From NCBI GenBank assembly GCA_017499595.2, contig CM039006.1, positions 2,914,001 to 2,978,000 on the forward strand: a stretch of DNA of 64,000 bases, written 5' to 3'. This stretch comes from Psilocybe cubensis. Its lineage: Eukaryota. This document shows positions 1 through 64,000 of this stretch, piece after piece (the stretch's first letter is position 1; every line of letters starts with the position of its first letter). The notes beneath the pieces were generated by a model. It searched no databases and was not told the DNA's origin. It saw nothing but the letters and a program-made list of their open reading frames with translations. A program made the position numbers and the translations under genes.

Positions 1-785
1 TGAATAATTGACGTAAAATACAAAAACCGTGATGAGATCAATTGCCGTTCGGCCGGGTTCTCGCTCCATTGTTTACATGTCAGCAGTACTTTATAGGCTG
101 CAGCCAAGGCAACAAAGATTTGGCTTACATTCCCTTTACCCTGCCGTGTTGAATCATTAAATAGGTGCTACTCGCAAAGAACGTTAGTCGCATTCCCATC
201 CGTAATAGGGCACAATCTCCACCAGTAAGAGCCCGGGACTATTAACTTTAAGCGGAAATCGAAGTTGGAGCCGAACGTTCTTTCAAATTGTCAATCAATT
301 TCATCCTCCGCCAGACTCCCCCAAACATTTGAAACCGAGATTCTGCAATTAAGACTTATCAATTTGAGTCCAATTCTTGTCCGCGGAATCCTATGATGTT
401 ATTGAATGTAGCTATAAAATATTGACCGACCCATTTGATCAATACGTGTCTGGTTTAGAAGAGCTGGTTTGTGGGATGAGCGCGAGCACCTGGTCGTGGA
501 GCTTGTGAGCAGTAGGCCGTGTTGTGCCGTGTGCCGCGTTTTATTTTTAGACTGCGTGAATAATTCTGTCAGCATTGATGTTTGATTTCCCACCAATGAT
601 GCCATCAACAAGATAATTCCTTCGCTGCCAATACGTTGCCAGACAGACTCTGATGCAGTAACCTGAATTGGCCAACTATTAAGATAGTGGCAGTTCATTG
701 GAAAATAAATAAGTAAGATACTATGTGATATATTGATTGAAAGATGAATTAGTGCTGTTAACACCATCCTGAGTAGTATGTACAT

Positions 786-1193
786 CTACGCCGCTGCGGC
801 CAAATATTGGAAAATGGGATTGGTATCCAGGTACTCGCGAACATCTATAATCTTCCCATCCTTCAAGGTAAATTTGGTCAGAATTTCATTTTCGTAGTGT
901 TGTCCCTCCGCAGGCCCGTCGGCTTTGGCGAGGTATTCTACGACAACATCCTGCTCACTCGCAGTGATGCTTCGAACATCGTAGGAGATGGCGTTAGCTT
1001 TTCCAAAAGCCTCCTTCAAGTATGGGACTCGATTAACAAGGAGGTGGGTCCCGAAGAAGGGTAGCTTCTCTTGTGGCCCTGATATCCACCATGTTGCGTC
1101 GGGAGATGAGATGGCGAGAAAGTCGTCATAATTACGGTTCTGAAATATGCTGATAAACTGAGAGACAATACGACGATTCTCTTCGGCGGACAT
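786..1193 (-). CDS. SnoaL-like / ketosteroid-isomerase-like (NTF2 fold) protein, 135 aa, intronless
   Basis: Clean ORF from ATG at 1193 (MSAEENRRIVSQFISIF...SPDATWWISGP...YENEILTKFTLKDGKIIDVREYLDT); the 'DATW' and 'DGKI..VREYLD' pattern is typical of SnoaL-like proteins. Confidence 0.85.
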   Translation of the reverse strand: MSAEENRRIVSQFISIFQNRNYDDFLAISSPDATWWISGPQEKLPFFGTHLLVNRVPYLKEAFGKANAISYDVRSITASEQDVVVEYLAKADGPAEGQHYENEILTKFTLKDGKIIDVREYLDTNPIFQYLAAAA

Positions 1194-4100
1194 TGTAAGA
1201 GAATGAAACAATACTGAAACGGAGATTGTGGGCTAAAATTAATGTAAATGTCAATAATGGTTTGGTTAGAAAACGAATCATAATCCTACTAGGTTTATGT
1301 GATGCGACAGATGACTGGGGAGGCTGATGCTTTTGCTGAGCTATTTATCAGTTTCTGTATTGTCTACTGAGAATAGGTCCACAGTTTCTGCTCCGCTGAT
1401 TGCTGAATCAGGTCTACACCGCGCACTTCTATCCTTCTCTGCGTTAGAACTTTACTAAAAGCGCCTATACAAAACCGACAAAATGAAAGTGGTGATTGGT
1501 GCACAGACTGGCGGTGAGACTCTTTTGTCGTTATTTGGTGCTGCTGCGCCGCGAGAGCCAACAATTTACTCTCGTGTGTTATAGCGATGTATATCACTAA
1601 TTCAAAAATCAAAACGCTGACTTTGAGCGAGCACTGTCATGGCGCGAATATGGATTCCCGATATATACTAGCAGCAGCAAAGTCATTTAATTGCACAATG
1701 CAAACTATTGATTGGAATGCGATGGTATCCACATTTTCGATATCTTCGCTCAGCATTACGTCGACAGTGCTCTTTTAATCCTGGTAACCTACATCAGAGT
1801 GACTTCGCGTCTTAAATTTGGAGTCCTCCTGTAAAACGCATCTCGAAGCTTCGCCATTTAAAGTGCAAACATTCCCATACATTCCCATATCAGTCTGCTT
1901 GTGGCGTACCGAGTTCGTCACACCTGTCGGCAATTATTGGTCACGGAATGTGATAGCCAGATTCTTGTCAACCTAGCTCTTTTGAGGAGGAGATACATGC
2001 TTAATAAGTAGCCGAGCTCTTCTACCAAGCCAAATAAGTGTCATAGTTATCGAGGCCGAGATAACCTTGTTACATTTACAATACAACCTTTGGACCGTGG
2101 GAGGTGAGGACGCAAGCCCTGATGGTCAGAATTTACGAGTATATATTCGAAAAATAGCTTGATAGAAGAAATATAAATCATCAGTTTGAGCATCAGAAAA
2201 GCCAGAGTTGGGACTTATCAATTAGTGAATCTTTTAAGTGTTAAATGAACAGTTGGCCAATGTTTCCTCCGTTGCAAGCAAGGTAAGGGAAAGGACATCG
2301 TGCCGCGGACTCACACCTCTGTGGAATAAGACACAAGCGAATAATGCAGCCATCGCATATCAAATCACGCTCAGATATGATAAAATCAGCAGTGACTCGC
2401 TGAATCTAAGAAAATTACTCGTGTTAAGATAAACTTTGACCCTGGTGCAAGGGGTTTTCACTCAGTTATTTCCAATGCATGCCTGCTTAGAGAGATTCAT
2501 ACAGTAAGAGCTGCACCATCTCTCTCGCGATAGTCAACCTTCAGCTCATTTACTATCGGGAATTTGCCAATTTGACCATTCGCAGTTCATGTCGAAATTC
2601 AGTGCAAGTACGAGAGCTCTGCCCGCAAGCGCTGTGCATCTTGACATTGTCAGAATGTATCATCACTACCCTTACTATGACTCATCGCACAAAGCATTCC
2701 AACAATCGGAGTTGCACATGGGCAGCATGGCCACCGCTCTCCGTACCACCTTCGCTGGCGCACAATATCACGGATGGTTAGGTAAACATCAAGACTGCAG
2801 ATCTCATGCCATATTGAACATCGCATAGAGCTGTTAACTCCGTAACCTACAACTCTGCAAAAGCACTAAAGGTGCCACATTGTTGTAAATCACTCTCTGT
2901 CGAGATCCCACATACCGAGCTTTGATTATCTCGACAACCATATTTCAATTTACAAGAAACTATTTTGCCGTAGGGCATTCCTTGCCTATACAGACGCTCA
3001 AGAATGAGCGATTATTAAAAACCTCAAGACTTTCTTACACTCAAATTTATGGTCTCGGCGCCAAAGGGCTAGCTAGAAATAAGGTCGCGATATTCACGGA
3101 GTTTTGTTATACCTTTGCCGATTTCTCCTGCCTGGAAAGGTCTGCTTTTTCTCACCCAAGCCTCTAACCCAGGCTACAACGGTGCTCACCAATCGACCAT
3201 GAACAAAATCGAATGACAAACCACATTCAACAACGGCAAAAACCCTGCACCGCTGCTCAGGATAGAGCTTTAGAAATACATTCCACTATCCCTACAACCT
3301 TGCGCAACCCGAAGGAATATGATGTTGCTCTTCATGCTCCCTCGGGCATGATAATTGTAGCATCTGATCTTCAGCTTGGTATGAGTAAAATTACCCACCT
3401 AGCCTCCTTATCGATGCGGGTGCATTGGTCAAGCGCAAAATGATGCCTTTCTTTTGCATTTTCCCTGGGAACATCATATCGAGGAAACCTGTTATAATTA
3501 CCATCCCCGTTGAAAGGCATATCAGGGACCAGGTGTCAGTGCGCCAGGAACACTAAACCCCATCAATTCACCAGATCAATGACGTTAGTTAGTTACGTAG
3601 TAATGGGTTCGTTCCCAACTTGGTGAACGAAAAGGCCGCGCAAATCCTAGGAGTATGCATCTTATCAGGATTACGCGGCATAAAATAACTCTCGTCGTAA
3701 CGGATATGTTGCTTTCTCACCCCGGCAAGTACCTAAATTACTGCGCTTTTTACCAGCACTCTTCAACGGGACGTTTGACACTCCCCTTCGCTCATCATTT
3801 AGGCTACAGATCAATAGCTTCAGAGGCTACGCCTTGTATCAATAATGGTACTTGCAGCCAGGAATTGGGTAATTGCTCAATTGACCTAGTGAGAATCCTA
3901 GCAGGCACTCTCACCCGACAGATTAAAAATTTCCAGACCTGTTGGGCAATTGGACGTCACAATTTCTAGCATTGTGAAATTGTCTAGGAGGTAAGTACTT
4001 GCGAATCAACGACCAACTGTTATGGGAAATTTTTATCACATAGCAGGTAAGCGGCGTATGACCTCTGGTGGCAGAGGATATTGTGAAGTTTTGGTCCTAG

Positions 4101-5171
4101 CTTTCATAAACGGCGCGGAACTCAGTATGATTTAGGTAGAAGAAAAAGGAGATAAGAATAAAATACAAAAAAAATATCCTTCAGGCCCACGTCGAATCAA
4201 TTAGACCTCGTTTCTTCGGCTAGTTCGGTTCAAGCGTACTATCCGCCCAGCCGTTCGTCTGCACCCGTTTCTACCCAGTTCCAAAGTACTCACTGAAGGT
4301 GATCCAGGTTGTTGTAAACAGGTAACTACAGATAGGTTAACGAACGTTTGAACGTCGAAAGGGCAGGCTTACGTCCCTTTCTGGTATTTTTTGTTTTATT
4401 TTGTGATACGTGTACGAGCATATTCACAGAGATGAATTCCTCTAAAGCTAGTCTTTAATTTTGTGGAAGCCCGTTACATTTTCTATCTGATTGGAAACCC
4501 TTGTGGGGCTTCCAGAATCACAGCACAAGTCTACATTGGTAAAAGCTCTTGGCAGCGAGTCTCTAGTCACCGCCGTGAAACACAGAAACGCAAGGCGACT
4601 CCCCAAAAATTGCAACCCTAGGGACGTCGCATGGATGAATTTTCTTCATTACATATTTCAAGCTGTTGAAAATCTGAATATCAGGCATCAGAACTTTACT
4701 GCAGACAACCCGTTGTACTTTGTGACACAACTGGATAGTGGCTATATGCTTGTGTGCCAGTGGGATGCATCCAATACAAGAGCAATGAATAGACGGCGCT
4801 GAGTAGAACATTGTTAGGCTGCGTGGCCTTAGCTTTTACTCGAACCACAGACGATACAATCGGACCAGATGTTTCCCAGCGGATGTTCTTGGAGCACGCT
4901 TCCGAATAACGTGCGAAGAAGCGAATGTACGGTGCTCCCACCTCGTGATTAACGCGACGCGACGTGCCCCTCAATGCGATCACGTTCCGATATTCTCACA
5001 ATCCAGACCGGTCCAGACCTAGCCTTTTGAAAATGCTTTGATGTCCGATCAAAAAAAGACGAAATAGTACACCTCAAGTTGACCTCAAGCAATGCGAACA
5101 CCTTCAACAGGTGTCACAATGTTACCTTAGTGAATGTCCCCAAGTTCTGCGATACTTTCCAACCTATGGTC

Positions 5172-6868
5172 CTAGCTTTGTCTCGGTAGTGATCCTCGGT
5201 ATACCGGTGTGCGGTCAGAGGTGGCGACATCGCGGAGATGGAAGAGAATTCGACTTGCAAATACCGATGACATCGCAATGGAGAATCCAATAGGGGCTTC
5301 AACAAGACCAATCTGTATCAAGGTTTGTCGGGACTCTACATAATGTTGCCAAATGCCGAATACACTCACAGGTGCATGTGCCCACCACGTCATGCAGAAG
5401 ATGTACGTAGCCGATATGCTAATGAAGGTATGTTGAGGTTAGAAGCACATCTGGTGGGCTTAGAGTGGAGGAATGTACGTACATGAGGAAGTAGAAGACA
5501 GAATCCCGAATTAATACCTGCACCAAGCTCTGACTTCGCGCCATAAATGATCCTGTAGCTCGAAACGTCTTGAAGCTGATATACAGCGCCATTGCGCACA
5601 GAAGAATCTCGTATGAAAGCGCTGGAATCCAGAATCTAAAAAACCTATGGTTTGCGGTCCGAGGGACACAGAAGGTCCCTCCAGGAATTTGAACTGCGCT
5701 TGCTACAAATTTAAGTATCAGAAGATATCCTACAGCTGATATAGGATTCTTCAACTTACTTGGAGGGATATCGGTGGCAATAATCCATGCTCCAATGGAC
5801 GAAGTCAATGTGAATAGAACGGCCATCACGGCAAGGACTACTTTGTTCAGTGAATAAAGCGCGTATATTCGCATTTGCAGAATTACTAGAGTAGTATCTT
5901 TCAGCCTTGAAGAGGAATAGGTATTTTCCAGCTTACTTTGGGTTATCATTACACCTAATAAACCACTCCAAAACTCCCATACGTTGAATCTCCTGCCTGC
6001 AAATTCGTCAGGTTTGCGGTTTGTCCTCGAGAAGATCATCCCTACAACTATTTAGAGGTCAATAAAGCGACATTGATATAAGGAAGATAAACAATCTTAC
6101 AACTAGACAATATAATAGAATTCTTGCAAAAATGTCTTTCATGTTACTAGCAAACTCACTTCATCCGATAGGGTCAAAGTAAAAAATCCTGACAATTTTT
6201 ATTAGTGCTTCCTCAGATCTGCCAATTGAGAACACCCCTACCGTACAACCCAAGACTGTGAAAACATTAATCATCATCCAATACAAAAGTTGGAGTCTGG
6301 TGACAACAAACACGTACATGAATGTCGCCAGGGTATAGTATCGATTCTACAACCAGCTAAGTAAGACAATTGCAAGCATATTATCAGAAACGCACCACAA
6401 GATATACAATTTTGGCAAAACTCCATCTCGCTCCCTGTGAACCATCCGTCAAGCCACACACATTAAAATGGACCATCTTTTCCCTACCCAAATCTGATCG
6501 ACCTGTGGCGGTAATACGAAGGTGTGCCTCGTGTTATTGGAATTGCAGAACAATCTCTCTAAATGACTTACCTCCCTATCAAACGTGATCACTGGGTTGA
6601 TAAATAGTAGTCAAATTTAAGATGCTTAGCACCATTGGTCCACTCACAAAATTCGTAAAAGAATATAGAGTTGGCAGCCACTGGACGGTATGAGTTTGAG
6701 ACGACTTGGATTAGAATCTTCCGGTGGCGGGACATAACAAGCAGGAAGAAACGCACGTCGTGTGTACTGCAGGATCTTTATATCCCGCACAAGTTCCACA
6801 ACAAACTCCGTTGATTCTTGATTTATCGTGACTACATCAAATCCTGGAGTCGTTGCAACTGTTAACAT
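5172..6868 (-). CDS. 7TM GPCR-like membrane protein, DUF6533 family, copy 1 (about 15 exons)
   Basis: Spliced by hand: MLTVATTPGF...IKILQYTR / AANSIFFYEF / ITFDRE / VDQIW / GARWSFAKIVYLV / NRYYTLATF / FCRRFNVWE / ILQMRIYALY / GTFC..FWIPALSYEILLC..LIRDSVFYF / PIGFSIAMSSVFASRILFHLR, stop at 5172. Confidence 0.88.
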
Positions 6869-8509
6869 CGTATGGGCGTGAAAGGATTGGGTGGGGTGAG
6901 AAGGCGTAGACCGGGGCGCCACCCTTGTAGTGACACGCTATATATAATACAACGTCCTCGATAATTCGGTTCTCGGAAGCCAAATGAAGCACTCTTACGA
7001 TAAGAAGCCAAATTTTATGTAGGAGTAAGCGATCTGATCGTTGACACATCCACCGTGTCGTAAAAATTGACTCCGGACAAGTCACGAAATTCTAGCACAA
7101 CGAGTTGTGAAGTCACCTTCCTTGAAAAAAGAATGAATCTTTTCGGCCAGCGTTCTTGCGAAAGAAAAGTTGCTCCAAGGATGCTGCCCAAGACTAGTAT
7201 TAGTGCATCAGTCACTTAAGCTCATGCCAATGTTTATGCTATCCCCGATGTCTATTGCCTGGAGGAATCGTAAAATTTAAGGCCCAGCCTTGGTTTAAGC
7301 ATTCCAGATCTTCAAATATCTATGATAGATCCTCAGAATCAAGGCTCAGAGTACTATCCATCTCTGACTCGCAGAACTGCTAGAACACGAGTGATCCACG
7401 CCGATGGAGCCAGTGGAGTAATATATAAAGGGATGCGCCTATGGTTCCCCAAGCATATGGCGTTCCAACAGAAGGTAGCAGGGGCCAACCTACACAATGT
7501 CTTTGGGCATGTCATTACCCTGAGCATTATGTATTAAACCAGGTTGCAAGCTGAATGTACTCAGCCTGTATGGTACTTCAAGCAATTTCACGACGAAGAT
7601 TTGACTATAAATATATCTTCGAGGACAGGAGATGTCGTTCGGTAAACATAGCATGTGAGTTTGTCTGTATCAAAATAGGTAATGTCCAAGCGATGCCAAC
7701 GGCCCAACGCAATCGTCGAGCCACGAAAGAAACTTGGTGGAACAGGCGGAAATAGAAGCTATGCAATGTGTAGCGGATGTTATAACCGAAGTGGTGTCAA
7801 GTCGGACTCAATGGCACCTTGCCGAGGTAGCGCTCATACTGATCGGTTCTCGGTAATTTTATGAAATCCAGTCGTTGGCGCTTGAGCGCTAATTGTTACT
7901 GGAAGTGCTGTCACCTGTGTTCATGGGCCTAGTGAAAGCCTCAAGGCTCTGGCTAATGACATACCATATCATATGAAAACAAATCGGAGTCAAGGTACAT
8001 GCGACAGACTACTTTTTTGAATCCATTGAAGGCGTGATAACTTAGGCCTGTTAGCTATACAATTTGGAGGTTATGACCAAGTTACGACAGGAATGGCTTC
8101 TACGACTTCCAGAATCCGACATAGTCGGATCATCTATTGTGATTTGTATGCGGTGAATTTTATATGGCGTTCGACAGGCCTCTTTAGCTCATGTATAATT
8201 ACATAAAATAAAAAGTAAAATAGAGAATGTTCCACTTGTATTCTAAGTGTAGACGCTTCGGCCAAGCACGCTCCACTTGATTTATTTATTGTTATTACAT
8301 AATACAGTCGGTATCGATTAGGGGTTAAATCACCTCGTTGTGGTTTTCAATGATCCCGAGGAGCCGTTGGTTCGATTCCAGCTACCGACATCTATCTCTT
8401 TTGCAAAAAGAATTTATATTTTAATCCACTAGGGATCATTTTGTTGACCATTACCAATGCATACAGTGCGATAAAATACATTCAAGTTTAACACATACAG
8501 TATACAGTG

Positions 8510-10170
8510 TTACCAGGCGCTATTCGTGCTCCTCCAAATCCGTGGACTGTCAGTATCTTTGAGCGCGGCTGCTCGTAGGTTAATCAGAATACGGTTGGCT
8601 AATACTGATGAAATGGCCGTCGCAAAGGGAATTGGCGCATCCAGGTATATCTGAAATACTAGCATAAATATCCAGCACCCCAAAGAGGTAAGTAAAAAAC
8701 ATAGAGAAGTGCTTACCGATGAATATCTCCACCATACCAAGCACGTTAAATATGTGGCTGCAATACTTCGTATCAATCAAAATTAGCAGTCTGAGCGCAA
8801 TGCTGATGTTGATGAGAACTTACGCAAAGAAGTAGAAAACCGAGTCGCGAATCATGATCGACATGATCGATTGTTTTCGTGTGGGACTTATCATAGAGAT
8901 AGGAGAAAGGCGTTCCCTGATCGCAATGTTAAGTCCCAGACCACATAGTAGAGCCTCAAATAGCAGCGGAGGGATCCAAAATCTGTAAAACTCATGCGGA
9001 GTGTGAAGGTTCGGAGCACAGTATATACCCCCTCCGATATTGACTATGCTCACTGAGACATACGGGGGTTAGTTCATGAATTATTTTGTGATGCACTGGC
9101 AAAGAACACCTACCTCGCGGTACATTCGTAGCCAAAAGCCATATATCCACTGATGCACAGACCAGAAACAGGAAGATCAAAATGCCAAGAAGCCTTCTAT
9201 TTGACATGTACAGCGCGTAAACACGCATTATGAGAATCGCTGCGTAGCGTCAGTAAACAGTTTGACTTGAACGTTGAATAACATTTACTCTGTGTGATCA
9301 TGGGGATCAACCATGTGACTAGCCATTGCCATAAACCAAATTGCTTGCCTATCGTGGGGTTAGAAACTGGCAGGTAATTTGACTGGATCAAGAAACCCAC
9401 AACTGTAACGGTGAAAAGAGCCTTAGGGTTTATCAGTGTCGATGAACATGTACGAAACCTACAACTAAAACGTCTTATCAAGCTCGAAAATCTCGAAAGA
9501 GAGGAGGGATTGCTTACTGATTCGGTGACGTTCGGGACAAACGTCGCTGCAAATAATCAAGAACACATCGAATCATTGGGAATATCCCTCTTACCATATG
9601 CTTCTAATCTATCCGATCAGCAGAAAGACTTTAGCACTACCTAAAAATATGTTGTGCAACCTAATCTCACAATGCGGTAGCTATGATATAATATCGATTC
9701 TGAAATGCAAAGGATTGTGAGCGAGTCAGTGTGGCTGCATTATATTTGAAACATACTGCAAAGAAGATGATCTTAGGGAATGTTAAACCTCCAGGCTTTG
9801 AGTTTACGTTAGAGCGATACATCGTCAAGGAGAAGTGGATATTATACCCAGAAAAGTTCGACCTAGGGGCGCCTGTCAGACAAAGACGGTTTCAATCATG
9901 TCAAATTGTAGTCACCTCCCCATCAAATGTGATTGCTGGATTGTAGGTCAGATTATGACTCCATAGAGGGCGGCTGAAAGGATACCATATTCAAACAAAT
10001 TCAAAGCAACCGGGCCAACTAAACCGTGACGGTGTTAGGGCGTGCCACCATATGCAAATAATTGACCAGTTTCGCCTACTTTTGGTGTAGTGCATAGTAA
10101 GAATGGCCTTCATTACCTCGGCAGGAGGATCAGGGGCATGGCGAGCCAGGTTCAGTGCATTATAGGCCAT
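8510..10170 (-). CDS. 7TM GPCR-like membrane protein, DUF6533 family, copy 2
   Basis: MAYNALNLARHAPDPPAEVMKAILTMHYTK / GPVALNLFEY / ITFDGE / VELFW / PGGLTFPKIIFFA / NRYYIIATAL / FCKQFGLWQ / MRVYALY / GIYC..FWIPPLLFEALLC..MIRDSVFYF / DAPIPFATAISSVLANRILINLR; TATATAA about 75 nt upstream. Confidence 0.87.
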
Positions 10171-13100
10171 TGTGCGGAACGGAAACCAAGTGGCTCTGTC
10201 GGGTTGAAGGCAAGGAACGCGAGGTCGGACAGAAGATACGTCTTATATATCCACAAACCCGCTCTCACCGTTAGTCGATGATTGAATGCTATTATTGATC
10301 CAATTGGACATCAAATATAGCCCTAACCACTACGCACCAGTTGCTTCTGTTTCTGTTTTCGCTGGAGCAAAGCTCGTCTGAAAATAGCTTGCCGTTGAGA
10401 TCGCGGTGAAATCATTTGCACTGGACTTGTTTGCCGCATGGAGCCTAAATTCGTACAGGCACAACACTGCATCTGCCCAGTAACGTCTCCAGCGAAGATT
10501 CATATATTAGTTTTCCTGCCTCGGATTCGATGGTTTCATCGGTTTGCTCTTGTCTAAGAGATAACCACCTAATGAAGGCCAAAAGATGTAAGTAACTGAG
10601 TGGAAAGAAAACGTTACAACCTATGACCACGAGTAAATCAAAGTAGTAACATGCAACCTCTGAGAGAGAAATCAGAAAAACGTCTTGCAATTGCGTTGCT
10701 GCCTCCCTTGAAAACGGTATATCAATCGCTGACAGCTGAGGCAAGTGGAGAACCAGCCGCCCAGAAAGAGGAGTAACACGAACGATAACGAATAGAATTA
10801 GAAATATGGTTCGTAGAGATATGACGATTACTTTGGGACTTTTCTCTGTGCCTCATGCTGAAGTCATCATATTGGCGGCCGTGGATGCACATACATAGGC
10901 TATACTTGGTCCATAAGGAATGTGATAGGACTGAAATTGACATACAGTTCTTTTTACTTTGACTCTTGCAAGACTAATTCTTGGGATAGTCACTTTCCAA
11001 AGCAATTCCGCTCTCGGTACATCCCCCCCCTCTGCAAAATGCCCAGCGTGGCTTGTGTTAAGCGAACATGATATCGACGGTCGACCCTTTGGTAGATTGG
11101 AGTTGGGAAGTTTAGGAAGAATTGAGACGCTCAAGATTATTTTGAGTTGCTGATAAGTTTAGACGGCAGTTTCAGAGACGACGACGAAAATCCAAGTGAT
11201 TGAAGTTGACAATCATGAGACAATGATGGTGGTTAAAATTCGAAACGGAATACTTCGGGTGTGTTACACACACAGGGTATTGCCAAATAAATGACACATT
11301 TCCTTACGTAAAGCATCTCGCATAAGAAGTTGGTTAGAATAGGAGTCATAGCCTGAGTCAAAAACTGCGGTGCATACTAAGTCGATCAGTCAAACTTTCA
11401 AAGTAAAGTGGATGTTTTGGAGGACGATTCCACAGTACTAATTTTTTGAAAAATATACAGTCCTGACCATGGAGGCCAGATCAAAGATGGGAGGGACGAG
11501 GAAGCCGCCAAACTCACATTCCGTAAAGTATTGAAGGTTTTTAACTTTTCTAACCCATTCTTCGGTCTCATGAAAACCGGTCGCCTATTACATTTACGAA
11601 AGGCAATCATTCTCCCAGGAATGTTCAGCGAGAGCTATTTGGTAACATTTCCTCCAGAAAAAGGAGGTTAGGAAAGCAATAAATACAGGATATTGAATAT
11701 TCCAAAGAACCATAAATTTCTTGAAAACGATATGTTTTGTTGGAACATCTTCTTTGCACATCGCAACTCACGGCCATTCCACTGCAATGGTACAATACAG
11801 GCTAAGACAGTATTCTGATGGATAATCATGTTGCGAATGAAAATAACATTTCCACATCGTCAGATTTTAATGACACTAATACAATCCAGGTCTATTTCTA
11901 ACCTTGTCTCTCATGAAGTCACTTTTGTACCAGTAGCGCAAATGCACAGGAAAAGGTATTTCATCTTCATAATTTGGAAAGTTTCAAGTCGAGCCGTCTG
12001 TAAAATATGTGTGCAAACACAAACACAATTGCCTATGCGTCGAAGCCCAGTCGTCCGTTCATAACCGTAGAGCCGCTACCAAGGGTTCTGCATAACAAGC
12101 TCAGGCCCTGGGATAGGAACCGGCGCAGCGCGAAGAAGCCAATTGCATATATATAGCATGTGACCTTGATGGGACGTGTGAATGAGTTATCGTTGACGCC
12201 GTCGTCGATATCGGCGGACTTGCGCAGCGCGTGCAGTGCAATAATGCAGAAGGTTGGCATCGAAGCGAGCCACTATCGCACTTGCACGCGATCACGTCAA
12301 CTCGTGTACGCTGTAGCTGAGTCGGCCCTTGCTGTGCAGTGATGGTACCGTACAATAATAGCTACGGTCTGCTACGGTATCCCTTGTTCCATTTAACGAT
12401 TCCACAGTTAAGTTAGAGAGATTATTTTCTTGATCGTCAAGGCTATCACCTGGACATAGATATTAAACAACGGGATTCGAAATCCAATTATTCATCCCGC
12501 TCTGACATATCATTGATTGATTTCGATCCAAATTGAAGAGCTTGGAAAAGCATACATTCTGTGGTGGGCATTTGAGTAGTAAAAAAGGATTAATTGTGTT
12601 AGTTGCTTCAAGTTATAAACGCACAGCGGAAGTTGTATCGATAGCGTACATTGACCACCATACCACGGGCCGGCTTTGGCTATCGAATGAAAATTTCGTC
12701 AGGTCGAATTCCCGAAGCTGCTGCGCGAATGTTGCACACTATTCAACCTTCTCCCTCGACAAAATGGTGAAGGTACATGCCATCGGGCATCGACTGCCGT
12801 TAACTTCAGGATTTGTTGAGTTATAACCATAAAGAGTGTGTAATTGAGAGGCAGGATAGAATATACGGGAGAATATAGCCGCCAGAATGCACGTCGTAAA
12901 TGTCGCCGATACACTGTTTCCAGGTGGGGTGAGAGATGTAAGGTAATGATACCAGGAGACATAGATGGAAAGACGCACATTGAAATATTGATAAAATATT
13001 GAATAAAGAATCACAAATCATGATACCCACAGCGCTCATCCCCTTCCCAGAAATAACCCCATAGGCTCCATCTCCCAAACAGCCGCTGGCAGAACAGGAA

Positions 13101-15280
13101 GGAAAATCAAGTTCTCTAAGACCTTACATAGCGCCTATTTATGGTCAGCACAGTCCAGATGGTACCTCACCAAACAATCGTTCAGTCACTGTAAAAGAAA
13201 TAAATCAAAAGAAGCCCGGAGCGGTCGAACGCACGTACCGGGATATCACTCCATACCATCCATATGCAAGTGCACGAGTAAGACAATGGAAATACGTGCT
13301 GGGTTCTATAGGAACTTTATTATTAGATGAGTACCAAACGTATAGGATTTGCATTTGCAGAATGACTGAGTGGGAAGCGTCAAACGAAGAGCGTGTCCTA
13401 GGAGCAGTACCTTCCAACTCAACTTGGTAATCAAGCGTGGCTATCAACTTCCTCACCCCCTGAGCTGTACTGTTCTGTTTGACCTATAAGAACCAGTTTC
13501 CGTTAGAGATTGGAGTGCCGCGCAGAAATGAATACGAGCACCAAAAGTTTTTGGGCCTATAACGGAACGAAAGGAAACCGAGATCGAAAGTGAGCTGATC
13601 AATTCCTAGCTTCTATCAAGCAGAAAAACGAACTTACCGTATCGATTACTTGCATCGAGAATGATACTGATAGACACCTCTTTTAGACGATGACTGGTCC
13701 GTAAAGTTGACACCAAATTCAGATATTGATTCTGAGAATGCACGTATATGCGATTTAAGCGTGCTTTGTGATGAAAGATATCTAGCAGTACTCACGAGAA
13801 CATAAGTGATCTTTAGAAACGACGATCTAAGCCGCTATAGCGTATGCGCCAGCAATTGAAGGTGGGACAAAACTGATCCATATCAGTTTCACGCATCGTA
13901 AAAATTCAATTTCATAAAGAAACTGCGAATGGGTACCGTCAGAGTGTCGGTGTATGAGTGGATTGACATCGATTTGAAAGACACCTAAACGTGGTGCTTT
14001 ATACTTGCCCAATCGCGTACAAGCTTATTTTGGCAAAGCCGTGATCGATATCAGACGTAATCACTTTATTGCACTCAGCGCGACCATGGCAGTGACGTGC
14101 TCTGCTCTGATACCGTGAAAGCGAAGTTGCCACAGTTTGGTAGACGTGAGGGTGAAGGTGCGCACGCCACCGACATCGAGTCGTTGAAGACATGAATGAC
14201 CGAGTGTATTTCAGAACAGTCGAAAGCCTCTACCAATGACACTTTCCAGCACAATCAACACGCTTTGAGAGTACCATCAGAATTACGGTGGGGATAAATA
14301 GGGGTGAAGGAAGCATATGCTGTATAGAGTGGCCATGTGCAGATCGATATGTTATGCCATGGAGCGAGCCAGAAAGTGTTTCACAGTTCTTCAGAGGAAA
14401 CAATGCGACCCGTCCAATCTAAGAATCAATCAAGTTTGCAAGGCGGGGGTTGAGACCACTCAAGAGAAAAGGGTCCAATGCAAGCGCTGTCATTGATAGC
14501 AAGAAAATGTTCAACCCGTCCCCACCAATGATTTGGGGAAGCGAAATTGTCCATATTCCAACTCAGTGAAACACGATTGGCAATGGGAAAGCAAAGTCTT
14601 TGATACCCAGGGAAGAATGGATCAGAGTTTTGTTACACTTCGTAGGTATCAATCGCGCCACCCAGATGAGGAAGACCGACAAGCCAGAGTAGCCTTTGCG
14701 TTATGCTACCAATCAGAAATCCTCAAAAGTATATAAACTACGTACCTCAAGTTTCCCTTTAATGGCGCCATCATTCTTCCATAGAAACACCATCCATACC
14801 CTCAAGCTATGCTCAGACGTTTATGCTGTTGGATGAAACCCTGAGATGACTGATTGTTTTCGTTATAGTGAGGGCGGGCGCAATCAGAAGTCGGGGTGGT
14901 CATGATGGTTGTCGAAGAAAGACCCTCTGATGTCCGGGTACGGAATCGCTGGCCCGGATATTGCCGTAAGTTATTAAGTTTTCCCACGGATTTGCCACGG
15001 ATGCGTTCAATTCAACTTTCAACGATTTCAGAATCAACTCAGCGCCCATTAAAATGAGAGAAAACATATAAACATCTATGGGCGATTTTTTTGGGAGCGA
15101 ACTCGACCTCGATATCAAACTGGCCTTGAAAAGATTAATCACGTGAGGAGTTACCAAGCACCACGCGTTGCGTAGTTATGTGTTAGGGGTACTTTAGGAT
15201 CTAGTTTGACCAATTTCCTTACAGTTAGATGAAATGTATAGAGTAATAATAAGCAATTTTATGATTCAGACAGTAATTTA

Positions 15281-15641
15281 TAGCTATTTTCATATCGATA
15301 GACCTATTCCCTAAATTTACACATACACGGACAACGAATTTTATTAAGCGGAACATAAAATTTGAAGACGGCAAAATCACGGAAACTCGCAAAATCGTCA
15401 ATGAGTATTTACAAAAAGTTGAGCTATGAGAACGAATGTCGATACCACCACATTATCAGCACGCCTAAAGCCATTCCCTTCTCAAACTGAAAGGCATGTC
15501 GACGCTTTGCTGCCAGATCGTACCATAGTTTGACATAAACTCAACATCGGAGCATTCCTTATGTAACTCGGTTACGCAAAAATTCAAGGCCGACTGTATG
15601 AATATATTTTGAGGTTGGGCCTATCGATATGAAAATAGCTG
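15281..15641. mobile_element. MITE / non-autonomous Tc1-mariner-like element, about 361 bp, TA target duplication
   Basis: Left end TA|tagctattttcatatcgatagacctattccctaaa is the inverted repeat of right end gggcctatcgatatgaaaatagctg|TA; weaker similarity extends about 50 bp inward; no coding capacity. Confidence 0.75.
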
Positions 15642-16302
15642 TAATGTCTCTCCACACGCGCACATATGACAGACAATGACCTACCTGCAAATTTCATGGC
15701 CTCCTGTTGAAATCGGAGCTGCTTTATACACATATACAGGACTGTAGATCAAAATTGAGCGCCTATAGTACTGCGTCATAAACCACTGTTACATTCAAAA
15801 AACAAGACGCGCTCCCACTCCATCTGGCTTCAGGTGAGGGTGGTTCGCCGGATGACGGCATATTTAGAAGTCATGCATCCTGAGAAAACTACAATCAGAT
15901 AAATCAAAACCGCCGATGCCAGCTCTGTTGACAGTAGCAATGCAAAATGATCACACCAGACACACATATTCATGGAAGAAACAGGTAATCCAGAGGATTC
16001 ATCCTGGCTTCTTATCTCTCTCCGAAGAGGATTTAGCTCGTTTAATTGTTTAAAGGCGTGTGGTCATTAACTTACAGGTTAAGGAGCCTAAATTTGGATT
16101 AAGTAGCTGTCAACAATGAGGCGACGGGAATAACCTGCCACTGGATTCTGGAATGATCCGTCCTCGTTCCATTGGTTGCACTTGTTTGTTCGCAAAGGTA
16201 TAAAATTCACGACGTCAACGAAGTTGTTGTTCTTGCTCGCTCCCACCGTTTCGCCCCCACGTTCTTTGTCACTCACGATTCGTTCTCTCTGACGACCTCA
16301 AG

Positions 16303-17221
16303 ATGTTCTCCAAGCTTAGGTGAGTAGCTTTTCCAGATGTTGTAGCTCTACTCAGCGCTCACGCGATCTTTTGCGTTTTGAAAATACCAGCCTCCTTACC
16401 CTTGTATCCCCACTTGTATCCGCGCTTACGCTAAACGTTCCAACTGGTGTAACTTCTGGAGGACATGTTACTATCACCTGGACCACTGATAGTAACGACC
16501 CGTAAGTCAATGTTGTTAGAACGTTGATCGGCATTAGCGTACTAAATTTGGACGTTCCTTTAGTTCGACTTTCACATTAGAACTCAACAAGGAAGAATTC
16601 AACAAGGCGTTGGCCATTGCCAACAACGTAGCCACTAGTGCCGGGACTCTCGATGTGACCCTTCCTCCCGTTCCTAATGGGTGAGTACAACATGGTCTGG
16701 CAATTATACAGTACTGGCCTTATGTGCTGATCGCGCGTGTAGTGACGGCTACACACTTCAAGCAGTCAATATTACCAACATAAATGACGTTTTCGCTACC
16801 AGCGGATCCTTCTCAATAGCGGCTGCACCATCCTCGTGCGTTTCATGAGTTCTCTAAGATGTGATGTACATGTGTTAATCTTTCCACAATTAATAGTTCC
16901 AAAGGTGCTTCTGGAACTGGAGCTGGTTCAGCCACTAAAGGCTCCGGGTCTGCTGGCGCGACTGGTACTTCTCCTGCCTCCTCAAACCCTACTGGGTCCG
17001 CTGCCGCGACTGGTACTGACTCTGGCTCGGCTGCAAACGCGACCTCAACAAGTCCTTCCGGCTCTTCCGGCGGTAGTGCCTCTGCCTCTGGTACCTCTAG
17101 CTCTGCAGGTACGAATCCATCCACATCTGCAGCTCACGCCACTCGCCTTGGTGGTAACCCAGCTGCATTTGCTGCGGTGCTAGTATCTGTTGCCGCTGGA
17201 GCTGCTATGATCGCTCTTTAA
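16303..17221 (+). CDS. Ser/Thr-rich GPI-anchored cell-wall protein (Kre9/Knh1-like N-terminal domain), 5 exons
   Basis: MFSKLSLLTLVSPLVSA (signal peptide) LTLNVPTGVTSGGHVTITWTTDSNDP / STFTLELNKEEFNKALAIANNVATSAGTLDVTLPPVPN / DGYTLQAVNITNINDVFATSGSFSI, then a S/G/T/A-rich linker and hydrophobic tail AAFAAVLVSVAAGAAMIAL*; four canonical GT-AG introns. Confidence 0.9.
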
Positions 17222-17919
17222 AAGGTTACCTAGTATTCTTCTTGACGTCACATTGGCCGCATTTTTTGTTGTATTGTGATTGTATTTACGAACATTTGTA
17301 TACCCTTTGATTACCATTGACATTTTGCTCAGTTAAATACGTGTTTTATACGTGTTTTAATTTCGGACGCGTTTCGAAATTTATAGCATCATGCGTGAGG
17401 GGTAGGTATTGCGAGCTAGCCATCCATTACTGCCTCTAAACATGAGGTTTACATGCGGTGCATTCCATCTTGGGAAGTTCCGCGCTTGTTTAATCTTTCG
17501 TAATGAACTCTTCCATGGGCGAAACCTTTCTGTAGTAGTAATCTATAACGATGGAAACAAAACGTATGGTAGATTGCGGAGCTGGAACGTTTATCGAAAT
17601 TCTCTTAGTCTCGGGGAATAATAGGACCAAACCTCACATTTTTCTGATCTGCAGCCTAGTGGACTCGAAGGGTACATTCTTACAAGTCATATAACGAAAC
17701 GTTATGGAGACTTGTCGGGAGACCTGATGTTGGAATACCTAATGTGGTGAATATAGTGATGGAGCGTGTTAATATCGTCGTGTCGATTAAACATGAGCTC
17801 GAAGTAGCTGTGTTGGATGAATTGGAATTTGTCGTGGCAGCTGTGACACAAGTGAGAGGGGAATGAGAGGGGAACCGCTGGCCGTGGGAGAAAGGGAGCC
17901 AGTCCGTGGAAAGTTTGAT

Positions 17920-18330
17920 GGGGACCAAAGAAGTAGCGTCGCATACACGAGAGCAATCCTCTACGGGACACTACACAATGGATGTTCGCTAATTTGACTG
18001 TCGCACTCTATAGCTTTCGTCAGAACGGCTCTCATTTCCTGAATAAAAAAAGTACAGTATTCTGGTCCATCTTCCAAGTCAGTTTTAGTGAATCCTTCCT
18101 CAAGACAAGCCAACGTACAATCTCAGCAGTTACTCCGTTTGGAGCGGTAACAGGGTTGGCTAACGTTCGAATATCAGGTCCATCAACGTCCCTGATCTTA
18201 GTGATCTGTGGACGAGTTGCAATGATGGACGTGATACTTTAAACATCCAACGAAAGTATATGCACCCACTGTAACTTCGTTAATCGGCAACGGACCTACA
18301 CCACTGTTATTGTTCTGGAAAACGCTGATC
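17920..18330 (-). pseudogene. Degenerate WSC (carbohydrate-binding) domain gene
   Basis: Fragments VGAYTFVGCL / DVDGPDIRTLANPVTAPNGVTAE-(1-nt frameshift)-CTLACLEEGFTKTDLEDGPEY / CDSQI...VEDCSRVCDA match WSC cysteine spacing; frameshifts and substitutions are present. Confidence 0.55.
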
Positions 18331-19060
18331 ACCAAATTTCCATCACAAGTAAGGGTGTGGTCTCCACTACAAGTAAAGCTGCATGTAGAATAACGCTTCA
18401 TCCACCGTGTGAGCTGTACCTTGACCTGATCATTAGCGTGCATTCAACTCACTTGCACGAAAGACTATCATCTCCTTCAGGAATCTGTCAAACACGCCAT
18501 GATGGTGGACGTAGGGCGCGCTTCCAGAAGGTATAACAAGTATAGATACACTCCTCAAATCATCAGGATTTCTGCTGCTCAGAATATAATTACATTTCGA
18601 ATCTGTGCAGACTTGAACAATGTCAAATCACCATAGATTGGGTGGGAAATTAAATTTTGTGGTACTGTCATATAATACAGATGGAATGTAGTGAATGATT
18701 TGTATTCCACGAGTGACGTCAATACACGTCCTTGTCTCTAAACATAATTGAAGCATTAAAGGTTGTACCACTTCTTCATCAAGCCCATCATGTAGTGTCA
18801 CTACTGACCTTATCCGGCATATAGGCTGGTATGCGTAGTTGGTCCATGAGTGGGGGATTGCTTCAAAAACGATTTGATCCGGAAATCGGTATTAGGAAGC
18901 ATAAGTATCAGCATCTTGATTCTGATTCACCGTGGTTAAATTCTGTTTCCTGACCGGAAACGCCATTGCTAAAGTTGGATAGGTTATAACTATTTTGAAT
19001 CGAACGTTACTGGAGAAATAAAAGGCCTTGGAACGTCGTGTTGAAGAGCATGATCCCTCA

Positions 19061-20703
19061 ATGTCGCTCCCTACAGACGCTCCCCAGCTCTCTGTGGATC
19101 AAATTGCTCACGTTCTGCGTCTTGTGCAGATAACCAAATATGCCAGAGGTATAAGATTACAGAAGATTTACCAAGCACATCGAGCACTGATGGTCTCAAT
19201 ACATTTAGTGGCAACCAGCTCTATTGTCATATACGAGTGGGGTAAGTAAAATCTGTCATATATTCAAAGAAAATACCCATAATTCCTTGTCTAGCAATAA
19301 ATCTGGATCAAGAGGCAAGGCGTAAGGTCACTTGAATTATTTGGAAAGTAAGACTGATCTTCCGAGACTGTAACAGGTGGCGTATTTCTGGGTGATTATT
19401 TTACCTCTATGTTGAATGTCGAACGGACTCACTCATCTTGCTTTTAAAATCTAGAACAAACGACGTAGCTTTGTGAAGACCTTGTTTTTGCTTGTAGGTT
19501 GCTACACGATACTCGATAGGTCGCGTTTTATTCACTTCAGTCCAAGATCCGCTATTATGCTATTGCAGCGGTAATGTATGATTTGATCCTCAAATTTTAG
19601 AATAAACCAAGCTGAACGTCTGTCCAGATTCAACATATTTGGTAAAACTTGTACCTATCGATGCGGCGTTATTTCTCACTTGACATACCAGGTTTCTTCT
19701 ATCCGAAAGTAGACGAAAAAGTATGTCAGAACACATATATCTGGGTACCGCTAAAACTACTTTGCAGTTGTCGGTAATCATGCTACTGATGATACCAAAC
19801 ATTCTAACCTCTTTTTGATAGCTGTACGTATGCTTTCCTGTGCCCTGTTTCAACATGACCATTAAATCTCTGACTAATTAGAATATTATAAAGGTATTGG
19901 ACTTATGTACTGGCAAGGAGTAACCGGAATCTTCGAGTTTGTTCTCACAGAAGGTGGGTCAAATTGGTCATCCTCATTCATAACTAACGCAATGTCTATC
20001 GCCTCAGCCATTTTGCAAGTTCGAGTCTATGCTTTATTTGCAAAGAGTCGTAGACTCTTGCGATATATGGTTCCTTTGTCAGTATTGTGTGCCGCGGCAT
20101 CTGCTGTCATAATATTCAAAGATGTGATCCAGGAAATAAGAGGTAACATTCCTTTGATCCATTGTTTGCTAATGATGGCTCATCATCATTACATTAGACA
20201 AAGCAGTTAAAGCGATATCCATTCCAGGAGGGACATTTTGCTCTGTATTAAAGGTTCCTACCTTCCTATATAGTATATGGATACCTCCGTTGGTATTTGA
20301 ATGCTTCCTGTGCGTCCTGGCAACCAGGAGAGCATATCAAAACTTTGAGCCCCAAGCGTCATTTCATAAAACCGGTGTTCGCATTGTTCATGTCTTATTG
20401 AGAGACTCGTTGTTCTATTTCTTTGCGTAAGTTTCTCTGACATACGGAAAGATAATTACCTGTATTAATCAACTGTAGAATTGGGATCACCTATCTAGCA
20501 TGTATAGGAATGATTTCAATGGATCCCGTGAGTTTATCATAATTTTGCCCTAGCCGCGGTGGTTTACTCTTCCGTAGGAACTATTTGACGTCCCACTGGG
20601 GCTGTTGTTCGCAATATCCACCACACTGTGCAGTCGTATAGTCCTCAACGTTTACAGCGCCCTTCCGGATCAGCAGCTTGATAGGAGTCTGCAGTACCAA
20701 TAA
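19061..20703 (+). CDS. 7TM GPCR-like membrane protein, DUF6533 family, copy 3
   Basis: MSLPTDAPQL...LVQITKYAR / VATSSIVIYEW / INLDQE (GC donor) / VAYFW / NKRRSFVKTLFLL / IRYYAIAAV / FCIGLMYWQ / ILQVRVYALF / GTFC..WIPPLVFECFLC..LLRDSLFYF / FDVPLGLLFAISTTLCSRIVLNV, TAA at 20701-20703. Confidence 0.88.
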
Positions 20704-21602
20704 ACCAGCACAACTTCTATATGCGTAGAACTTGAGAACATAGGGTTACATGGATGACAAATTTGTTCAGACAGGTGAATTGCGTCGAGTGGTAGATGTT
20801 GAACCTTGCGCAAGACCACAGATTACTATTCAATATTAAATATTCAATCGTAATTCTCGGACATCCCAATTTGGTTTGCCCATGTCTTTTGTTGCGTTCT
20901 ACCTCTTGCCCATTTCGCAGGTTCGACACTCTCGCCTCTAAAGTAAAAATCAAACAGGGTATCTCCCTTTTCCTAACTCTCCTAAAACCTTCGGCGGGCC
21001 CATTACCTTGAGGAGAGTGTGGGACATGTTCTCAAGACCGTGTCAGGCACCACAATTATCGATGCTTTTGAACGAGAAATTTTTTGAACTGATGGCATGG
21101 AATGATCTTCTTCACGATTTGACTACCATCTCCTCATAGCTTTGCGTTACTAGGGAGATCGAGATGATTCATCTTTGAAGCGCCACAAAGTGATGCTTCG
21201 AATGCGGATGTAACATGTGATGGACATCGTTCTTGATTTTCTATGATGCAGCTCTTCGCATATGTGATGATGGCAGAAAATATTGTGGTAAACAAATTAC
21301 CTTTAATACGTTGATAATATTTCTAGTAAGATTGGGTACCTCAATCTCTCCAAGAGTCCAGTAAGGATGTGGTGGCAGCTACATGCATTATTTCAAGTTC
21401 ATTTCTTTACACACTTTTGCACATGCAGGAAATGGGCAAGACTATGATCAAAATTGTTTGGTGATGTCGCCATTCCCAACAGGGGGACAAGGATTGATGG
21501 CTGCTGATCAGTGGCCTGTAATTATAAAGGATGTGATACTCGTACTACTGACAGACCATAGCTTTATATCCCACTCTGCTTTTACAGATACTGTGTTCAA
21601 GA

Positions 21603-23309
21603 ATGCCGACCATTATGACCATCATGGATACCTCCAGTGTTCTCGAGCAAACCAAAGTTCACGCCATATACATTGCACAGGTCACTAGATACGCTAGGCG
21701 TATGCGGATCCAGTTTCCGTTCTTACTCTCCATTTCGCTCATATACTTGTTTGGTCGCAGTGTCATCTACCTGTATCATTATTTATGATTACTGTGAGTT
21801 AGCCAACGTTTACGAGTAACCATTACTGCAATGGTCTTACCCTTTTATAGTGTTAACCATTGATATAGAGGTACATATCAGTAGTTTCTATGTTTGCGTG
21901 CATTTCAGCTGAGTGTCTGTTGTGCTGACAATGTCAATCTAGCTATCCTTTTTACGGGTAAGCAACATTTCAGTTCGGATCGGGGATGTTGATATTTTCT
22001 AATACTGTAGCGTATCAAAGAAAAATCGATGGAGCTTTGCAAAGGCCCTTTTTCTCTTTGTAAGCACCTCTTTGTTATCCTAGATGCGATGCTTATAGTT
22101 GGACTAGAATCGTTACTACTTCATTGCAGCATGCATGTGTGTCGGAATATCGGCGTACAAGTGACACATTTATAATTAGGTTTCTCTAGATTCACCGTTT
22201 TTGGTAACGCCCTCAAACGTAGCTGGTTATGCTGGCTTTCATTGACCTACCACTCGGTTAGCTTTTTTTTATCCCCATGTAAACGATCAGGTTTGTCCCC
22301 GCACGCTTCAATTCTTTGCAGAGCATTACTCGACCTTCCATGCAGTTGTATGTTATTGTGTCATTATTCTGCGTCCGCAAAACTTCCTGACAATGTACTA
22401 TTATCATACGTAGCTGTGAGTAGTACTCACCTACCTACTTGCCATACACTTGATCTGAGACTTGGTGTTTCCTTATCACAGGCACAGTCTTAATGGAATG
22501 GCAAAGTTGGACAGGAATAATTGGCATTGTTACTACACAAGGTTTGCTAGGCAACTTCTATCATTCATTTAGAGCTGAATAGTTGTCATCACTCCAGCAA
22601 TTCTCCAGCTTCGACTGTATGCGCTGTTTTCACAAAGTCGCAAGCTGTTGATATACATGGTGCCGATATGGATACTGCCCTTGGTGGCGTCTACGGCTGT
22701 GATTTCCAAAGCTCTGGATCAGGTACAAACACGTAAGTTTATACAAATATTTCGAATTTACCCTTGATATCAATTTGGATGTACAGAGGGGAAGATCCAG
22801 GCAGTTGCAATTCCCTACGATTTTTTTTGTTCTATTCTTGACATCCCAACATACCTATACGGGTTCTGGGTCCCCGCCTTTGCTTTTGAATGCGTCCTAT
22901 GTGTTCTGTCAATTATTCAAGGAATTAAAAATTGTCGCTCAACTCAGGCAAGCTTTTTCTCAACCGAAGTGAGGCTAGCCAATGTACTGGTTCACGACTC
23001 CATTGTTTATTTTCTAGCGTATGTTTCCATATATATGCCAATTTTTATGAAGCTCACACCTGTCTACAAAAGGATCGGACTCACATATCTAGCGTGCATG
23101 GTTGTGTTACTACTCAATATTGTGAGTCGCATTGCAAAACATTTCATGCCTAAAAACTGAGGACATTCAAGGAAGTGTTTGATGTACCCCTGGGGTTTTC
23201 GGTTGCCTTTTCCTCTACCTTGTGCAATCGAATGGTATTGAATGTACATCGACTTGCCTCCGATAATCTCAGCTGGAGAAGTTCTAGAGTTTGCCCCTTG
23301 TCGATGTAA
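21603..23309 (+). CDS. 7TM GPCR-like membrane protein, DUF6533 family, copy 4 (15 exons)
   Basis: MPTIMTIMDT...AQVTRYAR / SSTCIIIYDY / LTIDIE / LSFLR / KNRWSFAKALFLF / NRYYFIAAC / FCTVLMEWQ / ILQLRLYALF / DFFC..FWVPAFAFECVLC..LVHDSIVYF / FDVPLGFSVAFSSTLCNRMVLNV; which of the nearby Met codons is the true start is uncertain. Confidence 0.88.
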
Positions 23310-23947
23310 CCTTAATTACTTGATTGATAGTCTGGGATGAAATTAACACTATATTTATTATCACTGGTCGGCTGATACGGATGTGTTCCTTTGGATACTG
23401 GGTTAGATATACGTCGAGTTAATTTAACATTAACCTTCACCTAAACGTTGAATATAAAGTACCATTCGTGCCTTCACTGGTATCTATAAGGATCGCACTT
23501 CTGACATGATGGCTCCTCAGCGATGCGATTCGTACATTCATGATTCGGAGTAATGACAGGAACCTCTGGTATCTCAGATACTGACAGGGAAAACGGGTCT
23601 AGTCTATCTCCTCACTATGTGACTTCTTCGGCTCGTTTGATGGTATCCCAGTTATCCGTCAAATTTTAGGGCGGTTGAATGCTACATGGTCCTCAGCATC
23701 CGGATAGAGAAAGAAAATTAGTCCTGTTAATTGATGAGGTGGGGAGCAAATGAGGCGCCAGGGAACGCATAGTTCTACTTAATTGCCATCGCCATAACAA
23801 ACAGTAAGCCAATTTTACAAAGGGTTGCATCTAGAAGTTCAATATTAAGGTGAGTAATGTAGAGGCTTGAGACTGTGTCTATTCTTCTCACCCCCGCCAA
23901 CTCACCCACAGTGCTACATAGATATTCCAGCACAGTGATAGCCAGTT

Positions 23948-25641
23948 ATGACTACTGAGCCGCTTGTACTTCCTCCAGAGTTAATGGATAAGCTAGTCCT
24001 TGGCTTAACCATTGTAGATTTGGTGAGATATACAAGACGTTAGCTGCATAACTCACCTGGAATTGTCTGTTTTGTTAACATTTCAACTAGTTCCATCTAT
24101 CTGCATTCTTATATACGACTACCGTACGCTATGTTTCCTCGTTTATGTATAGATCTATAACGACGACTCAATAGTTATCACTTTTGACGAGGAGGTAAGG
24201 AAATCTCCTTCATATTCAGAGATATCTGACCAAATGGGTAATCAGCTATCATTTCTATGGGTAAATAATGGTTTATCCGACTAGCTCAGTTCATGTTTAC
24301 TCTATCCCCCATGGCTTAGAATAGACGCATCACTCTCGTCAAGGTTTTGTTCTTTTTTGCAAGTTTAATTACCAATCAAGTCAACAACAGTAAATATTGA
24401 GCAGCTAACCAAATGCCACCAGAATCGGTACTACTTTCTTGGCGCTGCCTTGTAAGTCACTGTTTGTATTTTATCTGCAACTATGTATACTCAGTGTGGG
24501 CCTGAATTAGCTTTCAGATTTACGGTAAATTGTCTTGGGATACTGCGATACAAATCCAGTTGTATATTCACCAAATTTTCAGTCTTCTTCTCTCCGAATG
24601 TTGATACCAATGTGAGTCAAGCCATTGATACTCAGAAGGATTCAAAAGTTCTCACAAATCTCTCAGTTGTGAGGCTACCCGTTAGATCCTTTTAGTTGCA
24701 TTGTATGCTAATATCAGGAATACCCCACTGACATTCAGCTGTAAGTACCTACACGGGCATGATGACTTGGGAATATCCCACCAAAGGTTCCATAGGTATA
24801 AAAGCTTCTGACTGGCAAAATTGGTCGGGTGTATTGGGAACATTTCTTGCACAAGGTATGTTCCATTTTCTTGTAAATTAAATAGATTTCTTAGAAGTTT
24901 TATACCAATTTATTAGCCATCTTACTTGTTCGACTCTACGCGCTCTATTCAATGAGCCGAAAGCTCATTCTATATATGCTACCTGTGGGCATAATATCAA
25001 TCCTTGCCTCTATATACGTGATGCAGAGTTCATTTGAACTTCTAGACTCCAGTGAGTTTCCATTTCTTTTGGAAGAATTGATTTATAATTTTAGCTTTTT
25101 TGCATTAAAGGAAATGATATTTTTGCCATTGCTCTACCAGGAGGAAACACTTGCTTTGGACGGAATGTACCCTCATACGTATATGTATTTTGGATACCTT
25201 TGCTTGGGTATGACTGTCTCCTATGTGGATTGGCCATTTGGAGGGGCGTTGTGCATTATAAAATTCGTTTGATGGGAGGTACTCAAACGAAGCGATTGAT
25301 TGATATTCTTGTTCAAGACTCTGTCCTATATTTTGCCATGTGAGTTACAAATTGCGCCTAAGGTTTAAAACCAGCTCAAATAATCTCTGACGCAACCGAA
25401 ACATAGAATCGGACTCACATACCTAGTTTGCATGATTGTTTGGATTATAAACCTGGTAAGGCTTTGATGATGATTAGTTAGTGTATAAGTTGATGGGACA
25501 GATGTACAGAATTACTTCAACGTTCCGTTGGGGTTTTCGGCTGCACTTTCGTCTACTCTATGCAACCGTATGATCCTGAAGGTTTATGGCATGTGCGCGA
25601 GTCAGGTCAAGGAAAATAAAGTGAAAAAAGGACAGGCATAG
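23948..25641 (+). CDS. 7TM GPCR-like membrane protein, DUF6533 family, copy 5
   Basis: MTTEPLVLPPELMDKLVLGLTIVDLVRYTR / PSICILIYDY / ITFDEE / LSFLW / NRYYFLGAA / FCIKASDWQ / ILLVRLYALY / GNTC..FWIPLLGYDCLLC..LVQDSVLYF / FNVPLGFSAALSSTLCNRMILKV, TAG ending at 25641. Confidence 0.87.
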
Positions 25642-25889
25642 TCAATGAGTATGGGTACGGCAGTGAAAATCTGCATTGTATGGAACCTGGTTGTTTTGCG
25701 ATGGACATTTTTGAACTTTAATTTTTCTTCTTATCCAAAAGAATGTAGTCTATATTTTGAATGGACCCATACTACATAGTATATAGTTATGTCTTGTGTA
25801 TGTAGCTTGGGAAATTTATGAGAAAGCCAGTACAAGCTGTGGACACGGCGGCGACAAAGGGTTCCGCCACATACAAAACAAGCACAAAC

Positions 25890-26700
25890 ACGATACCAAT
25901 TTTCCTTCCGACCTCTTGAGCTCGTTTAAACACTGGCGCCAATTTATCATGTAAACGACGGAGCCACATTTCTGCACATTCACAACTGCCAGGGCGTCGC
26001 TTTCTCAACATCTCATACAATCCCTCGTGGGTATCCCATCTCAAGCATCGGTCGAACTCATGTCGCGTTTTCAGATGCGAAAATACGCCAGCTGTTTCGG
26101 GTGTCGGGGTATTCGGGTCTGTTGTGTGAGCTTCTGCTCGCAATGTTGATGTTTTCTGTCTACCTGGTGGAAAATGAGTGATGTTAGAGGCATATCATCC
26201 TGTCCAGGTGCGTTGGTACTCTTTGGTGACTGGTATTTTGATACTCATCCAGACGGCATGCTGGATAGGAGCGTTGACGTGTGTCCCATCTGCGTCGGAG
26301 TTATAGTGCCCAACTTCGTGTTCACAGGTTTACAGTGTGTCGTGCTCTATCCATTGGGTCCAACCTGCCGAATGTAACACATTGCCAATCAGCGTCCCTG
26401 GAGGCTACCTAACATGGTACCTATCCCTATTCAATTATCATGGGATGCCAACCTTGCCAACGTAATAATAAAGTCGTCATTCATTTGTTCATTGACTTTG
26501 CAGCGTTCAAGCATTCTACAACGACTGCCTGCGGTGAGAGAAACACGTTGTTTGTGCCAGATTCTCCTGTTGTTTTACGGGTGTCTGAAAAAACAAGCTT
26601 GCTCACCGTCCATTGCAGACCCCTCATTTCATTGGACCCACTATTGTCCGGTAGATCATGGATAGATGCTGCGCGATCAGGTAATAATCCAAATAACCCA
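25890..26700 (-). pseudogene. Degenerate copy A of an unidentified repeated gene or element
   Basis: Nucleotide and translated similarity to 30190-30900 (for example tgtccaggtgcg and ctcatccagacggcatgctggata vs ctcaaccagacggcatgctagata; HLKTRHEF...CEC...LAPVFKRA vs HLKTCSEL...CEC...LGPVFKRA); several in-frame stops. Confidence 0.6.
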
Positions 26701-27224
26701 TCAGAATCATGAATGCCACACACATACCTTGATTCCTACCCACTTCGGGATCAGCTCAGGGCGTGCAGACGTCCTTCCTTTACCCTTCATTCTAGGCAAC
26801 TTAACATCCACTGTAGTGTTTCCCCGCCCCCGCATCCGATCCTTTTTCACTTCTCGGCCCATTCAAGTCCGTGCTGCACGCGTAAACAGTGCGGTCTCTG
26901 AAGTGCCTTGTCTTCTAGCTCACCCTTTACGTACGACAAGTTGCACAGTGAGCATCTGTATAGATCAGAATGCTCTGCGTTGAAGTGTAAGTCCTTTGAT
27001 ATGACTTCCTGGTCGACTTAAAATTGTGGTGTGGACCTGGACTTCAATGTCTCTGGTGTGACAATGAGGGCTTCGTTTTCTTATACGACAAGAAGAGGGA
27101 TGTCTTGGTCCTTTCCTATGTTTCTGCAAAACTACGCTTCCTTGGCTTGCGCATGGTGGCGTTGCACGAGGGCTAGTGATAAATGTTTAAACTTGACTGT
27201 TCCTTTACATTTGCAAACATAAAG

Positions 27225-29285
27225 CTACGTATCTAGTTTCTCCACCAGCTCCCTGGAAATATCTGAGCGAGGTACAATTGAGCATACGAAAGGTTTCTTC
27301 CGACTGAGAAATATTATGAAATCTGTAAGAAATGGGCGTTTGAGCACGCGTCACATACCTAATAAGCCCAAATTCGCAGTATTCATCGTTGACCTCAATT
27401 GTATTTCCAGATTTGTCTCGTGCTTTTTCTAGATTGAAGACGGCTAAAACAGATGTGAATGTCAACCAGAGCTTTGGATATCTATTAGCAACCAATGTGT
27501 ATCTGAGGAGAAACCAGGAATTACTGTGGCACTGGCAACGTGCTTCCCAATACAAACTCTGTTTTTAATGAAGATAGAACGTTGTGTATCAGTTGCTTGA
27601 GATCCCAACACCAACCTCTCAGGGCATACCGTCTTCCAAAACCAAAGGCCATGATTCTATCATCGTCATTGAGCGTCCCATCAGGGTTAAAGAATCGTTC
27701 GGGATTAAAGCTCATTGGATTTTCGTATCTTGTTTCATCGTGTGTCATTGCCCTAGATATCTTGAATTAGAATTTCCATACAGCGGCGAGTTTGATCACA
27801 TCAAACCATATATTCCCTAGCAGTGTTGATCCTGCGTAAAATGACCTGAGACTTATGGTGCTGATGATAGTTAAAGGGCATGCGGGTACCTTTTGGAATA
27901 AAATATCCATCATAGAAGTCATCTTCAATTGAGCAATGCGGAACTCCCACTGAACCAGGTGGTCTCCATCGAAGGACTTCACGGTATATTGCCTCATTAT
28001 ACGGCATACATGGGCGGTCTTCATATGTTGGAAGCCGTTTGCCTCCCAATACACTGTCGATCTCTGCCTGTGCCTTCCTCTGGATATCTGGGTTACATAC
28101 CATGAGATATATGAACGTTCCAGTAGCAGATTGCGTCTAAAGACTCGACGTCAGAATATTTTAGTAATATATTGCTATTAATTGGTTACAGTGTCCGATG
28201 CAGCTGTGCAATAGTATATCAGCCTGTTCCTTATACATATGAAAGACAATAATTACCCGCATAAGCTGTCGAGGCAACAATCAATGTTGCCTCTTCTTCC
28301 TCCTTCGAAGCGCCAACAGTGTTTTTCTTCTTAAGGAAGTCTCCAACGACGGATGGTCTAGCATTTCCTTCTGCCTGGCAAAAAATGAAAACATTGTCAA
28401 GCTATACAAAATGACTGGGAAACCTACCACTTGTGCCTTTGTAAACTCAAGTGGTATTGAAACTACTTTCTTTGTGAGCATTCTAGCCTCTTGGGCCTTT
28501 TGTTGAGAAATCGCTCCTGGGAACCATGGCGGGACAAAACGAAGAAGGGGAATTAAGTTAATCAAACTTCCCCCAGGCGACAACAACTCCATTCCGAGAG
28601 TGAAGGTCTTATCTGCAGCTAATATGCACGGGTCGTCGGTTGATTTGGCGTCGTATCCGTACATTGACGACATGGGAATTGAAATTGACAACCTGCACAA
28701 TCGAGATATACGATGCAATACCATATTTTGAGCAAAAAGGCTTACATCTTGTTGTGATCCCAAAGTTTCTCTGGGCTGTGCAGTAACCCTTTGAGTGTTT
28801 TATGAACGCCTTTGACAATTGAGTTACTGATATCATTTCGTGGTGATGCAGCCCGACGAAATATTTGAAAGGCATGTTTTCGAACAAGACGCCATTTACC
28901 TCCGTATCTCATGAAACCAATAGTATATGAAGTCATTCCAGATCTAGAAATAGTCATGGTCATCTGCGATATCTTGATTGTTTATTATGATAACGTGGGA
29001 TCCAAAGGAGCTAGCGTGGAGGATATCACCTTGCGAAATTTGGCCATGTCAGTTTGCTGTCTTCAATAGTATTACAGTTAAAGTGAACTTGCTTCTGTAC
29101 TTCTTTCCCCACTGAGTATATTCAGGCCCAATGTTCTCAGTGGGGAAATCAAGCGCATTTCCGATGAAGGGGATCCCTTTGGGCCCAGGTGGAAACAGTT
29201 TCTTCTTTTTTTTAATTGTAAATAGCTTCATAGTGATGGTAGCAAAGAGTAAAGCAACGAGCAGCGCAGCAGAAGTGGATTGCAT
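27225..29285 (-). pseudogene. Cytochrome P450 (CYP64-clan / CYP5144-like), probably inactivated by an internal deletion near 28960
   Basis: N-terminal anchor plus PPGPKGIPFIGN, I-helix AYAAASDTT, EVLRWRP (ExxR), FNPERF and heme motif FGFGRRVCIG across about 11 exons. Exon 2 runs from NNQDIAD directly into an intron 3' remnant (gaccatgactatttctag) with an in-frame TAG; the usual 'LLEKR..YSDRP' segment and the splice donor are missing. Confidence 0.8.
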
Positions 29286-30189
29286 GGGTCTCGGTATACC
29301 AGAGTAATCAGACAGGGATTTCGGATTCTTCAGATATACTCGCCTTACTTTATACTCCTCATATGGCCATGAAGTTATTATTAAGGTAACAAATGCCCAT
29401 CATATTTATGAATAGCACCTGCATGTCGATGCATTAAGGTCCAGGATCAAATCGCTGGTATTGACGTCAAACGTATAAATACTAGACTGCTGCAATGTGA
29501 GGGCAACATCTTAATTGGAATGAAAGATGGTCACTGGGCTAGCTGTCATTGAGTAGTGGCACGTCCCATATGAGAATTTTTACCAATGTTGTCCCATGAT
29601 TACAGAGAGTAACCATTGATTGTGGGCTGATAATGAATAATGGCTTGGTCGTTTCAGCCACCATTCTTTATGGAAGATTTGCTCGGTTGATTAGTGCTTT
29701 TATTAGCATACACTAGCATACATTTCTCACCGACTCCTATCAACATTTCTTCTTCTCATTAAGGGTCTACCTTTCTTATTTCTGCCACGCGCTCTTTTCG
29801 ATATCCGCATGATTTCCAATGGGTGTTCCGGATGTTGCGCTTATAAACAGGGCAGCCAACGAGCAACACTGTCCTTTCTATATATTTAAACCAATCAATA
29901 TCCTCGAACAAAGACCTGGACATACCACTCTATTCTTGCTTTGGAATTACTTCAGACCAATATCTGACAGTGTTCTTGCAGACAAGATTAGGCTCGTACT
30001 ATGCACAGCCGCATAGTTACTAAGTTAGTCATCAATGTTTGACGACCACAATAAATACAACATTTCTACAAACAAATACCTTTTACCTACCATATTTAGA
30101 CAAAAGGCCAGAATCATGTGACACAACCAGACCTCGGTTCGCGGTTCAGAAAATGGCGAGTCCTATTCTTTCTCTTTCAACTGCACTAC

Positions 30190-30900
30190 TGCTTGAAGCC
30201 CGTTTGAACACTGGCCCGAGTTAATGTACAACGAACAAACGACACACACCCCTTTACACTCACAAAAATTCGGGTGTTCTATTCCCACATGTCGCGCTGT
30301 TCCTTGTGGGTACCCTTTCTCACCTAGATGTTGAGCTCACTACACGTTTTCAGGTGCGACAACGTGCAACCTGAAGTGCTGAGGTTAGACGGTAGGGTAT
30401 CTGGATACGTCATGGATGTTATTGTACTTGTCTATATGCCCGGTGGAGAGTAAGACATGCGAGAGAGGTGGCATTCTGTCCAGGTGCGTCAGCACTCTAC
30501 AGTGACTTTGGTGTTCGGTACTCAACCAGACGGCATGCTAGATACGGGCTTCGACATGTGTCCTGCATCAGCATTGGAGCTGCAGAGCTGCAATGGTCCC
30601 ACCTGTTGGGTGTATTATATTGCCAGTCTTTGTTTCTGCAGACTACGGAACATGGTACGTCCAGTTTTTCAATGTGCTACCAAAGGCACCATTTATCATG
30701 GTTTGTCTTCGGAGCAGTGCGATGTCATTTCGAGCGCATTGAATACCTGACAGTATGTTTACATCTCACAATGAGCTTCCGGCGTGCGAAACGCGTTTTC
30801 CTTGCCAGCGCCTCCTCTCTCGTTATGGGATTCAGCAAAACCCTGCTCGTTGTCCAATGCAGACCAACTCGTTGTATTGGACTCACTTTCACTTGACAGG
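30190..30900 (-). pseudogene. Degenerate copy B of the unidentified repeated gene or element
   Basis: Colinear similarity to 25890-26700 in the same orientation, with multiple stops and frameshifts. Confidence 0.6.
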
Positions 30901-32454
30901 CTCACAACTAGGTGCATGGCTCCCATCCTCCTCTTCATTTCTCCATTTTCACCGTACTTGCCAGTATCCACCCTCCACTCGCGATCCAATCACCATCTTC
31001 GACTCCTCACGTCCTAGATTCACTTCACATTGCACTTACTGGTATCTTTTTCCTCATTTCATCGCATTCATCACTCGTTATCGTGCTTTCCGCTTCCACT
31101 CACTCTCACGGCAAGTATAGTTTACTTTAAATGGCACTCAACCACATGTTCTCGAATCATCAGAAGCTTGGAGAGTATCGCTTTTGTCTTGATACAATTT
31201 CATTCTTTGTGTTGCTTGTCATGGGGTGCACTGGTCTGTATCACCACCATTGCTCAATCCCTTGCGCCACTTGGTCTCTATGTTTCGCACTCCTCACACT
31301 TGTCACTGCCATGGCTGAAATTTTGTTTATCTTCCTGTTTCTTCATGCTCTGAAAACCTGGAATGCAAGCCTCTGAGTGGCATTACCTCGAGCTTTGAAC
31401 CTTGATACTGGATCCCGGCATTTGGACGTTCTTGGCTTGGTACGTTAAGTAGCTAAATATGTGATTAGAATGCGCGGTCGCGGTCTCGAGGCCAGTCGTC
31501 ATCTCTCTGGGTGCAAACCTGACCAAGCCACTCACCCACTACTTTAGCAACCAAGACATGGTGACCTATCAGACAGATTTAGACTTTCTTTTATTCAAAG
31601 GGTCATGAGCGGTTGCAGTATGCCATGCAACTTCACCTGTGTTGTCCAATAATGTGCCGACACTTGGAAATTCATCATGTTTCGCCACTGGGGTACTCCC
31701 GCGCACCCCCTGATTGGTACAGATGTAGTCAGACTCTGCCGGTCGATATCGTCAAAGGCACGCACCGGAGAATCACAGGATTGGGAGTCATCAGTTTGAA
31801 GTGTAATTATAATCTTACATCAACGGAGTGATATAGGCGTTGATAATTGAAACCGCGGCCACGGTCGATCTGTGACGCGGATCAATGGGTACAGCCTTTA
31901 AACATCAAAATTATAACCAGACGAGGATTCATCAACTTTCTGTAGATCATCAGTACGTTTGCTCCTAGGCCTTGCAGAAATAACTGTTTCTTTCTGCAGC
32001 GTACTGACCACATGACCCTCGCCTTTACTGCTTCTATTGCATGTCATCAGTATAGTCCACTCGATGATGTACTTACACGATTGTTCTGTACAAGATATAA
32101 CAATATGAGGCAACCATCGATGTATTGCTTCCCATGAGTCCATTCAAATGCGATTTCTCCGTACTCAGGATCAAATTCGTTTGTATTTGATCAACATTGA
32201 CTCCAAAATCTGAAGGTACTTCTGTGTTATTTTGCATGAACCTTGTGGTTCAACTATTGCATGCGCTGCATTGTGACTCAGATGGAAATTCTCTGAAACA
32301 CTTCTTACTGTATAGCTTTCCACGTCAAGAGCAGCATGAGCAGAATGTGTCTACAAATGTGTCTACATATATGACATCCACCACCTTATGGAAACTCGCC
32401 CTTGACATATCCTCAAAGGGATCTCACCGCTTTTGTACTAGGACAACTACTACC

Positions 32455-34159
32455 ATGAGCTATACTTCAGCATCCGTGATTTCACCGCTCTTACAGGAAC
32501 TCTTTCACGGCCTCTTCATCATCGATTTTGCAAAATGCACCCAGCGTACGTGCATCACCCACATCCTCATTAAGCCTATACAGGGTGATCTCTAACGGAG
32601 AATTTTTCAATCTAGTTTCTGCTCTTATGATCGTCCTTTATGACTACGGTAGGCAGCAGCTGAGCCACCCTTTCTATGCTTCCAGTTTGTTGATATGACA
32701 ATTGAAAGCGATTACGTTCGAGCAAGAGGTGAGCACCTTACAGCGCATGACCTTCTTGTAGACCGTTTTATTTACCTGTAACAATATGACAGATGTCGTA
32801 TCTCTGGGTGAGTTTTATGTATACCCCTGAAGCAACCCAACACTCATTACTTGATCATATTCTTCTACATAAGAAAACTCGATTCAATTTCGTGAAGGTT
32901 TTATTCCTCCTGGTATGTCACACCACCCACTGGAGTTCGTCCGACCAGGACTTATCAAGCAAATAGAACCGGTACTACATCCTCATATCAGCAATGTCAG
33001 TCGCATTCTATTCCTATCCTTTGCAAGGGTACTGAATTTGACATAGCTACGCCATTCATAGTAATTTTATATTGCAACATGTTCTCTAGCATACTCTGAT
33101 TACTCGGTTGCAGTACTGTTCTTTTCTGATGTGGACAACAAGGTGCGGAAAATCTTGCAAGACTATCAATATATTGTAGCTCAACTTTTCATTAGTTGTA
33201 CGTCAATTAAAATTTAATTATCACAGAGTTATAATATGTCTACTGAACGCTGCCCAACTCTCCACACTCAGCTGTAAGTGTCGAATCATGCGTAGATCAC
33301 TTTGACGTGACTAATAATTTGAAGGCGTTCACTACATGCTGTGGCAAATCTGGTCAATTATTGTAACATCGACCCTAACACAAGGTGCGTTGCACACTTT
33401 TACCACCTGCCCATGGTGCCTTATTTTCGCGTTTCAGCCATCTTGCAGGCTCGACTATACGGACTGTATTCGAAGAATAAAAAGATACTCGCCATCATGA
33501 TACCTCTTTATGTGTTGTCAATCATCGCAGCAGTAGTGCTTGTGGTTAAATCAACTGGAGAAGTAACTGCTGGTAGGCAACAATTTGATCCAGACATTAT
33601 ATCTCCACCTCTAAATCAACCTCCCTTGCCTTACAGCTCACGAGATCATTGCTTTCCCAATAAACAGGGGGCATTACTGCATTGTAACCAGCATCCCTCG
33701 CTTTTCGCTTGCATATTGGATACCTGGATTTGCCTTCGAATTGCTACTGTGTGCGTTGGCTATCAAGAAAGCATTTGGCCATTTCAAACTCTACGGGTCG
33801 TATTACACCACAGGGGTCAGGATTGTCGATGTTCTTGTTGGAGATTCAATTGTATATTTCCTGGTGTGAGCATTTGAATCTATAAAATAACTGTGATGTG
33901 AACTAACCACCTTCTGATCAAGTATTGCAATGGTTTATGTATCCTGCATTGCAATTTGGATTGCGGACTTGGTGAGCTCTGTTTTCGGATGGGAAATTTG
34001 ATGATGTACTCATATCCCACGCAGGAACGAATTGATACTCCACTAGGCTTTGAGCTAACCATCTCATCTACGCTGTGCAGCCGGATGGTATTCAACATGC
34101 ACGGCGCGCTTGACAAGCGAGATATTAACCAAACAATTGATTCGGATGAGACCGATTAG
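32455..34159 (+). CDS. 7TM GPCR-like membrane protein, DUF6533 family, copy 6
   Basis: MSYTSASVISPLLQELFHGLFIIDFAKCTQ / SALMIVLYDY / ITFEQE / MSYLW / KTRFNFVKVLFLL / NRYYILISA / FCVHYMLWQ / ILQARLYGLY / GHYC..YWIPGFAFELLLC..LVGDSIVYF / ERIDTPLGFELTISSTLCSRMVFNM. Confidence 0.88.
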
Positions 34160-34340
34160 GTTACGTGGGAAGGCATAGAAGTCACTGATGCATTTTCTGT
34201 GAATGTGAGGGATTATCCAAAAGGTCATATTTATTGAAAGTCTACTATACATTACAAGTCCAATGAAATTTAAGATATGTTCTCCGATACCGTCCATGGC
34301 GTAAAATAGGAGCATCATGTAACTGGGCTTGGGCGTGATA

Positions 34341-36042
34341 TTACGTCTGACTCGTCTTTAACTCACTCAGCACCTCTGTCTCGTCGAGTGCTCCGTAAAG
34401 CTTGAAGATAATGCGACTACATAGTGTGGTTGATATGCTTAGCTCGAACGCAAGTGGAGCGTTGATTCGTTGCTGATATTTGTGTTGTTATTGCGGACTA
34501 AAGAGAGTTTTGACACGGACATACCACTTCAGCCACCCATACGGCTACGCAGGCCACATACACTAAGGTGATCCTGTGTCACATGAGTTGGTCTTTAGTA
34601 CTACATGAAATATTTAGAGAACACTTACACAAGGAAGTATAGAAGCGAGTCCCCGACAAGAATATCAACAAGTCTCATTCCTGTGGAGAAGTACGAGCCG
34701 TCATATCCCTTGAAGTGGGAAAAACCCTTTGCTATTGCCAGAGCGCACAGGCAAAACTCAAATGCCAAGCTGGGTATCCAATATACGTAGGTAACTCGTG
34801 TTGCATTTAAAATTCCGCAGAAGCGATTTCCAGGAATTGCAATTGCCCCAATTCCGTGATCTTTTTGCGCAATATAAATGCCATCAGATTGTTTAGACAT
34901 GAGGATGCAATGCTTACCGGCCAGCTCTTTAGAAGTTGCTACTGCAATGATTGCACTAGAGGCAGCGAGAGATAAGAAATGGAAGGTCAGGGTAAATGCC
35001 AGGAGTTTCTTGCTGTTTCCGTAGAGGGCATATAATCGGACCTGAAGAATCCCTATATGTATAATGTAGTACACACATCGAAGGCCGGATGTCAGAAAGC
35101 AAGGTTTGGTAAGGTTTATACATGTACATACCTTGAGTAATGATAGCCAAGACTATCCAGGAGACTATCTGCCAAATTATATACCTTTGGCCTGTATAAA
35201 TGTCAGAAAATGTATTCAATGATCAAGAGGAAGTCCTACTAACAGCTATTTACGAATGGTAGGCCAGGATTGTCTAGTGAGATCGTTTTTGTGAATGGAC
35301 ATAATTGAAATATGTACAACTGTAAGAAAAAATGAGTTTAATACGATTCGCCGTCACCTACAATGATTATTTGATACTCACAGTGTCATCAGGATTTTGA
35401 ACAAATAACCCTGTATTTGTAACATATGTTAGAGTGCCATTTAAATGAACACAATCATACCAGTTTACCGTATACAGCAATGCTGGGGGTAGTGCTTTAA
35501 TTATCGGGGTATTCACCAACCGAATGGATTGCATACCTTGATGCAGCAACAAAATAATAACGATTCTAAAAGTTAACGAGTCAACGTGGCATTATTACTA
35601 TAGATATAATTATAACATACCACAAAAAATAGTAGCTTGGTAAAACTAAAACGTTTTGTCTAGGATCAGGGATGAGCAAAATATGCCCGTGCCTATAATC
35701 ACAGACCTACCCACAAAAAGGTAATCTGGTGCATTCAGAAAGGATAAGTGTGAAAAATGAAGCGAAGAAAAATTCTGAGTCTAACCTCTTGGTCAAGAGT
35801 AAGCACTACATTGAAGGGTTAATCAAAATGCTTAACTTCTGTGGAATTGAGAGCTTACGGTAATCATACAAGATAACTGAAGTGGCAGATACTAGTAATA
35901 TAACAAACATGTTGGTGAGGCAAACATTTTAAAGCAATATAGCAATACCTTCAGCGTATTTAAAAAATTGGATGAGCTGAAGTCCATTAATCAGCTCATT
36001 AATAAGACCTGATAGGGGAGAAGTTGTAGTAGGGGTAATCAT
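34341..36042 (-). CDS. 7TM GPCR-like membrane protein, DUF6533 family, copy 7
   Basis: MITPTTTSPLSGLINELINGLQLIQFFKYAE / SATSVILYDY / LTLDQE / ITFLW / NRYYFVAAS / FCQRYIIWQ / ILQVRLYALY / NRFC..YWIPSLAFEFCLC..LVGDSLLYF / RINAPLAFELSISTTLCSRIIFKL, TAA at 34341. Confidence 0.88.
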
Positions 36043-37438
36043 GGTAGAGAAGCTCACTTTCCATTCCTTTGAAAGTGCAAAGTCGTTCTTATATGAGACC
36101 TTGCTATATTTTTGGTCAAACAGCTTACCACGAATTACCAATGCTTGAGTTCCACTCCACAACAAATTGCCGAGCCACAGATAATGAACGGCCGAGGTAG
36201 TGGCATATCCTGTGTGCAGTAAAAACATGGTGATCCATGGTTGTAGTCTCAGAATACTATTGCATTGACATTCGGGAGAACTCAAGGACTCAAACGTTTG
36301 ACACCTTGTATTTCAGGAGCACGGTTGTACGTGTCTCCCTTACATTGATCAACATATTCTCCTTGTTACATTCCAATTTTAGAATGTCCCGACACCCTTC
36401 CCGATACTATTCTTCCACAGCTATTCTAAATCTCTGTCGGGAGAAGATCCAAAAGGTACTCGATCTGCTGTCGTGTCTTGATGCCATTCTTACTGTCAAG
36501 GTGCAAAACTAAGGTAAACAGATTGAGGGATGGCAGAATCAGGAGGTCACCCGTACCGATACTATTGTACATGTATAGGGGACTATTGGATTATGCCAAC
36601 CACACAGCATATTGTATGGAGAGGAGAGCAACTTCTACCAAAACAGTGGTATAAAGGGGTGTGTATAGTTTAAGATTGTTGGAACTGCATGAAACTCGAT
36701 CGATAATGACAATCGTGAGTTAGAGGCTCCCCTTGATATATGTCCCGCATAACGTGAGATACCTGTCAGCCCTTATCTAACCAATCCAGAGCGTAATAGT
36801 GTACAGAGGATATCCACGACGGTAAAATTGGAGCAGAAATAGTACATGATACGAGGGAATCAAACAGAGCGGCTATCTATCCGAACTGGGGTGGAAAAAC
36901 AAGTTATTCTATGTTCAAATAGGCCTTGTACAAAGTGAATACAGCTGGAGCATCTCAGGACTCCATGAGTACAGCTAGGAAAGTTCGCTATTGCTAGACA
37001 ATACTGAAATTATGAAAACAAAGCATTACTGGAGTACACTGGTTTGGTGAATGATAAGTGCTTGAGTATTGAGGTCACTCGTAATTTCATTATATTTCAG
37101 GCTTCTGGGGCATATCAACACTGAAACGTATGTTTCTTCACTGTCCTCACCACTATATTAGTTCTGTTCTGTGCTTACATCACCGGTGTTTCTTAAAATC
37201 ACTAGAGTAGACGACATTTAGACTCCGAAGTGGCAGGGATCAAGGAGCGTTTCATTCTATCATTTTACGTCTAAATTTAACCCATATCTAGCCTTAGGAA
37301 AAATAGGTTAAGCATACAATCCCCGTATGCCTATGAGATTTGGTGATTGGATGGGTAAACCGAGCATTCCTTCGATTCTCATCATGATTACCTCCCCCAC
37401 CTCTGGAAGTAATCTTCTTTATGACAATTTTGATCGTT

Positions 37439-39146
37439 TCATTTGCCCAGATCACTGTGCGTTTCTGTCTTATTGAGAGCGCCATATAGCTTGAATATCA
37501 TTCGACTACACAGAGTGGAGGATATGCAGAGTTCAAATGCCAGTGGGGCATTGATTCTCTCCTGCGAACTCGGATATCAGAACTGGTCAGAATATTTGTT
37601 GAACAGGGGCCTCACCACGTCCAGTATCCACACCGCAACACAGGCGACATAAACCATGGCAATTCTAATCGAACAGTCTGTGAGCGTAGCCAACTTTGAC
37701 AATAAAAATTGTGAACGTAGCTTACACCACAAAATACAGGATCGAGTCTCCAACGAGAACATCTACAAGCCGCACGCCTGTAGAGAAGTGGGCCCCGTAA
37801 GCCTTGAAGTGCACGTATCCCTTTGCAATTGCAAGCGTGCACAAGAAGAACTCGAAGGCAAAGCTGGGTATCCAGAAAGCGAATGCTATGCGGGGCGGGG
37901 CAAGAATCCCGCAGAATTCTCCTCTTCCTGGGATGGCAATGGCCTCAATAGAATTAGCTTCAGAGATAGTGTCAGCCTTGTGGCAAATCATATTGCATAC
38001 AAAACGTGGTATGCTCACTCTTTCTCTCTTCTGCCGTAGCCTTCAACACTGTGACGGCGGATACGATTAAGGAAAGTACGTGGAATGTCACCGTACAGAC
38101 TAGCAGTCGTTTGCTTTTCCCATAGAGCGCGTACAATCTAATTTGAAGAATAGCTGTTGTTTTTGACTGTGAAAAAGCGTTGAAGGAATTTAAACAAAAA
38201 ATGATTGGTTACCTTGAGTCACAATAGCAAGGACTACCCCCGTCCAGATTTGCCAGACCACAAATTGTGAGCCTGTCAGAGATTCATGTAAGCCAGATTG
38301 CAGCAGAATCGAAATATACTCACAGCTACATATATGCGAAAGACGCAGCGTAAATCACTCCTTGAACGATGCATTAGTGTAAAAATCACGCACAACTATC
38401 AGTAGTAAATATATATCAATCATCCGATTATACACTACAATTTTGTGCTTACCTTCTGACTGGGGTCAGCCAAGTATAGGCCTGAAAAATCGACATTAGA
38501 CATATAACTTCGCTGAGAGTTAATATTTCACCATATAGAGACACCCTAAATGGCCATCATTAGAGTTTTAAACAAAGTGTATGTGCATTGTCTAGCACAC
38601 ACCCAGCGGCTGTAACAAAATAATAGCGATTCTACTCCTGTAGAGTCAGCATGGACGTACCACGGCTGGATTCAGTTATGCGTACCAAAAAAAATAACAC
38701 CTTTACAAAACTGAAACGTTTGTTCTTTACAATGTTTAGTTTTGAGCCGTCTAGGATACATTTATTGGGAAAGATGTACCCAGAAATAGGCTTTCTGTTT
38801 TGTCAATGTTTAGAACAAGCATTACAGAAGAGGAGAATGAGTTATGTGCCTCTTCATCAAGGGTTATCACTAAAGTAATGGTTGATTGACGTAGAAACCT
38901 GGAATCAACGGCTGCTTACAATAATCATACAGAATGATTGTGAATGCCGATACTAAATAAATTGTGATACTGAGACTTGCAATTTGTATAAAATGAGGAC
39001 AATGAAGACGCACACTCTGCAAATTTGAAGAACTGTATGAGCTCAAGTCCCTGAGTCAATTCATTGATGATTTGAGGAAACGACGGGGTATTCATTTCAG
39101 TGTCAAGGGACAGCATGGAGGGAATATCCTCATATATTTCAGCCAT
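37439..39146 (-). CDS. 7TM GPCR-like membrane protein, DUF6533 family, copy 8
   Basis: MAEIYEDIPS...GLELIQFFKFAE / SAFTIILYDY / ITLDEE (GC donor) / KAYFW / NKRFSFVKVLFFL / NRYYFVTAA / FCSQFVVWQ / ILQIRLYALY / GEFC..FWIPSFAFEFFLC..LVGDSILYF / ERINAPLAFELCISSTLCSRMIFKL. Confidence 0.88.
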
Positions 39147-40631
39147 GTTCTATTCTTAACGTTCATATCAAGGCACGTAAAGTAGGAGTACCACGATTGC
39201 TTCAAAATTGATTAATTTTACGCATTTTGTGTTCGAGGCCGAACAATCAAGGAATGTGGTAAGCTTTTGCATGCAGAGCGCAGCACCGTGGACACAATAA
39301 CAACATGCCGACAAAGGTTCAGAGCAGATATCATCTCACTTAATCAGCTTCCTGTCTCTTTCTGCATTTTATCTGTGATATTTCTTCATGTACTCAGCAA
39401 ATTTAGAAACAAATTCTCGGATTTGACTCAATAATTCTCACATTTGATGGGGAGTTGTCGGTTGGACAAATTTAGGACTTGATCCCAGCCAACACAAGCA
39501 GTAAAGATGAGTTGGATTCAAATGTACGGTCTTCTCACTGGTAAGCGGCAACAACTTTTCTTTTTCCATGTTGACTTGATGATCATTAAAAATTATGAAA
39601 CATGAGAAGATCTTAATCCTGAGGAACAAGTATGCCCAGACTGAGATACGTCCGTTCAGTTGTATTGGCTTCTTAGTTTTTACTAGTAAATCCTGAGGGA
39701 ACGGCTGACACAGTGGCCTTTGGCATATACATGTGTTTATCCGTGCTAGATCCTTTTTTGCTGCCTTGAACTCGATTCTAAGGAGAGTTCTGGCGGAGAG
39801 CAAAATCAGAGCTTTGTACTAGCGATCCGAGTCCAAAATGCACGTAATCTAGGGAGCTCGTGCCCAACCATTTCTGACTTAGCTATTTGTGGCTTCGTCG
39901 ATCGTAACACCGTGCGAAATTGACAGCCCGTGCGAACATATCACCAAGAACTGCCGACGTTTGCGATGCGGCAAGATTATACTAGACCAGGTAAGGTGCT
40001 GGCATATCAAATTAATCGTTCTAGTTGTTCAGATCTATCAATAACTTTTAAACTGTACTTGTGATTAGACCAGTCAGTCACAAGACAATATTGAAAGATA
40101 TACCTGTCAGATGTCTCATTGGCCAGGTTATTTTTATCATGTTCATATAAGTGTTCTGTTAACAATTAAATATATCATAAGTGCTAGAAGACGCTTCAGC
40201 TGTACAACACCTAGCCTTTTAAGTATTTAGAACGTATAGTGACATATAAGATACAGTTCCTGCTGCATATTTGATGCCCTTGAAGCTAATGCGAGATAAC
40301 AATATGGTGACATGGTATTGTCACATTTTTAAATGTGGTGTCCGAACTGCTCTTGTCTGCAATAACTTGCCGGTATGGGAGTAAAATGCTTGACTCCGAG
40401 TCATAAAATGAGCATTGCTTACACCAATAGATAAGTAGGAACAACTTATCGTCACAAGGTATGCTTCTCTATTATATGTGACTCCGACCATCCCTGTAGC
40501 AGAACCGAACAAGACCTTTATCATTGATATATCTGCATTTATCTTGTACAGCCTTGGTTTTCTTCTCGGGCTGACGTACATTCTCACCTTTTCAGAAGTA
40601 TAATATCCTTGCCAAATGTAGACAAGACACA

Positions 40632-42136
40632 ATGCCTGCTTTCAACCTTCCCCTTCTTTACGACACAATCATTGTCGACATTCTGAATGTTTTCTGCACA
40701 TACTCATACAATGGTTTCAATAGTACCATTGACTCCAAGGTCTTTAGCAGGATGGTTGCCTCACAGATATGGGGGGATCACGAAACAGGAAAACTTACAA
40801 ACGATGAGGCTCATGCAGCACTTGCCAAAGAGTTCAAAGTGAACATAGATGACGTCCGTTCTGCCATGATTGGAGCAATAACAACTCTATCCCCTCGACA
40901 AGAGATGGTTGATCTGATTCGATCCCTAAAATCTGGGCGCAAAATTTACGCGATGTCAAATATGTCTGAACATTCATGGAACATGATCAGGCATGCCAAA
41001 CCTACGCACTGGGATATCTTTGATGACGTCTTCATATCTGGTTCTGTTGGGTATCGCAAACCTGAAATGTTGTTCTATCAACATGTTCTCCAGAAAACGG
41101 GCGCTAAACCTTTGCACACCATATTTTTAGACGACACCCAGGAGAACCTGGCAACAGCACGTATATTTGGAATTAGGCCCATCATTTTTGACAGCTTTTC
41201 CAATCTTGAAAGGACCCTAATAAACCTATGCGGTGATCCTGTCTCCCGAGCTAAAGCTTTCCTTGTCAGAAATTCGAAAAAACACCATTCCTACGCTTCC
41301 ACCGGCCAGATCATCTACGAAAACTTCTGTCAGTTGATGATACTAGAGGCAACCCAAGATCCCTCTATAGTCGATTATCGTGTCCACAAGGAGGAGTGGA
41401 ACTTTTTCCAGAGGTCAAGTGGACAGTATACAGACGCAATATTTCCAGCCGACCTCGATACTACATTCATGGCGTGGACAGTGATCCCGGAGGTTACAAC
41501 CGACACTGTCAAGCACAGAATAATGGATAGAGTAATTTCGGACCTTTTGGATAACGATGGAATTCCACTTTCTTATTTTGATAGAAATCGTGCGAGAAGA
41601 GACCACGGAGTCTGCGTAAACGTTCTCAGCATGTTCTATGCAAGCGGGCGAGGCCATGAGGTCGAACGGGCAACCGACTACGTGTATTCACTGCTTGAAT
41701 CTGGTGCTTATCTAGAAGGATCGAGATACTACAGGTCACCAGAAACATTTCTGTAGTAAGTTATATTATGCTACATATTGTCTCATCCAGCTCATAGCCT
41801 GAAAGCTTTTGTTCTCGATTATTGGAAAGGTCTTCTCTGCTCGAATGTCGTATGGGGGATTTGCTTAAAGAATGCTGCCGTCAGCGCATCGGATCCCCTA
41901 CAGACCCTTTGGCACTAGCCATGCGTCTTCATTGTTGCACACGCCGTGGTCTCGATGCCAGTGTCGATTTTAAGAAGCTCATCGAGTTACAGCAGGTAGA
42001 TGGTGGGTGGGAAGGCGGAATCATCTATACATATGGATTGGTCAATATAACAGTTGGTAATAGGGGCTTAACCACAGCAATAGCTCATAGGGCTATCACA
42101 GAGTATCTCTCCAAGTTTGGTCCCACTTCGAGCTAG
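40632..42136 (+). CDS. Bifunctional HAD-like phosphatase / class II terpene cyclase (drimane-type sesquiterpene synthase, AstC/DrtB-like), 484 aa, one intron 41756-41805
   Basis: N-terminal HAD domain (AMSN, GYRKPEMLFYQHVL, FLDDTQENL = DDxxE); C-terminal cyclase with FPADLDTT (DxDTT, 41451-41465), SYFDRNRARRDHGVCVNVLSMF, GSRYYRSPETFLYF and QW-like QQVDGGW; a 50-nt GT-AG intron joins the two ORFs in frame. Confidence 0.9.
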
Positions 42137-42649
42137 CCTCATACATGATCTGATTTGTAAATAAGCATAAAATATGACACTACCGCGTCGGTGATCGGCT
42201 CGCTTTAACTCTGGACTTCGAATATGAGTATTGGAGAAATTCACAGTTGCGAATTATTCATTTTTAGAGTGTTCTGAGACGACCTGATGGTGCAAAAAGA
42301 CGACTCGGAAATCCGTGGATTTTTTGGCGTGAAAAATGTTAGGTGAATTTGGCTTTGTTTGTTTTGGCTTTGTTTGTTACCTCCACAGTCACTCCTTCTC
42401 ATATTCACTCTGCACTTCCAGCGGTGACTATTCCTGTGGTCCGCCTCGACAAGAAAGGATTCCGGTCAGCCTAGAACTGATGGTTGACAGCAGTCAGCAA
42501 TGGCTCATCTTCCAGTCGCACATTAAGATACCGTCGTACGGGCACGCTCCTTATTGTCCAAGAGTCGTATTCAAACTCACCGCTTTGCGCATCTCGAACA
42601 ACCAACCCTAAACACTTGCTCTCGTCTTCTCTTTCTTATTGTCTCCATG

Positions 42650-43500
42650 CTCGGTGCGCGGGAGTCAGTACATGCAGGAGTCTGGTCGCAGCGGGAATCG
42701 ATCGCATAGAAGGTATTCCAGGTGCGCCGTTGTCAGCGTTGTGCATACGTACGACATACCTAACACTCAAAGGCGGTGGGATTGGGTGTGACCTGGTGTA
42801 AGGTCTGTCTGAGTCACCAAGACAGAAGCAGAGGTTGCAGTGTACTTACCATTGCATACAGTCTTGCTGTACGGGACACTGCGCATACACTTAATGTCGG
42901 GACAATTCCAACAGCGCAACACATGTGGGGAACCGTAGGAAGCTGGGGAGACATTGTGGAGCAAGCATAAACACGGATGGTGAGTACCCCTTTGCTGGAC
43001 TATCGGATTCTGTGGACAGGGGGCGTTTTTCTCAAGTTTTACGGACCAGGACAGTATGCGTTCCCAACATTTCCTGTCTCTGCTGCAGGCTGCTGGAGTT
43101 CTATCCTGTTTACCTCGGTATTGGCACTACCCACCAACGTCTACCTACCCTACCCAAAGAAGACAAACCACGCAGACGGTTTCTGAATGCGGGAACATAT
43201 TGAAAAGTACGCTCATGACAGCATCTCTTCACAGTTCAAGTTGGCCTACCTTCCGAGAGTACTCCCCCACTGTTGGCATATCACTGCCCAACATTTTGCG
43301 CACTTCAGAAAAGCGAGGATGACGGTGGAATTATGTTTGAGTCTGATATCTACTATGCACGCGGGAAATTTATGCGCGAAAACGCACCTATATCTCTGTT
43401 TTTATCCGCTTTTCTCACTAACCCAACAGCGCGACCTTCCAATTTTCCTCCATCCCATTTCTACCATTCAAGGGAGTACCTGCCCTGCTTTGCTGATGTT
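42650..43500 (-). pseudogene. Possible third, more diverged relic of the unidentified family (copy C)
   Basis: Short translated matches in the same order as in copies A and B (QPAAETGNV ~ SAETKTGNI; HRL*V...QRRTW ~ HAVWM...YQRTW); many stops. Confidence 0.3.
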
Positions 43501-44904
43501 TCCTTTCCCGTCCGTCGCATGATCGGCCTCCCTTTGCCCTGGTTACATCTCACCATACCCACGGATGCGAAAGGGTGTATTGGGTGTACCATCGAAGGTT
43601 TTTATGGTGTCTTGTTCGTTGCCAGCGTTGATTCGCACTGTAGCTTGTAACCTATAGGAGCGACACAGTTAGTTTCAAGTCACCACTTTGTCGATAACAG
43701 CACCAAGGGACCTTTGGATTCCAAATCCATGCCATGTCCTCTCCGCCTTTCCTCTTCAACCATCCATATGACGACTATCGCTTCTCCCTTCGATATACAC
43801 CCTTGACGTAAACTGGCTTCTTAACAGATGGACAAATGGGACAGCGAGTCGGTCGGAGTCGATTTGCCTGCGATAGGGAAAATGACATCGTTCCCCATTT
43901 CCCTTCATCATTTCATCATTTCATCATGATACTGATGTGATGTATGGCGTGCAAGCGACTCGATACCGTTTTGCATCCGATACATAGTCTGATTCTGACA
44001 CGTCAAGGGATGTCATCCGATGACACCTCAGCAGGTTGCAGACGCCGGGCGCAATAACCATTTACTGAGAGCAGCTTTGATGTAGCCATAGCGGTCCACC
44101 CCTCTCCCGTTCAATCATGATGGATATGAGCTCAGATGGGTTGCGTCTGATGGTGGGACCACTCGACCACGTATCACCTTTCTGCATCTACTGAACCAGA
44201 GAAGGTACGAACCACACCAAATTATGCTATTTTCACGTATCACACGTCAGGTCGGATGTCAGGTCGGACGTCCACGCACGAGACTCAACACCATCCACTA
44301 TCCCTTGGACACGACACGCGGAGAGTCGTCTCTTTAAATCTTGGATAAGGTAAGCCAATTTGCTTTCACTATGCGTTCGTATTGTGCACTTTAAAATATA
44401 GAGGGTGATCATGGGATTCTGCGCTGCTTTTGAGGCACGCCCGATTGCTAGAAACACATCTTTGTGTTCCATGCCGATGCACCGAGGTAATACACACACC
44501 TGCGGTAGAACCTGTTCACTTCAGAGTGGAGATAACAGATATAGGATTCTGCGCGGGTGTGAAAGTCTACCTGATCGCCAGAACACACGCTCACACGAAC
44601 GTTTAACTCGCATCTCCGGTCTCTTATCTGCATCTCATGGCCTAGTTCAAACTTTACCATTGTGTCTCTCACCAGCATTCACTCTAACACCCTGCCCTGC
44701 TTTGCTGTGCCAATTCAAGTGCTAATCAAACTTGTTCCTCTGTTTTCTCGGTACTCGCCAGCTGATGATCTCTTTGACGCCCCGCGGTGGTCTGTTTCAC
44801 TTTGCCCTGGCTATTTCTTACTATTCTTCAAATCTACGGTCTAAAGCTTGTGATTTCTCTGTATATTAACGTTTACTGGCGTCTATTCTAGTATCGGATC
44901 TCAT

Positions 44905-46612
44905 CTACTCTTTCAATGTCCACATTGAACCTGAATAACCCTGGTAAAGGCGGATCTCGGCTTTCGTTTCTTGATGGCGCCCCATGGACATTCAATAGGA
45001 GTCTGTTGCAAAGTGTCGACGAGAGAGCCACCGAAAAGCCCATTGGTGCGTCGAACCGCTCCTGTAACTTGAATTAGGCGAATTTTGGTTGCAGTGTTAT
45101 GACTATGCGTACACTATCAACTTTCCACACCGCTATGCAGGCAATGTAAACTGCACCGATTCTGTACATCTTAATCAATATTCTGCGTTACGTGGTGGGA
45201 TGAAGGCCGAAAACGTACGCCACGAAATAAAGAACGGAGTCTCGGACCAGGACATCTACGAGTCGGGTCCCCGGTGACCGGCGGTGGTGAATTTCAAAGT
45301 TTCTATAGCCCCTGAAGACGGCCAATGTGCATAGCAGCCACTCAAAGCACAGGGTTGGGATCCAAAATGTGTATAGGTAGCCCGGTATCTTCTCAATGAC
45401 GCAAAACATCCCACCAGGTATGACCGTGGCTCTAATTGTGCCCCCTGTGACGGTGTATGTGAACGAGGCTCCTCGGTCAGCTTGATGAAAATTCCATACC
45501 TCTTCGTTCTTGTACAATGGCGTTTGTCATGATTGAAACACACCCCACGATAGTGAGGAGGTAGAGGGGTACAATACACGCCAGAAATCTTCTACTCTTT
45601 GAGAAAAGGACGTACAATCGGACCTGCAAGATGGCTAGTTTAACCCAGCCGGGTGGAGTCAGAGAGTCGTACATTTTTGTATCAGTGCTGCATGTCGGCT
45701 TGAGATACCTTGTGAAATAATGATTCCAATAACTCCAGACCAGGCTTGCCATTCCATTAGTCGAATACCTTGTCTTCTGTTAGCCGAACTCATCAAGGAA
45801 GCGATTCCAAGTCACTGCTTACAGCTTTGAAAACAGTGCAAATCATCGCTTAAACTGAGCGTTCTTTACGTGAAATCTTGGAGAACGTACAACTGTATTA
45901 TCGTTGGGCATCAGAAAATCCTTCGCATGCAGGAACAGGAAATAAAATGTTTACCTGATCGTTTATGTTGGAAGTGAAGTATGCTAGATAGATGATTCGA
46001 AAGGTTGGCATAGCATGGAAATGACGTTTGATTGTACTCGCCGTATGCTGAGAATCTACGCCCGTCATATTTAATCCAGCTGATAAAACAGGATAAACGA
46101 AACGACATACACGGACGCTACCAGAAAATAGTATCGACTCTGATACACTGGAGTTAGTTTGCGTCGCAACCCGACGTTGAATACGCACGAGGAAGAACAA
46201 CCCTTTCACGGGTGTAAAATGCATGCGCTAAATTATCACGAGGTTCAAATACAATATTCATGTGCAAGACGGTGAAGATATACCCAAAGAAATGATATCT
46301 GATATTCGAGTCAAGATATTCAGTATGGTTATGTGTTGTCCGCTCAGCCATGTTTACCTCCTGATCAAAAGTCAAAACTAAGAAGAGATGAGCGTACAAT
46401 CCATGAATTCTACTTCAGAGGGTCTCATACTATAATCATACAGAATAATGCAAACAGCCGATACTGTAAAGTACAAACATAAGCAGTGTGTTGTGAGGGA
46501 GCCCATGTCACATACGCCTGGCATAACGGGTTATCTGTATGATTCCAATCTCGTGTATTGTCTTCGTCATGATATCATTGGGGAACGATGAAGGGATCAA
46601 TGTCGTGTTCAT
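44905..46612 (-). CDS. 7TM GPCR-like membrane protein, DUF6533 family, copy 9
   Basis: MNTTLIPSSFPNDIMTKTIHEIGIIQITRYAR / SAVCIILYDY / LTFDQE / ISFLW / SRYYFLVASV / FCIRLMEWQ / ILQVRLYVLF / GMFC..FWIPTLCFEWLLC..LVRDSVLYF / RFDAPMGFSVALSSTLCNRLLLNV, TAG at 44905. Confidence 0.88.
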
Positions 46613-48287
46613 GAAGACACACACAGTAATACTTGGTACAATTTGCAGAAGCGTTGTTATAACCCTGTCGTGTGCATATATTTGTCTCGAATCATCGATT
46701 TGGTGAGTATCCGGCGAGCAGGATACATCGATTATTATCAGCTTGTGAGCTTGGATCGGGGATTAAAACCGGTTCTGAGAGGTTCTTCTCCTTTAACTGC
46801 TCCTATACGGATGAGAAGCATGCCCAATCTTATCATGTATCAAGGTTTATGGTGTAAGAAAGTTATATACACAAGTACAATACACATGAGGGCATACTTT
46901 GCCACAAAGAGCTATTTTATCCTGATCGATTAATCAACACAAATTTCTTCGTGAAAACCTGTCCTGCACGTTCTCCTGATCACTTGCTCACTGAGGTTGA
47001 AGTATTACGCTGTGGCTCTACGAAAGCGGATATTCAAGAATTTGGAAGGTGTATGCTGGGAAGTTGTACTTGTGGCAGCCATCTATCTGAATGAAAGACG
47101 CGGGTTTCATTGCTCTAGAAAAGCTGATTTATTGATGTCCAATCAAGAGAGATTGCAGACGTAAATGTGTCTGTTGAAAATCCGCGCACGGACCACCTAA
47201 TCTTAAATTGGCTTTACATTCTCAGGATCTCTGCCGCAACCGGCGTGCCCGGGAGCAAACAGCCAAATTTGGGTATTCTGATTAAGAATCCCTAAACATG
47301 GCACAGAAAAGCAACAGGTGAAGCCAAAGAATAGGAATGATATGAAATGAGGCGAGATACCCGGGAATTCAAAATTGAAGCTCGAGTGTTGGGACGATGT
47401 GTATATACGCACCACTCCCGAGTTGGCGTCTAGAATAAATTAATACGTCTGCATTAATAGGCTCTTTGGATTTGCATACGTGTGCTGTCGGAGGTCCGTC
47501 AACCTGAAATATGGTTCACTGACAATGTAAATGAACTACCATTGTCCAGTCATGTGTGTGTTGTAAACGCGACCAACATTGGTAGAACTGGTCAAAGATT
47601 CTCTGTATGGCCGTCTCAATGTTGAATTCAGTAATTAGGTTTGGTCGTAAGTCTTGCTCTACGTCGTAGTACAACGCCGCTGAGCACTTGTATTGCTCAA
47701 AACCACTGATCATAGGCTTCTAATGCGGTTGAAACTCGGTGAGAATGGTGATAACTAGACCGAATGAATGATTGATACCGGTGACCGTACTCCATCTGTC
47801 AACTGAAGGGAACGTGAACTAAAATTGACAACAATTTCCCAGATTCTCGGCCTGGTAACTTAGTATATTCCTGAAGAACGTGTGTTATCGTTGTTACTAA
47901 CTTGACACAGATTGATATATAGGGCTATCGACAATGATAGGTATTATGTTTAAACATTTTTTCTATCAAATGGCAGGGCCGAGCATTTAAACACATTAAG
48001 GATCTATTGTAGTGTTATAAATTCCAAAGAAACTAGAGGTTGTGTCTCAACCCATGTCCCGACCTCGATATGCAATGTGTTTTGAGATACTATCATATGA
48101 ATTTCCGTTCCGTCTTATAACTCTAGGAATTCCGTAACTCCTGTGGTTTCTAATGGCACGCACGTTTCTAACTACTGATGTAGAGCATCCGCAGATCAGA
48201 AGATTCCATAATAGTGCTATGCCTTACCATGACGGCTGATGTACAGACAGACCTCCCTACGAATATTTGATCTGTCGGTCGTACACT

Positions 48288-48294
48288 TATATAA
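48288..48294 (+). promoter_or_regulatory. Putative TATA box of receptor copy 10
   Basis: TATATAA about 60 nt upstream of the ATG at 48353. Confidence 0.4.
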
Positions 48295-48352
48295 GGGTCC
48301 AGGGATATGAACCATCCCATTGCAGTGGATTGGAAAGTTTGTCTCCTATACG

Positions 48353-50092
48353 ATGGATGTAACATTCCCCATACCTCCATCTCTTCAGCAGGGCTTTGAA
48401 GAATTAATTAGTGCATGGAAGATAGTTCAGCTGACAAAGTACACCAGATGTAGGTCAGACCTTCCAAAATCAATATTAATCAAGTTCTCACTAGTTTATT
48501 TGTGATCCCAATAGTATCTGCGGTATGCATTCTTTTCTACGACTATGGTAGGGCTTACACATTTTAGTCCCTTAACACACCTGACCGAGTGCCATACATA
48601 ATAAGCCATCACATTTGACCAGGAGGTAAGTTCTCCTGAAAAAATAATCTGCAATACATTGATTGAGACCTCAGATATCCTTTCTGTGGGTAAGCAAAAG
48701 TTGCGAATCATGAATCACCGTCTGCGAGTTCTGATAATGACAATTTTTTCCATAGAGCAGAAATTTTAAGTTTGTCAAGCTTCTCTTTCTCCTGGTAAGG
48801 TCATAAGGAGGCCAACAGGATTGAACCAGATGACTGACCTCAAACAGAACCGATACTATTTCACTGGAGTGGCTCCGTATGTGTCAATGTATTATAATCT
48901 ATCCTATTATGTCAGGCTTACTCTCTGGAAGGTTTACAATTTATGGTATAGGCTATTATTATGCTGATAACTCTCGCTAACACTTTTTTCCTCCTCGAAG
49001 CATATTTTTCTGGAAATATAAATTACAATGTACGTTTGACCCACACGTCAATTGGCTGATATAATAATTTTTCTTAGTTGTAGGCCTTTACTTTGCCCTC
49101 TAAATTATTCATGCGTGTGAATGATAGGCCATGACGTTCGTTAATCTCCAGCTGTAAGCAAAGTTGTTCTTCTTTGTGTAGCTGTGTTTTCTGATAGTCA
49201 TACCTGCGCAGGTGTGCATTTTATTAGCTGGGAATTGTGGACTGGTATTATTGGGATTGTAGTTCCTCAAGGTCAGTCCTTGGACATGCCTTGACGTACT
49301 ATTAGAATCCATGGAAGTGTGGAAAATAGTACTGATCTATGTTTCAGCCATTCTGCAGGTACGGATATATGCACTATATTCACAACGGAAGCAACTATTG
49401 GCATACTTGGTTCCCCTCTGCATGATAACCGGTACTGCTTCGGCCACAATCATAAACATAGCCTTCAACCAGGCAAAGACAGGTGAGTTTTATGTCTAAC
49501 GTTACTGTCATTGAAGTGACACATCTAAATTGAAGATGGCGCTATCAATGCACTTCCGACTCCTGGAGGAATGTTTTGTGTCATTGAGCACGTCCCATCC
49601 TATCTATACACCTTTTGGATCCCGATTCTGTCATTTGAGTGCCTGTTGTGCATTTTGGCGCTGATTCAGGGCGTGGAAAACTATAAAGCATATGGAGATC
49701 AATATAACTTGTGCATGCGATTTCATGGAATACTGGTCCGTGACTCTGTGGCATACTTTCTTGCGTGAGCTACCTTTTCACCTGCCTCCCGAAATCCTAA
49801 CCGTTACGTTTACGCTATAAATTATAGGATTGGTGGAACATACTTAGCATGCATGCTAGTTTGGAAACTTTCCCCAGTAAGATTTCTTTTCTTTGGGCAG
49901 GACATTACGGGCCAATGCTGATGTATGCTTCAGAATCGCTTTGACGCTCCTATGGGATTTACTGTGTCTGTGTCTACCACATTATGCAATCGCTTATTGC
50001 TCAGATTGAATGATATGGCATCAACCTCTGTGGATGGCACAGACATAACCACTATGTATACCAGCACCACAGCTAACTCCGACCTTGAATAA
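48353..50092 (+). CDS. 7TM GPCR-like membrane protein, DUF6533 family, copy 10
   Basis: MDVTFPIPPSLQQGFEELISAWKIVQLTKYTR / SAVCILFYDY / ITFDQE / ISFLW / SRNFKFVKLLFLL / NRYYFTGVA / FCVHFISWE / ILQVRIYALY / GMFC..FWIPILSFECLLC..LVRDSVAYF / RFDAPMGFTVSVSTTLCNRLLLRL, TAA ending at 50092. Confidence 0.88.
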
Positions 50093-51250
50093 TGATAGAA
50101 TCCCTCACTGTATCTCAAAAATAATAGTTTTACAAATTTTAGAGTTGCGCCCTCTGGCAGGGTGTTGATCCTGCTTCCATTTTAACTCATTTTTCAGTAA
50201 CAAGTAAACAAAACCAGGCTTATAGTTTTAATTGTTAAATCGACAACCCTTGGTCGGATTCTGATCAGAATTTTGATGCTGGCAAACATCACCATTAGAG
50301 AATAGTTAATTTTTTTGTCCTTTTTTATCTAATATAAGTCGCGAACTTTGTACCTACAGAAGCGGGTATAAAGGAGGACGTGGAACGCAAGTTTCAAACA
50401 CAAGTCAATTGCGCCCGGTTGGGCGTGGGAAAGGTTTGCGTGCGTGGGAGAAAGACAGTTGCTTCTCAAGGGCAAGAGGGGAGAAGTAGCGGGCACTGAG
50501 AGAGTGGTTTAGGGCTTAACATAGCGCAGGCTGAGCTGAGAGTGAAATAGTCGAGTGTAAGGGGTATTAATTGGTGGATAAAGGTGATGTCCGGTCAATG
50601 CCGCTTGCGGCAAGTCGTGGGAATTGGACTTGGGCACACACGCACACAGCGCGACACCGCTTATTACTGGCATTCATTTCACCATCGCTAGCAGCAAAAC
50701 AGCCCCGCCAGCTTTATACATGCATGGTTGTTAGATATTTTGTACGTGACCCTTTTTACTTCTCTAACCTATAAGCATTGAAAGAGTCTTTGATCAATAC
50801 CTCCATTGCAATTGCAAGGATGTGATCTGCCTTCTGTTACTTGTGCGATAGGCCAAGGAGATACGGAGAGAAAAGGGTAGAGATATTGTTATTAAATCTG
50901 CGGTCCCTAGTGGTTTCTGATGGTTTCTGCTCTCAGTATCATCCAATATTTTCTAGAGGGAGCTAATTAACTAGGATGATGCTTGGGCCATGACATGATT
51001 TCCAATGGTCAATGCTAGGCAACACTTATCACATTAATTGTGGGCCATGGTAAGCTGTATGTAAAAGGTATACTAAGATACTTATCATTCAAAGCGGTCC
51101 ATCCTAGATCCATGCGTCGAAAGCACCTTCCCCTTTTACCAGTGGGACTCCAAATGCCACTGACTCTGACTACATATAAAACCCCAGCTTTGTAGATTAT
51201 AGGTCATTATCATCACTTCTTTCATCCTTCTCTCAGATTTACCTTGTACA

Positions 51251-51606
51251 ATGAGCTCCCTAGGTTCAGATTACGAGCAGTTTTGCCACGTATTGGACTT
51301 GAGTGACCGTTTGTAAGTTTTCGATGTTTGAACTCATTTTTGTACGATCGCAGTTGCTAACAGATTCTTTGTAGCATCTTCAATCCTATTGGGGAATGGA
51401 TGATTAAAGATGGAGTAAACGTCAAAATTGAAGACCCTGAGGAGATTCAGAAGCTCTCGGAAACCCGTGGCTTCCTTTTTCACTTGTTCAACGGGAATAC
51501 AGATCGGGAGCACTATATGAGTGTTCACCGTCGTCGTCTGTGCTTGGTGATGAATCAAACAGCCAGTAGACTCCACGGAGCCCATTTGGAACCTTCACAA
51601 ACATAG
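51251..51606 (+). CDS. Small hypothetical spliced gene (about 98 aa) or gene fragment
   Basis: TATAAA about 75 nt upstream, ATG at 51251 and a canonical gtaagt...gctaac...tag intron give MSSLGSDYEQFCHVLDLSDRFIFNPIGEWMIKDGVNVKIEDPEEIQKLSETRGFLFHLF...; no family recognised. Confidence 0.35.
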
Positions 51607-52634
51607 AATTAGATTTCAGAAAGGAAATTTGTCCTCTTCACTTGCCACCCTGCAGCGGCCGTGTTACATTTTGTGCTTCTTGCATTGCTTCTAGCGCTTC
51701 GGTGTTTCTTTTTAAAATATCATTAATCCTTTGTCTTCCAGATACCCTGAAAACCAGTAACAAGCCCAGGTTGCGCATTTACTTGTTTTCTATAGTGAAT
51801 CTGGTGTTATTCTTTCATGTTTTGCAAATGCGATACCTTTTTATACTGAAAAAGTGATATTAAAACTCCTGGTTCCCCTAAGTTACCATTAATGCATGGC
51901 TGGGAAACCACCCAGGCTGGCAGGTATATATGTACTACTTCAAGGTCTGAAGAAGAGCATAGATCTCTGGCTACAAGCATTATCAGGAAGGTTTCTGAGA
52001 AAAGTCACGATGGAAATAAATGTCACTTGTAGTGCGTCGCCTATCAGGTTAGTAGTGAGTATATTAGAAGCTGTCAAGAGAATGAATCGGTTTAAGACTG
52101 CGCGGCCGCTTCGTATCCAGGTACAGGGAACCGATGGAGGTGTGCAGGATGCGCTAAGTTGGATGTTTAGTGTCAGTTTGGTGGCATCTGAGTGTGATTT
52201 ACAACCGCAAATGAGCAAAGATTAGAGATATAGGCTCCTAATATTCAGAGAGCTACTCCGCAAACATTACTGGATTCATAGCAGATGCTGCTATGAAATA
52301 CCACTTCCACCTCATGGCCTATCTTGTCATCCAGTGGGAAGTTCTGGTTACTTCTTCGCATTTTGGATACCCATACTTAGTTTCGAGGCATTACTTTGTT
52401 CCATGGCAATTATTCGAGGGGTTCGAATTGCCACATCCCGAATTTCTGTCAATAGAAAGGTGGACTCAACATTTTTTGGTGACGGCCAACGAATACTTGG
52501 CAGTCTTGTTCAAGATTCAGTCTTGTATTTTTAGCGTACGTTTGATCCTATTACCTCACTACATGCTAACCAGGCACCTTTAAACTTGGACTATGACTAG
52601 TATTGGGGCCACATACGCGACTACGGTTTTTTTC

Positions 52635-54800
52635 GGGCACCAGGAAATCAGCGTGGTTAGCCCGCGTGCGACCTATTTTTGCGTGCCACGCATAAATGTG
52701 AATCAGCAAATTTGCGTGTCTTTCACAAAACGTTGCGTGCGAAATACTACATGTCGCGTGTACATGATATGTAAATGCGTGCAGCATTGTTGAAGTACCG
52801 TGCTATTTGCGTGCATAATTTCGTATAAGATTCACATGAAGATCCGTGAATATTACGCTATTTCCTGCAAGGAATGTAGTATGCTACGCATCCAGTTGTA
52901 ATAAATAATCAATTGTCCAGCGAATTGTACTCTTTCCACCTGAGCCGCATTGTTAACCATCCCATTGATAGGTCCTTCCAGAGGCTTGTCTTTGATTAAA
53001 TTAGAACGCATGAAGCTGGATTGAACAGATATAACAGTCACTACTCCAACTGTGGAATAAATAACAAAACCCGGGTGCCCCTCCATAAAGCATGTAAATT
53101 CTGAAATAAAAGAGTCTCCTCCAAGGTCTTCACCAAGAGATTTTTGCCATAGATTAAATCTTTCTTTTGCCACCCGATCTGGGTTCAGGTATACGTCGGA
53201 TATTTCTGCAACGAATTCACCAGGCTCAAACCGGGTACACCAACAATGAGTCCCAATGGTCAAGTATTCGGATGTGCTTTGACCAAAGCTTCAAATATGT
53301 CCTTTTGGTCTGAAAGAGCATGAAGAATGCGGCCAGGACGACGATGTTTGTGGACCCCTGTGTTGTAGAAATGGCCACCGCCAGACCGCCTCCAGGTATA
53401 TGACACAACGTTACAAGTTTGTCGTATCAAATAGGAACCACAGAGACAGAATTCCTTCATTTACATAATTATGGATTGTGGGCTGGTCTTTGGACGTATC
53501 AAAATCGTACAGTCCTGTTTATCGCATATGATTGCACCTAGACAGCGCCTTGAAGCGCATTTTCCCTTTCTCCATCTATTTGCATTATCATCCCCGTATC
53601 TGTCACCGCCATTGCTTTATGCGCCCAGTGAATGAGAAGCTTGCCGGTCTTTTCAAAGAAGAAGTCATAAATCAAAGATGAGAAAAGAAGTATGAGGAAA
53701 GAACTGGAGAGTAGAATGATTATTGACCTCGAAAATTGATACCCTTTATATAGGTTGTATGTATTTGTTACTAGATTATATTATGCCTGCTTGTGGAGCC
53801 TAGAGGTAGTGAAACCTGAGGAACAAGGCACATAGATACCAAACAGGAACACAACTACCTACTACAATATACTCATTTAATGAGTTCACTGCCATTGAGT
53901 TTCACTTTTAATTTATTTGAGATCTTTGAAACATTCAATATCAATGCCAAGGTCAAAATTCAATATATCTAATGGTACATTCAGACATGTTTTGCGGTAG
54001 AATAATCCAAAACGCATTATTTCCTACTAGCGTGCAAGCTTAAATTGCTTGCGGGGCCATTGCGTGCAGATCACAACTGTTTGCGTGTCAATTGCACGCA
54101 CTTAATTGGGTCGCGTGCCGTCGCGTGCCATCGCGTTAACGTGGGAAAGTGGGTCGCGTGCTACTTGCGTGGCAAATGCGTGCGATTGAGTGCACCTAGC
54201 GTGCTGTGGTGTCACGCTGGTGGTCGTTCAACAACATAAGTTGCATGTCAAAAAGACAAAATTGTCGTTTTTTCCAAGTTCACCATTTGAACGGATATTA
54301 CCGATCATAAACCTTTGCCGATTTTATTGCCGACTCTTGGTTGCGGAGTCGGAGATTGTTGCAAGGCATGCCGAGGGACACGGCATACCAGACCATCCCT
54401 TGAGTTCATTGTTTGTATGGCCCCTATAACAACAAATTGAAGTTCTACCGTTTCCGAGCCTCAATCACCCACACTGACCGTGTAGTATAGACTTTTAAAG
54501 GCATATATGTTAATTAATTCAAATACAGCATAAACCATGTAATAACCTACATTCTAACTGCTTGATACCCGTAGTGCTGGCCGACATAGTACAAGGGCAT
54601 ACTAACAATACATTAAATAATTATAAATGAACGCTAACGATCACTGTTACATTAAAATCCTATGTGTGACACGGTTGTGACAATGCGTGCAGCACACATC
54701 AATATGCGTGCAGAACATAGTTGTTGCGCAAAAATGCGTGTCACGCAAGCACACGCAAAAACGCACGCACGCGAACAGCCACGCTGATTTCTGTATGCCC
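52635..54800 (-). mobile_element. Defective Mutator-like (MULE) DNA transposon, 2166 bp, 9-bp TSD, carrying a GCM/WRKY-type Zn-finger transposase remnant
   Basis: TIRs gggcaccaggaaatcagcgtggttagcccgcgtgcg and cgcacgcgaacagccacgctgatttctgtatgccc; exact 9-bp direct repeat GTTTTTTTC at 52626-52634 and 54801-54809; GCGTG subterminal repeats; broken ORF at 52853-53460 (CLCG...TC...GVHKHRRP...HP..PLGLIVG.PG...GGDSFISEF...HPGFVI...VISVQSSFM...INGMVNNAA). Confidence 0.88.
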
Positions 54801-54844
54801 GTTTTTTTCTGGCTCGTTCTCCATGTTAGTAAACTGGTTTAGAT

Positions 54845-55609
54845 ATATGACACGATTTTCCGTTGAAAATGCGAAGTGGCTGTCATCTGGGTTTGGTCAG
54901 TACAAAAATAGCAAGTCCAGAACCTTAGTACGTACATTAGTGTTAGGTTTTGTAATGTGCTACTTAGTTCTTAGTGCATACACCCTGAGTCGAACAACAC
55001 ATTGTGGTGTGGTCGTACTGGGGCCTTGCTCTGTACTGACGTATGGAAAAGTTTTCTTAATAGCAATACAGTACTATAGGGCTAACATCAACATAAACCA
55101 AGGTCAATTATCTTTTATACAACCCTCATGATTATTTCCCAGATTCCCTGATATTTTCTCATTTCCAACCTGTCTCGTCTTCTTTGGCTTCATGATGGAA
55201 AATGTAATTGTACCGGAAGCATCCACGGCATGATGGATTTCCCAGCATTATGCTTCGCCGTGCATAGGCCGATAGAAAGTCAGAAGAATAACAGATTTTT
55301 TGGAATAAATAAAAGTTTAATTATCTACTGAAACGGCTGCCGTAGGTATGCACATACTCAGAGGGACCCTCCCTATATCATTATCTACCTGTAAGCCGTA
55401 GATTTTTATCAAAGCCACGACCTGACCACGACCTGACCACGACACAAGTTTAGATTTACCACGGTCTGTGCTAAATTTAACTAAATACCAGGTACCTGGA
55501 TGTTCACACATTCAAAAAGTAAGTACTACAGTATAAGGAAAGGCCGGAATCTAGCCAGTACAATGGTACTTCTAAACGTTCGCTTTTTCAACGGAAAATC
55601 GTGTCATAT
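54845..55609. mobile_element. Non-autonomous TIR element (MITE-like), 765 bp, 5-bp TSD, inside an intron of the pseudogene
   Basis: 31-bp TIRs atatgacacgattttccgttgaaaatgcgaa and ttcgctttttcaacggaaaatcgtgtcatat (1 mismatch), flanked by direct repeat TAGAT at 54840-54844 and 55610-55614; removing it restores a normal-length intron. Confidence 0.85.
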
Positions 55610-56665
55610 TAGATGCTACTGATTTTTCCGGACCTTGATGGCTAATGCTTTTAATCGTAGTCTATACTAGACGAAGTGCCTCCAGGATTTTGCATTGCAC
55701 TACCATGTGTGGTCTCAAATCGTCTAGTTCTAAACATGTGTAGAGTAGCATTTCATGAATCAGCAAAAGGGCCAGTAGGGGAAGAAGTGACGAGGAACCC
55801 CGTCAGTGTATACCTGTACAGTTTTTTATCTCTATCGGAGGGCCGGGTATCTCGCAGGGACATAATATCCCGTCGTTAGATACAACGATCGATGAAACAA
55901 GGTTCGTGACTCGGTACTTGTCCATTACATACCAGCTAACCCATTTTCTCTCATTGACAGCAAAAGTCAGAGCAGGAAATACGTGCCTCCGTTCATTCAT
56001 ACTATACTTTACTTTCTAAAAATGAAGCCTTGGGTTTGTTAAAATATATATCTGGCTCACCGTCTTCCAACGATTCTGTGATATATGACTACAAGAAATC
56101 AATGATATTGTTCTTTCAAGTGAATTGGTCACGCGAATCAGCCATGATCATTCGGAACTTGGAACTTAGTTACCTCTGGATGAGGGGCGCAGTTTGCAGG
56201 GTTATCGAGGCAGTTTTCCCAAAGTAAAGACATCTGCTGTTTCTGATATCTCTTTGTACACGAATCAGAAATCAGGATGCGTATATCAACCCAAGAATCA
56301 AGCGCAGTATAGAATGCATGGTGAAGTGAGGTGGTGTCTGCGAGACACGTGGACGTAGCTGCATGTTGCGACGGCTAAAATAAATACGCAGATTAGGATA
56401 TCTTGAACAACATACCTACGTTAAAATATACCGGATGTGGCGGTATTGTGTGAAGGACTTGATGAAAATTGCCTACATCAGATCTTAACCATGTACTGTG
56501 CTATCCGCAGTGGGAGTCAAGGTAATTAGTAGAGCAGTACGCCAACCTATTAATAATGAAGTGGTCTCCTGCCAATGGCCACCTGAAGATTGTGATTTCC
56601 CACCCGTTGACGTGTCGAGGTTTCAGTGTGTTTCAGATAGAAGTGTTAATTAAAGCCTCAACAAG

Positions 56666-56674
56666 TATATAAAA
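56666..56674 (+). promoter_or_regulatory. Putative TATA box of receptor copy 12
   Basis: TATATAAAA about 80 nt upstream of the ATG at 56754. Confidence 0.4.
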
Positions 56675-56753
56675 CTATTTGCCTAGTGCTAGTGCTTTTT
56701 TGGCAGGCGCATAACAGCGAATCCTTGTTCACACACCCAGTGACATCCTGCCA

Positions 56754-58429
56754 ATGTATTCATTGTGGAGCGTGTTCTGGGACATCAGAACCACTCGTTA
56801 CTGCTACTGTGGGTGATATTTCTGTTAATTTTTGACTGAAGAGCCCAGCTTCTCATGATTTTAAACCTTTCAGTGTCTGCGACGTGTATGATTCTCTTTG
56901 ATCATTGTCCGTTTTCTATTTGTTACAATTTTCACTGGAAGTCTCATGAGTATAACGATTACAGTAATTACACTGGATCAAGAGGTAAATTTCCCACCTT
57001 GAACTTTTAGCAAAGCTTATACTTTATACAGGTCGAACTAATATGGGTACGTTCATCACGACTTCACTTGCAGCGAAACTGAACGAATCTTTGACAGATG
57101 GGTGCTTGGTCAATGGGAAAGATATTATTTCTAGCTGTAGGTACAGACATGCCGCTAGTGAAATAGCTGATCGAGTTATTTTTTTTGGTAGAATCGATAC
57201 TATGTGCTCGCCTCTGTTATGTGTGTATAATCGATATACGGTACCATTTTTTCGTATGATGCTCACCGATATGCTGTAACCAGATTCAATGCCTACGGTA
57301 ATAACATTTGCGACTACTATGAGTATAAATCTCACGCCGTAATTCCGAAGTGATGTACTTTTCGATGTTCAATGACATAGTAAGTTGGTCTTCGGATTCA
57401 TTAGTCAATCTCTTGCTGAATATTTGAAAAGAGCTGTGAGTTTGTAGCTACATGTCCTCAGATTCTGGCATGGAGCGCACCTAATGTCAATACAGGCTTG
57501 AGTTTTATTCGTTGGCAGGGGTGGACATGCTTAGCGGTTAGTATGATGGCTGAAGGTACCAGTTATGCGACGCATATTCCATTTCTGCCTTGCTTATCCT
57601 GTTGTAGGAATACTCCAGATCAGGATTTTCGCGCTTTATCTGTTGAACAAGCGTGTAATAATCACCGTACTGACATTGTTTGCGTTATCGTCCGCCCTTT
57701 CCGCTATAGTAATGGGATACGTACTGAGTATATTAGAAGGTCAGAATTCTTCATCCCCAATTGCTGGCGTTCAATCTCATGTTTTTGTCAACAGCAACCG
57801 AGTTTAATGACCCTGGAGGGGTTTTCTGCATAACGAAAAGGAGACAGAATCCTTTCTATGTCTTTTGGATACCAACTATCTGTTTTGAAGTTCTTCTTTT
57901 TACACTAGCATTGTTCCGGTCGATAACCTTATCGAAATCTATCGAACTCGGGGAAGGAGAAACGACGGTGTTTAGAAGTGGTCAACGCATGGTGATTATT
58001 CTTTTCCGTGACTCTCTCATATATTTCTTAGCGTGAGCATCTCAACCTACGTTGTTTTATCCACATAAACATACACTAATGATTTGCATCTCATTTTCAG
58101 AATTGGAGCGATTTATTTGACCGCAATGATCTTCTGGATGGTAGCTCGTGTCAGTGAGATGCCAGAGATTCCATCAGATCCTCGGTGAAGAATAAGTGTG
58201 CTAATACCTGATTTTATAGCCCGAGTTAGGTCAAGTTCCTTTGGGATTTTGCGCGGCCTTTCCAAGTGTATTAGCCAACCGCCTTGTTTTGAACATTCGC
58301 AGTATCCTTTCACACAGCGTTACACAGACGTCATCTCCACCAGAGCTCACAGAAAACCCTCTCAGCGGATCCGGGTACCACTTCCGCACGTATCACGAAG
58401 ACACCAGGAACTTTGAAAGCATGCTTTGA
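56754..58429 (+). CDS. 7TM GPCR-like membrane protein, DUF6533 family, copy 12 (about 14 exons)
   Basis: MYSLWSVFWDIRTTRYCY / SATCMILFDH / ITLDQE / VELIW / MGAWSMGKILFLA / NRYYVLASV / SCLSFIRWQGW / ILQIRIFALY / GVFC..FWIPTICFEVLLF..LFRDSLIYF / QVPLGFCAAFPSVLANRLVLNIR. Confidence 0.88.
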
Positions 58430-60245
58430 TATATCAACATCTGATTCCTGGTACAAAACTACCTTCCACAACACGAAGGAAGGCTTCTGGGGTTAACTAT
58501 CCGGTGATAGGATCCTACGTTGTCTATGGCTGAAGACTCCAACGCACCCGCGCTTCAAGTTTCGACTGACTGATGAATCTCGCATGGAACATTAAATTAC
58601 GTTAATAGTCAGTTAATTATTTCAAGACCCACCACCGTTGCATTTTGTATCAATTTTTCATTATACTATCCGTTAATTAATGATTTTCAATGTCGGACCA
58701 TCAAACACCGGACACGATGATGGTGATATTTAAGGACAGCGATGCCCACGCACCATGCGCCAATCCATTGATAGACCCAAGCTATACTTACACGTACGAG
58801 GCTGCGCATGTCATCAGGGTCAAGACACAGCGACCAACCACCACAAAACCATCATACTCACGGGATTGTGTCAAGCTGACGCTGATCGTACTCGCATCCC
58901 GATGTCAAGGTAGGTAGGAATTAAAACATCAGGTGGAATAGCCTCGGTATGATGCCTCCTAGGTAATACCGTTTTGCGCATGTCATATCACAGAAGCTGA
59001 GATGGTTGCGCAGAGAAAATTTACTGGGGCCACTGACCACAATGGGGGCTTGCCACTGATCGCAGTGCAGTGGCATACCGACAGTGATGGACAAGCGCTT
59101 ATACATACACCATGACGGGAACAAATTGCCAAGCGACAGTTTCCCGCAGGCGAGCACTCCAAAGCACTCACTATGAGAACCAGCAAACAAGACGAGTTCA
59201 CATGGTTAAACACACTGGTACTTGCTAAGCAGAGGGTGTAGTTCGAGACTTTTGTGGGGTTCACATATAACGCAGATACAACGTACGGCCAGAGCTTGTT
59301 TCCATCTCACTTCCGCGAACAGGAAGATTAGATTAAGGAATGGAAATCTTATCGCGGCTAGATAAGATCATCCCACCTTGATAACTTCGGAAAGCTGTAC
59401 AGTTCGCAATGACTCTCTTCACCCCCCCCTGTCAGAGTGAGTCACTGAGTTATCTAATAGAGATGATGTCAACCGCCGGAAAGCAAATACTCGGAAGCAG
59501 AAATCCATCCAGAATGTATGTGCAAAGGTCAGAGCCAGCAAAACCAAAGCAGGAGTCCAATCGTCCCTAGCAGAAAACATGTTGTTGCAGGCGAGGCGGT
59601 GGAGAAGTTTTAGACATCAAAATCACCACTTTGACTTCGTAAAGATAGTGCTGAAAGACTATGAGCAGCAAAATTGTGGTATAGCAGCTCCAACCTAAAG
59701 AGAAATAGAATTCAAAAGTATCAGTTCACAGCCCGAGGCCGATATGCCTCACCAAGTCAATTTGGCCTTTATCGTGCCGTCAAATGCTACTGTCAGGCAG
59801 TTAATCCACGCAAAGGACAGCTGTACTTGGATTTCCGGGTTCCCAAACTGGGCTCGAGGTGGCCAGCCTCGTGATGTGAAGATAAAAATGGCTGCCTGCA
59901 GGCAAACATGCTAGGGCAGGCGTGCTATGCCCCAGCGGTTCCGAGGGGTATGACACGCAGTCCAGCTTGGGCAGGTTTTGTGTGTGCATGTTATTGGCCA
60001 ATGCCTCTTTGCGCATATCATATCGGACGAGTACTTACGGGAACTCCAAATATACCCTCCTTTCCGCAGAGTCATATATTCCACTCGCCTCCGATTCTTT
60101 TCCCTCCTACCTTCTTCCCTTCCTTTCCTGAACCACGACGAAGATACAGCAGCTAACTGTATCTCAGCAACATAAAACATTGTGAGTCGATCACGATCCT
60201 CAACTGCTCGGGCTGATCAGAAGTGGAGGAATTGAATACGACACG

Positions 60246-61085
60246 ATGCCTGGAATCATCCAAACAGAGTACGACGACGGGAGGGCCATCCGCGTCGGGC
60301 CCTACAGCGAAAGTAAGCTCCTGCAACCGCAAAATCACGTCCCAACCACACCCACCTGGCAACCGCACACCCAAAAGACGCCCACTGCGCATCGCGGTCC
60401 CCCTTCATTCCGAAGCCGGCCTCCTCCACTTGAAATACCCGCTGCACCATCCTGGACAGCGTACGGTTTGAACGAGCCGCAATGGATCCCAGGAGGACCA
60501 GCACCGATGATCTACAACCTCTCTCCGTATGCAAGAGTCGCTCTCCCCCCACTCGTCGATATCCATCCCATGTTGGTGTTCGACATGTACCAAGGCGACA
60601 ACCCTGCCCTCTTCTGGACGATTGACCAACCGCCCAAGTACGCGGTCCCGACTCCCGGAAGGTCCAGTGAGAATCTGTACCACTGGAAGATGTTCCCCGC
60701 CACGAACCCGCCGTCCACCGCGCCCATAAACATACAAATCGAGAAATTCCCATCGCTCCTCGTCGTCGCGTCTTCATCAGATGGCAGCGTAGTCACGATT
60801 TATGACGTCCTGTCCGCGGTGTACACCGGTGCGCGCCGGGGTGCGATGGAGCTGTTTTGTCGTGCGCTCGGGCTGGATCCTCGTATGTTGAACTCGAATG
60901 AAATGGAGGTTTATGGCCGGATGGTTACGCGGGATAGCAGTCAGCGAGGCCCGACAATGGGTCAGGACGAGGTGAGCTCGAATGTGCGCTCGACGATGGG
61001 GTTCCAGACGCGGTGGGCTGGGCTGGCACCGAGTCGACACCAGGAAAACGTATGGGTGCTACACACCTTGTCCATTGCGCGGTGA
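60246..61085 (+). CDS. DUF6699-like basidiomycete protein with Pro-rich N-terminus, 279 aa, intronless
   Basis: IHPMLVFD...LFWTIDQPP...PATNPP...VVTIYDVLSAVY...MGFQTRWAGLAPS...WVL pattern; GC-rich coding-like composition. Confidence 0.75.
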   Translation: MPGIIQTEYDDGRAIRVGPYSESKLLQPQNHVPTTPTWQPHTQKTPTAHRGPPSFRSRPPPLEIPAAPSWTAYGLNEPQWIPGGPAPMIYNLSPYARVALPPLVDIHPMLVFDMYQGDNPALFWTIDQPPKYAVPTPGRSSENLYHWKMFPATNPPSTAPINIQIEKFPSLLVVASSSDGSVVTIYDVLSAVYTGARRGAMELFCRALGLDPRMLNSNEMEVYGRMVTRDSSQRGPTMGQDEVSSNVRSTMGFQTRWAGLAPSRHQENVWVLHTLSIAR

Positions 61086-61728
61086 TTCAGCATCAGATGA
61101 CCGAAGAAGAAACTATCCATCCGCATAGGAGAGTATCGTACCACGACGTTCGAAAGTAATCCTTCACCGCGACGACGACAAGGCGATGGTGCAACTTCAA
61201 CAACGAAAACCGCGTCTTGGGCAGGCAACCACGTGATTGGCGTATGTTTGGTGTAGACCGAAAACGTAAAACGACAGGCACAGCCACAGAGTCGGGAGCA
61301 ATGTGGGGTCCCCATCCAGACGCCCACCTAAATTTCACCTAGCTATAGGTAGAACATATCTTCGCAGCCGATGTCACTTGGAATTCCGGCGTATCATCTC
61401 AATATATCAGTCTGTGTTATTTTTTTTGCGAAGAAGTTTCTGTACACAACTTGAAGCTTGAAGAATGTCTCGGAATTGTAGTGTCAGTCTGAGTAAGCCA
61501 CACAAGTAGAGTTTCCTGGTATAATCGACGTTCAATATATCTCGAGAGATCACGTAAATACACGGATAGGAAACAGTATATGTTGCATATCAGCTTACGC
61601 AGAGTCCGCGTCGGATTATCTCTACATTGCACGCGTTTGTGTGGATTAGTAACCCGACCAACCCTGCAGAGAGTGCTTATAAACCTCTTACCATCGACAC
61701 CATATCCCCACATCAACTCTGAACGACC

Positions 61729-62706
61729 ATGACCACTCTCATCACAGGCGGAACAGGAAAGACAGGGTTACACCTCGCCAACCTCCTCCACCAAGCCGGG
61801 CACCCAGTCCTAATCGCATCCCGCTCCGGAACCGCACCCGCCCCATTCCAATCTTCCACCGTAAAATTCGACTGGCTAAATCCCGACACACACAAAAACC
61901 CATTCACCATCGACGCCAACATCGAGCGCGTGTACCTTGTCGCCCCGAACCACGTGTATGACCCGCTTCCTAGTATGCAGCCGTTCCTTGACTTGGCGGT
62001 ATCGAAGGGCGTGAGGCGATTCGTGCTGCTTACTGGATCGCAGTGGCATATTGGAGAGCTTCCGCTAGGGACAGTCCATCAGTACCTGCTAAATCTGAAC
62101 GTCGAATACGCGGTTATCAAGCCAACGTGGTTTATAGGTAAACCGAGTTTTCAAGAGTCAGGCTAAATGACTGATAAACCAGTCGCTAGACAACTTTGCA
62201 TCGCTGTTCTTGGCTAGTATCCGGGATAGAGACGAAGTTTTCTCTGCTGCGGGTGACGGGCGCATTCCATTTGTGTCAGCTGAAGACATCGCGCACGCAG
62301 CGTTCGAAGCGCTCACGGCTAAACAATCCCCCAATAAAGAGTACTTCGTCCTCGGCCCGGAGCTATACACCTACGAAGAAGTAAGCCGTCTCCATCTCCA
62401 CTCAATCGTACGCTGTCTGACATGCGTTACCGTCACTTCAAGGTGGCGAAGCTGTTTTCCACCGTCCTAGGCCGCGAAATCCGGTACAGGCGCCTGAGTG
62501 TCGAAGAACAGACGCAGATTTTCGCAAGTGTGATGCCAGCCGAGTACGCGCGCAAGCTGGCTGGAACTGAGCAATTGGCATCACAAGGCGCAGAAGAGAA
62601 GCTTTTCAGAGAGGGTGGGGAGAAGAGTTTTATCGGGAAGCAGACCTTATTGGGGTTCATCGAGAAGAATAAAAATATATGGGTTAAGAAGGGTGATGCT
62701 GCGTAG
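61729..62706 (+). CDS. NmrA-like atypical SDR, similar to the agroclavine dehydrogenase (EasG) family; introns 62138-62189 and 62381-62442
   Basis: MTTLITGGTGKTG Rossmann motif, IASRSG, VKFDWLNPDTH..PF, GVRRFVLL, KPTWFIDNF, AAGDGRIPFVSAEDIA, LGPELYTYEEVAKLFSTVLGREI; TATAAA about 50 nt upstream. Confidence 0.9.
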
Positions 62707-63463
62707 TGTAATGGAATCACCCTCTACCGCCATTGTTACTCATTTTCCTTGTACTGCGATACCCCGATTGATTGCAGGAAATCAATCTACATACCTATCT
62801 GTAATTCGGCACAATGCAATGAAGTGATATGGGTATTGATGTTGGAAGTGTCAGTGAACGAGGTCAACAAGCTGCACCGGCGCATTCACATACGTACCGT
62901 GTAGTATATCCGAGTGTTTGAACATCGTGTTTGAGAAAGTCTAATCGCTATAAATTGTGCATAGCGTGATCTATCGTGTATACGTCAAAAGAAGTGCATG
63001 ATAGGCTGTATCCGAAGTCGAATAAAGAGATTGCGTCAAATGACTTAGCGTATTTCGACCATGGGTGGGTTATTTGGGAAGCGGCAGTAGCAGATTCGGC
63101 TCTAACTGTGTGTTACCATACTGGAAATCAATACACCGTTTAAAATTTTCTGGCAGGTGTACCTTTTTCGAATTCTAGGTGTGGTTTGCAATTCAACGAA
63201 AACAAACGATAAAAGAAACGGTATGGCTTCAATCAGACTGGCATCCAGATTGAAACCCGCAGAAAAGGCTCCAAATATCAATAGATGCCCGACTCAGCGG
63301 ATAGACTCTTTTTTTACAACATATTTTTCAAGAAGGTCTTCTAATCCCATCGACGTGTGTCGACGTGCATCGACAACGAGGCACTATCAACATCCGTGAG
63401 TGCCATCTAAACCCCTTTTATTCATAATGACTAGGGAGATCAAATAAATTTGATCAGGGTCTA

Positions 63464-64000
63464 TGAGAGGAAAGCTGTCGCGCGCGTCTATGACGCGCTG
63501 ATTAGATTAGATGTCAGCAAGTCGCGTTCTCTCAAAGGCCTTTGTTCATGCTCTCGTATATAGTCACTCGTTTTCTGATCCTTCCCTTTTCTCATCTCTC
63601 TTCATACTCACATAGCTCGTTAGGTTTGTTTAGATCTTGTAGACATCTCTCTTCATACTCACATAGCTCGTTAGGCCTTGCCTAAGGCTCTTTTTGCATC
63701 AGCCATTCCGGCACGCTTGAGAGACGCTCGTGGCCGCTTTCTCCCTGGGTCATTAAACACCCAAGCGTCGTCTGACAGTGAAAGCGACTCTGTACTTTCG
63801 CAGTCAACCTCCGGGCAGTCAACCGACGACGAATCACAACTAGTGGCCGCGCTTCTGAGTGTTTCCCTTTCATCACCAACTCCCTCTTCTCCATCGTCCC
63901 TTTCATCAACATCGGAGTCTAACATGTCCTCTTCTGCTAGTGGTGAAGGAAACTCCCCGTCAAATGGCATGGGTTTCGGTTCAGGCATCATGCTCACCAA
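63464..64000 (+). mobile_element. Possible 5' end of an LTR retrotransposon (LTR plus gag-like Ser-rich leader), truncated by the window edge
   Basis: Short TG...CA-bounded segment with a TATA-like motif and pyrimidine tract, followed by an open + strand frame (RLRDARGRFLPGS...SDSESDS...MSSSASG); no second LTR or pol gene visible. Confidence 0.3.
63593..63675 (+). repeat. 32-bp direct repeat, two copies
   Basis: catctctcttcatactcacatagctcgttagg at about 63593-63624 and 63644-63675. Confidence 0.85.

Follow-up and report, generated by a model that had tools for sequence, protein, structure and literature searches.

A 53-kb stretch of the Psilocybe cubensis genome carries 11 intact genes for seven-transmembrane (7TM) proteins of the DUF6533 family and one pseudogene, in mixed orientation. 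The window, that is, the whole stretch of DNA analyzed, spans 64,000 nucleotides (assembly GCA_017499595.2, contig CM039006.1, positions 2,914,001 to 2,978,000). We postulate, with a probability of roughly 0.55, that the array proteins are plasma membrane receptors of the G protein-coupled receptor (GPCR) kind, whose diverged outer parts would bind ligands and whose conserved core would couple to G-alpha. The array is genuine, yet it is a rather ordinary part of a large receptor-like family that is still orphan.

A tblastn search with a database homolog as the query detected pieces of the family at 13 places in the window. With our own spliced aligner, which scores splice sites, 11 of these were rebuilt as complete genes running from ATG to stop codon; the other two belong to a single decayed gene on the plus strand at about 51.8 to 55.84 kb. 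This is the composition claimed in the original prediction (11 intact paralogs plus one pseudogene in 53 kb, in mixed orientations), and the array limits that it gave, 5172 and 58429, are exactly the outer ends of the first and last genes. The gene models were built from homology and splice signals, with no transcript input. Beyond these 12 loci, tblastn found no further family remnant in the window (E < 0.05). The intact genes are as follows.

L1: 5172-6868, minus strand; intact gene of 15 exons, 296 aa; spliced model, matching the profile of DUF6533 relatives at 315.6 bits
L2: 8510-10170, minus strand; intact gene of 15 exons, 292 aa; spliced model, profile match at 219.3 bits
L3: 19061-20703, plus strand; intact gene of 15 exons, one GC donor, 289 aa; spliced model, profile match
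L4: 21624-23309, plus strand; intact gene of 15 exons, 290 aa; spliced model, profile match
L5: 23984-25641, plus strand; intact gene of 15 exons, one GC donor, 280 aa; spliced model, profile match
L6: 32455-34159, plus strand; intact gene of 15 exons, 293 aa; spliced model, public protein P0129
L7: 34341-36042, minus strand; intact gene of 15 exons, 294 aa; spliced model, public protein P0126
L8: 37439-39095, minus strand; intact gene of 15 exons, one GC donor, 287 aa; spliced model
L9: 44888-46570, minus strand; intact gene of 15 exons, one GC donor, 293 aa; spliced model
L10: 48353-50092, plus strand; intact gene of 15 exons, 303 aa; spliced model
L13: 56754-58429, plus strand; intact gene of 14 exons, including one 4-nt micro-exon (AGCT), 308 aa; spliced model

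The products are 280 to 308 aa long. Although their pairwise identity is only 26 to 62% (62% between L7 and L8), the 11 genes have 13 intron positions in common, which bears out the claim of shared intron positions in strongly diverged proteins. Exons 2 to 11 have the same lengths in 10 genes (33, 20, 15, 39, 29, 14, 29, 2, 2, and 60), and the L13 series from exon 2 reads 33, 20, 15, 39, 29, 14, 29, 4, and 60. Each intact gene has 14 introns (13 in L13); all 153 introns, 47 to 79 nt long, end in AG, with GT donors in 149 and GC donors in 4. Alignment without splice-site scoring gave models of 9 to 13 exons with weak donors before exon 9; these models were replaced.

In our spliced models, two conserved 2-nt micro-exons are required in 10 of the 11 genes; public gene models overlook them. 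The public P. cubensis protein P0174 is 100% identical to the C-terminal 158 aa of L1. P0129 equals L6 except for 13 residues in the region of exons 7 to 10, and P0126 differs from L7 only by read-through insertions in that region; residues 1 to 76 of both are identical to our models. Judged from these sequence comparisons, the public models are wrong or partial for at least three array genes. The errors sit where the conserved Cys before helix 3 can be lost, and corrected models matter for assays.

Membership in the DUF6533 family is clear. P0129 and P0126 match PF20151 at 58 and 57.1 bits, respectively (gathering score, 24.1 bits), all 11 genes match a profile derived from 46 DUF6533 proteins at 219 to 322 bits, and a profile of the DUF6533 segment from the 46 Pfam-positive relatives matches all 11 at 35.7 to 79.2 bits. 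When Pfam was run on 27 stop-to-stop open reading frame (ORF) translations, only four gave matches (SnoaL_2, HAD, DUF6699, and epimerase); the paralogs gave none because their own exons are too short. The array shares its protein length, seven helices, and all motifs with the 46 relatives, which, like other DUF6533 proteins, are integral membrane proteins of Basidiomycota.

The conserved motifs listed in the original prediction held to different degrees. The motifs [ILV][TN]x[DE]xE and W[IV]P and both Cys residues (one in [FS]C before helix 3, the other in Gx[FY]C, a motif itself complete in 8 of 11) occur in every gene, whereas NRYY is found in nine, [ILV]LQxRx[YF]AL in seven, RDSxxYF in six (xDSxxYF in all 11), and [SN]RxxxN in six. 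Twenty-three alignment columns are invariant, among them C87, R112, C162, D217, and S218. Invariant in the inner core are E (TM1), K and RYY (TM2), IL..R (TM3, inner end), DS..YF (TM6), and R (TM7). R112 and D217-S218, a basic TM3 residue with polar TM6 residues, are present in 11/11 genes and 46/46 database relatives. The Cys in extracellular loop 2 (ECL2) is likewise found in 46/46 relatives and the TM3 Cys in 30/46, a shortfall that may be an annotation artifact.

Hydropathy gives seven membrane segments per protein. Loop charge is positive on the inner side (ICL1, +1.6; ICL2, +1.5; ICL3, +0.7) and negative in outer segments (N terminus, -1.2; ECL1, -0.9; ECL3, -1.1), following the positive-inside rule and fitting a predicted 7TM topology with the N terminus outside and the C terminus inside, as opposed to a non-7TM topology or an inside N terminus. 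Both invariant Cys residues, C87 and C162, fall in predicted outer segments and not on opposite membrane faces. N-glycosylation sequons (2 in 690 outer-loop residues versus 4 in 467 inner-loop residues) are uninformative on topology.

AlphaFold2 was run on two stand-in proteins, P0047 and P0129, not on the spliced models themselves. Both predicted structures have seven helices and an ECL2 hairpin (P0047, 46-row alignment, pLDDT 81.8, pTM 0.73; P0129, 40 rows, pLDDT 87.1, pTM 0.80). When 48,161 chains were searched with VIA-align, the best match for both was the class D GPCR Ste2 (PDB 7AD3, chain 7ad3_B), at Z 17.1 and rmsd 4.0 for P0047 and Z 19.5 and rmsd 5.5 for P0129 (256 and 265 of 298 residues aligned, respectively), ahead of the next row by 1 to 2.6 Z units. 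It was followed by TAS2R14 (Z 15.1 to 16.9, the second-best match of P0129), designed GPCR folds, and class C domains (Z 13.4 to 15.5). In Foldseek, the matches listed for P0047 were all GPCRs (best E value, 6.5e-4), and P0129 had no match at E ≤ 0.001, with TM-scores of 0.3 to 0.5. GPCRs, and not channels or enzymes, head the structural matches. Nevertheless, this is generic evidence for the fold, since other 7TM folds also reach Z 11.6 to 14: microbial rhodopsins (11.6 to 14), TMEM87A (12.7 to 13.9), and adiponectin receptor 2 (11.6 to 13.0).

The resemblance to Ste2 is structural only, with 9 to 10% identity over the structural alignment, and class 1 STE2-like receptors are described as confined to Ascomycota in the available part of PMC12842992. 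In the same source, the DUF6534 (PF20152) proteins, 7TM proteins of Agaricomycotina, are proposed to make up a new class of fungal GPCRs. Structural alignment of the P0129 Atlas model with a DUF6534 cluster gives TM 0.72, but DUF6534 is a separate Pfam family, with no match at E ≤ 1 among the six database relatives scanned. By sequence, the profile of 46 relatives found no solved structure (0 PDB chains at E ≤ 10).

The closest functional precedent is Gpe1 of Ustilago maydis (UMAG_01374, formerly Pit1), which the Pit2 peptide activates through yeast Gpa1 (PMC13652807, 2026). According to the available text of that report, R133A (the TM3 Arg) or N246L plus N247L (the TM6 pair) abolishes activation, and Foldseek from the Gpe1 model finds DUF6533 proteins, which the authors name as structural relatives, at a TM-score of 0.8. 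As described there, Gpe1 resembles the array proteins in its short outer N terminus, seven helices, predicted TM3-ECL2 disulfide, and basic residue that faces polar TM6 residues from the inner end of TM3. It is a structural relative only and differs in being 435 aa long with a 120-aa tail. The TM6 residues are NN in Gpe1, DG in the other family members (PMC13652807, available part), and DS in the array genes. The original prediction held that DUF6533 proteins have no known function, which is out of date in view of the available accounts of snb1 (PMC10949477) and of Gpe1 and its DUF6533 relatives (PMC13652807); a GPCR-like reading of DUF6533 proteins is already in print in the latter.

On the receptor reading, the proteins would work as follows. 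The beta-hairpin of ECL2 is predicted to present its invariant Cys to the invariant Cys atop helix 3, a placement from which a tethering disulfide is predicted. Outer loops, together with the diverged outer halves of TM2 to TM4, may bind different extracellular ligands, either peptides or small molecules. The core of TM3 Arg and TM6 Asp could then act as the activation switch toward G-alpha, as mutagenesis has shown for the structural relative Gpe1.

A less probable reading, although one that deserves real consideration, is that these 7TM membrane proteins do not signal through G proteins at all and serve in development, membrane organization, trafficking, or transport, as SNB1 (snowball) of Coprinopsis cinerea may do. 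SNB1 is a DUF6533 protein with a fruiting-body patterning phenotype and, like the array proteins, has seven predicted helices with the N terminus outside and the C terminus inside; in the available text of PMC10949477, its authors state that it does not fit GPCR classification. The presence of TMEM87A and adiponectin receptor 2 in the VIA-align lists is in keeping with such a role, as is the absence of any match to GPCR Pfam families at E ≤ 1 among the six database relatives scanned: 7tm_1 was unmatched, helix 7 reading xx[SN]Rxxxx without NPxxY, and so was STE2. SNB1 differs from the array proteins in its long disordered loops, and its family numbers 1 to 5 members in each species, no large expansion being described in the part of PMC10949477 available. 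Against a non-GPCR role stand the true GPCRs at the top of the structural matches, the outer Cys pair and ECL2 hairpin typical of ligand-binding GPCRs, and the invariant TM3 Arg and TM6 Asp, which correspond in type to the Gpe1 switch (PMC13652807, available part).

In all 10 pairs tested, pS is 0.78 to 0.85, and pN is 0.23 to 0.44. Since pS is saturated, there has been no recent gene birth and dN/dS is not computable; pN far below saturated pS nevertheless places the genes under selection. The 11 maintained genes have been under long-term purifying selection. Eight array genes form one clade (SH-aLRT 100), which kept a support of 99 when database fragments were added and was joined by seven of them, four from Psilocybe cyanescens and three without an assigned species. 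Relative to other DUF6533 proteins, these eight stand apart as their own clade, 30 to 39% identical to the ortholog group of P0047, P0005, and P0087. L13 is the copy closest to this widely conserved group (48% identity to P0047) and has P0191 of P. cyanescens as its sister in the tree, where L2, the most diverged copy, is the sister of L1.

The single dead copy was located by tblastn and contains two transposon-like inserts.

51800-55840, plus strand: pseudogene, with frameshifts in the exon 12 region and unrecognizable 5' exons
52310-52531, plus strand: exon 13-like piece of the pseudogene; exon 14 runs from 52601 to a break at about 52634; the last exon occupies 55671-55840
52634-54801, no strand assigned: transposon-like insert of 2.17 kb in pseudogene exon 14
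54845-55609, no strand assigned: 765-bp MITE-like insert in the last pseudogene intron; its inverted ends are 31 nt long

The 2.17-kb insert is bounded by imperfect inverted ends of 23 nt, with TGCGTG repeats in subterminal position, and read depth over it is 8 to 28 times the baseline; a contig from DNA run X2 joins 52625 to 54801. The 765-bp insert likewise shows high depth in DNA runs. Removing both inserts in silico gives exons 13, 14, and 15 of 226, 49, and 180 nt and restores the canonical 49-nt exon 14.

When two presumed RNA runs (X4 and X5) were aligned to 39000-58900, contigs were confined to 42388-45339, 52635-52664, and 54670-54955, none matching the spliced form of a paralog. This result, with the dead copy (1 of 12) and the two transposons, could be taken to mean that the array is a functionless, decaying remnant of old duplications, which is very improbable given 11 complete ORFs with 13 or 14 intact introns each despite saturated synonymous sites, pN of 0.23 to 0.44 against pS of about 0.8, and 23 invariant columns. 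It is equally improbable that the array encodes rhodopsin-like proteins that bind retinal or 7TM hydrolases of the PAQR type, whose solved folds score against the AlphaFold2 models as given above, since helix 7 lacks a conserved Lys (its sole invariant charged residue is Arg), the 23 invariant columns hold no His/Asp cluster of the PAQR metal site, and neither Bac_rhodopsin nor HlyIII matched at E ≤ 1 among the six relatives.

Animal chemoreceptor clusters (olfactory, TAS2R, and nematode csGPCRs) resemble the array in their tandem layout, mixed orientation, divergence, lineage-limited clade, and pseudogene. The array departs from them in having no young duplicates, 1 pseudogene in 12, outer loops that are not more variable, and 13 to 14 introns per gene, and a chemosensory role is hypothetical here. 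A chemoreceptor-like birth-and-death repertoire is only partly supported: tandem duplicates, a lineage-limited clade, and a dead gene are all present among the 12 loci in 53 kb, but with pS saturated, every duplication is old. The accompanying claim of variable outer and conserved inner parts holds modestly for the helices (identity of 0.37 in outer halves versus 0.47 in inner halves, p = 0.018) and fails for the loops, where outer ones have an identity of 0.25 and inner ones 0.20.

For Gpe1, the ligand gene pit2 adjoins the receptor gene (PMC13652807, available part). To look for a comparable neighboring ligand gene, the window was compared with itself by tblastx with the paralogs masked; no gene family turned out to be duplicated along with them. 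The same comparison showed an unrelated two-copy stretch at 26.0 to 26.6 and 30.3 to 30.9 kb. When the gaps were scanned crudely for signal peptides, seven ORFs came up, none convincing as a ligand gene; one is a P450 N terminus.

Most fungal 7TM proteins are orphans, and mushroom-forming fungi have few classical GPCRs and hundreds of DUF6533 and DUF6534 genes. Phlebia radiata, for example, has 187 DUF6533-superfamily genes (PMC13563720). We speculate, quite tentatively, that the DUF6533 superfamily might be a chemosensory GPCR repertoire of mushroom-forming fungi, arranged in tandem arrays as animal odorant and taste receptor genes are, with the eight-gene clade serving as receptors for different peptides or small molecules, either niche-specific or self-made. 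Since a yeast reporter assay established Gpe1 as a peptide GPCR, the diverged, maintained paralogs form a ready panel for that assay, and this compact array offers 11 of them for yeast-reporter testing of an orphan 7TM family.

Use of P0002, a database protein of the DUF6533 family, as a tblastn query revealed a single protein family with pieces at 13 places in the window. These resolve into 11 intact genes (L1 to L10 and L13, numbered along the window) and one dead gene that accounts for two of the places; no further family-like sequence was found in the window. Gene models were built with a custom protein-to-DNA spliced aligner with splice-site scoring, the weights of which were trained on 78 introns common to most alignments (median length, 55 nt), and each locus was aligned against database relatives and against the remaining loci. 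The 11 complete genes encode 280 to 308 aa each and span 5172 to 58429, exactly the limits given in the original prediction. The array it described is confirmed, both in the number of its members (11 intact, one decayed) and in its mixed orientation; the strand order of the intact genes is - - + + + + - - - + +, the pseudogene (+) lying between L10 and L13. Ten genes share a 15-exon structure in which exons 2 to 11 do not differ in length, and L13 has 14 exons. All 153 introns (47 to 79 nt) end in AG; the donor is GT in 149 of them and GC in the other 4. The G+C content of the window is about 43%, and short introns are abundant, as in mushroom-forming fungi.

The 11 proteins share 26 to 62% identity among themselves and 30 to 50% with three conserved relatives. 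P0002 retrieved 204 database proteins, almost all of them from Agaricomycetes and carrying a DUF6533 annotation. Against a profile made from 46 of these relatives, the window proteins score 219 to 322 bits, and against its DUF6533 segment alone they score 36 to 79 bits. A second profile, made from the largest exon in eight of the paralogues and searched against 1.84 billion representatives, matched 792 proteins at E ≤ 1e-3 and just 4 at E ≤ 1e-30. Among its best matches are three public Psilocybe cubensis proteins: P0129, which equals the L6 model apart from 13 residues (differing region, 32996 to 33324); P0126, which equals the L7 model apart from read-through insertions (35244 to 35536); and P0174, which covers only the C-terminal half of L1, with 100% identity there, and leaves the 5' half of the gene uncovered. 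Pfam PF20151 is matched by P0129 (58 bits) and P0126 (57 bits), and the ESM Atlas neighbors of P0129 are a DUF6533 cluster (TM 0.84) and a DUF6534 cluster (TM 0.72). A scan of six database relatives gave no match to GPCR Pfam families at E ≤ 1, and none of the solved chains matched the profile of 46 relatives at E ≤ 10.

In the first models, every gene showed an apparent 110- to 190-nt intron with weak donors before exon 9. This single intron was replaced in ten genes by three introns of about 55 nt and two 2-nt exons (TT, then CT or TT) with good splice sites around each. The pattern in these genes is YAG-TT-GT..., an acceptor AG, and then (C/T)T-GT..., with hyphens marking exon borders. Together with the next exon, the micro-exons encode Phe-Cys, the Cys being the invariant residue before helix 3. 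L13 instead needs a single 4-nt exon. Examples are as follows, and L2 and L5 to L9 have the same two-micro-exon pattern.

6101-6102 and 6046-6047, minus strand: micro-exons of L1
19768-19769 and 19822-19823, plus strand: micro-exons of L3
22346-22347 and 22414-22415, plus strand: micro-exons of L4
49078-49079 and 49152-49153, plus strand: micro-exons of L10
57432-57435, plus strand: single 4-nt micro-exon of L13 (AGCT, encoding Ser-Cys)

The motif AGTTGT occurs in all ten gaps before exon 9 and twice in 6,928 nt of these genes' other introns. The aligner with splice-site scoring recovers the micro-exons unaided in four genes and in all of them when paralogues serve as queries. The 2-nt micro-exons and the 15-exon structure are predictions from homology and splice signals. 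Such exons are known in this fungal group: long-read work on Coprinopsis reportedly identified 57 of them, each 2 nt long, across 50 genes (PMC12230235).

P0129 and P0126 deviate from our homology models, and from each other, exactly at the micro-exon region. Among 46 database relatives, the Cys of the second outer loop (ECL2) is present in all 46, whereas the helix-3 Cys is present in 30, with Ser at that position in 8. When the micro-exon of L13 is skipped, Ser-Cys becomes Val-Ser. On these grounds, we suspect that many of the helix-3 Cys residues "missing" from database relatives are annotation errors, and the artifact seen in the public models of L1, L6, and L7 may extend across the family.

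The pseudogene has a frameshifted exon-12 region, and its 5' exons are not recognizable. It carries two inserts.

52634-54801: transposon-like insert of 2.17 kb with 23-nt inverted ends, in exon 14 of the pseudogene
54845-55609: MITE-like element of 765 bp with 31-nt inverted ends, within the pseudogene's final intron

In the DNA runs, both behave as high-copy repeats, with depth up to about 28 times baseline. One contig of the DNA run X2 links 52625 straight to 54801, so the 2.17-kb insert is absent from that contig. With both inserts removed in silico, the 3' half of the pseudogene has the canonical exons of 226, 49, and 180 nt.

Several other features lie outside the paralogues; the first four are Pfam matches, and the fifth was named from translated motifs.

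786-1232, minus strand: SnoaL_2 ORF
40575-41756, plus strand: HAD hydrolase ORF
60186-61085, plus strand: DUF6699 ORF
61723-62166, plus strand: ORF with an epimerase-type fold
about 27.2-29.3 kb, minus strand: P450-like gene

The P450-like gene was recognized from separate ORFs, one encoding an N-terminal anchor with PPGP after it at 29285 and another at 28281 to 28799; single ORFs in this region had no Pfam match. Between L5 and L6, two copies with translated-level similarity (26000 to 26610 and 30279 to 30860, plus strand), unrelated to the array, share 73% DNA identity over about 150 nt, and none of the ORFs tested inside and adjoining them had a Pfam match. Contigs from two runs guessed to be RNA contain a spliced plus-strand transcript at 43932 to 45339 (introns, 44348 to 44399 and about 45045 to 45093) antisense to the last three exons of L9; the ORFs tested in it had no Pfam match.

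In a tree of the window proteins and 43 database proteins, the eight genes L3 to L10 formed one clade (SH-aLRT, 100), L1 and L2 were sisters (98), and L13 paired with a database protein (99). In a second tree with shorter fragments added, seven fragments fell inside the eight-gene clade (support, 99), four of them from Psilocybe cyanescens, so the clade looks lineage-limited yet older than the split of the two species. Each of ten gene pairs compared, the closest pair (L7/L8) among them, had saturated pS (0.78 to 0.85) and much lower pN (0.23 to 0.44), so the duplicates are old and were kept by selection; with pS saturated, regional dN/dS cannot be computed from these genes alone. The idea of a birth-and-death repertoire is partly supported: the tandem arrangement, the apparently lineage-limited clade and one dead gene speak for it, and the age of the duplicates, all of which are old, speaks against it. 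Separately, the exon-13 profile matches each of two database proteins, P0122 (679 aa) and P0123 (360 aa), twice, and these look like adjacent DUF6533 gene pairs merged by annotation. In that case, tandem pairs would also occur in other genomes.

Seven hydrophobic segments stand out in the mean hydropathy profile. When the helix limits of an AlphaFold model are applied, the net charge is +1.6, +1.5, and +0.7 for the inner loops, -1.2 for the N-terminus, and -0.9 and -1.1 for outer loops 1 and 3, which fits the predicted 7TM topology with an outside N-terminus. The 23 invariant columns include E43, K56, R63-Y64-Y65, C87, W93, I108-L109, R112, C162, W175, P177, D217-S218, Y221-F222, and R261 (P0047 numbering). 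The two invariant Cys are both predicted to be on the outer face, the first where helix 3 begins and the second within outer loop 2, as originally proposed. The proposal of variable outer and conserved inner parts holds modestly for the helices (identity, 0.37 in outer versus 0.47 in inner halves; p = 0.018) but not for the loops (0.25 outer versus 0.20 inner). Identity is 0.18 to 0.35 in the outer halves of helices 2 to 4 and 0.50 to 0.66 in the inner halves of helices 1, 2, 3, and 6; helices 5 and 7 reverse the contrast.

AlphaFold models were made, with alignments, of two stand-ins for the spliced window models: P0047, a conserved Hebeloma relative (pLDDT, 81.8; pTM, 0.73), and P0129 (87.1; 0.80). 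Seven long helices are seen in each model, and outer loop 2 forms a beta-hairpin. Among 48,161 solved chains, the best match for both was the fungal pheromone GPCR Ste2 (Z, 17.1 for P0047 and 19.5 for P0129), followed by the bitter-taste receptor TAS2R14, designed GPCR folds, and class C domains. Z values of 11.6 to 14 were obtained for microbial rhodopsins, TMEM87A, and adiponectin receptor 2. Foldseek matches were weak and nearly all GPCRs (best E, 6.5e-4 for P0047; TM-scores, 0.3 to 0.5), with nothing at or below 1e-3 for P0129. None of the three results named in the original prediction as contradicting it (a topology other than 7TM with an outside N-terminus, the two Cys on opposite faces, or a structural match to channels or enzymes in place of GPCRs) was obtained. 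A modeled fold by itself does not prove G-protein signaling.

For function, the guide is Gpe1 of U. maydis, described in Nat Commun (October 2026), which responds to a peptide released from Pit2, the product of a neighboring gene, and signals via yeast Gpa1 (PMC13652807). According to that paper, a TM3-ECL2 disulfide is predicted in Gpe1, changes to its TM3 Arg or to its polar pair in TM6 cost it activity, and many basidiomycete proteins are recovered by Foldseek with its model as query, a large share of them with DUF6533 (closest TM-score, 0.8). The window genes have an invariant TM3 Arg and TM6 Asp-Ser, comparable to the TM3 Arg and TM6 polar pair of Gpe1. We consider it most likely, with a probability of roughly 0.55, that the 11 proteins are surface receptors with a G-alpha switch. 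Ligand sites that differ between paralogues would be built from the outer loops and the more variable outer halves of helices 2 to 4; the two invariant Cys would tether the outer loop 2 hairpin to helix 3; and, by analogy with Gpe1, the inner halves of helices 1, 2, 3, and 6, with the TM3 Arg and TM6 Asp-Ser, would act as the switch toward G-alpha. The main alternative, a 7TM protein acting in another mode, seems less likely. It is still possible for SNB1 of Coprinopsis, a DUF6533 7TM protein required for fruiting-body patterning, which its authors do not see as fitting GPCR classes (PMC10949477); the likeness to Gpe1 and the Ste2-like models favor the receptor reading.

The interpretation in the original prediction is thus partly supported. 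That the family resembles GPCRs and that it is expanded are both already in print: besides the Gpe1 study (PMC13652807), 187 DUF6533 genes were counted in Phlebia radiata (PMC13563720), and related DUF6534 proteins were proposed as a new GPCR class on the basis of machine learning and co-folding (PMC12842992). In our literature searches, no paper came up that describes this array or treats tandem arrays as a repertoire resembling chemoreceptors. Rather than a new kind of system, the array adds a well-preserved new example to a known family that has recently been linked to GPCRs.

Follow-up and report, generated by a model that had tools for sequence, protein, structure and literature searches.

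Very probable pairs of two-nucleotide exons, with three introns in four coding bases, in predicted seven-transmembrane DUF6533 genes of Psilocybe cubensis

Results

Paired 2-nt exons in a cluster of DUF6533 genes

The window analyzed here is a 64,000-nucleotide stretch of P. cubensis contig CM039006.1, and it harbors 12 paralogous genes for DUF6533 (PF20151) proteins, predicted to be seven-transmembrane (7TM). An earlier note, made from the sequence, had proposed that ten paralogs carry two consecutive 2-nt exons; the pair is present in ten, while the family in the window is larger by two, so that the 2+2 layout is common to 10 of 12 members. The features are listed below, with a, b and c denoting the introns before, between and after the pair, exon 3 the exon that follows it, "flanks" the AG before and GT after an exon, X1 a sequencing run described in the next section, and P0004 and P0037 public protein models.

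Copy 1, first 2-nt exon TT: 6101..6102, minus strand; ag-TT-gt; introns a 57 nt, b 53 nt
Copy 1, second 2-nt exon TT: 6046..6047, minus strand; ag-TT-gt; intron c 49 nt; exon 3 from 5996
Copy 2, first 2-nt exon TT: 9463..9464, minus strand; flanks; introns a 53 nt, b 60 nt
Copy 2, second 2-nt exon TT: 9401..9402, minus strand; flanks; intron c 52 nt; exon 3 from 9348
Copy 3, first 2-nt exon TT: 19768..19769, plus strand; flanks; introns a 47 nt, b 52 nt
Copy 3, second 2-nt exon CT: 19822..19823, plus strand; flanks; intron c 70 nt; exon 3 from 19894
Copy 4, 15-nt micro-exon: 21943..21957, plus strand; AG/GT flanks; 14 of its letters lie between the sides of X1 joint 21870->22020
Copy 4, 14-nt micro-exon: 22190..22203, plus strand; flanks; spelled between its neighbors by X1 loose ends 22136, 22190 and 22261
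Copy 4, 29-nt exon before the pair, ending in phase 0: 22262..22290, plus strand; AG/GT flanks; X1 contig exon end at 22290
Copy 4, first 2-nt exon TT: 22346..22347, plus strand; RNA-supported by TTCT at X1 joint 22290->22482
Copy 4, second 2-nt exon CT: 22414..22415, plus strand; RNA-supported by the same X1 joint and split
Copy 4, 60-nt exon after the pair, its initial GC completing the Cys codon: 22482..22541, plus strand; flanks; X1 joints 22290->22482 and 22539->22596 (cut +2)
Copy 5, first 2-nt exon TT: 24667..24668, plus strand; flanks; introns a 55 nt, b 70 nt
Copy 5, second 2-nt exon CT: 24739..24740, plus strand; flanks; intron c 55 nt; exon 3 from 24796
Copy 6, first 2-nt exon TT: 33196..33197, plus strand; flanks and anatomy; skipped in P0004
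Copy 6, second 2-nt exon CT: 33272..33273, plus strand; flanks and anatomy; P0004 has one exon 33228-33275 instead
Copy 7, first 2-nt exon TT: 35318..35319, minus strand; flanks and anatomy; P0037 reads 35319-35242 through the 72-nt intron b
Copy 7, second 2-nt exon CT: 35244..35245, minus strand; flanks and anatomy
Copy 8, first 2-nt exon TT: 38394..38395, minus strand; flanks; introns a 57 nt, b 68 nt
Copy 8, second 2-nt exon CT: 38324..38325, minus strand; flanks; intron c 51 nt; exon 3 from 38272
Copy 9, first 2-nt exon TT: 45891..45892, minus strand; flanks; introns a 62 nt, b 66 nt
Copy 9, second 2-nt exon CT: 45823..45824, minus strand; flanks; intron c 54 nt; exon 3 from 45768
Copy 10, first 2-nt exon TT: 49078..49079, plus strand; flanks; introns a 48 nt, b 72 nt
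Copy 10, second 2-nt exon CT: 49152..49153, plus strand; flanks; intron c 58 nt; exon 3 from 49212
Copy 11, isolated large-exon homolog without upstream family exons (fragment, outside the original ten): 52310..52531, plus strand
Copy 12, putative single 4-nt exon AGCT encoding Ser-Cys, intron b absent (sequence-based): 57432..57435, plus strand; introns a 52 nt, c 60 nt; exon 3 from 57496
Copy 12, big exon (outside the original ten): 57812-58030, plus strand

When all 20 coordinates were re-read in gene orientation, every one agreed with the earlier note, and the ten sites had the form exon-gt..ag[TT]gt..ag[CT or TT]gt..ag-G(C/T). The first dinucleotide is TT in all copies, and the second is CT in eight and TT in copies 1 and 2. 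Each of the 20 dinucleotides lies directly between an AG and a GT, as in internal exons of at most 3 nt between canonical GT..AG introns. A 29-nt exon ending in phase 0 lies upstream in 10/10 copies, and the exon after the pair starts with G(C/T) directly 3' of an AG in all ten; the intervening introns, all GT..AG, measure 47-62 nt (a), 52-74 nt (b) and 49-70 nt (c). Joining TT, YT and GY gives Phe-Cys in frame, as had been claimed, followed by five residues and then Trp-Gln/Glu, again in all ten copies.

The paired pattern AGTTGTN{44,74}AGYTGT matched the window 11 times against 0.67 expected, a count reached in none of 100 shuffles; the homologous sites account for ten of these, and the eleventh, at 22581, is spurious. 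The lone hexamer AGTTGT is not enriched in the window (40 observed vs 42 expected). Chance is excluded as the source of the paired pattern. The surrounding introns proved as unalignable as the earlier note had described them, the mean pairwise identity of their cores being 0.52 compared with 0.50-0.52 for shuffled partners. No conserved intronic element to which a regulator might bind was visible across the paralog introns, and a scan of the introns for the branch-site motif YTRAY was uninformative, many of them having no match.

Both 2-nt exons are present in RNA from copy 4

Runs X1 and X2 were compared with copies 3-8. Cover was obtained over copy 4 only, from X1, giving RNA support for one of the six copies; the lack of cover over the other five has no bearing on whether they are expressed. 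The label RNA is a guess for both runs, and the RNA nature of X1 rests on its spliced joints. In the spliced X1 contig, 22290 is joined to 22482 and the two sides are separated by the four letters TTCT alone, at a depth of 18, which is the junction predicted for copy 4 with both exons joined. The only division of these four letters that gives AG..GT/GC flanks is TT at 22346-47 plus CT at 22414-15. All X1 joints listed are GT..AG except 21870->22020, which is drawn as GT..AA. None of the spliced joints of X1 was found in DNA run X3 of the same organism, which spans the region and shows no difference at the 2-nt exon sites.

The copy 4 transcript assembled from X1 junctions has one open frame of 297 codons, and only when the four bases are included. 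We computed the consequences of skipping for copy 4 alone, on its RNA-supported coordinates: a stop arises at codon 95 when both 2-nt exons are omitted and at codon 175 when one is. The TTCT-bearing joint is the sole X1 joint leaving 22290, and no skipped isoform of copy 4 was seen among the X1 contigs, which show the dominant form and may let minor skipped or retained forms escape.

The genes encode predicted seven-helix proteins

Two database proteins, P0004 and P0037, are exact translations of copy 6 and copy 7 exons, respectively, and score 58.0 and 57.1 bits for Pfam PF20151 (gathering cut-off 24.1 bits); among the copies in the window the Pfam scan covered these two, and the others were judged by eye. 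Further homologs were recovered from the database by a profile search with 12 exons, a single-exon protein search having given none. The homologs P0020 and P0003 score 64.6 and 62.6 bits. The downstream motif is present in 22 database homologs, 14 of which have a residue followed by Cys at the position of the pair. Val-Ser is found instead in 2 of the 10 aligned homologs in alignment A2, so the Cys is not universal.

The hydropathy profile of the copy 4 product has about seven segments. A structural model of P0020, of low confidence (mean pLDDT 60, pTM 0.53), consists of seven long helices and a hairpin; the pair corresponds to residues 82-83, which open helix 80-112, and the hairpin (146-161) holds an invariant Cys158. 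With this low-confidence model, the listed top Foldseek matches in the PDB are all GPCRs (endothelin B, neurotensin 1 and others), at E ~2e-4 and TM ~0.5. DUF6533 is a basidiomycete-specific expanded family, which a 2026 report (PMC13652807), in its accessible part, links structurally to Gpe1 of Ustilago maydis, a proven peptide GPCR that was assayed there with a yeast reporter. The word "receptor" in the earlier note is thus plausible for this predicted 7TM family, with GPCRs as the best PDB matches of a seven-helix homolog model, although the matches are weak. GPCRs have a disulfide between helix 3 and loop 2. The four bases encode a hydrophobic residue and a Cys that are predicted to lie at the entry to the third helix of the DUF6533 protein, and the Cys may be kept through a similar pairing with the near-invariant Cys in the loop of the helix 4-5 hairpin.

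Public gene models miss the pair

Four database proteins exactly translate parts of the window, and none contains the 2-nt exon pair, in line with the expectation that gene predictors would overlook it. Two are C-terminal fragments, one uses part of intron b as an exon (P0004, copy 6), and the last keeps the 72-nt intron b within its coding sequence (P0037, copy 7); none of the four is correct. We attribute the fragmentary and falsely extended annotation of the DUF6533 family to 2-nt exons being overlooked by gene-finding programs. The models can be repaired by seeking ag-NN-gt, ag-NT-gt and ag-GY upstream of the Trp-Gln exon.

The layout recurs in environmental fungal genes

The earlier note had proposed looking for the pair in homologs, and we found it in 48 distinct genes of environmental fungal DNA. 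Using alignment A2 of the database homologs, 80 metagenome loci with 79 exon-4 anchors were collected. The 2+2 pair lies upstream of 62 of these anchors, one of the 62 being a false match in the intron-free contig L004; control searches gave one pair in downstream regions and two on the reverse complement. The 48 genes encode Phe-Cys (24), Leu-Cys (9), Ile-Cys (6), Ser-Cys (4), Thr-Cys (3), Tyr-Cys (1) or Asn-Cys (1) at the pair. Intron-free, motif-bearing contigs among L001-L007 spell x-Phe-Cys in one piece, and L023 spells Leu-Cys.

Contigs L001 and L008 are a spliced and an unspliced version of the same gene, their exons being 100% identical. The TTTT at 849-852 of L001 falls at the exact place of ag-TT-gt..ag-TT-gt in L008, which adds this relative to copy 4 as a gene whose mature RNA contains the bases; no further cDNA/genomic pair was found among the 80 loci. 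L008 keeps five consecutive introns, the three and two more, around exons of 30, 43, 2 and 2 nt, and runs uninterrupted at sites that carry introns in relatives L024 and L027. This stretch is therefore spliced incompletely in at least one relative, although on another reading L008 could be genomic, from a gene whose remaining introns were lost.

Single introns of the cluster appear to have been lost cleanly in several members: copy 12, whose reading frame is open only with the 4 nt AGCT, is without b, L035 and L038 are without c, so that a lone 2-nt exon TT is followed by a joined, normal exon, and L011 is without both b and c. To judge from these comparisons, the three intron positions would be ancestral to the subfamily, with single introns occasionally lost from the three-intron layout, and the 2+2 structure appears as an old, family-wide one rather than a device of these paralogs.

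Discussion

Very probably, these are genuine 2-nt exons that are spliced into the main transcript form recovered, with three GT-AG introns lying within four coding bases. The opposite view, that the sites arose by chance or through misassembly and that the frame is reached otherwise, can cite only the public models P0004 and P0037, which attain a frame without the pair. It is contradicted by the pattern counts, by the TTCT in the X1 joint and by the L001/L008 pair; transcripts of relatives carry Phe-Cys without a 24-26-residue insert of the P0037 kind, and DNA run X3 agrees with the assembly at the sites. We regard it as next to inconceivable. The earlier note went further and suggested that the exons could act as a splicing-dependent on/off gate. 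In such a gate the cell would control whether the 2-nt exons, singly or together, are included or whether the three introns are removed, yielding either a productive mRNA or a frameshifted or intron-retaining one that is degraded. Its arithmetic holds, since skipping shifts the frame as computed for copy 4, and L008, exon-identical to L001 yet with five introns kept, would fit slow or incomplete splicing of just that stretch, unless it is DNA. However, only the included form was assembled for copy 4, the layout recurs in 48 distinct genes and in ten paralogs with unrelated intron sequences, no shared intronic element for a regulator is visible, and members that have cleanly lost b or c manage without these introns. 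The layout appears to be family-wide and ancient rather than a device of these paralogs; the gate is not supported, and we consider such control very unlikely.

On the preferred reading, genuine 2-nt exons between three introns, the introns are ordinary short GT-AG introns in phases 0, 2 and 1. Intron definition is typical of fungi with introns of ~50-70 nt, and recognition of each intron singly may account for the persistence of the cluster. Splice sites 2 nt apart would hardly be occupied together, given the footprint of U1. At a 2-nt exon only two bases separate the 3' splice site from the 5' splice site that follows it, and as the two could not be bound simultaneously, the introns would have to be removed one after another. 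A forced nested order, in which b leaves first and the resulting 4-nt exon is handled as a single micro-exon, would make the pair a split micro-exon whose inner step is obligatory, comparable to recursive splicing and to twin introns. This order draws on the crowding of the sites and on the 4-nt exon at the equivalent place in copy 12. Against it, each intron has its own complete GT..AG, the lone 2-nt exon of L035 and L038 is handled without first becoming 4 nt, and no splicing intermediates were seen; we hold this order to be possible, though improbable. A further reading, and a very unlikely one, is that the cluster forms a kinetic bottleneck kept across the DUF6533 subfamily, with a fixed order of removal, the stretch finished last, and a pool of intron-retaining RNA like L008 that could be completed on demand. 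If so, splicing speed at the 2-nt exons would set the rate at which each receptor is produced.

In recursive splicing at zero-length exons and in twin introns (stwintrons), adjoining intron segments are removed stepwise, the next site lying beside the fresh junction; in a twin intron, the inner intron interrupts a splice signal of the outer one, which becomes usable only after the inner has been removed. The DUF6533 pairs differ from both in that two bases stay at each step, separating AG from GT at all sites and, in copy 4, present in RNA, and in that none of the three introns has its GT or AG interrupted.

Exons of this size have been counted before. The accessible text of a long-read study of Coprinopsis cinerea (PMC12230235) gives 57 2-nt exons, spread over 50 genes, as well as 13 exons of 1 nt and 27 of 3 nt, and names cytochrome P450 genes as enriched for them; as 57 exons exceed 50 genes, some of those genes have two. 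The cases are alike in fungal class, in internal exons of at most 3 nt and in a stop upon omission, while DUF6533, tandem pairs and conservation across species are not mentioned in that part of the report. The DUF6533 pairs are thus a further, well-documented case. Another Agaricomycete, Phanerochaete chrysosporium, has P450 genes in which introns of 45-55 nt are numerous and some exons very small, the shortest of 6 bp in the accessible part of that report (PMC1184071). Plant micro-exons found with MEPmodeler are conserved, go down to 1 nt, are RNA-verified and are usually missed in annotation (PMC8831610, PMC11096116, PMC12409088); adjacent ones exist in fused and split states by lineage. The adjacent pair there, from a peptidase M1 gene, measures 5 + 12 nt versus 2 + 2 nt here, the families are other ones, and three introns within four bases are not described in the accessible parts of these papers. 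Our search of the literature on 2-nt, consecutive, tandem or adjacent microexons returned no fungal tandem case. SNB1 of C. cinerea (PMC10949477) is a DUF6533 7TM protein; like the Gpe1 paper (PMC13652807), its report concerns the PF20151 family with a predicted seven-helix fold, and gene structure and micro-exons are not treated in the accessible text of either or of the other DUF6533 papers found.

The pair explains fragmentary and falsely extended models in a large basidiomycete 7TM family linked to a proven peptide receptor (PMC13652807, in its accessible part). It also offers a clean example, backed by RNA, of exons near the lower limit of size, and doubled: three spliceosomal introns inside four bases, in dozens of genes. 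The DUF6533 family is well suited to studying how the spliceosome deals with spatially overlapping splice sites, and its members that lack intron b or c provide built-in controls.

The paralogs and their paired dinucleotide exons

A tblastn search, for which the largest exon of a single copy served as query, revealed 12 DUF6533 paralogs in the window, an intron-rich fungal DNA of ~42-47% G+C. All ten copies counted in the earlier note are present, and its total has to be raised by the following two large exons:

57812-58030, large exon of copy 12
52310-52531, large-exon homolog of copy 11, isolated, without recognisable upstream family exons on its own strand

Copy 11 is probably a gene fragment. 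In copies 1-10, all 20 of the 2-nt exons that had been proposed were found in place when read back in gene orientation, each with AG before it and GT after it. The first dinucleotide is TT in every copy, the second CT in eight and TT in copies 1 and 2, and the exon that follows always starts with G(C/T). A 29-nt exon ending in phase 0 precedes the pair in all ten copies, so that the joined exons read, in frame as predicted, Phe-Cys, five residues and Trp-Gln/Glu. The introns before, between and after the two dinucleotides (introns a, b and c) measure 47-62, 52-74 and 49-70 nt, respectively.

The paired pattern AGTTGTN{44,74}AGYTGT matched the window 11 times against 0.67 expected, a number reached in none of 100 shuffles; of these, ten fall on the homologous sites and the remaining one is spurious. 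By itself, the hexamer AGTTGT was not enriched in the window (40 seen, 42 expected). The cores of introns a, b and c are indeed unalignable between paralogs, their identity of 0.52 being no higher than that of shuffled sequence (0.50-0.52), and therefore the dinucleotides and their signals were kept while the surroundings drifted.

Copy 12 (57380-57497) carries, in place of the 2+2 pair, a single 4-nt exon, AGCT, at 57432-57435, which encodes Ser-Cys. This copy seems to have lost its middle intron cleanly.

Both dinucleotides are present in RNA from copy 4

Two small sequencing runs of the same organism, X1 and X2, were guessed to be RNA, and X3-X5 appeared DNA-like. Contigs of X1, X2 and X3 were placed on 19500-39400, which spans copies 3-8, and among these only copy 4 was covered. 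GT..AG joints occur in contigs of X1 and X2 and are absent from those of X3; X1 and X2 therefore derive from spliced RNA. In copy 4, a contig joint from 22290 to 22482 (depth 18) skips 191 bases with GT..AG ends and holds exactly TTCT between its two sides, which is the junction that had been predicted. When TTCT was divided in every possible way into ordered segments with AG before and GT/GC after them, within 22291-22481, the sole solution was TT at 22346-47 plus CT at 22414-15. The X1 contig defined two more very short exons of this gene:

21943-21957, 15-nt exon of copy 4
22190-22203, 14-nt exon of copy 4

With the X1 junctions, copy 4 comprises 15 exons that together form a single open frame of 297 codons, in which Phe-Cys are residues 93-94; the exon 1/2 junction of this model is inferred, without RNA support. 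Copy 4 also has exons of 20, 29, 29, 33 and 39 nt, its entire N-terminal half being made of very small exons, and by eye the remaining copies resemble it in this respect.

Two other genes lying between the paralogs (25932-26890 and 30650-31310) are likewise covered by spliced contigs, from X1 as well as from X2, with joints 26026->26075, 26205->26267 and 30909->30963. An X3 contig skips 83 bases at 37144-37228 with CC..CG ends, close to copy 8 on its 3' side; this is probably a strain indel.

The same layout in relatives

Among database homologs having the downstream motif, 14 of 22 show x-Cys at the site of the pair. The earlier note had proposed looking for the pair in homologs, and it was found there: an alignment of homologs, used to search metagenome contigs, returned 80 loci, and the 2+2 pair was detected upstream of the next exon at 62 of 79 such anchors, one of the 62 being false (the intron-free L004). 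Controls gave one pair in downstream regions and two in the reverse complement. The pairs mark 48 distinct genes. Their first dinucleotide is TT in 27, AT in six, CT in six and another in nine, some of the rare ones possibly mis-assigned, and their second is CT in 22, TT in 17 and AT in nine. The encoded residues are Phe-Cys (24 genes), Leu-Cys (9), Ile-Cys (6), Ser-Cys (4), Thr-Cys (3), Tyr-Cys (1) and Asn-Cys (1).

Eight of the 80 loci contain no introns and resemble transcripts; their uninterrupted sequence reads x-Phe-Cys at this site in seven cases and Leu-Cys in L023. L001 and L008 represent one gene, their exons being 100% identical, and TTTT at L001 849-852 matches exactly ag|TT|gt..ag|TT|gt in L008. 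This is a second, independent confirmation of 2-nt exons, in another species.

The anchors lacking a pair include intron-free contigs and 5'-truncated loci (L009, L010, L026, L029, L065 and a second anchor in L061), as well as L039, which a first regex had matched, and the ambiguous L071. Besides copy 12, which has no intron b, the informative exceptions are L011 (~1081-1090), where the six bases of the Phe-Cys codons are fused to the next exon and introns b and c are missing, and L035/L038 (L035 ~1620-1690), where a lone TT exon is followed by ag|CTGC and intron c is missing. On the simplest reading of these sequences, introns a, b and c would all be old and now and then lost cleanly.

Splicing of the pair

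Each of the three introns has its own GT and AG, and the four bases are present in mature RNA. Recognition of short introns as units is usual in fungi, and we infer that each intron here would be recognised in this way. Since a donor sits two bases from the preceding acceptor, adjoining introns would be removed in sequence and never be engaged together.

In the frame of copy 4, omission of both dinucleotides leads to a stop at codon 95 and omission of one to a stop at codon 175. The earlier note had proposed that controlled inclusion or skipping of the 2-nt exons acts as an on/off gate on the receptor. Nothing was found in support of this idea, and we consider it very improbable: the included form alone was assembled (copy 4, X1), the introns share no common conserved element, the 2+2 layout is a family-wide relic, and some genes of the family have lost intron b or c. 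A kinetic form of regulation, with the 2+2 stretch as a bottleneck, is also unlikely. 

L008 keeps five consecutive introns around exons of 30, 43, 2 and 2 nt (L008 1-1276 against L001 600-1588). For 177 nt upstream and 736 nt downstream of them, it nevertheless runs without a break alongside the cDNA-like L001, at places where its relatives L024 and L027 have introns. L008 is probably a partly spliced transcript, in which case the 2+2 stretch would be the slow part, hinting that it is spliced last; alternatively, it may represent DNA from a gene whose other introns have been lost.

Exons as short as 2 nt are known from other work. A long-read study of C. cinerea gives 57 of them in 50 genes, together with 13 exons of 1 nt and 27 of 3 nt, so some genes there, about seven, carry two (PMC12230235). 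Plants have 1-nt exons and adjacent pairs in fused and split states, these pairs being of 5 + 12 nt, whereas the pair in the window is of 2 + 2 nt (PMC8831610, PMC11096116). Our literature search turned up neither a tandem 2+2 pair nor a case of three introns within four bases, and no account of DUF6533 gene structure, although the C. cinerea supplements may list such genes. The window family is a further case of 2-nt exons, very well supported and with an unusually clear evolutionary series.

Effect on public annotation

The expectation that gene predictors miss these exons held: four database proteins correspond exactly to translated exons of the window, and none contains the pair.

P0001, copy 1, 158 aa, starts downstream of the pair
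P0035, copy 8, 92 aa, starts downstream of the pair
P0004, copy 6, takes 33228-33275 (part of intron b plus CT) as coding and omits the helix-2 exons
P0037, copy 7, 35242-35319, reads through the 72-nt intron b

P0004 is named hypothetical protein of Psilocybe cubensis by its source. The read-through in P0037 arises because intron b of copy 7 is open in frame, and it adds a 24-residue insert absent from every relative's transcript. Annotation of the family is fragmentary, as had been suspected, many other profile matches being fragments of 80-250 aa.

The protein family and a possible role of Phe-Cys

A profile of 12 large exons matched Agaricomycete proteins, many annotated DUF6533. Two proteins exactly translating copies 6 and 7, plus two homologs, scored 57-65 bits with Pfam PF20151 (cut-off 24.1). 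The model of the homolog P0020 shows seven long helices, with a hairpin lying between the fourth and the fifth, at a mean pLDDT of only 60; the best PDB matches of this low-confidence model are all GPCRs (E ~2e-4, TM ~0.5). SNB1 of C. cinerea has been described as a member of DUF6533 for which seven helices are predicted (PMC10949477), and a 2026 paper finds that DUF6533 proteins are structurally related to Gpe1, a peptide GPCR of Ustilago (PMC13652807). Because of these matches, helices and kinship, the term receptor is reasonable but unproven for the products of the copies. In the model and the alignment, helix 3 begins with Phe-Cys (residues 82-83 of P0020) and the hairpin bears an invariant Cys, to which the Cys of the pair may be linked by a disulfide between helix 3 and loop 2 like that of GPCRs.

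Follow-up and report, generated by a model that had tools for sequence, protein, structure and literature searches.

A HAD-like class II terpene cyclase within a DUF6533 receptor-like gene array of Psilocybe cubensis is probably a single-gene passenger duplicate

The window analysed in this study, a 64,000-nt stretch of the Psilocybe cubensis genome (GCA_017499595.2, contig CM039006.1, positions 2,914,001 to 2,978,000), contains a HAD-like class II terpene cyclase-phosphatase gene flanked on either side by an intact gene for a DUF6533 seven-helix protein; these are copies 8 and 9 in the array listed in Table 1. Most likely, the cyclase is of the ordinary HAD-like class II sesquiterpene type, is present as a single-gene duplicate and is functionally untied to the receptors. 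It would have been copied as a single gene and arrived in an older receptor array, in a region that also took in a duplicated P450 gene and a mobile element, and its product may be drifting away from that of the enzyme encoded by the conserved paralogue on contig C7 (C9 denotes the window contig and C12 a contig with a pseudogene). The window copy is probably a diverging drimane-type defence enzyme, and chemical defence is the role that we infer for it. Chance insertion into a fast-evolving region, named as the null in the original prediction, is not proven but fits best.

Table 1. Features of the window (positions from the first nucleotide of the window).
Feature	Position	Strand	Remarks
DUF6533 copy 1	5172..6811	-	5' end = first aligned codon; P. 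cyanescens match 67%
DUF6533 copy 2	8510..10119	-	5' end = first aligned codon; P. cyanescens match 64%
DUF6533 copy 3	19061..20703	+	intact
DUF6533 copy 4	21624..23309	+	intact
DUF6533 copy 5	23981..25641	+	intact
Cytochrome P450	27225..29285	-	PF00067; between copies 5 and 6
DUF6533 copy 6	32473..34159	+	start = first aligned codon; P0017 against PF20151, 58 bits
DUF6533 copy 7	34341..36042	-	P0015 against PF20151, 57.1 bits
DUF6533 copy 8	37439..39147	-	15 exons, 14 introns; stop-free spliced model
Decayed dispersed element, about 200 bp type	39850..40022		between copy 8 and the cyclase
HAD-like class II terpene cyclase-phosphatase	40632..42136	+	484 aa, intact; exons 40632-41755 and 41806-42136
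Spliced unit without long ORF	42388..43756	+	GT-AG joints 42797/42915 and 42978/43054
Spliced unit without long ORF	43932..45339	+	joints 44347/44400 and 45044/45094
DUF6533 copy 9	44888..46612	-	15 exons, 14 introns, stop-free; assigned by homology
DUF6533 copy 10	48395..50092	+	intact
DUF6533 remnant	52226..52531	+	between copy 10 and last copy
DUF6533 remnant	55661..55876	+	between copy 10 and last copy
Last intact DUF6533 copy	56739..58429	+	intact

The predicted intact HAD/class II cyclase fusion between copies 8 and 9 was recovered as an intact model running from an ATG at 40632 to a stop codon at 42136, with a single intron (41756-41805, 50 nt, GT-AG) and a spliced product identical to UniRef entry A0A8H7XNK4 (484 aa, P. 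cubensis). Its N-terminal HAD domain (Pfam PF00702, 36.2 bits at a cut-off of 26.4) is followed, in the same chain, by the beta domain of a class II cyclase. The protein carries the motifs DDTQEN (residues 167-172) and DLDTT (274-278) and a QW-like stretch (QQVDGGW); the acid/base segment D274-L-D276-T-T, the helper residues N330 and Y367 and the QW motif are all present. The phosphatase-site residues D16, S109-N110, K143, D167-D168 and N172 were invariant across eight aligned proteins, while HAD motif I reads DILNV in the window cyclase versus DVGNV or DLGDV in its relatives (Gly to Leu at D+2). AstC was the top PDB match (E 5.7e-84, residues 10-474), and the drimenol synthase AsDMS ranked first in a fold search with a query model whose cyclase half was of low confidence. 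Since the aromatic residues F258, Y315, Y366 and Y451 are similar to those of AacA carrying the changes Y253F/F444Y, an albicanol/drimenol mixture is a first guess at the product from sequence. A bicyclic drimane is not compulsory, because Termitomyces DS3, a HAD-like enzyme with the same motifs, yields monocyclic nectrianolins and not drimenol (PMC10126200). Of the enzyme class and drimane product originally proposed, the class was upheld by the HAD/class II architecture, the motifs and the AstC match, whereas the bicyclic product is not a necessary consequence.

The genome contains three cyclase copies: the window copy, the C7 copy and a dead pseudogene on C12. The window and C7 genes could be aligned over the coding region and no further than 12 nt beyond the stop codon, starting at the ATG, with no shared flanks above the level of shuffled sequences; they show 80% DNA identity (78% identical as a pair). 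With P. cyanescens as the outgroup, 53 changes were private to the window copy and 16 to the C7 copy, with branch lengths of 0.24 versus 0.042; the pair gave a dN/dS of 0.157 and a dS of 0.755. These sequence comparisons show the window copy to be a fast-evolving duplicate of the C7 gene under continuing purifying selection. All seven receptor pairs tested were saturated at silent sites (pS 0.77-0.85), and by this measure the window cyclase was shown to be younger than each of them. The outgroup homologue P0004 is 91% identical to the C7 protein and 76% to the C9 protein. The move would have gone from C7 to C9, as judged from the evolutionary rates and from a tree of five sequences (support 92/91) rather than from synteny. 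In the 80 kb surrounding the C7 cyclase, none of four profiles picked up a DUF6533-like gene (best E 0.3), with the full-length DUF6533 profile recovering 30 of 30 control loci; no P450 Pfam match was found near the C7 gene in 104 frames over 40 kb, a scan that may overlook short exons. Three distant DUF6533-like genes are found at about 9 kb from the C12 pseudogene, so that two of the three cyclase copies have a gene of this kind within 10 kb. A metagenome scan returned three loci, all short and distant.

The array comprises 11 intact DUF6533 copies in the window and sits at a distance of about 180 kb from one end of its contig. The P. cyanescens matches of copies 1 and 2 lie on one contig, two tags apart. 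PF20151 was matched by the annotated fragment of copy 8 (P0164, 25.0 bits, cut-off 24.1) and by 23 of 31 long homologues, the longer ones among 150 listed. Copy 8 is most closely related to copy 7 (62%), followed by copy 6 (51%); it is 44% identical to copy 9, so that the two copies flanking the cyclase are not sisters. The AlphaFold model of copy 7, the single copy modelled, shows seven long helices (pLDDT 77.5); its second extracellular loop forms a beta-hairpin, a feature typical of peptide GPCRs. Foldseek searches with this model placed GPCRs and rhodopsins in the top rows, albeit weakly (best E 0.021, none below 0.001). The reading of the array neighbours as receptor-like proteins with a predicted GPCR-like fold holds. 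Genome-wide, at least 131 DUF6533-like loci were detected, with 47 matches for the subfamily of the window. When the large exon of copy 8 served as the query, no homologue emerged among 49 candidates, whereas a profile search succeeded. As the spliced scan alone was blind to distant DUF6533-like genes (58-73 bits, with noise up to 64), distant-family and N-terminal-domain profiles were added.

Copy 8 and the cyclase gene are divergently oriented and separated by 1485 nt from ATG to ATG, in agreement with the roughly 1.5 kb predicted. The decayed element in this spacer has 24 further genome matches (76-87%); five aligned copies were 95-99% alike mutually and 81-85% alike to the spacer copy. Helitron capture of the cyclase, considered since the element ends near CTAG, was rejected: the element measures about 200 bp and stops 600 nt short of the ATG. 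Of the two spliced units listed downstream of the cyclase, the first is strongly variable among strains and single-copy in the genome (contigs of runs X10 and X11; ORF scan), and the second runs antisense over the 3' end of copy 9. Neither three spliced units nor a CaaX scan contained a convincing ORF for a peptide ligand in the spacers, and a tRNA was the sole match in an Rfam scan. The gene layout was kept in DNA runs X8 and X9. These two runs, compared for deeply diverged haplotypes of the kind found at B mating-type loci, differed from the window by about 0.3-3% over long pieces. Contigs of two RNA runs from one study, which cannot show absence, included none over the cyclase or copies 6-8.

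The P450 gene predicted between copies 5 and 6 was found there, with a deletion of about 100 nt around position 28961 that affects the exon 2 end and its splice donor, relative to two paralogues and to run X9, which has about 103 extra letters at this site and thus a full-length gene. Judged by its sequence, the P450 is probably broken in this assembly. It shows 76% DNA identity to a paralogue pair at C9:2.50-2.51 Mb. An NAD-binding epimerase-type gene lies about 19.6 kb from the cyclase, and no intact tailoring gene (P450, oxidoreductase) adjoins it, the nearest P450 being the deletion allele 11.3 kb away. Genome-wide, P450s are 2.4-fold enriched near DUF6533-like genes, with 9 of 89 within 10 kb (expected 4.2%) and 16 of 89 within 20 kb (expected 7.5%).

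The cyclase and the P450 could instead represent a two-gene cluster for drimane tailoring, either young or in decay, in a chromatin domain common with the receptors, which would sense other cues (peptides or damage, for example) and might activate the region; we consider this unlikely. Aspergillus and Antrodia HAD cyclases are located in clusters, and both genes in the window are duplicates of similar age as judged by their DNA identity to paralogues (80% and 76%). The full-length P450 in X9 and the P450 enrichment also favour such a cluster. Against it, three receptor genes (copies 6-8) intervene between the two genes, the cyclase is intact but the P450 broken in this assembly, the C7 cyclase has no P450 in the scan described above, and Termitomyces DS1-3 are reported to have none within 30 kb (PMC10126200). 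The enrichment of P450s and the deletion allele are, at the same time, observations that speak for a passenger, as are the lack of a sister relationship between copies 8 and 9 and the neighbouring P. cyanescens matches of copies 1 and 2.

Under a uniform null, 0.18-0.22% of the genome is flanked on both sides within 5 kb by DUF6533-like loci, the underlying locus lists being lower bounds, and the probability that one of three copies is so flanked is about 0.006. The 2.4-fold regional enrichment does not fully absorb the proximity of the cyclases to DUF6533-like genes. This unlikely placement speaks against a passenger, and so do the position of two of three copies near DUF6533-like genes, the layout kept in X8 and X9, and the accelerated yet purified evolution, which would be compatible with co-option to a new function as well.

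Such co-option, in which the cyclase supplies a terpenoid ligand to one or more array receptors, likeliest in the clade of copies 6-7-8, as a self-sensing or developmental signal, appears improbable. It would be consistent with the head-to-head arrangement with copy 8, the low placement probability, the accelerated evolution (dN/dS 0.16), the predicted GPCR-like fold of the neighbours, the proven GPCR Gpe1 as a structural relative (PMC13652807) and the role of SNB1 in fruiting-body patterning (PMC10949477). Conversely, the receptors predate the enzyme copy, the sole ligand known for a structural relative, that of Gpe1, is a peptide (PMC13652807), the copy 7 model contains the beta-hairpin, and a mobile-element remnant interrupts the spacer. 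The main text of a P. cubensis headspace paper lacks words beginning with 'drim' or 'albican', a weak counterpoint (PMC13096983). The proposed parallel to a B mating-type locus failed on its defining parts, as STE3 receptors and convincing CaaX precursors are absent here: none of 40 PF02076 matches falls on C9 (STE3 genes are on C2, C3 and C10), and a scan of 114 kb for single-exon CaaX precursors gave two unconvincing ORFs, none of them in the 37-47 kb interval. The suggested synthase-receptor locus is borne out in its layout and receptor-like neighbours. Its signal function is little supported, in view of a C7 paralogue with no receptors nearby, the younger age of the window copy relative to the array, the deletion in the P450 and the missing B-locus parts.

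Least probable is an ancestral, array-linked cyclase site in the window that predates the split of P. cubensis and P. cyanescens, with the C7 copy having moved: although the P. cyanescens cyclase and the match of the C7 downstream neighbour lie on separate contigs (10,947 and 28,511 nt), the C7 protein is slow and nearer to outgroups (P0004), and none of 12 identified P. cyanescens array homologues (26 of 150 representatives looked up) is on a contig of that length (10,947 nt).

As things most likely stand, the terpene set of P. cubensis gains an uncharacterised, fast-evolving HAD-like cyclase, and the C9/C7 pair constitutes a natural experiment that bears on the choice of product and on the activity of the phosphatase. 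A literature search combining Psilocybe with HAD-like or haloacid dehalogenase terms found no paper in the literature searched, the main texts of two P. cubensis terpene papers contain no word beginning with 'drim' or 'haloacid', and no description of a sesquiterpene/GPCR signalling gene-cluster locus in Agaricomycetes was found in the same literature. It is unlikely that the duplicated cyclase was recruited into an old orphan GPCR-like array and is evolving a new product read by a neighbour of the copy 6-8 clade. If true, a mushroom would have a terpenoid self-signal for which both the synthase and the receptor are known, and a DUF6533 receptor, from a large orphan mushroom family (at least 131 loci here), would gain a small-molecule ligand.

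The window resembles a basidiomycete B (PR) locus in that several diverged seven-helix receptor genes occur in mixed orientation; the ligand of a B locus, however, is a lipopeptide encoded by a gene of its own and does not arise as the product of an enzyme. The cyclase shares the HAD domain joined to a class II beta domain with AstC, AacA, DrtB and AncC (PDB 22TZ; PMC13244436), and the cage residues F232, F259, F271, Y449 and Y451 are a further likeness. By hand count on the alignment, AstC D271/D273/T274/N324/Y361 correspond to D274/D276/T277/N330/Y367. In motif I, AstC has Glu where the window cyclase has Asp16, but with Leu at D+2; S450/K451 of AstC are L453/V454 in all three Psilocybe proteins. 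Unlike the genes of these enzymes, the window cyclase has no compact surrounding cluster, and its product is a prediction. Compared by described motifs (DDxxE, DxDTT, QW), it also resembles the basidiomycete HAD-like cyclases Termitomyces DS1-DS3 and Antrodia AncA, and it shares with those of Termitomyces a lack of nearby tailoring genes (PMC10126200). The window copies resemble Ustilago maydis Gpe1 in their seven helices, a basic helix-3 residue (LQxRxY) and the DUF6533 N-terminus; an Asp-led pair in helix 6 is a further point of likeness to Gpe1 and DUF6533 structural relatives, reading DS in the window copies, NN in Gpe1 and DG in other relatives (PMC13652807). According to the same paper, G-protein activation was shown for Gpe1, whose ligand is a peptide cut from Pit2, whereas the window copies are putative GPCRs (PMC13652807). 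Gpe1 can be assayed with an existing yeast GPCR reporter. The Coprinopsis cinerea protein SNB1 (snowball) is likened by family, as an Agaricomycete DUF6533 seven-helix membrane protein that governs fruiting-body patterning, its low-copy family (1-5) differing from the 47 matches of the window subfamily (PMC10949477).

We consider it likely that the window cyclase is a young duplicate that is diverging, that it is a passenger in an old array of receptor genes and that it probably serves chemical defence. As judged from the rates of change, the duplicate would have moved from contig C7 to contig C9, landed in an array that was already old and diverged there. The layout on which the original prediction was built stands, with an intact cyclase among intact DUF6533 gene models and a divergent spacer of 1485 nt (predicted, about 1.5 kb) between copy 8 and the cyclase. 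Coordinates are listed in the table.

Features located in the window (positions in nt)
Feature	Position	Strand	Remarks
SnoaL-like gene	789-1232	-	unrelated passenger
tRNA	8307-8390	+	unrelated passenger
Ser/Thr-rich gene	16304-17221	+	passenger; by eye, resembles a secreted, GPI-anchored protein
Dispersed element, decayed, ~200 bp	39850-40022		inside copy 8/cyclase spacer; 24 other genomic matches
HAD-like class II terpene cyclase	40632-42136	+	ATG 40632, stop 42136, 484 aa
Spliced unit without long ORF	42388-43756	+	between cyclase and copy 9
Spliced unit	43932-45339	+	antisense to copy 9 3' end; own intron overlaps last intron of copy 9
DUF6533-copy remnants (two)	52.2 kb and 55.7 kb		
DUF6699 gene	60186-61085	+	unrelated passenger
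NAD-dependent epimerase-type gene	61723-62166	+	unrelated passenger

Self-comparison of the window yielded 12 related large exons. Using a purpose-written spliced aligner, stop-free models were obtained for 11 copies inside the window and 3 just outside. Internal exon sizes of 33, 20, 15, 39, 29, 14, 29, 2, 2 and 60 nt are common to ten of the 11 window copies; in the model of the eleventh, a single 4-nt exon replaces both 2-nt exons. Pairwise identity among the copies is 27-62%. For copies 6, 7 and 8, the annotated proteins scored above the PF20151 (DUF6533) cut-off, as did 23 of 31 homologues (the longest of 150 listed). In the copy 7 model, seven long helices are accompanied by a beta-hairpin (pLDDT 77.5); its top Foldseek matches are GPCRs and rhodopsins, all weak (best E 0.021). 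DUF6533 is described in structural relatives of Gpe1, a peptide-activated GPCR of Ustilago maydis (PMC13652807), and SNB1, a DUF6533 seven-helix protein, is described as required for fruiting-body patterning (PMC10949477). Because of these domain matches, the model and these relatives, the label 'receptor' is reasonable, and the predicted receptor-like neighbours are confirmed as DUF6533 family members and putative receptors. The array extends beyond the window, with at least 17 family loci over ~158 kb (G000:C9:2903000-3061000), and is the densest group in the genome-wide list of DUF6533 loci (genome, 46.6 Mb in 21 contigs; C9, 3,132,992 nt, with the window at 2914001-2978000, ~155-220 kb from its end).

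The tandem 2-nt microexons (TT and CT), found in every intact copy except that with the 4-nt exon, contribute to a Phe-Cys pair that is conserved where helix 3 has its top; in copy 8 (minus strand) they lie at 38395-38394 and 38325-38324. Their bases are the same in all six copies printed, and the two public gene models inspected (copies 7 and 8) disagree with ours at this point. The clade of copies 6, 7 and 8 departs from the family in helix 6, where GDS replaces the usual RDS, and has a Glu in helix 7 (FEL), a hint that ligand or activation may have changed. A second, distant DUF6533-like family comprises at least 24 loci below the cut-off of the Pfam model, with clusters at G000:C12:368957-382295 and on C11.

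Three cyclase copies were found genome-wide, on C9 (window), C7 and C12. The C12 copy is disrupted in its 5' part and carries stops and deletions; the C7 copy is intact and 78% identical to the window copy. The DNA of the C9 and C7 copies aligns at 80% over a stretch that starts with the ATG and ends 12 nt beyond the stop codon, with no further alignment elsewhere in the 40 kb around them, where flanks scored no higher than shuffles. Four profiles detected no DUF6533-like exons in 80 kb around the C7 cyclase (best E 0.3; the full-length profile recovered 30 of 30 control loci), and the genes near it that Pfam could name encode an AMP-binding/PP-binding enzyme, a diacylglycerol acyltransferase and an AAA ATPase (104 of 182 listed frames scanned). 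This paralogue is the genome's own control for cyclase-receptor linkage.

In a five-sequence tree, the C9 and C7 cyclases were grouped with 92/91 support. With P. cyanescens as outgroup, 53 private changes were assigned to C9 and 16 to C7 (branch lengths 0.24 and 0.042), so that the window cyclase is the changed copy. The pair shows a dN/dS of 0.157 and a dS of 0.755; silent sites are saturated in all seven receptor pairs that were tested, even in the closest one, copies 7 and 8, and the P. cyanescens matches of copies 1 and 2 lie on one contig, two tags apart. The receptor duplications therefore predate that of the cyclase.

A loose cyclase-P450 cluster is the next reading and an unlikely one. 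The predicted partner P450 is present, but it lies 11.3 kb from the cyclase with three receptor genes in between, and it is a deletion allele, lacking ~90-100 nt relative to both paralogues (a pair 430 kb away, 76% identical to it) at ~28961, a gap that takes in the last part of exon 2 together with the splice donor. At this site X9, a DNA run compared with the window, has ~103 extra letters and is full length, so the loss is polymorphic or recent. The P450 is flanked by direct copies of ~1 kb (25811-26887 and 30091-31099; 60-64% alike) that keep splice-like signals and differ by gaps whose lengths cannot be divided by three. Contigs of runs X10 and X11 show the right copy spliced, and a genome search found no further copies.

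A true terpenoid signal/receptor pair is very improbable. In its favour, positions with a DUF6533-like locus within 5 kb on each side make up only 0.18-0.22% of the genome, those with one within 10 kb 3.5-4.2% (107-131 loci mapped, lower bounds), and two of the three cyclase copies are near such genes, since the window copy lies in the array and the C12 pseudogene ~9 kb from three genes of the distant family (PF20151 E 0.039, below cut-off; one with E 4.5e-4 to a purpose-built N-terminal profile). However, this proximity test was post hoc, and the C12 copy is dead and surrounded by KDZ-type transposase, F-box/LRR, TPR-CHAT and DUF6535 genes (88 of 163 listed frames scanned). P450s in general also show a 2.4-fold excess in the vicinity of DUF6533-like loci: of 89, nine lie within 10 kb (p 0.013) and 16 within 20 kb (p 0.001), with p values that are too small because both gene sets cluster. 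The window also holds other unrelated passengers. Regional enrichment accounts for part, not all, of the low chance probability of the cyclase placement. The proposed synthase-receptor function is weakened by the C7 copy without DUF6533 neighbours, the older receptors and the element in the spacer.

This element belongs to a family of ~197 bp (other copies, L054-L058) that was recently active, given that five copies are 95-99% alike. Two spliced units on the plus strand, neither with a long ORF, are located between cyclase and copy 9. The first shows two deeply diverged haplotypes over non-coding sequence: at 43054-43756, X10 differs from the window by 89 letters plus gaps, X9 has the same letters and X8 is window-like. 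The second is a possible antisense regulator.

An ancestral cyclase-array linkage is also very improbable. The P. cyanescens cyclase lies on a 10,947-nt contig; none of the 12 array homologues identified in that species (26 of 150 representatives looked up) has a contig of this length, but the same applies to the match of the gene downstream of the C7 copy. In X8 (labelled as another organism) and X9 the cyclase is in place and each of the 30 bins of 27001-47000 is covered, no single contig joining the cyclase to a receptor; at ~0.3-3% difference over long pieces, both are too similar to the window for testing selection on the linkage.

The suggested parallel to B mating loci did not extend to gene content. 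Such loci combine STE3 receptors with CaaX precursors, whereas none of 40 genomic STE3 matches is on C9 and a scan of 114 kb for single-exon ORFs yielded no convincing CaaX precursor; the locus is therefore not a B mating locus.

The cyclase, predicted to be intact, has a complete model with a single 50-nt GT-AG intron (41756-41805), is 100% the same as a P. cubensis UniRef protein and contains a HAD hydrolase domain above the Pfam cut-off. Drimenol synthase AsDMS ranked top in a fold search (model residues 202-343, low confidence), and the closest PDB entry is AstC (E 5.7e-84, residues 10-474). No drimane is mentioned in the main text of a published headspace analysis of P. cubensis (PMC13096983), a weak negative because alcohols, phosphates or oxidised products may escape detection. 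HAD residues D16, K143, D167, D168 and N172 are unchanged across all eight aligned proteins; motif I is DILNV, unlike the DVGNV or DLGDV found in the C7 paralogue and in the P. cyanescens and Paramarasmius sequences, so phosphatase activity is putative. By hand count on the AstC alignment (residues as named in PMC13244436), AstC D271, D273, T274, N324 and Y361 correspond to D274, D276, T277, N330 and Y367; K314 is replaced by R320, a change described as tolerated in AstC (PMC13244436), and S450/K451 by L453/V454, a replacement shared with both other Psilocybe proteins. In the pocket, F258/Y315/Y366/Y451 agree with the AacA Y253F/F444Y variant, from which albicanol and drimenol were obtained at 2.8:1 (PMC13244436), and the same two products may be formed here; in Termitomyces DS3, the same motifs can yield monocyclic products (PMC10126200). 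With the window enzyme, the known family of HAD-like cyclases gains a new member.

Follow-up and report, generated by a model that had tools for sequence, protein, structure and literature searches.

The locus raises a simple question: why does one gene of a tandem family carry on a single 4-nt exon what its relatives carry on two consecutive exons of 2 nt each? The gene, copy 12, lies near one end of the window (the whole 64,000-nt stretch of DNA analysed here), in a tandem cluster at 4900-58500 that mixes distant subfamilies with 28-63% protein identity and in which 14 intron positions are conserved in nearly every copy. We refer to the introns at this place as A (upstream of the micro-exons), B (between them) and C (downstream).

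Copy 12 is modelled as an intact gene (Table 1), with the first ATG assumed to be the start codon and with 13 introns of 47-70 nt, all canonical GT-AG. The letters read GACATA followed by gtaagt (from 57380), then gaaaag (to 57431), AGCT, gtgagt, tacag (to 57495) and GC TTG; they stand as originally described for 57380-57500, AGCT keeps Ser-Cys in frame, and the 309-codon frame encodes Ile-Ser-Cys across it. AGCT supplies the whole Ser codon and contributes one base, the first, to a conserved Cys codon, and the former site of intron B falls between 57433 and 57434. Against an HMM built from 120 homologues, copy 12 reaches E 2e-103 and aligns gap-free over the micro-exon, and translation of the frame shows that a CT-only exon, or skipping of the exon, leads to a stop within ~15 codons. 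Branch-like motifs are present in intron A at 57416-57420 and 57424-57428. Alternative donors for intron A, or an exon concealed within it, were considered and are ruled out by frame and length.

Table 1. Coordinates of copy 12 and of the paired micro-exons of the other complete copies in the window.
Feature	Coordinates	Strand	Description	Basis
Copy 12, DUF6533-family gene	56754-58429	+	intact; 14 exons, 309-codon frame, 13 GT-AG introns	
Copy 12 exons 1-7	56754-56808, 56874-56906, 56965-56984, 57032-57046, 57098-57136, 57192-57220, 57284-57297	+		
Copy 12 exons 8-14	57351-57379, 57432-57435, 57496-57555, 57608-57739, 57795-58032, 58101-58149, 58220-58429	+		
Copy 12 exon 8	57351-57379	+	29 nt, phase-0 end	length equal to paralogues'
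Copy 12 intron A	57380-57431	+	upstream, retained; 52 nt, GTAAGT donor, AAG acceptor	gene model
Copy 12 4-nt exon	57432-57435	+	AGCT, micro-exons AG and CT fused	frame and sister-gene comparison
Copy 12 intron C	57436-57495	+	downstream, retained; 60 nt	gene model
Copy 12 exon 10	57496-57555	+	60 nt; finishes Cys codon, opens predicted third helix	gene model, paralogue comparison
Copy 10 micro-exons	49078-49153	+	TT (49078-49079) and CT (49152-49153); intron B 72 nt	
Copy 9 micro-exons	45823-45892	-	TT and CT; intron B 66 nt	
Copy 8 micro-exons	38324-38395	-	TT and CT	
Copy 7 micro-exons	35244-35319	-	TT and CT	
Copy 6 micro-exons	33196-33273	+	TT and CT	
Copy 5 micro-exons	24667-24740	+	TT and CT	
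Copy 4 micro-exons	22346-22415	+	TT and CT	
Copy 3 micro-exons	19768-19823	+	TT and CT	
Copy 2 micro-exons	9401-9464	-	TT and TT	
Copy 1 micro-exons	6046-6102	-	TT and TT	

The upstream intron was said to be too short to conceal another, and the family bears this out: intron A has 52 nt and the shortest of 310 modelled family introns (46-84 nt) has 46 nt, with the aligner's floor on intron length set at 38 nt. The whole stretch from exon 8 to exon 10 spans 116 nt in copy 12 versus 153-203 nt in 38 genes with two 2-nt exons (2+2 genes) that the aligner parsed cleanly; therefore no extra intron is hidden there, and one is truly missing. A strong motif of acceptor, 4 nt and donor is expected ~0.012 times per 116 nt (13 occur in the window, both strands). 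One contig of sample X3, which belongs to the study that also produced the likely source run, runs unbroken over 55580-58500, differing at 61 letters with 7 more gapped (~2% divergent) and no insertion at the site, so the state of copy 12 is not an assembly slip. A contig of sample X2, from that same study, stops at 57443, 8 bases beyond the 4-nt exon, and is excluded from the bridging count. We confirm the observation: in its predicted splicing, copy 12 has a single 4-nt exon where its relatives have 2+2 nt.

Exon layouts of the window copies were obtained with a purpose-written spliced aligner. The same four coding nucleotides are on one exon in copy 12 and on two in all ten other complete copies, just as the original prediction had it (exons of 29, 4 and 60 nt as against 29, 2, 2 and 60 nt); copy 11, a degenerate 3′ fragment, is unscoreable. 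The paired micro-exons in the window are TT/CT (n=8) or TT/TT (n=2). It had also been argued that the 4-nt exon independently supports the reality of the 2-nt exons, and this holds, with intron-free homologues of other fungi showing equal residue spacing; the Cys spacing of 22/5 in copy 12 is that of 68 of the 74 pattern-matching homologues. The fused exon also backs the reality of tandem 2-nt exons, which gene finders will tend to miss, in a large receptor-like family.

Two repeat elements lie in the window upstream of copy 12. One (52635-54800) has terminal inverted repeats, is flanked by a 9-bp target-site duplication and is inserted in the degenerate copy 11; it is absent from the contigs of both X2 and X3 (joint 52625-54801), and is therefore polymorphic. 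The second (54845-55609) has 31-nt inverted ends (97% complementary) and a high contig depth. Two runs presumed to be RNA (X4 and X5) match 48300-58500 in its transposon part only, which speaks neither for nor against the splicing of copy 12.

By its sequence, the family is DUF6533 (PF20151), GPCR-like membrane proteins of a mushroom-forming fungus. Two intron-free, mRNA-like metagenome homologues (L052 and L053) score 63.1 and 57.3 bits for DUF6533 against a curated cut-off of 24.1, genomic DNA of the family member L020 gives 24.9 bits, and copy 12 scores 80 bits on a proxy HMM spanning the same 46 columns. The three large 3′ exons of copy 12, submitted singly to Pfam, gave no match, and exon 12 searched against longer proteins gave 34 candidates, none of them homologous. 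In all, 253 homologues were found, and the species-named ones among the 120 listed are Agaricomycetes; a metagenome scan yielded three loci and no orthologue of copy 12. In the same genome (G000), 96 DUF6533 matches at E<=0.1 are spread over many contigs, and the eight that were modelled have exon layouts unlike those of the copy 12 family.

The structure model of P0001, the L053 protein (pLDDT 84), contains seven long helices, with residues 150-166 forming a hairpin in the second outer loop, and among the PDB matches listed all are GPCRs (best E 2e-4, TM 0.33-0.50). By the fold of this homologue, the copy 12 family would consist of GPCR-like seven-helix receptors, with ligand binding and G-protein signalling putative. 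The Cys encoded across the micro-exons is present in 55 of 57 family rows and a second Cys, in the second outer loop, in all 57, and a disulphide probably joins the helix 3 Cys to that of the loop. This could account for the maintenance of the frame, since the micro-exons give part of the codon for a Cys at the top of helix 3, whose likely partner would be the invariant Cys of the second outer loop. The protein is unaltered by the fusion of the exons, and therefore no functional effect is expected.

How the single exon arose depends on the wider family. Single-exon genome searches found at least 56 genes in the same genome besides copy 11, of which 52 are 2+2, including the most divergent clade; the other four are copy 12, one gene with another change (L061) and two that are unscoreable (the truncated L007, and L057). 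L051, the genomic orthologue in another fungus of the paralogue L004, is also 2+2. The maximum-likelihood tree was built with the two trait columns omitted from the alignment and with the non-homologous 5′ parts of L007, L010 and L022 trimmed; it leaves out L005 and L017 (near-identical duplicates, counted as 2+2), copy 11, and three genes with other DUF6533 layouts (L067, L070 and L073). Copy 12 is sister to an eight-gene AG clade (support 100/99, and 100% of 200 bootstrap trees), and both are inside a 13-gene clade with L004 and L051 (100/98). When 26 proteins of named fungi are added, the copy 12 group falls within a conserved L004 orthogroup (SH-aLRT 98), and midpoint rooting places the root between two groups, both of them 2+2. 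The states of intron B on the tree need one change only.

The sister clade has micro-exons AG/CT in six of its seven scoreable genes (L002, L003, L006, L010, L011 and L021), the seventh, L013, having AC/TT; the closest outgroups of the AG clade, L004 and L051, have TT as the first micro-exon. AGCT is thus the sister clade's AG plus CT, the two ancestral exons fused without addition or removal of a base. Intron B is present in relatives at the same position and absent from copy 12, the coding bases are unchanged, and copy 12 is nested among 2+2 genes. Mapping the 4-nt and 2+2-nt states onto the family phylogeny, as had been proposed, polarises the single change as a loss. Copy 12 therefore very likely represents a precise loss of intron B between two 2-nt exons, neither a gain nor an acceptor shift. 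The original prediction had offered a precise gain or loss, or loss of the first micro-exon compensated by an acceptor shift; precise loss stands, gain is disfavoured by the nesting, and the shift is not needed given the AG/CT sister genes. The AG had resembled an old acceptor because only TT-type paralogues were visible in the window, the closest paralogues being outside it. A deletion slid by 2 nt that makes the acceptor AG of a TT-type gene exonic was considered too, and was dropped once the AG/CT sister genes appeared.

Other family members show changes of their own. In L016, L017 and L023 the 20-nt and 15-nt exons are fused to 35 nt, a precise loss of intron 3 in a common ancestor; the L016 junction reads AG/GT, and copy 2 of the window retains intron 3 with AG/GT-type ends. 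L059 (G000:C4:1721300-1723700) has precisely lost its last intron (14), so that the 49-nt exon continues into the last exon. L061 (G000:C2:962400-964800) is independently changed at exons 8-10, exon 8 having 28 nt and ending in TT, followed by one 2-nt exon only; this is probably a loss of intron A with one codon deleted. In L019 (G000:C10:194840-198049) intron 4 has apparently shrunk to a 27-nt in-frame remnant that would add nine residues. The 5′-truncated sister gene L007 (G000:C9 ~3038000-3038600, minus strand) has an acceptor and CT that nearly abut exon 10, with two extra bases, which may mark the end of a rearrangement or another intron loss. Three genes (L002, L003 and L010) have a GC donor after the AG micro-exon, that is, an acceptor-like 2-nt exon before a weak donor. 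Recent duplicates (L005/L006, L016/L017 and L002/L003) are found outside the window cluster.

Several readings have to be set against a precise loss. It is very improbable that copy 12 is spliced otherwise, being silent or decaying or using the second AG, with the 4-nt exon existing on paper only. The exon is indeed a prediction, and broken family members exist (copy 11, L007 and L010), but this gene has 13 canonical introns, a whole frame and a gap-free match to 120 homologues. Among the 310 family introns the acceptor trinucleotide is AAG in 48 and GAG in one, and in all 16 tandem AG-AG cases the first AG is the acceptor, in models that are homology-guided and with two parses possible in four of the 12 genes checked by hand. 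Present splicing should accordingly take the first AG past the branch site (AAG, 57430-57431), a choice that the AG-type paralogues already face. Still less credible is an ancestral 4-nt exon, with intron B gained before all the other copies diverged from one another. For the tree that this requires, the AU test gives p=0.062, with a log-likelihood 22.7 lower and five distant outgroups of a different exon layout, so that nesting, rooting and parsimony carry the polarity and the AU test does not. Under a gain the root would have to sit on copy 12's own terminal branch, where root-to-tip distances are 0.45-3.19 (SD 0.70) versus 0.93-2.09 (SD 0.29) at the midpoint; two starred branches of the tree nest copy 12 among 2+2 genes, and 2+2 is common to another species. 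A two-step history, in which the first micro-exon was deleted, merging introns A and B, and a new acceptor 2 nt upstream made the old acceptor AG exonic, is improbable as well. The AAG-AG-CT sequence is compatible with it, and AG could have arisen twice given the TT of L004 and L051. Intron similarity, used to tell A from B, gives z-scores of -3.4 to 2.7 that follow no pattern; because of saturation of the intron sequences, intron A of copy 12 is indistinguishable from an A/B chimera, as such a history would leave. Against this, two events and a frameshifted stage are required, the match to the AG of six of seven sister genes would be coincidence, and were the deletion a single step between the exon AG and the AG that ends intron B, its product would be identical to a precise loss.

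With precise loss as the preferred reading, the route by which intron B disappeared is the harder question, and routes of precise intron loss are still debated among mature cDNA, splicing intermediates and DNA repair. The setting of copy 12 practically excludes a fully spliced cDNA as recombination partner: with introns A and C still in place, both crossovers would be confined to 2 nt beside the lost intron. Homologous recombination requires much longer arms than this. Neither the joint loss of adjacent introns nor exonic recombination arms are found in copy 12, although the mature-cDNA route is the standard model of precise loss in fungi (PMC3629103). We propose instead that the ancestor of copy 12 had exon 8, AG, CT and exon 10 like its sister genes, and that intron B was excised exactly, leaving one 4-nt exon, unaltered Ser-Cys coding, and introns A and C in place. 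The most likely route would be a single genomic deletion in the repair of a break, with a 2-base repeat, the exon AG and the final AG of intron B, as its guide; a cut anywhere inside the AG repeat would yield the identical product. We give this explanation as a whole, from the AG plus CT ancestor to the loss of intron B by AG-repeat deletion, a probability of about one half. The exon end and the end of intron B are the same (AG), and three of four positions match on the published scheme (AG plus the T of CT). Exon-end AG occurs at two of three precise losses versus 76 of 364 retained introns (P ~0.11, post hoc); 13 further AG-first genes retain intron B, and a 2-base repeat is a weak guide. 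Five intron-loss events are found in the family, all single (copy 12; intron 3 of L016/L017/L023; intron 14 of L059; intron A of L061; intron 4 of L019), and in none were neighbouring introns removed, though the exons are only 2-60 nt. Single losses, two of them imprecise (L061 and L019), argue that genomic deletion is active in the family. In worms and flies, loss rates are reported to be higher where an exon-end AG matches the intron end (PMC3698931).

The main competitor to genomic deletion is a loss templated by a reverse-transcribed splicing intermediate, with B gone and A and C present, followed by gene conversion through flanking intronic homology. We regard this as possible but doubtful. 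The loss is exact, and two consecutive 2-nt exons probably impose ordered splicing. In a fungal stwintron, the internal intron alone has been lost several times, which is ascribed to reverse transcription of the splicing intermediate (PMC5639578), and fungal intron loss is described as mostly RT-mediated (PMC3629103, PMC3514964); fission yeasts are reported to show no enrichment of microhomology at lost introns, with 656 of 660 losses precise and RT-like (PMC3629103). On the other side, none of the five family events takes adjacent introns despite exons of 2-60 nt, two are imprecise, and the route requires an intermediate that persists for long in the nucleus as well as a conversion tract that leaves the remaining introns untouched. 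Copy 12 might then, on the less favoured view, be a DNA record of a nuclear splicing intermediate in which the middle intron was spliced first and the RNA reverse-transcribed and written back. If so, the family (50+ paralogues per genome, orthologues throughout the Agaricomycetes, and AG and non-AG variants) would show in which order tandem 2-nt exons are spliced and would be a natural test separating RNA-templated from microhomology-guided intron loss. Paralogues differ in having AG or non-AG first micro-exons, and a mushroom-wide collection of losses could therefore test microhomology directly.

A search of the main texts of mostly open-access papers turned up neither a description of tandem 2-nt exons in this family nor a loss between two exons of that size; the Coprinopsis cinerea microexon tables might list the family. 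Single precise intron losses are widely documented in the sources seen (PMC3514964, PMC6616335). The closest parallel for the proposed route is microhomology-mediated loss (van Schendel and Tijsterman 2013; PMC3698931), likewise a precise loss of single short introns with the upstream exon AG equal to the intron end and with neighbours kept; the published case is statistical and concerns nematodes and flies, whereas copy 12 is one fungal event in which the 2-base repeat is the entire upstream exon. The bioDA stwintron (PMC5639578) has lost its internal intron, a loss similarly exact despite intronic sequence at or near both ends, which makes a mature cDNA impossible as template. There, however, the lost intron was inside another intron's donor, whereas that of copy 12 lay between two coding 2-nt exons with no splice signal split; introns A, B and C of the 2+2 genes each own a complete donor and acceptor, and the frame depends on the four bases. 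In plants, loss of microexon-flanking introns (PMC8831610) also makes microexons vanish as separate units, but there the microexon is reported to join a long exon, often with all introns lost in an RT-like manner, while in copy 12 two microexons merge and stay a microexon. Real 2-nt exons exist in mushrooms, long reads in a study of 1-3 nt exons of C. cinerea having revealed 57 of them in 50 genes (PMC12230235); the accessible text of that report names neither the DUF6533 family nor a gain or loss event. DUF6533 (PF20151) proteins are reported to be structurally related to Ustilago Gpe1 (PMC13652807), the same Pfam family as that of copy 12, with a seven-helix fold for the closest intron-free homologue; exon structure is undiscussed in the part of that work available, and the DUF6533 genes here are known from sequence and predicted fold. 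Precise loss of a single intron is thus a known kind of event, and copy 12 is a small instance of it in an unusual setting, between two 2-nt exons.
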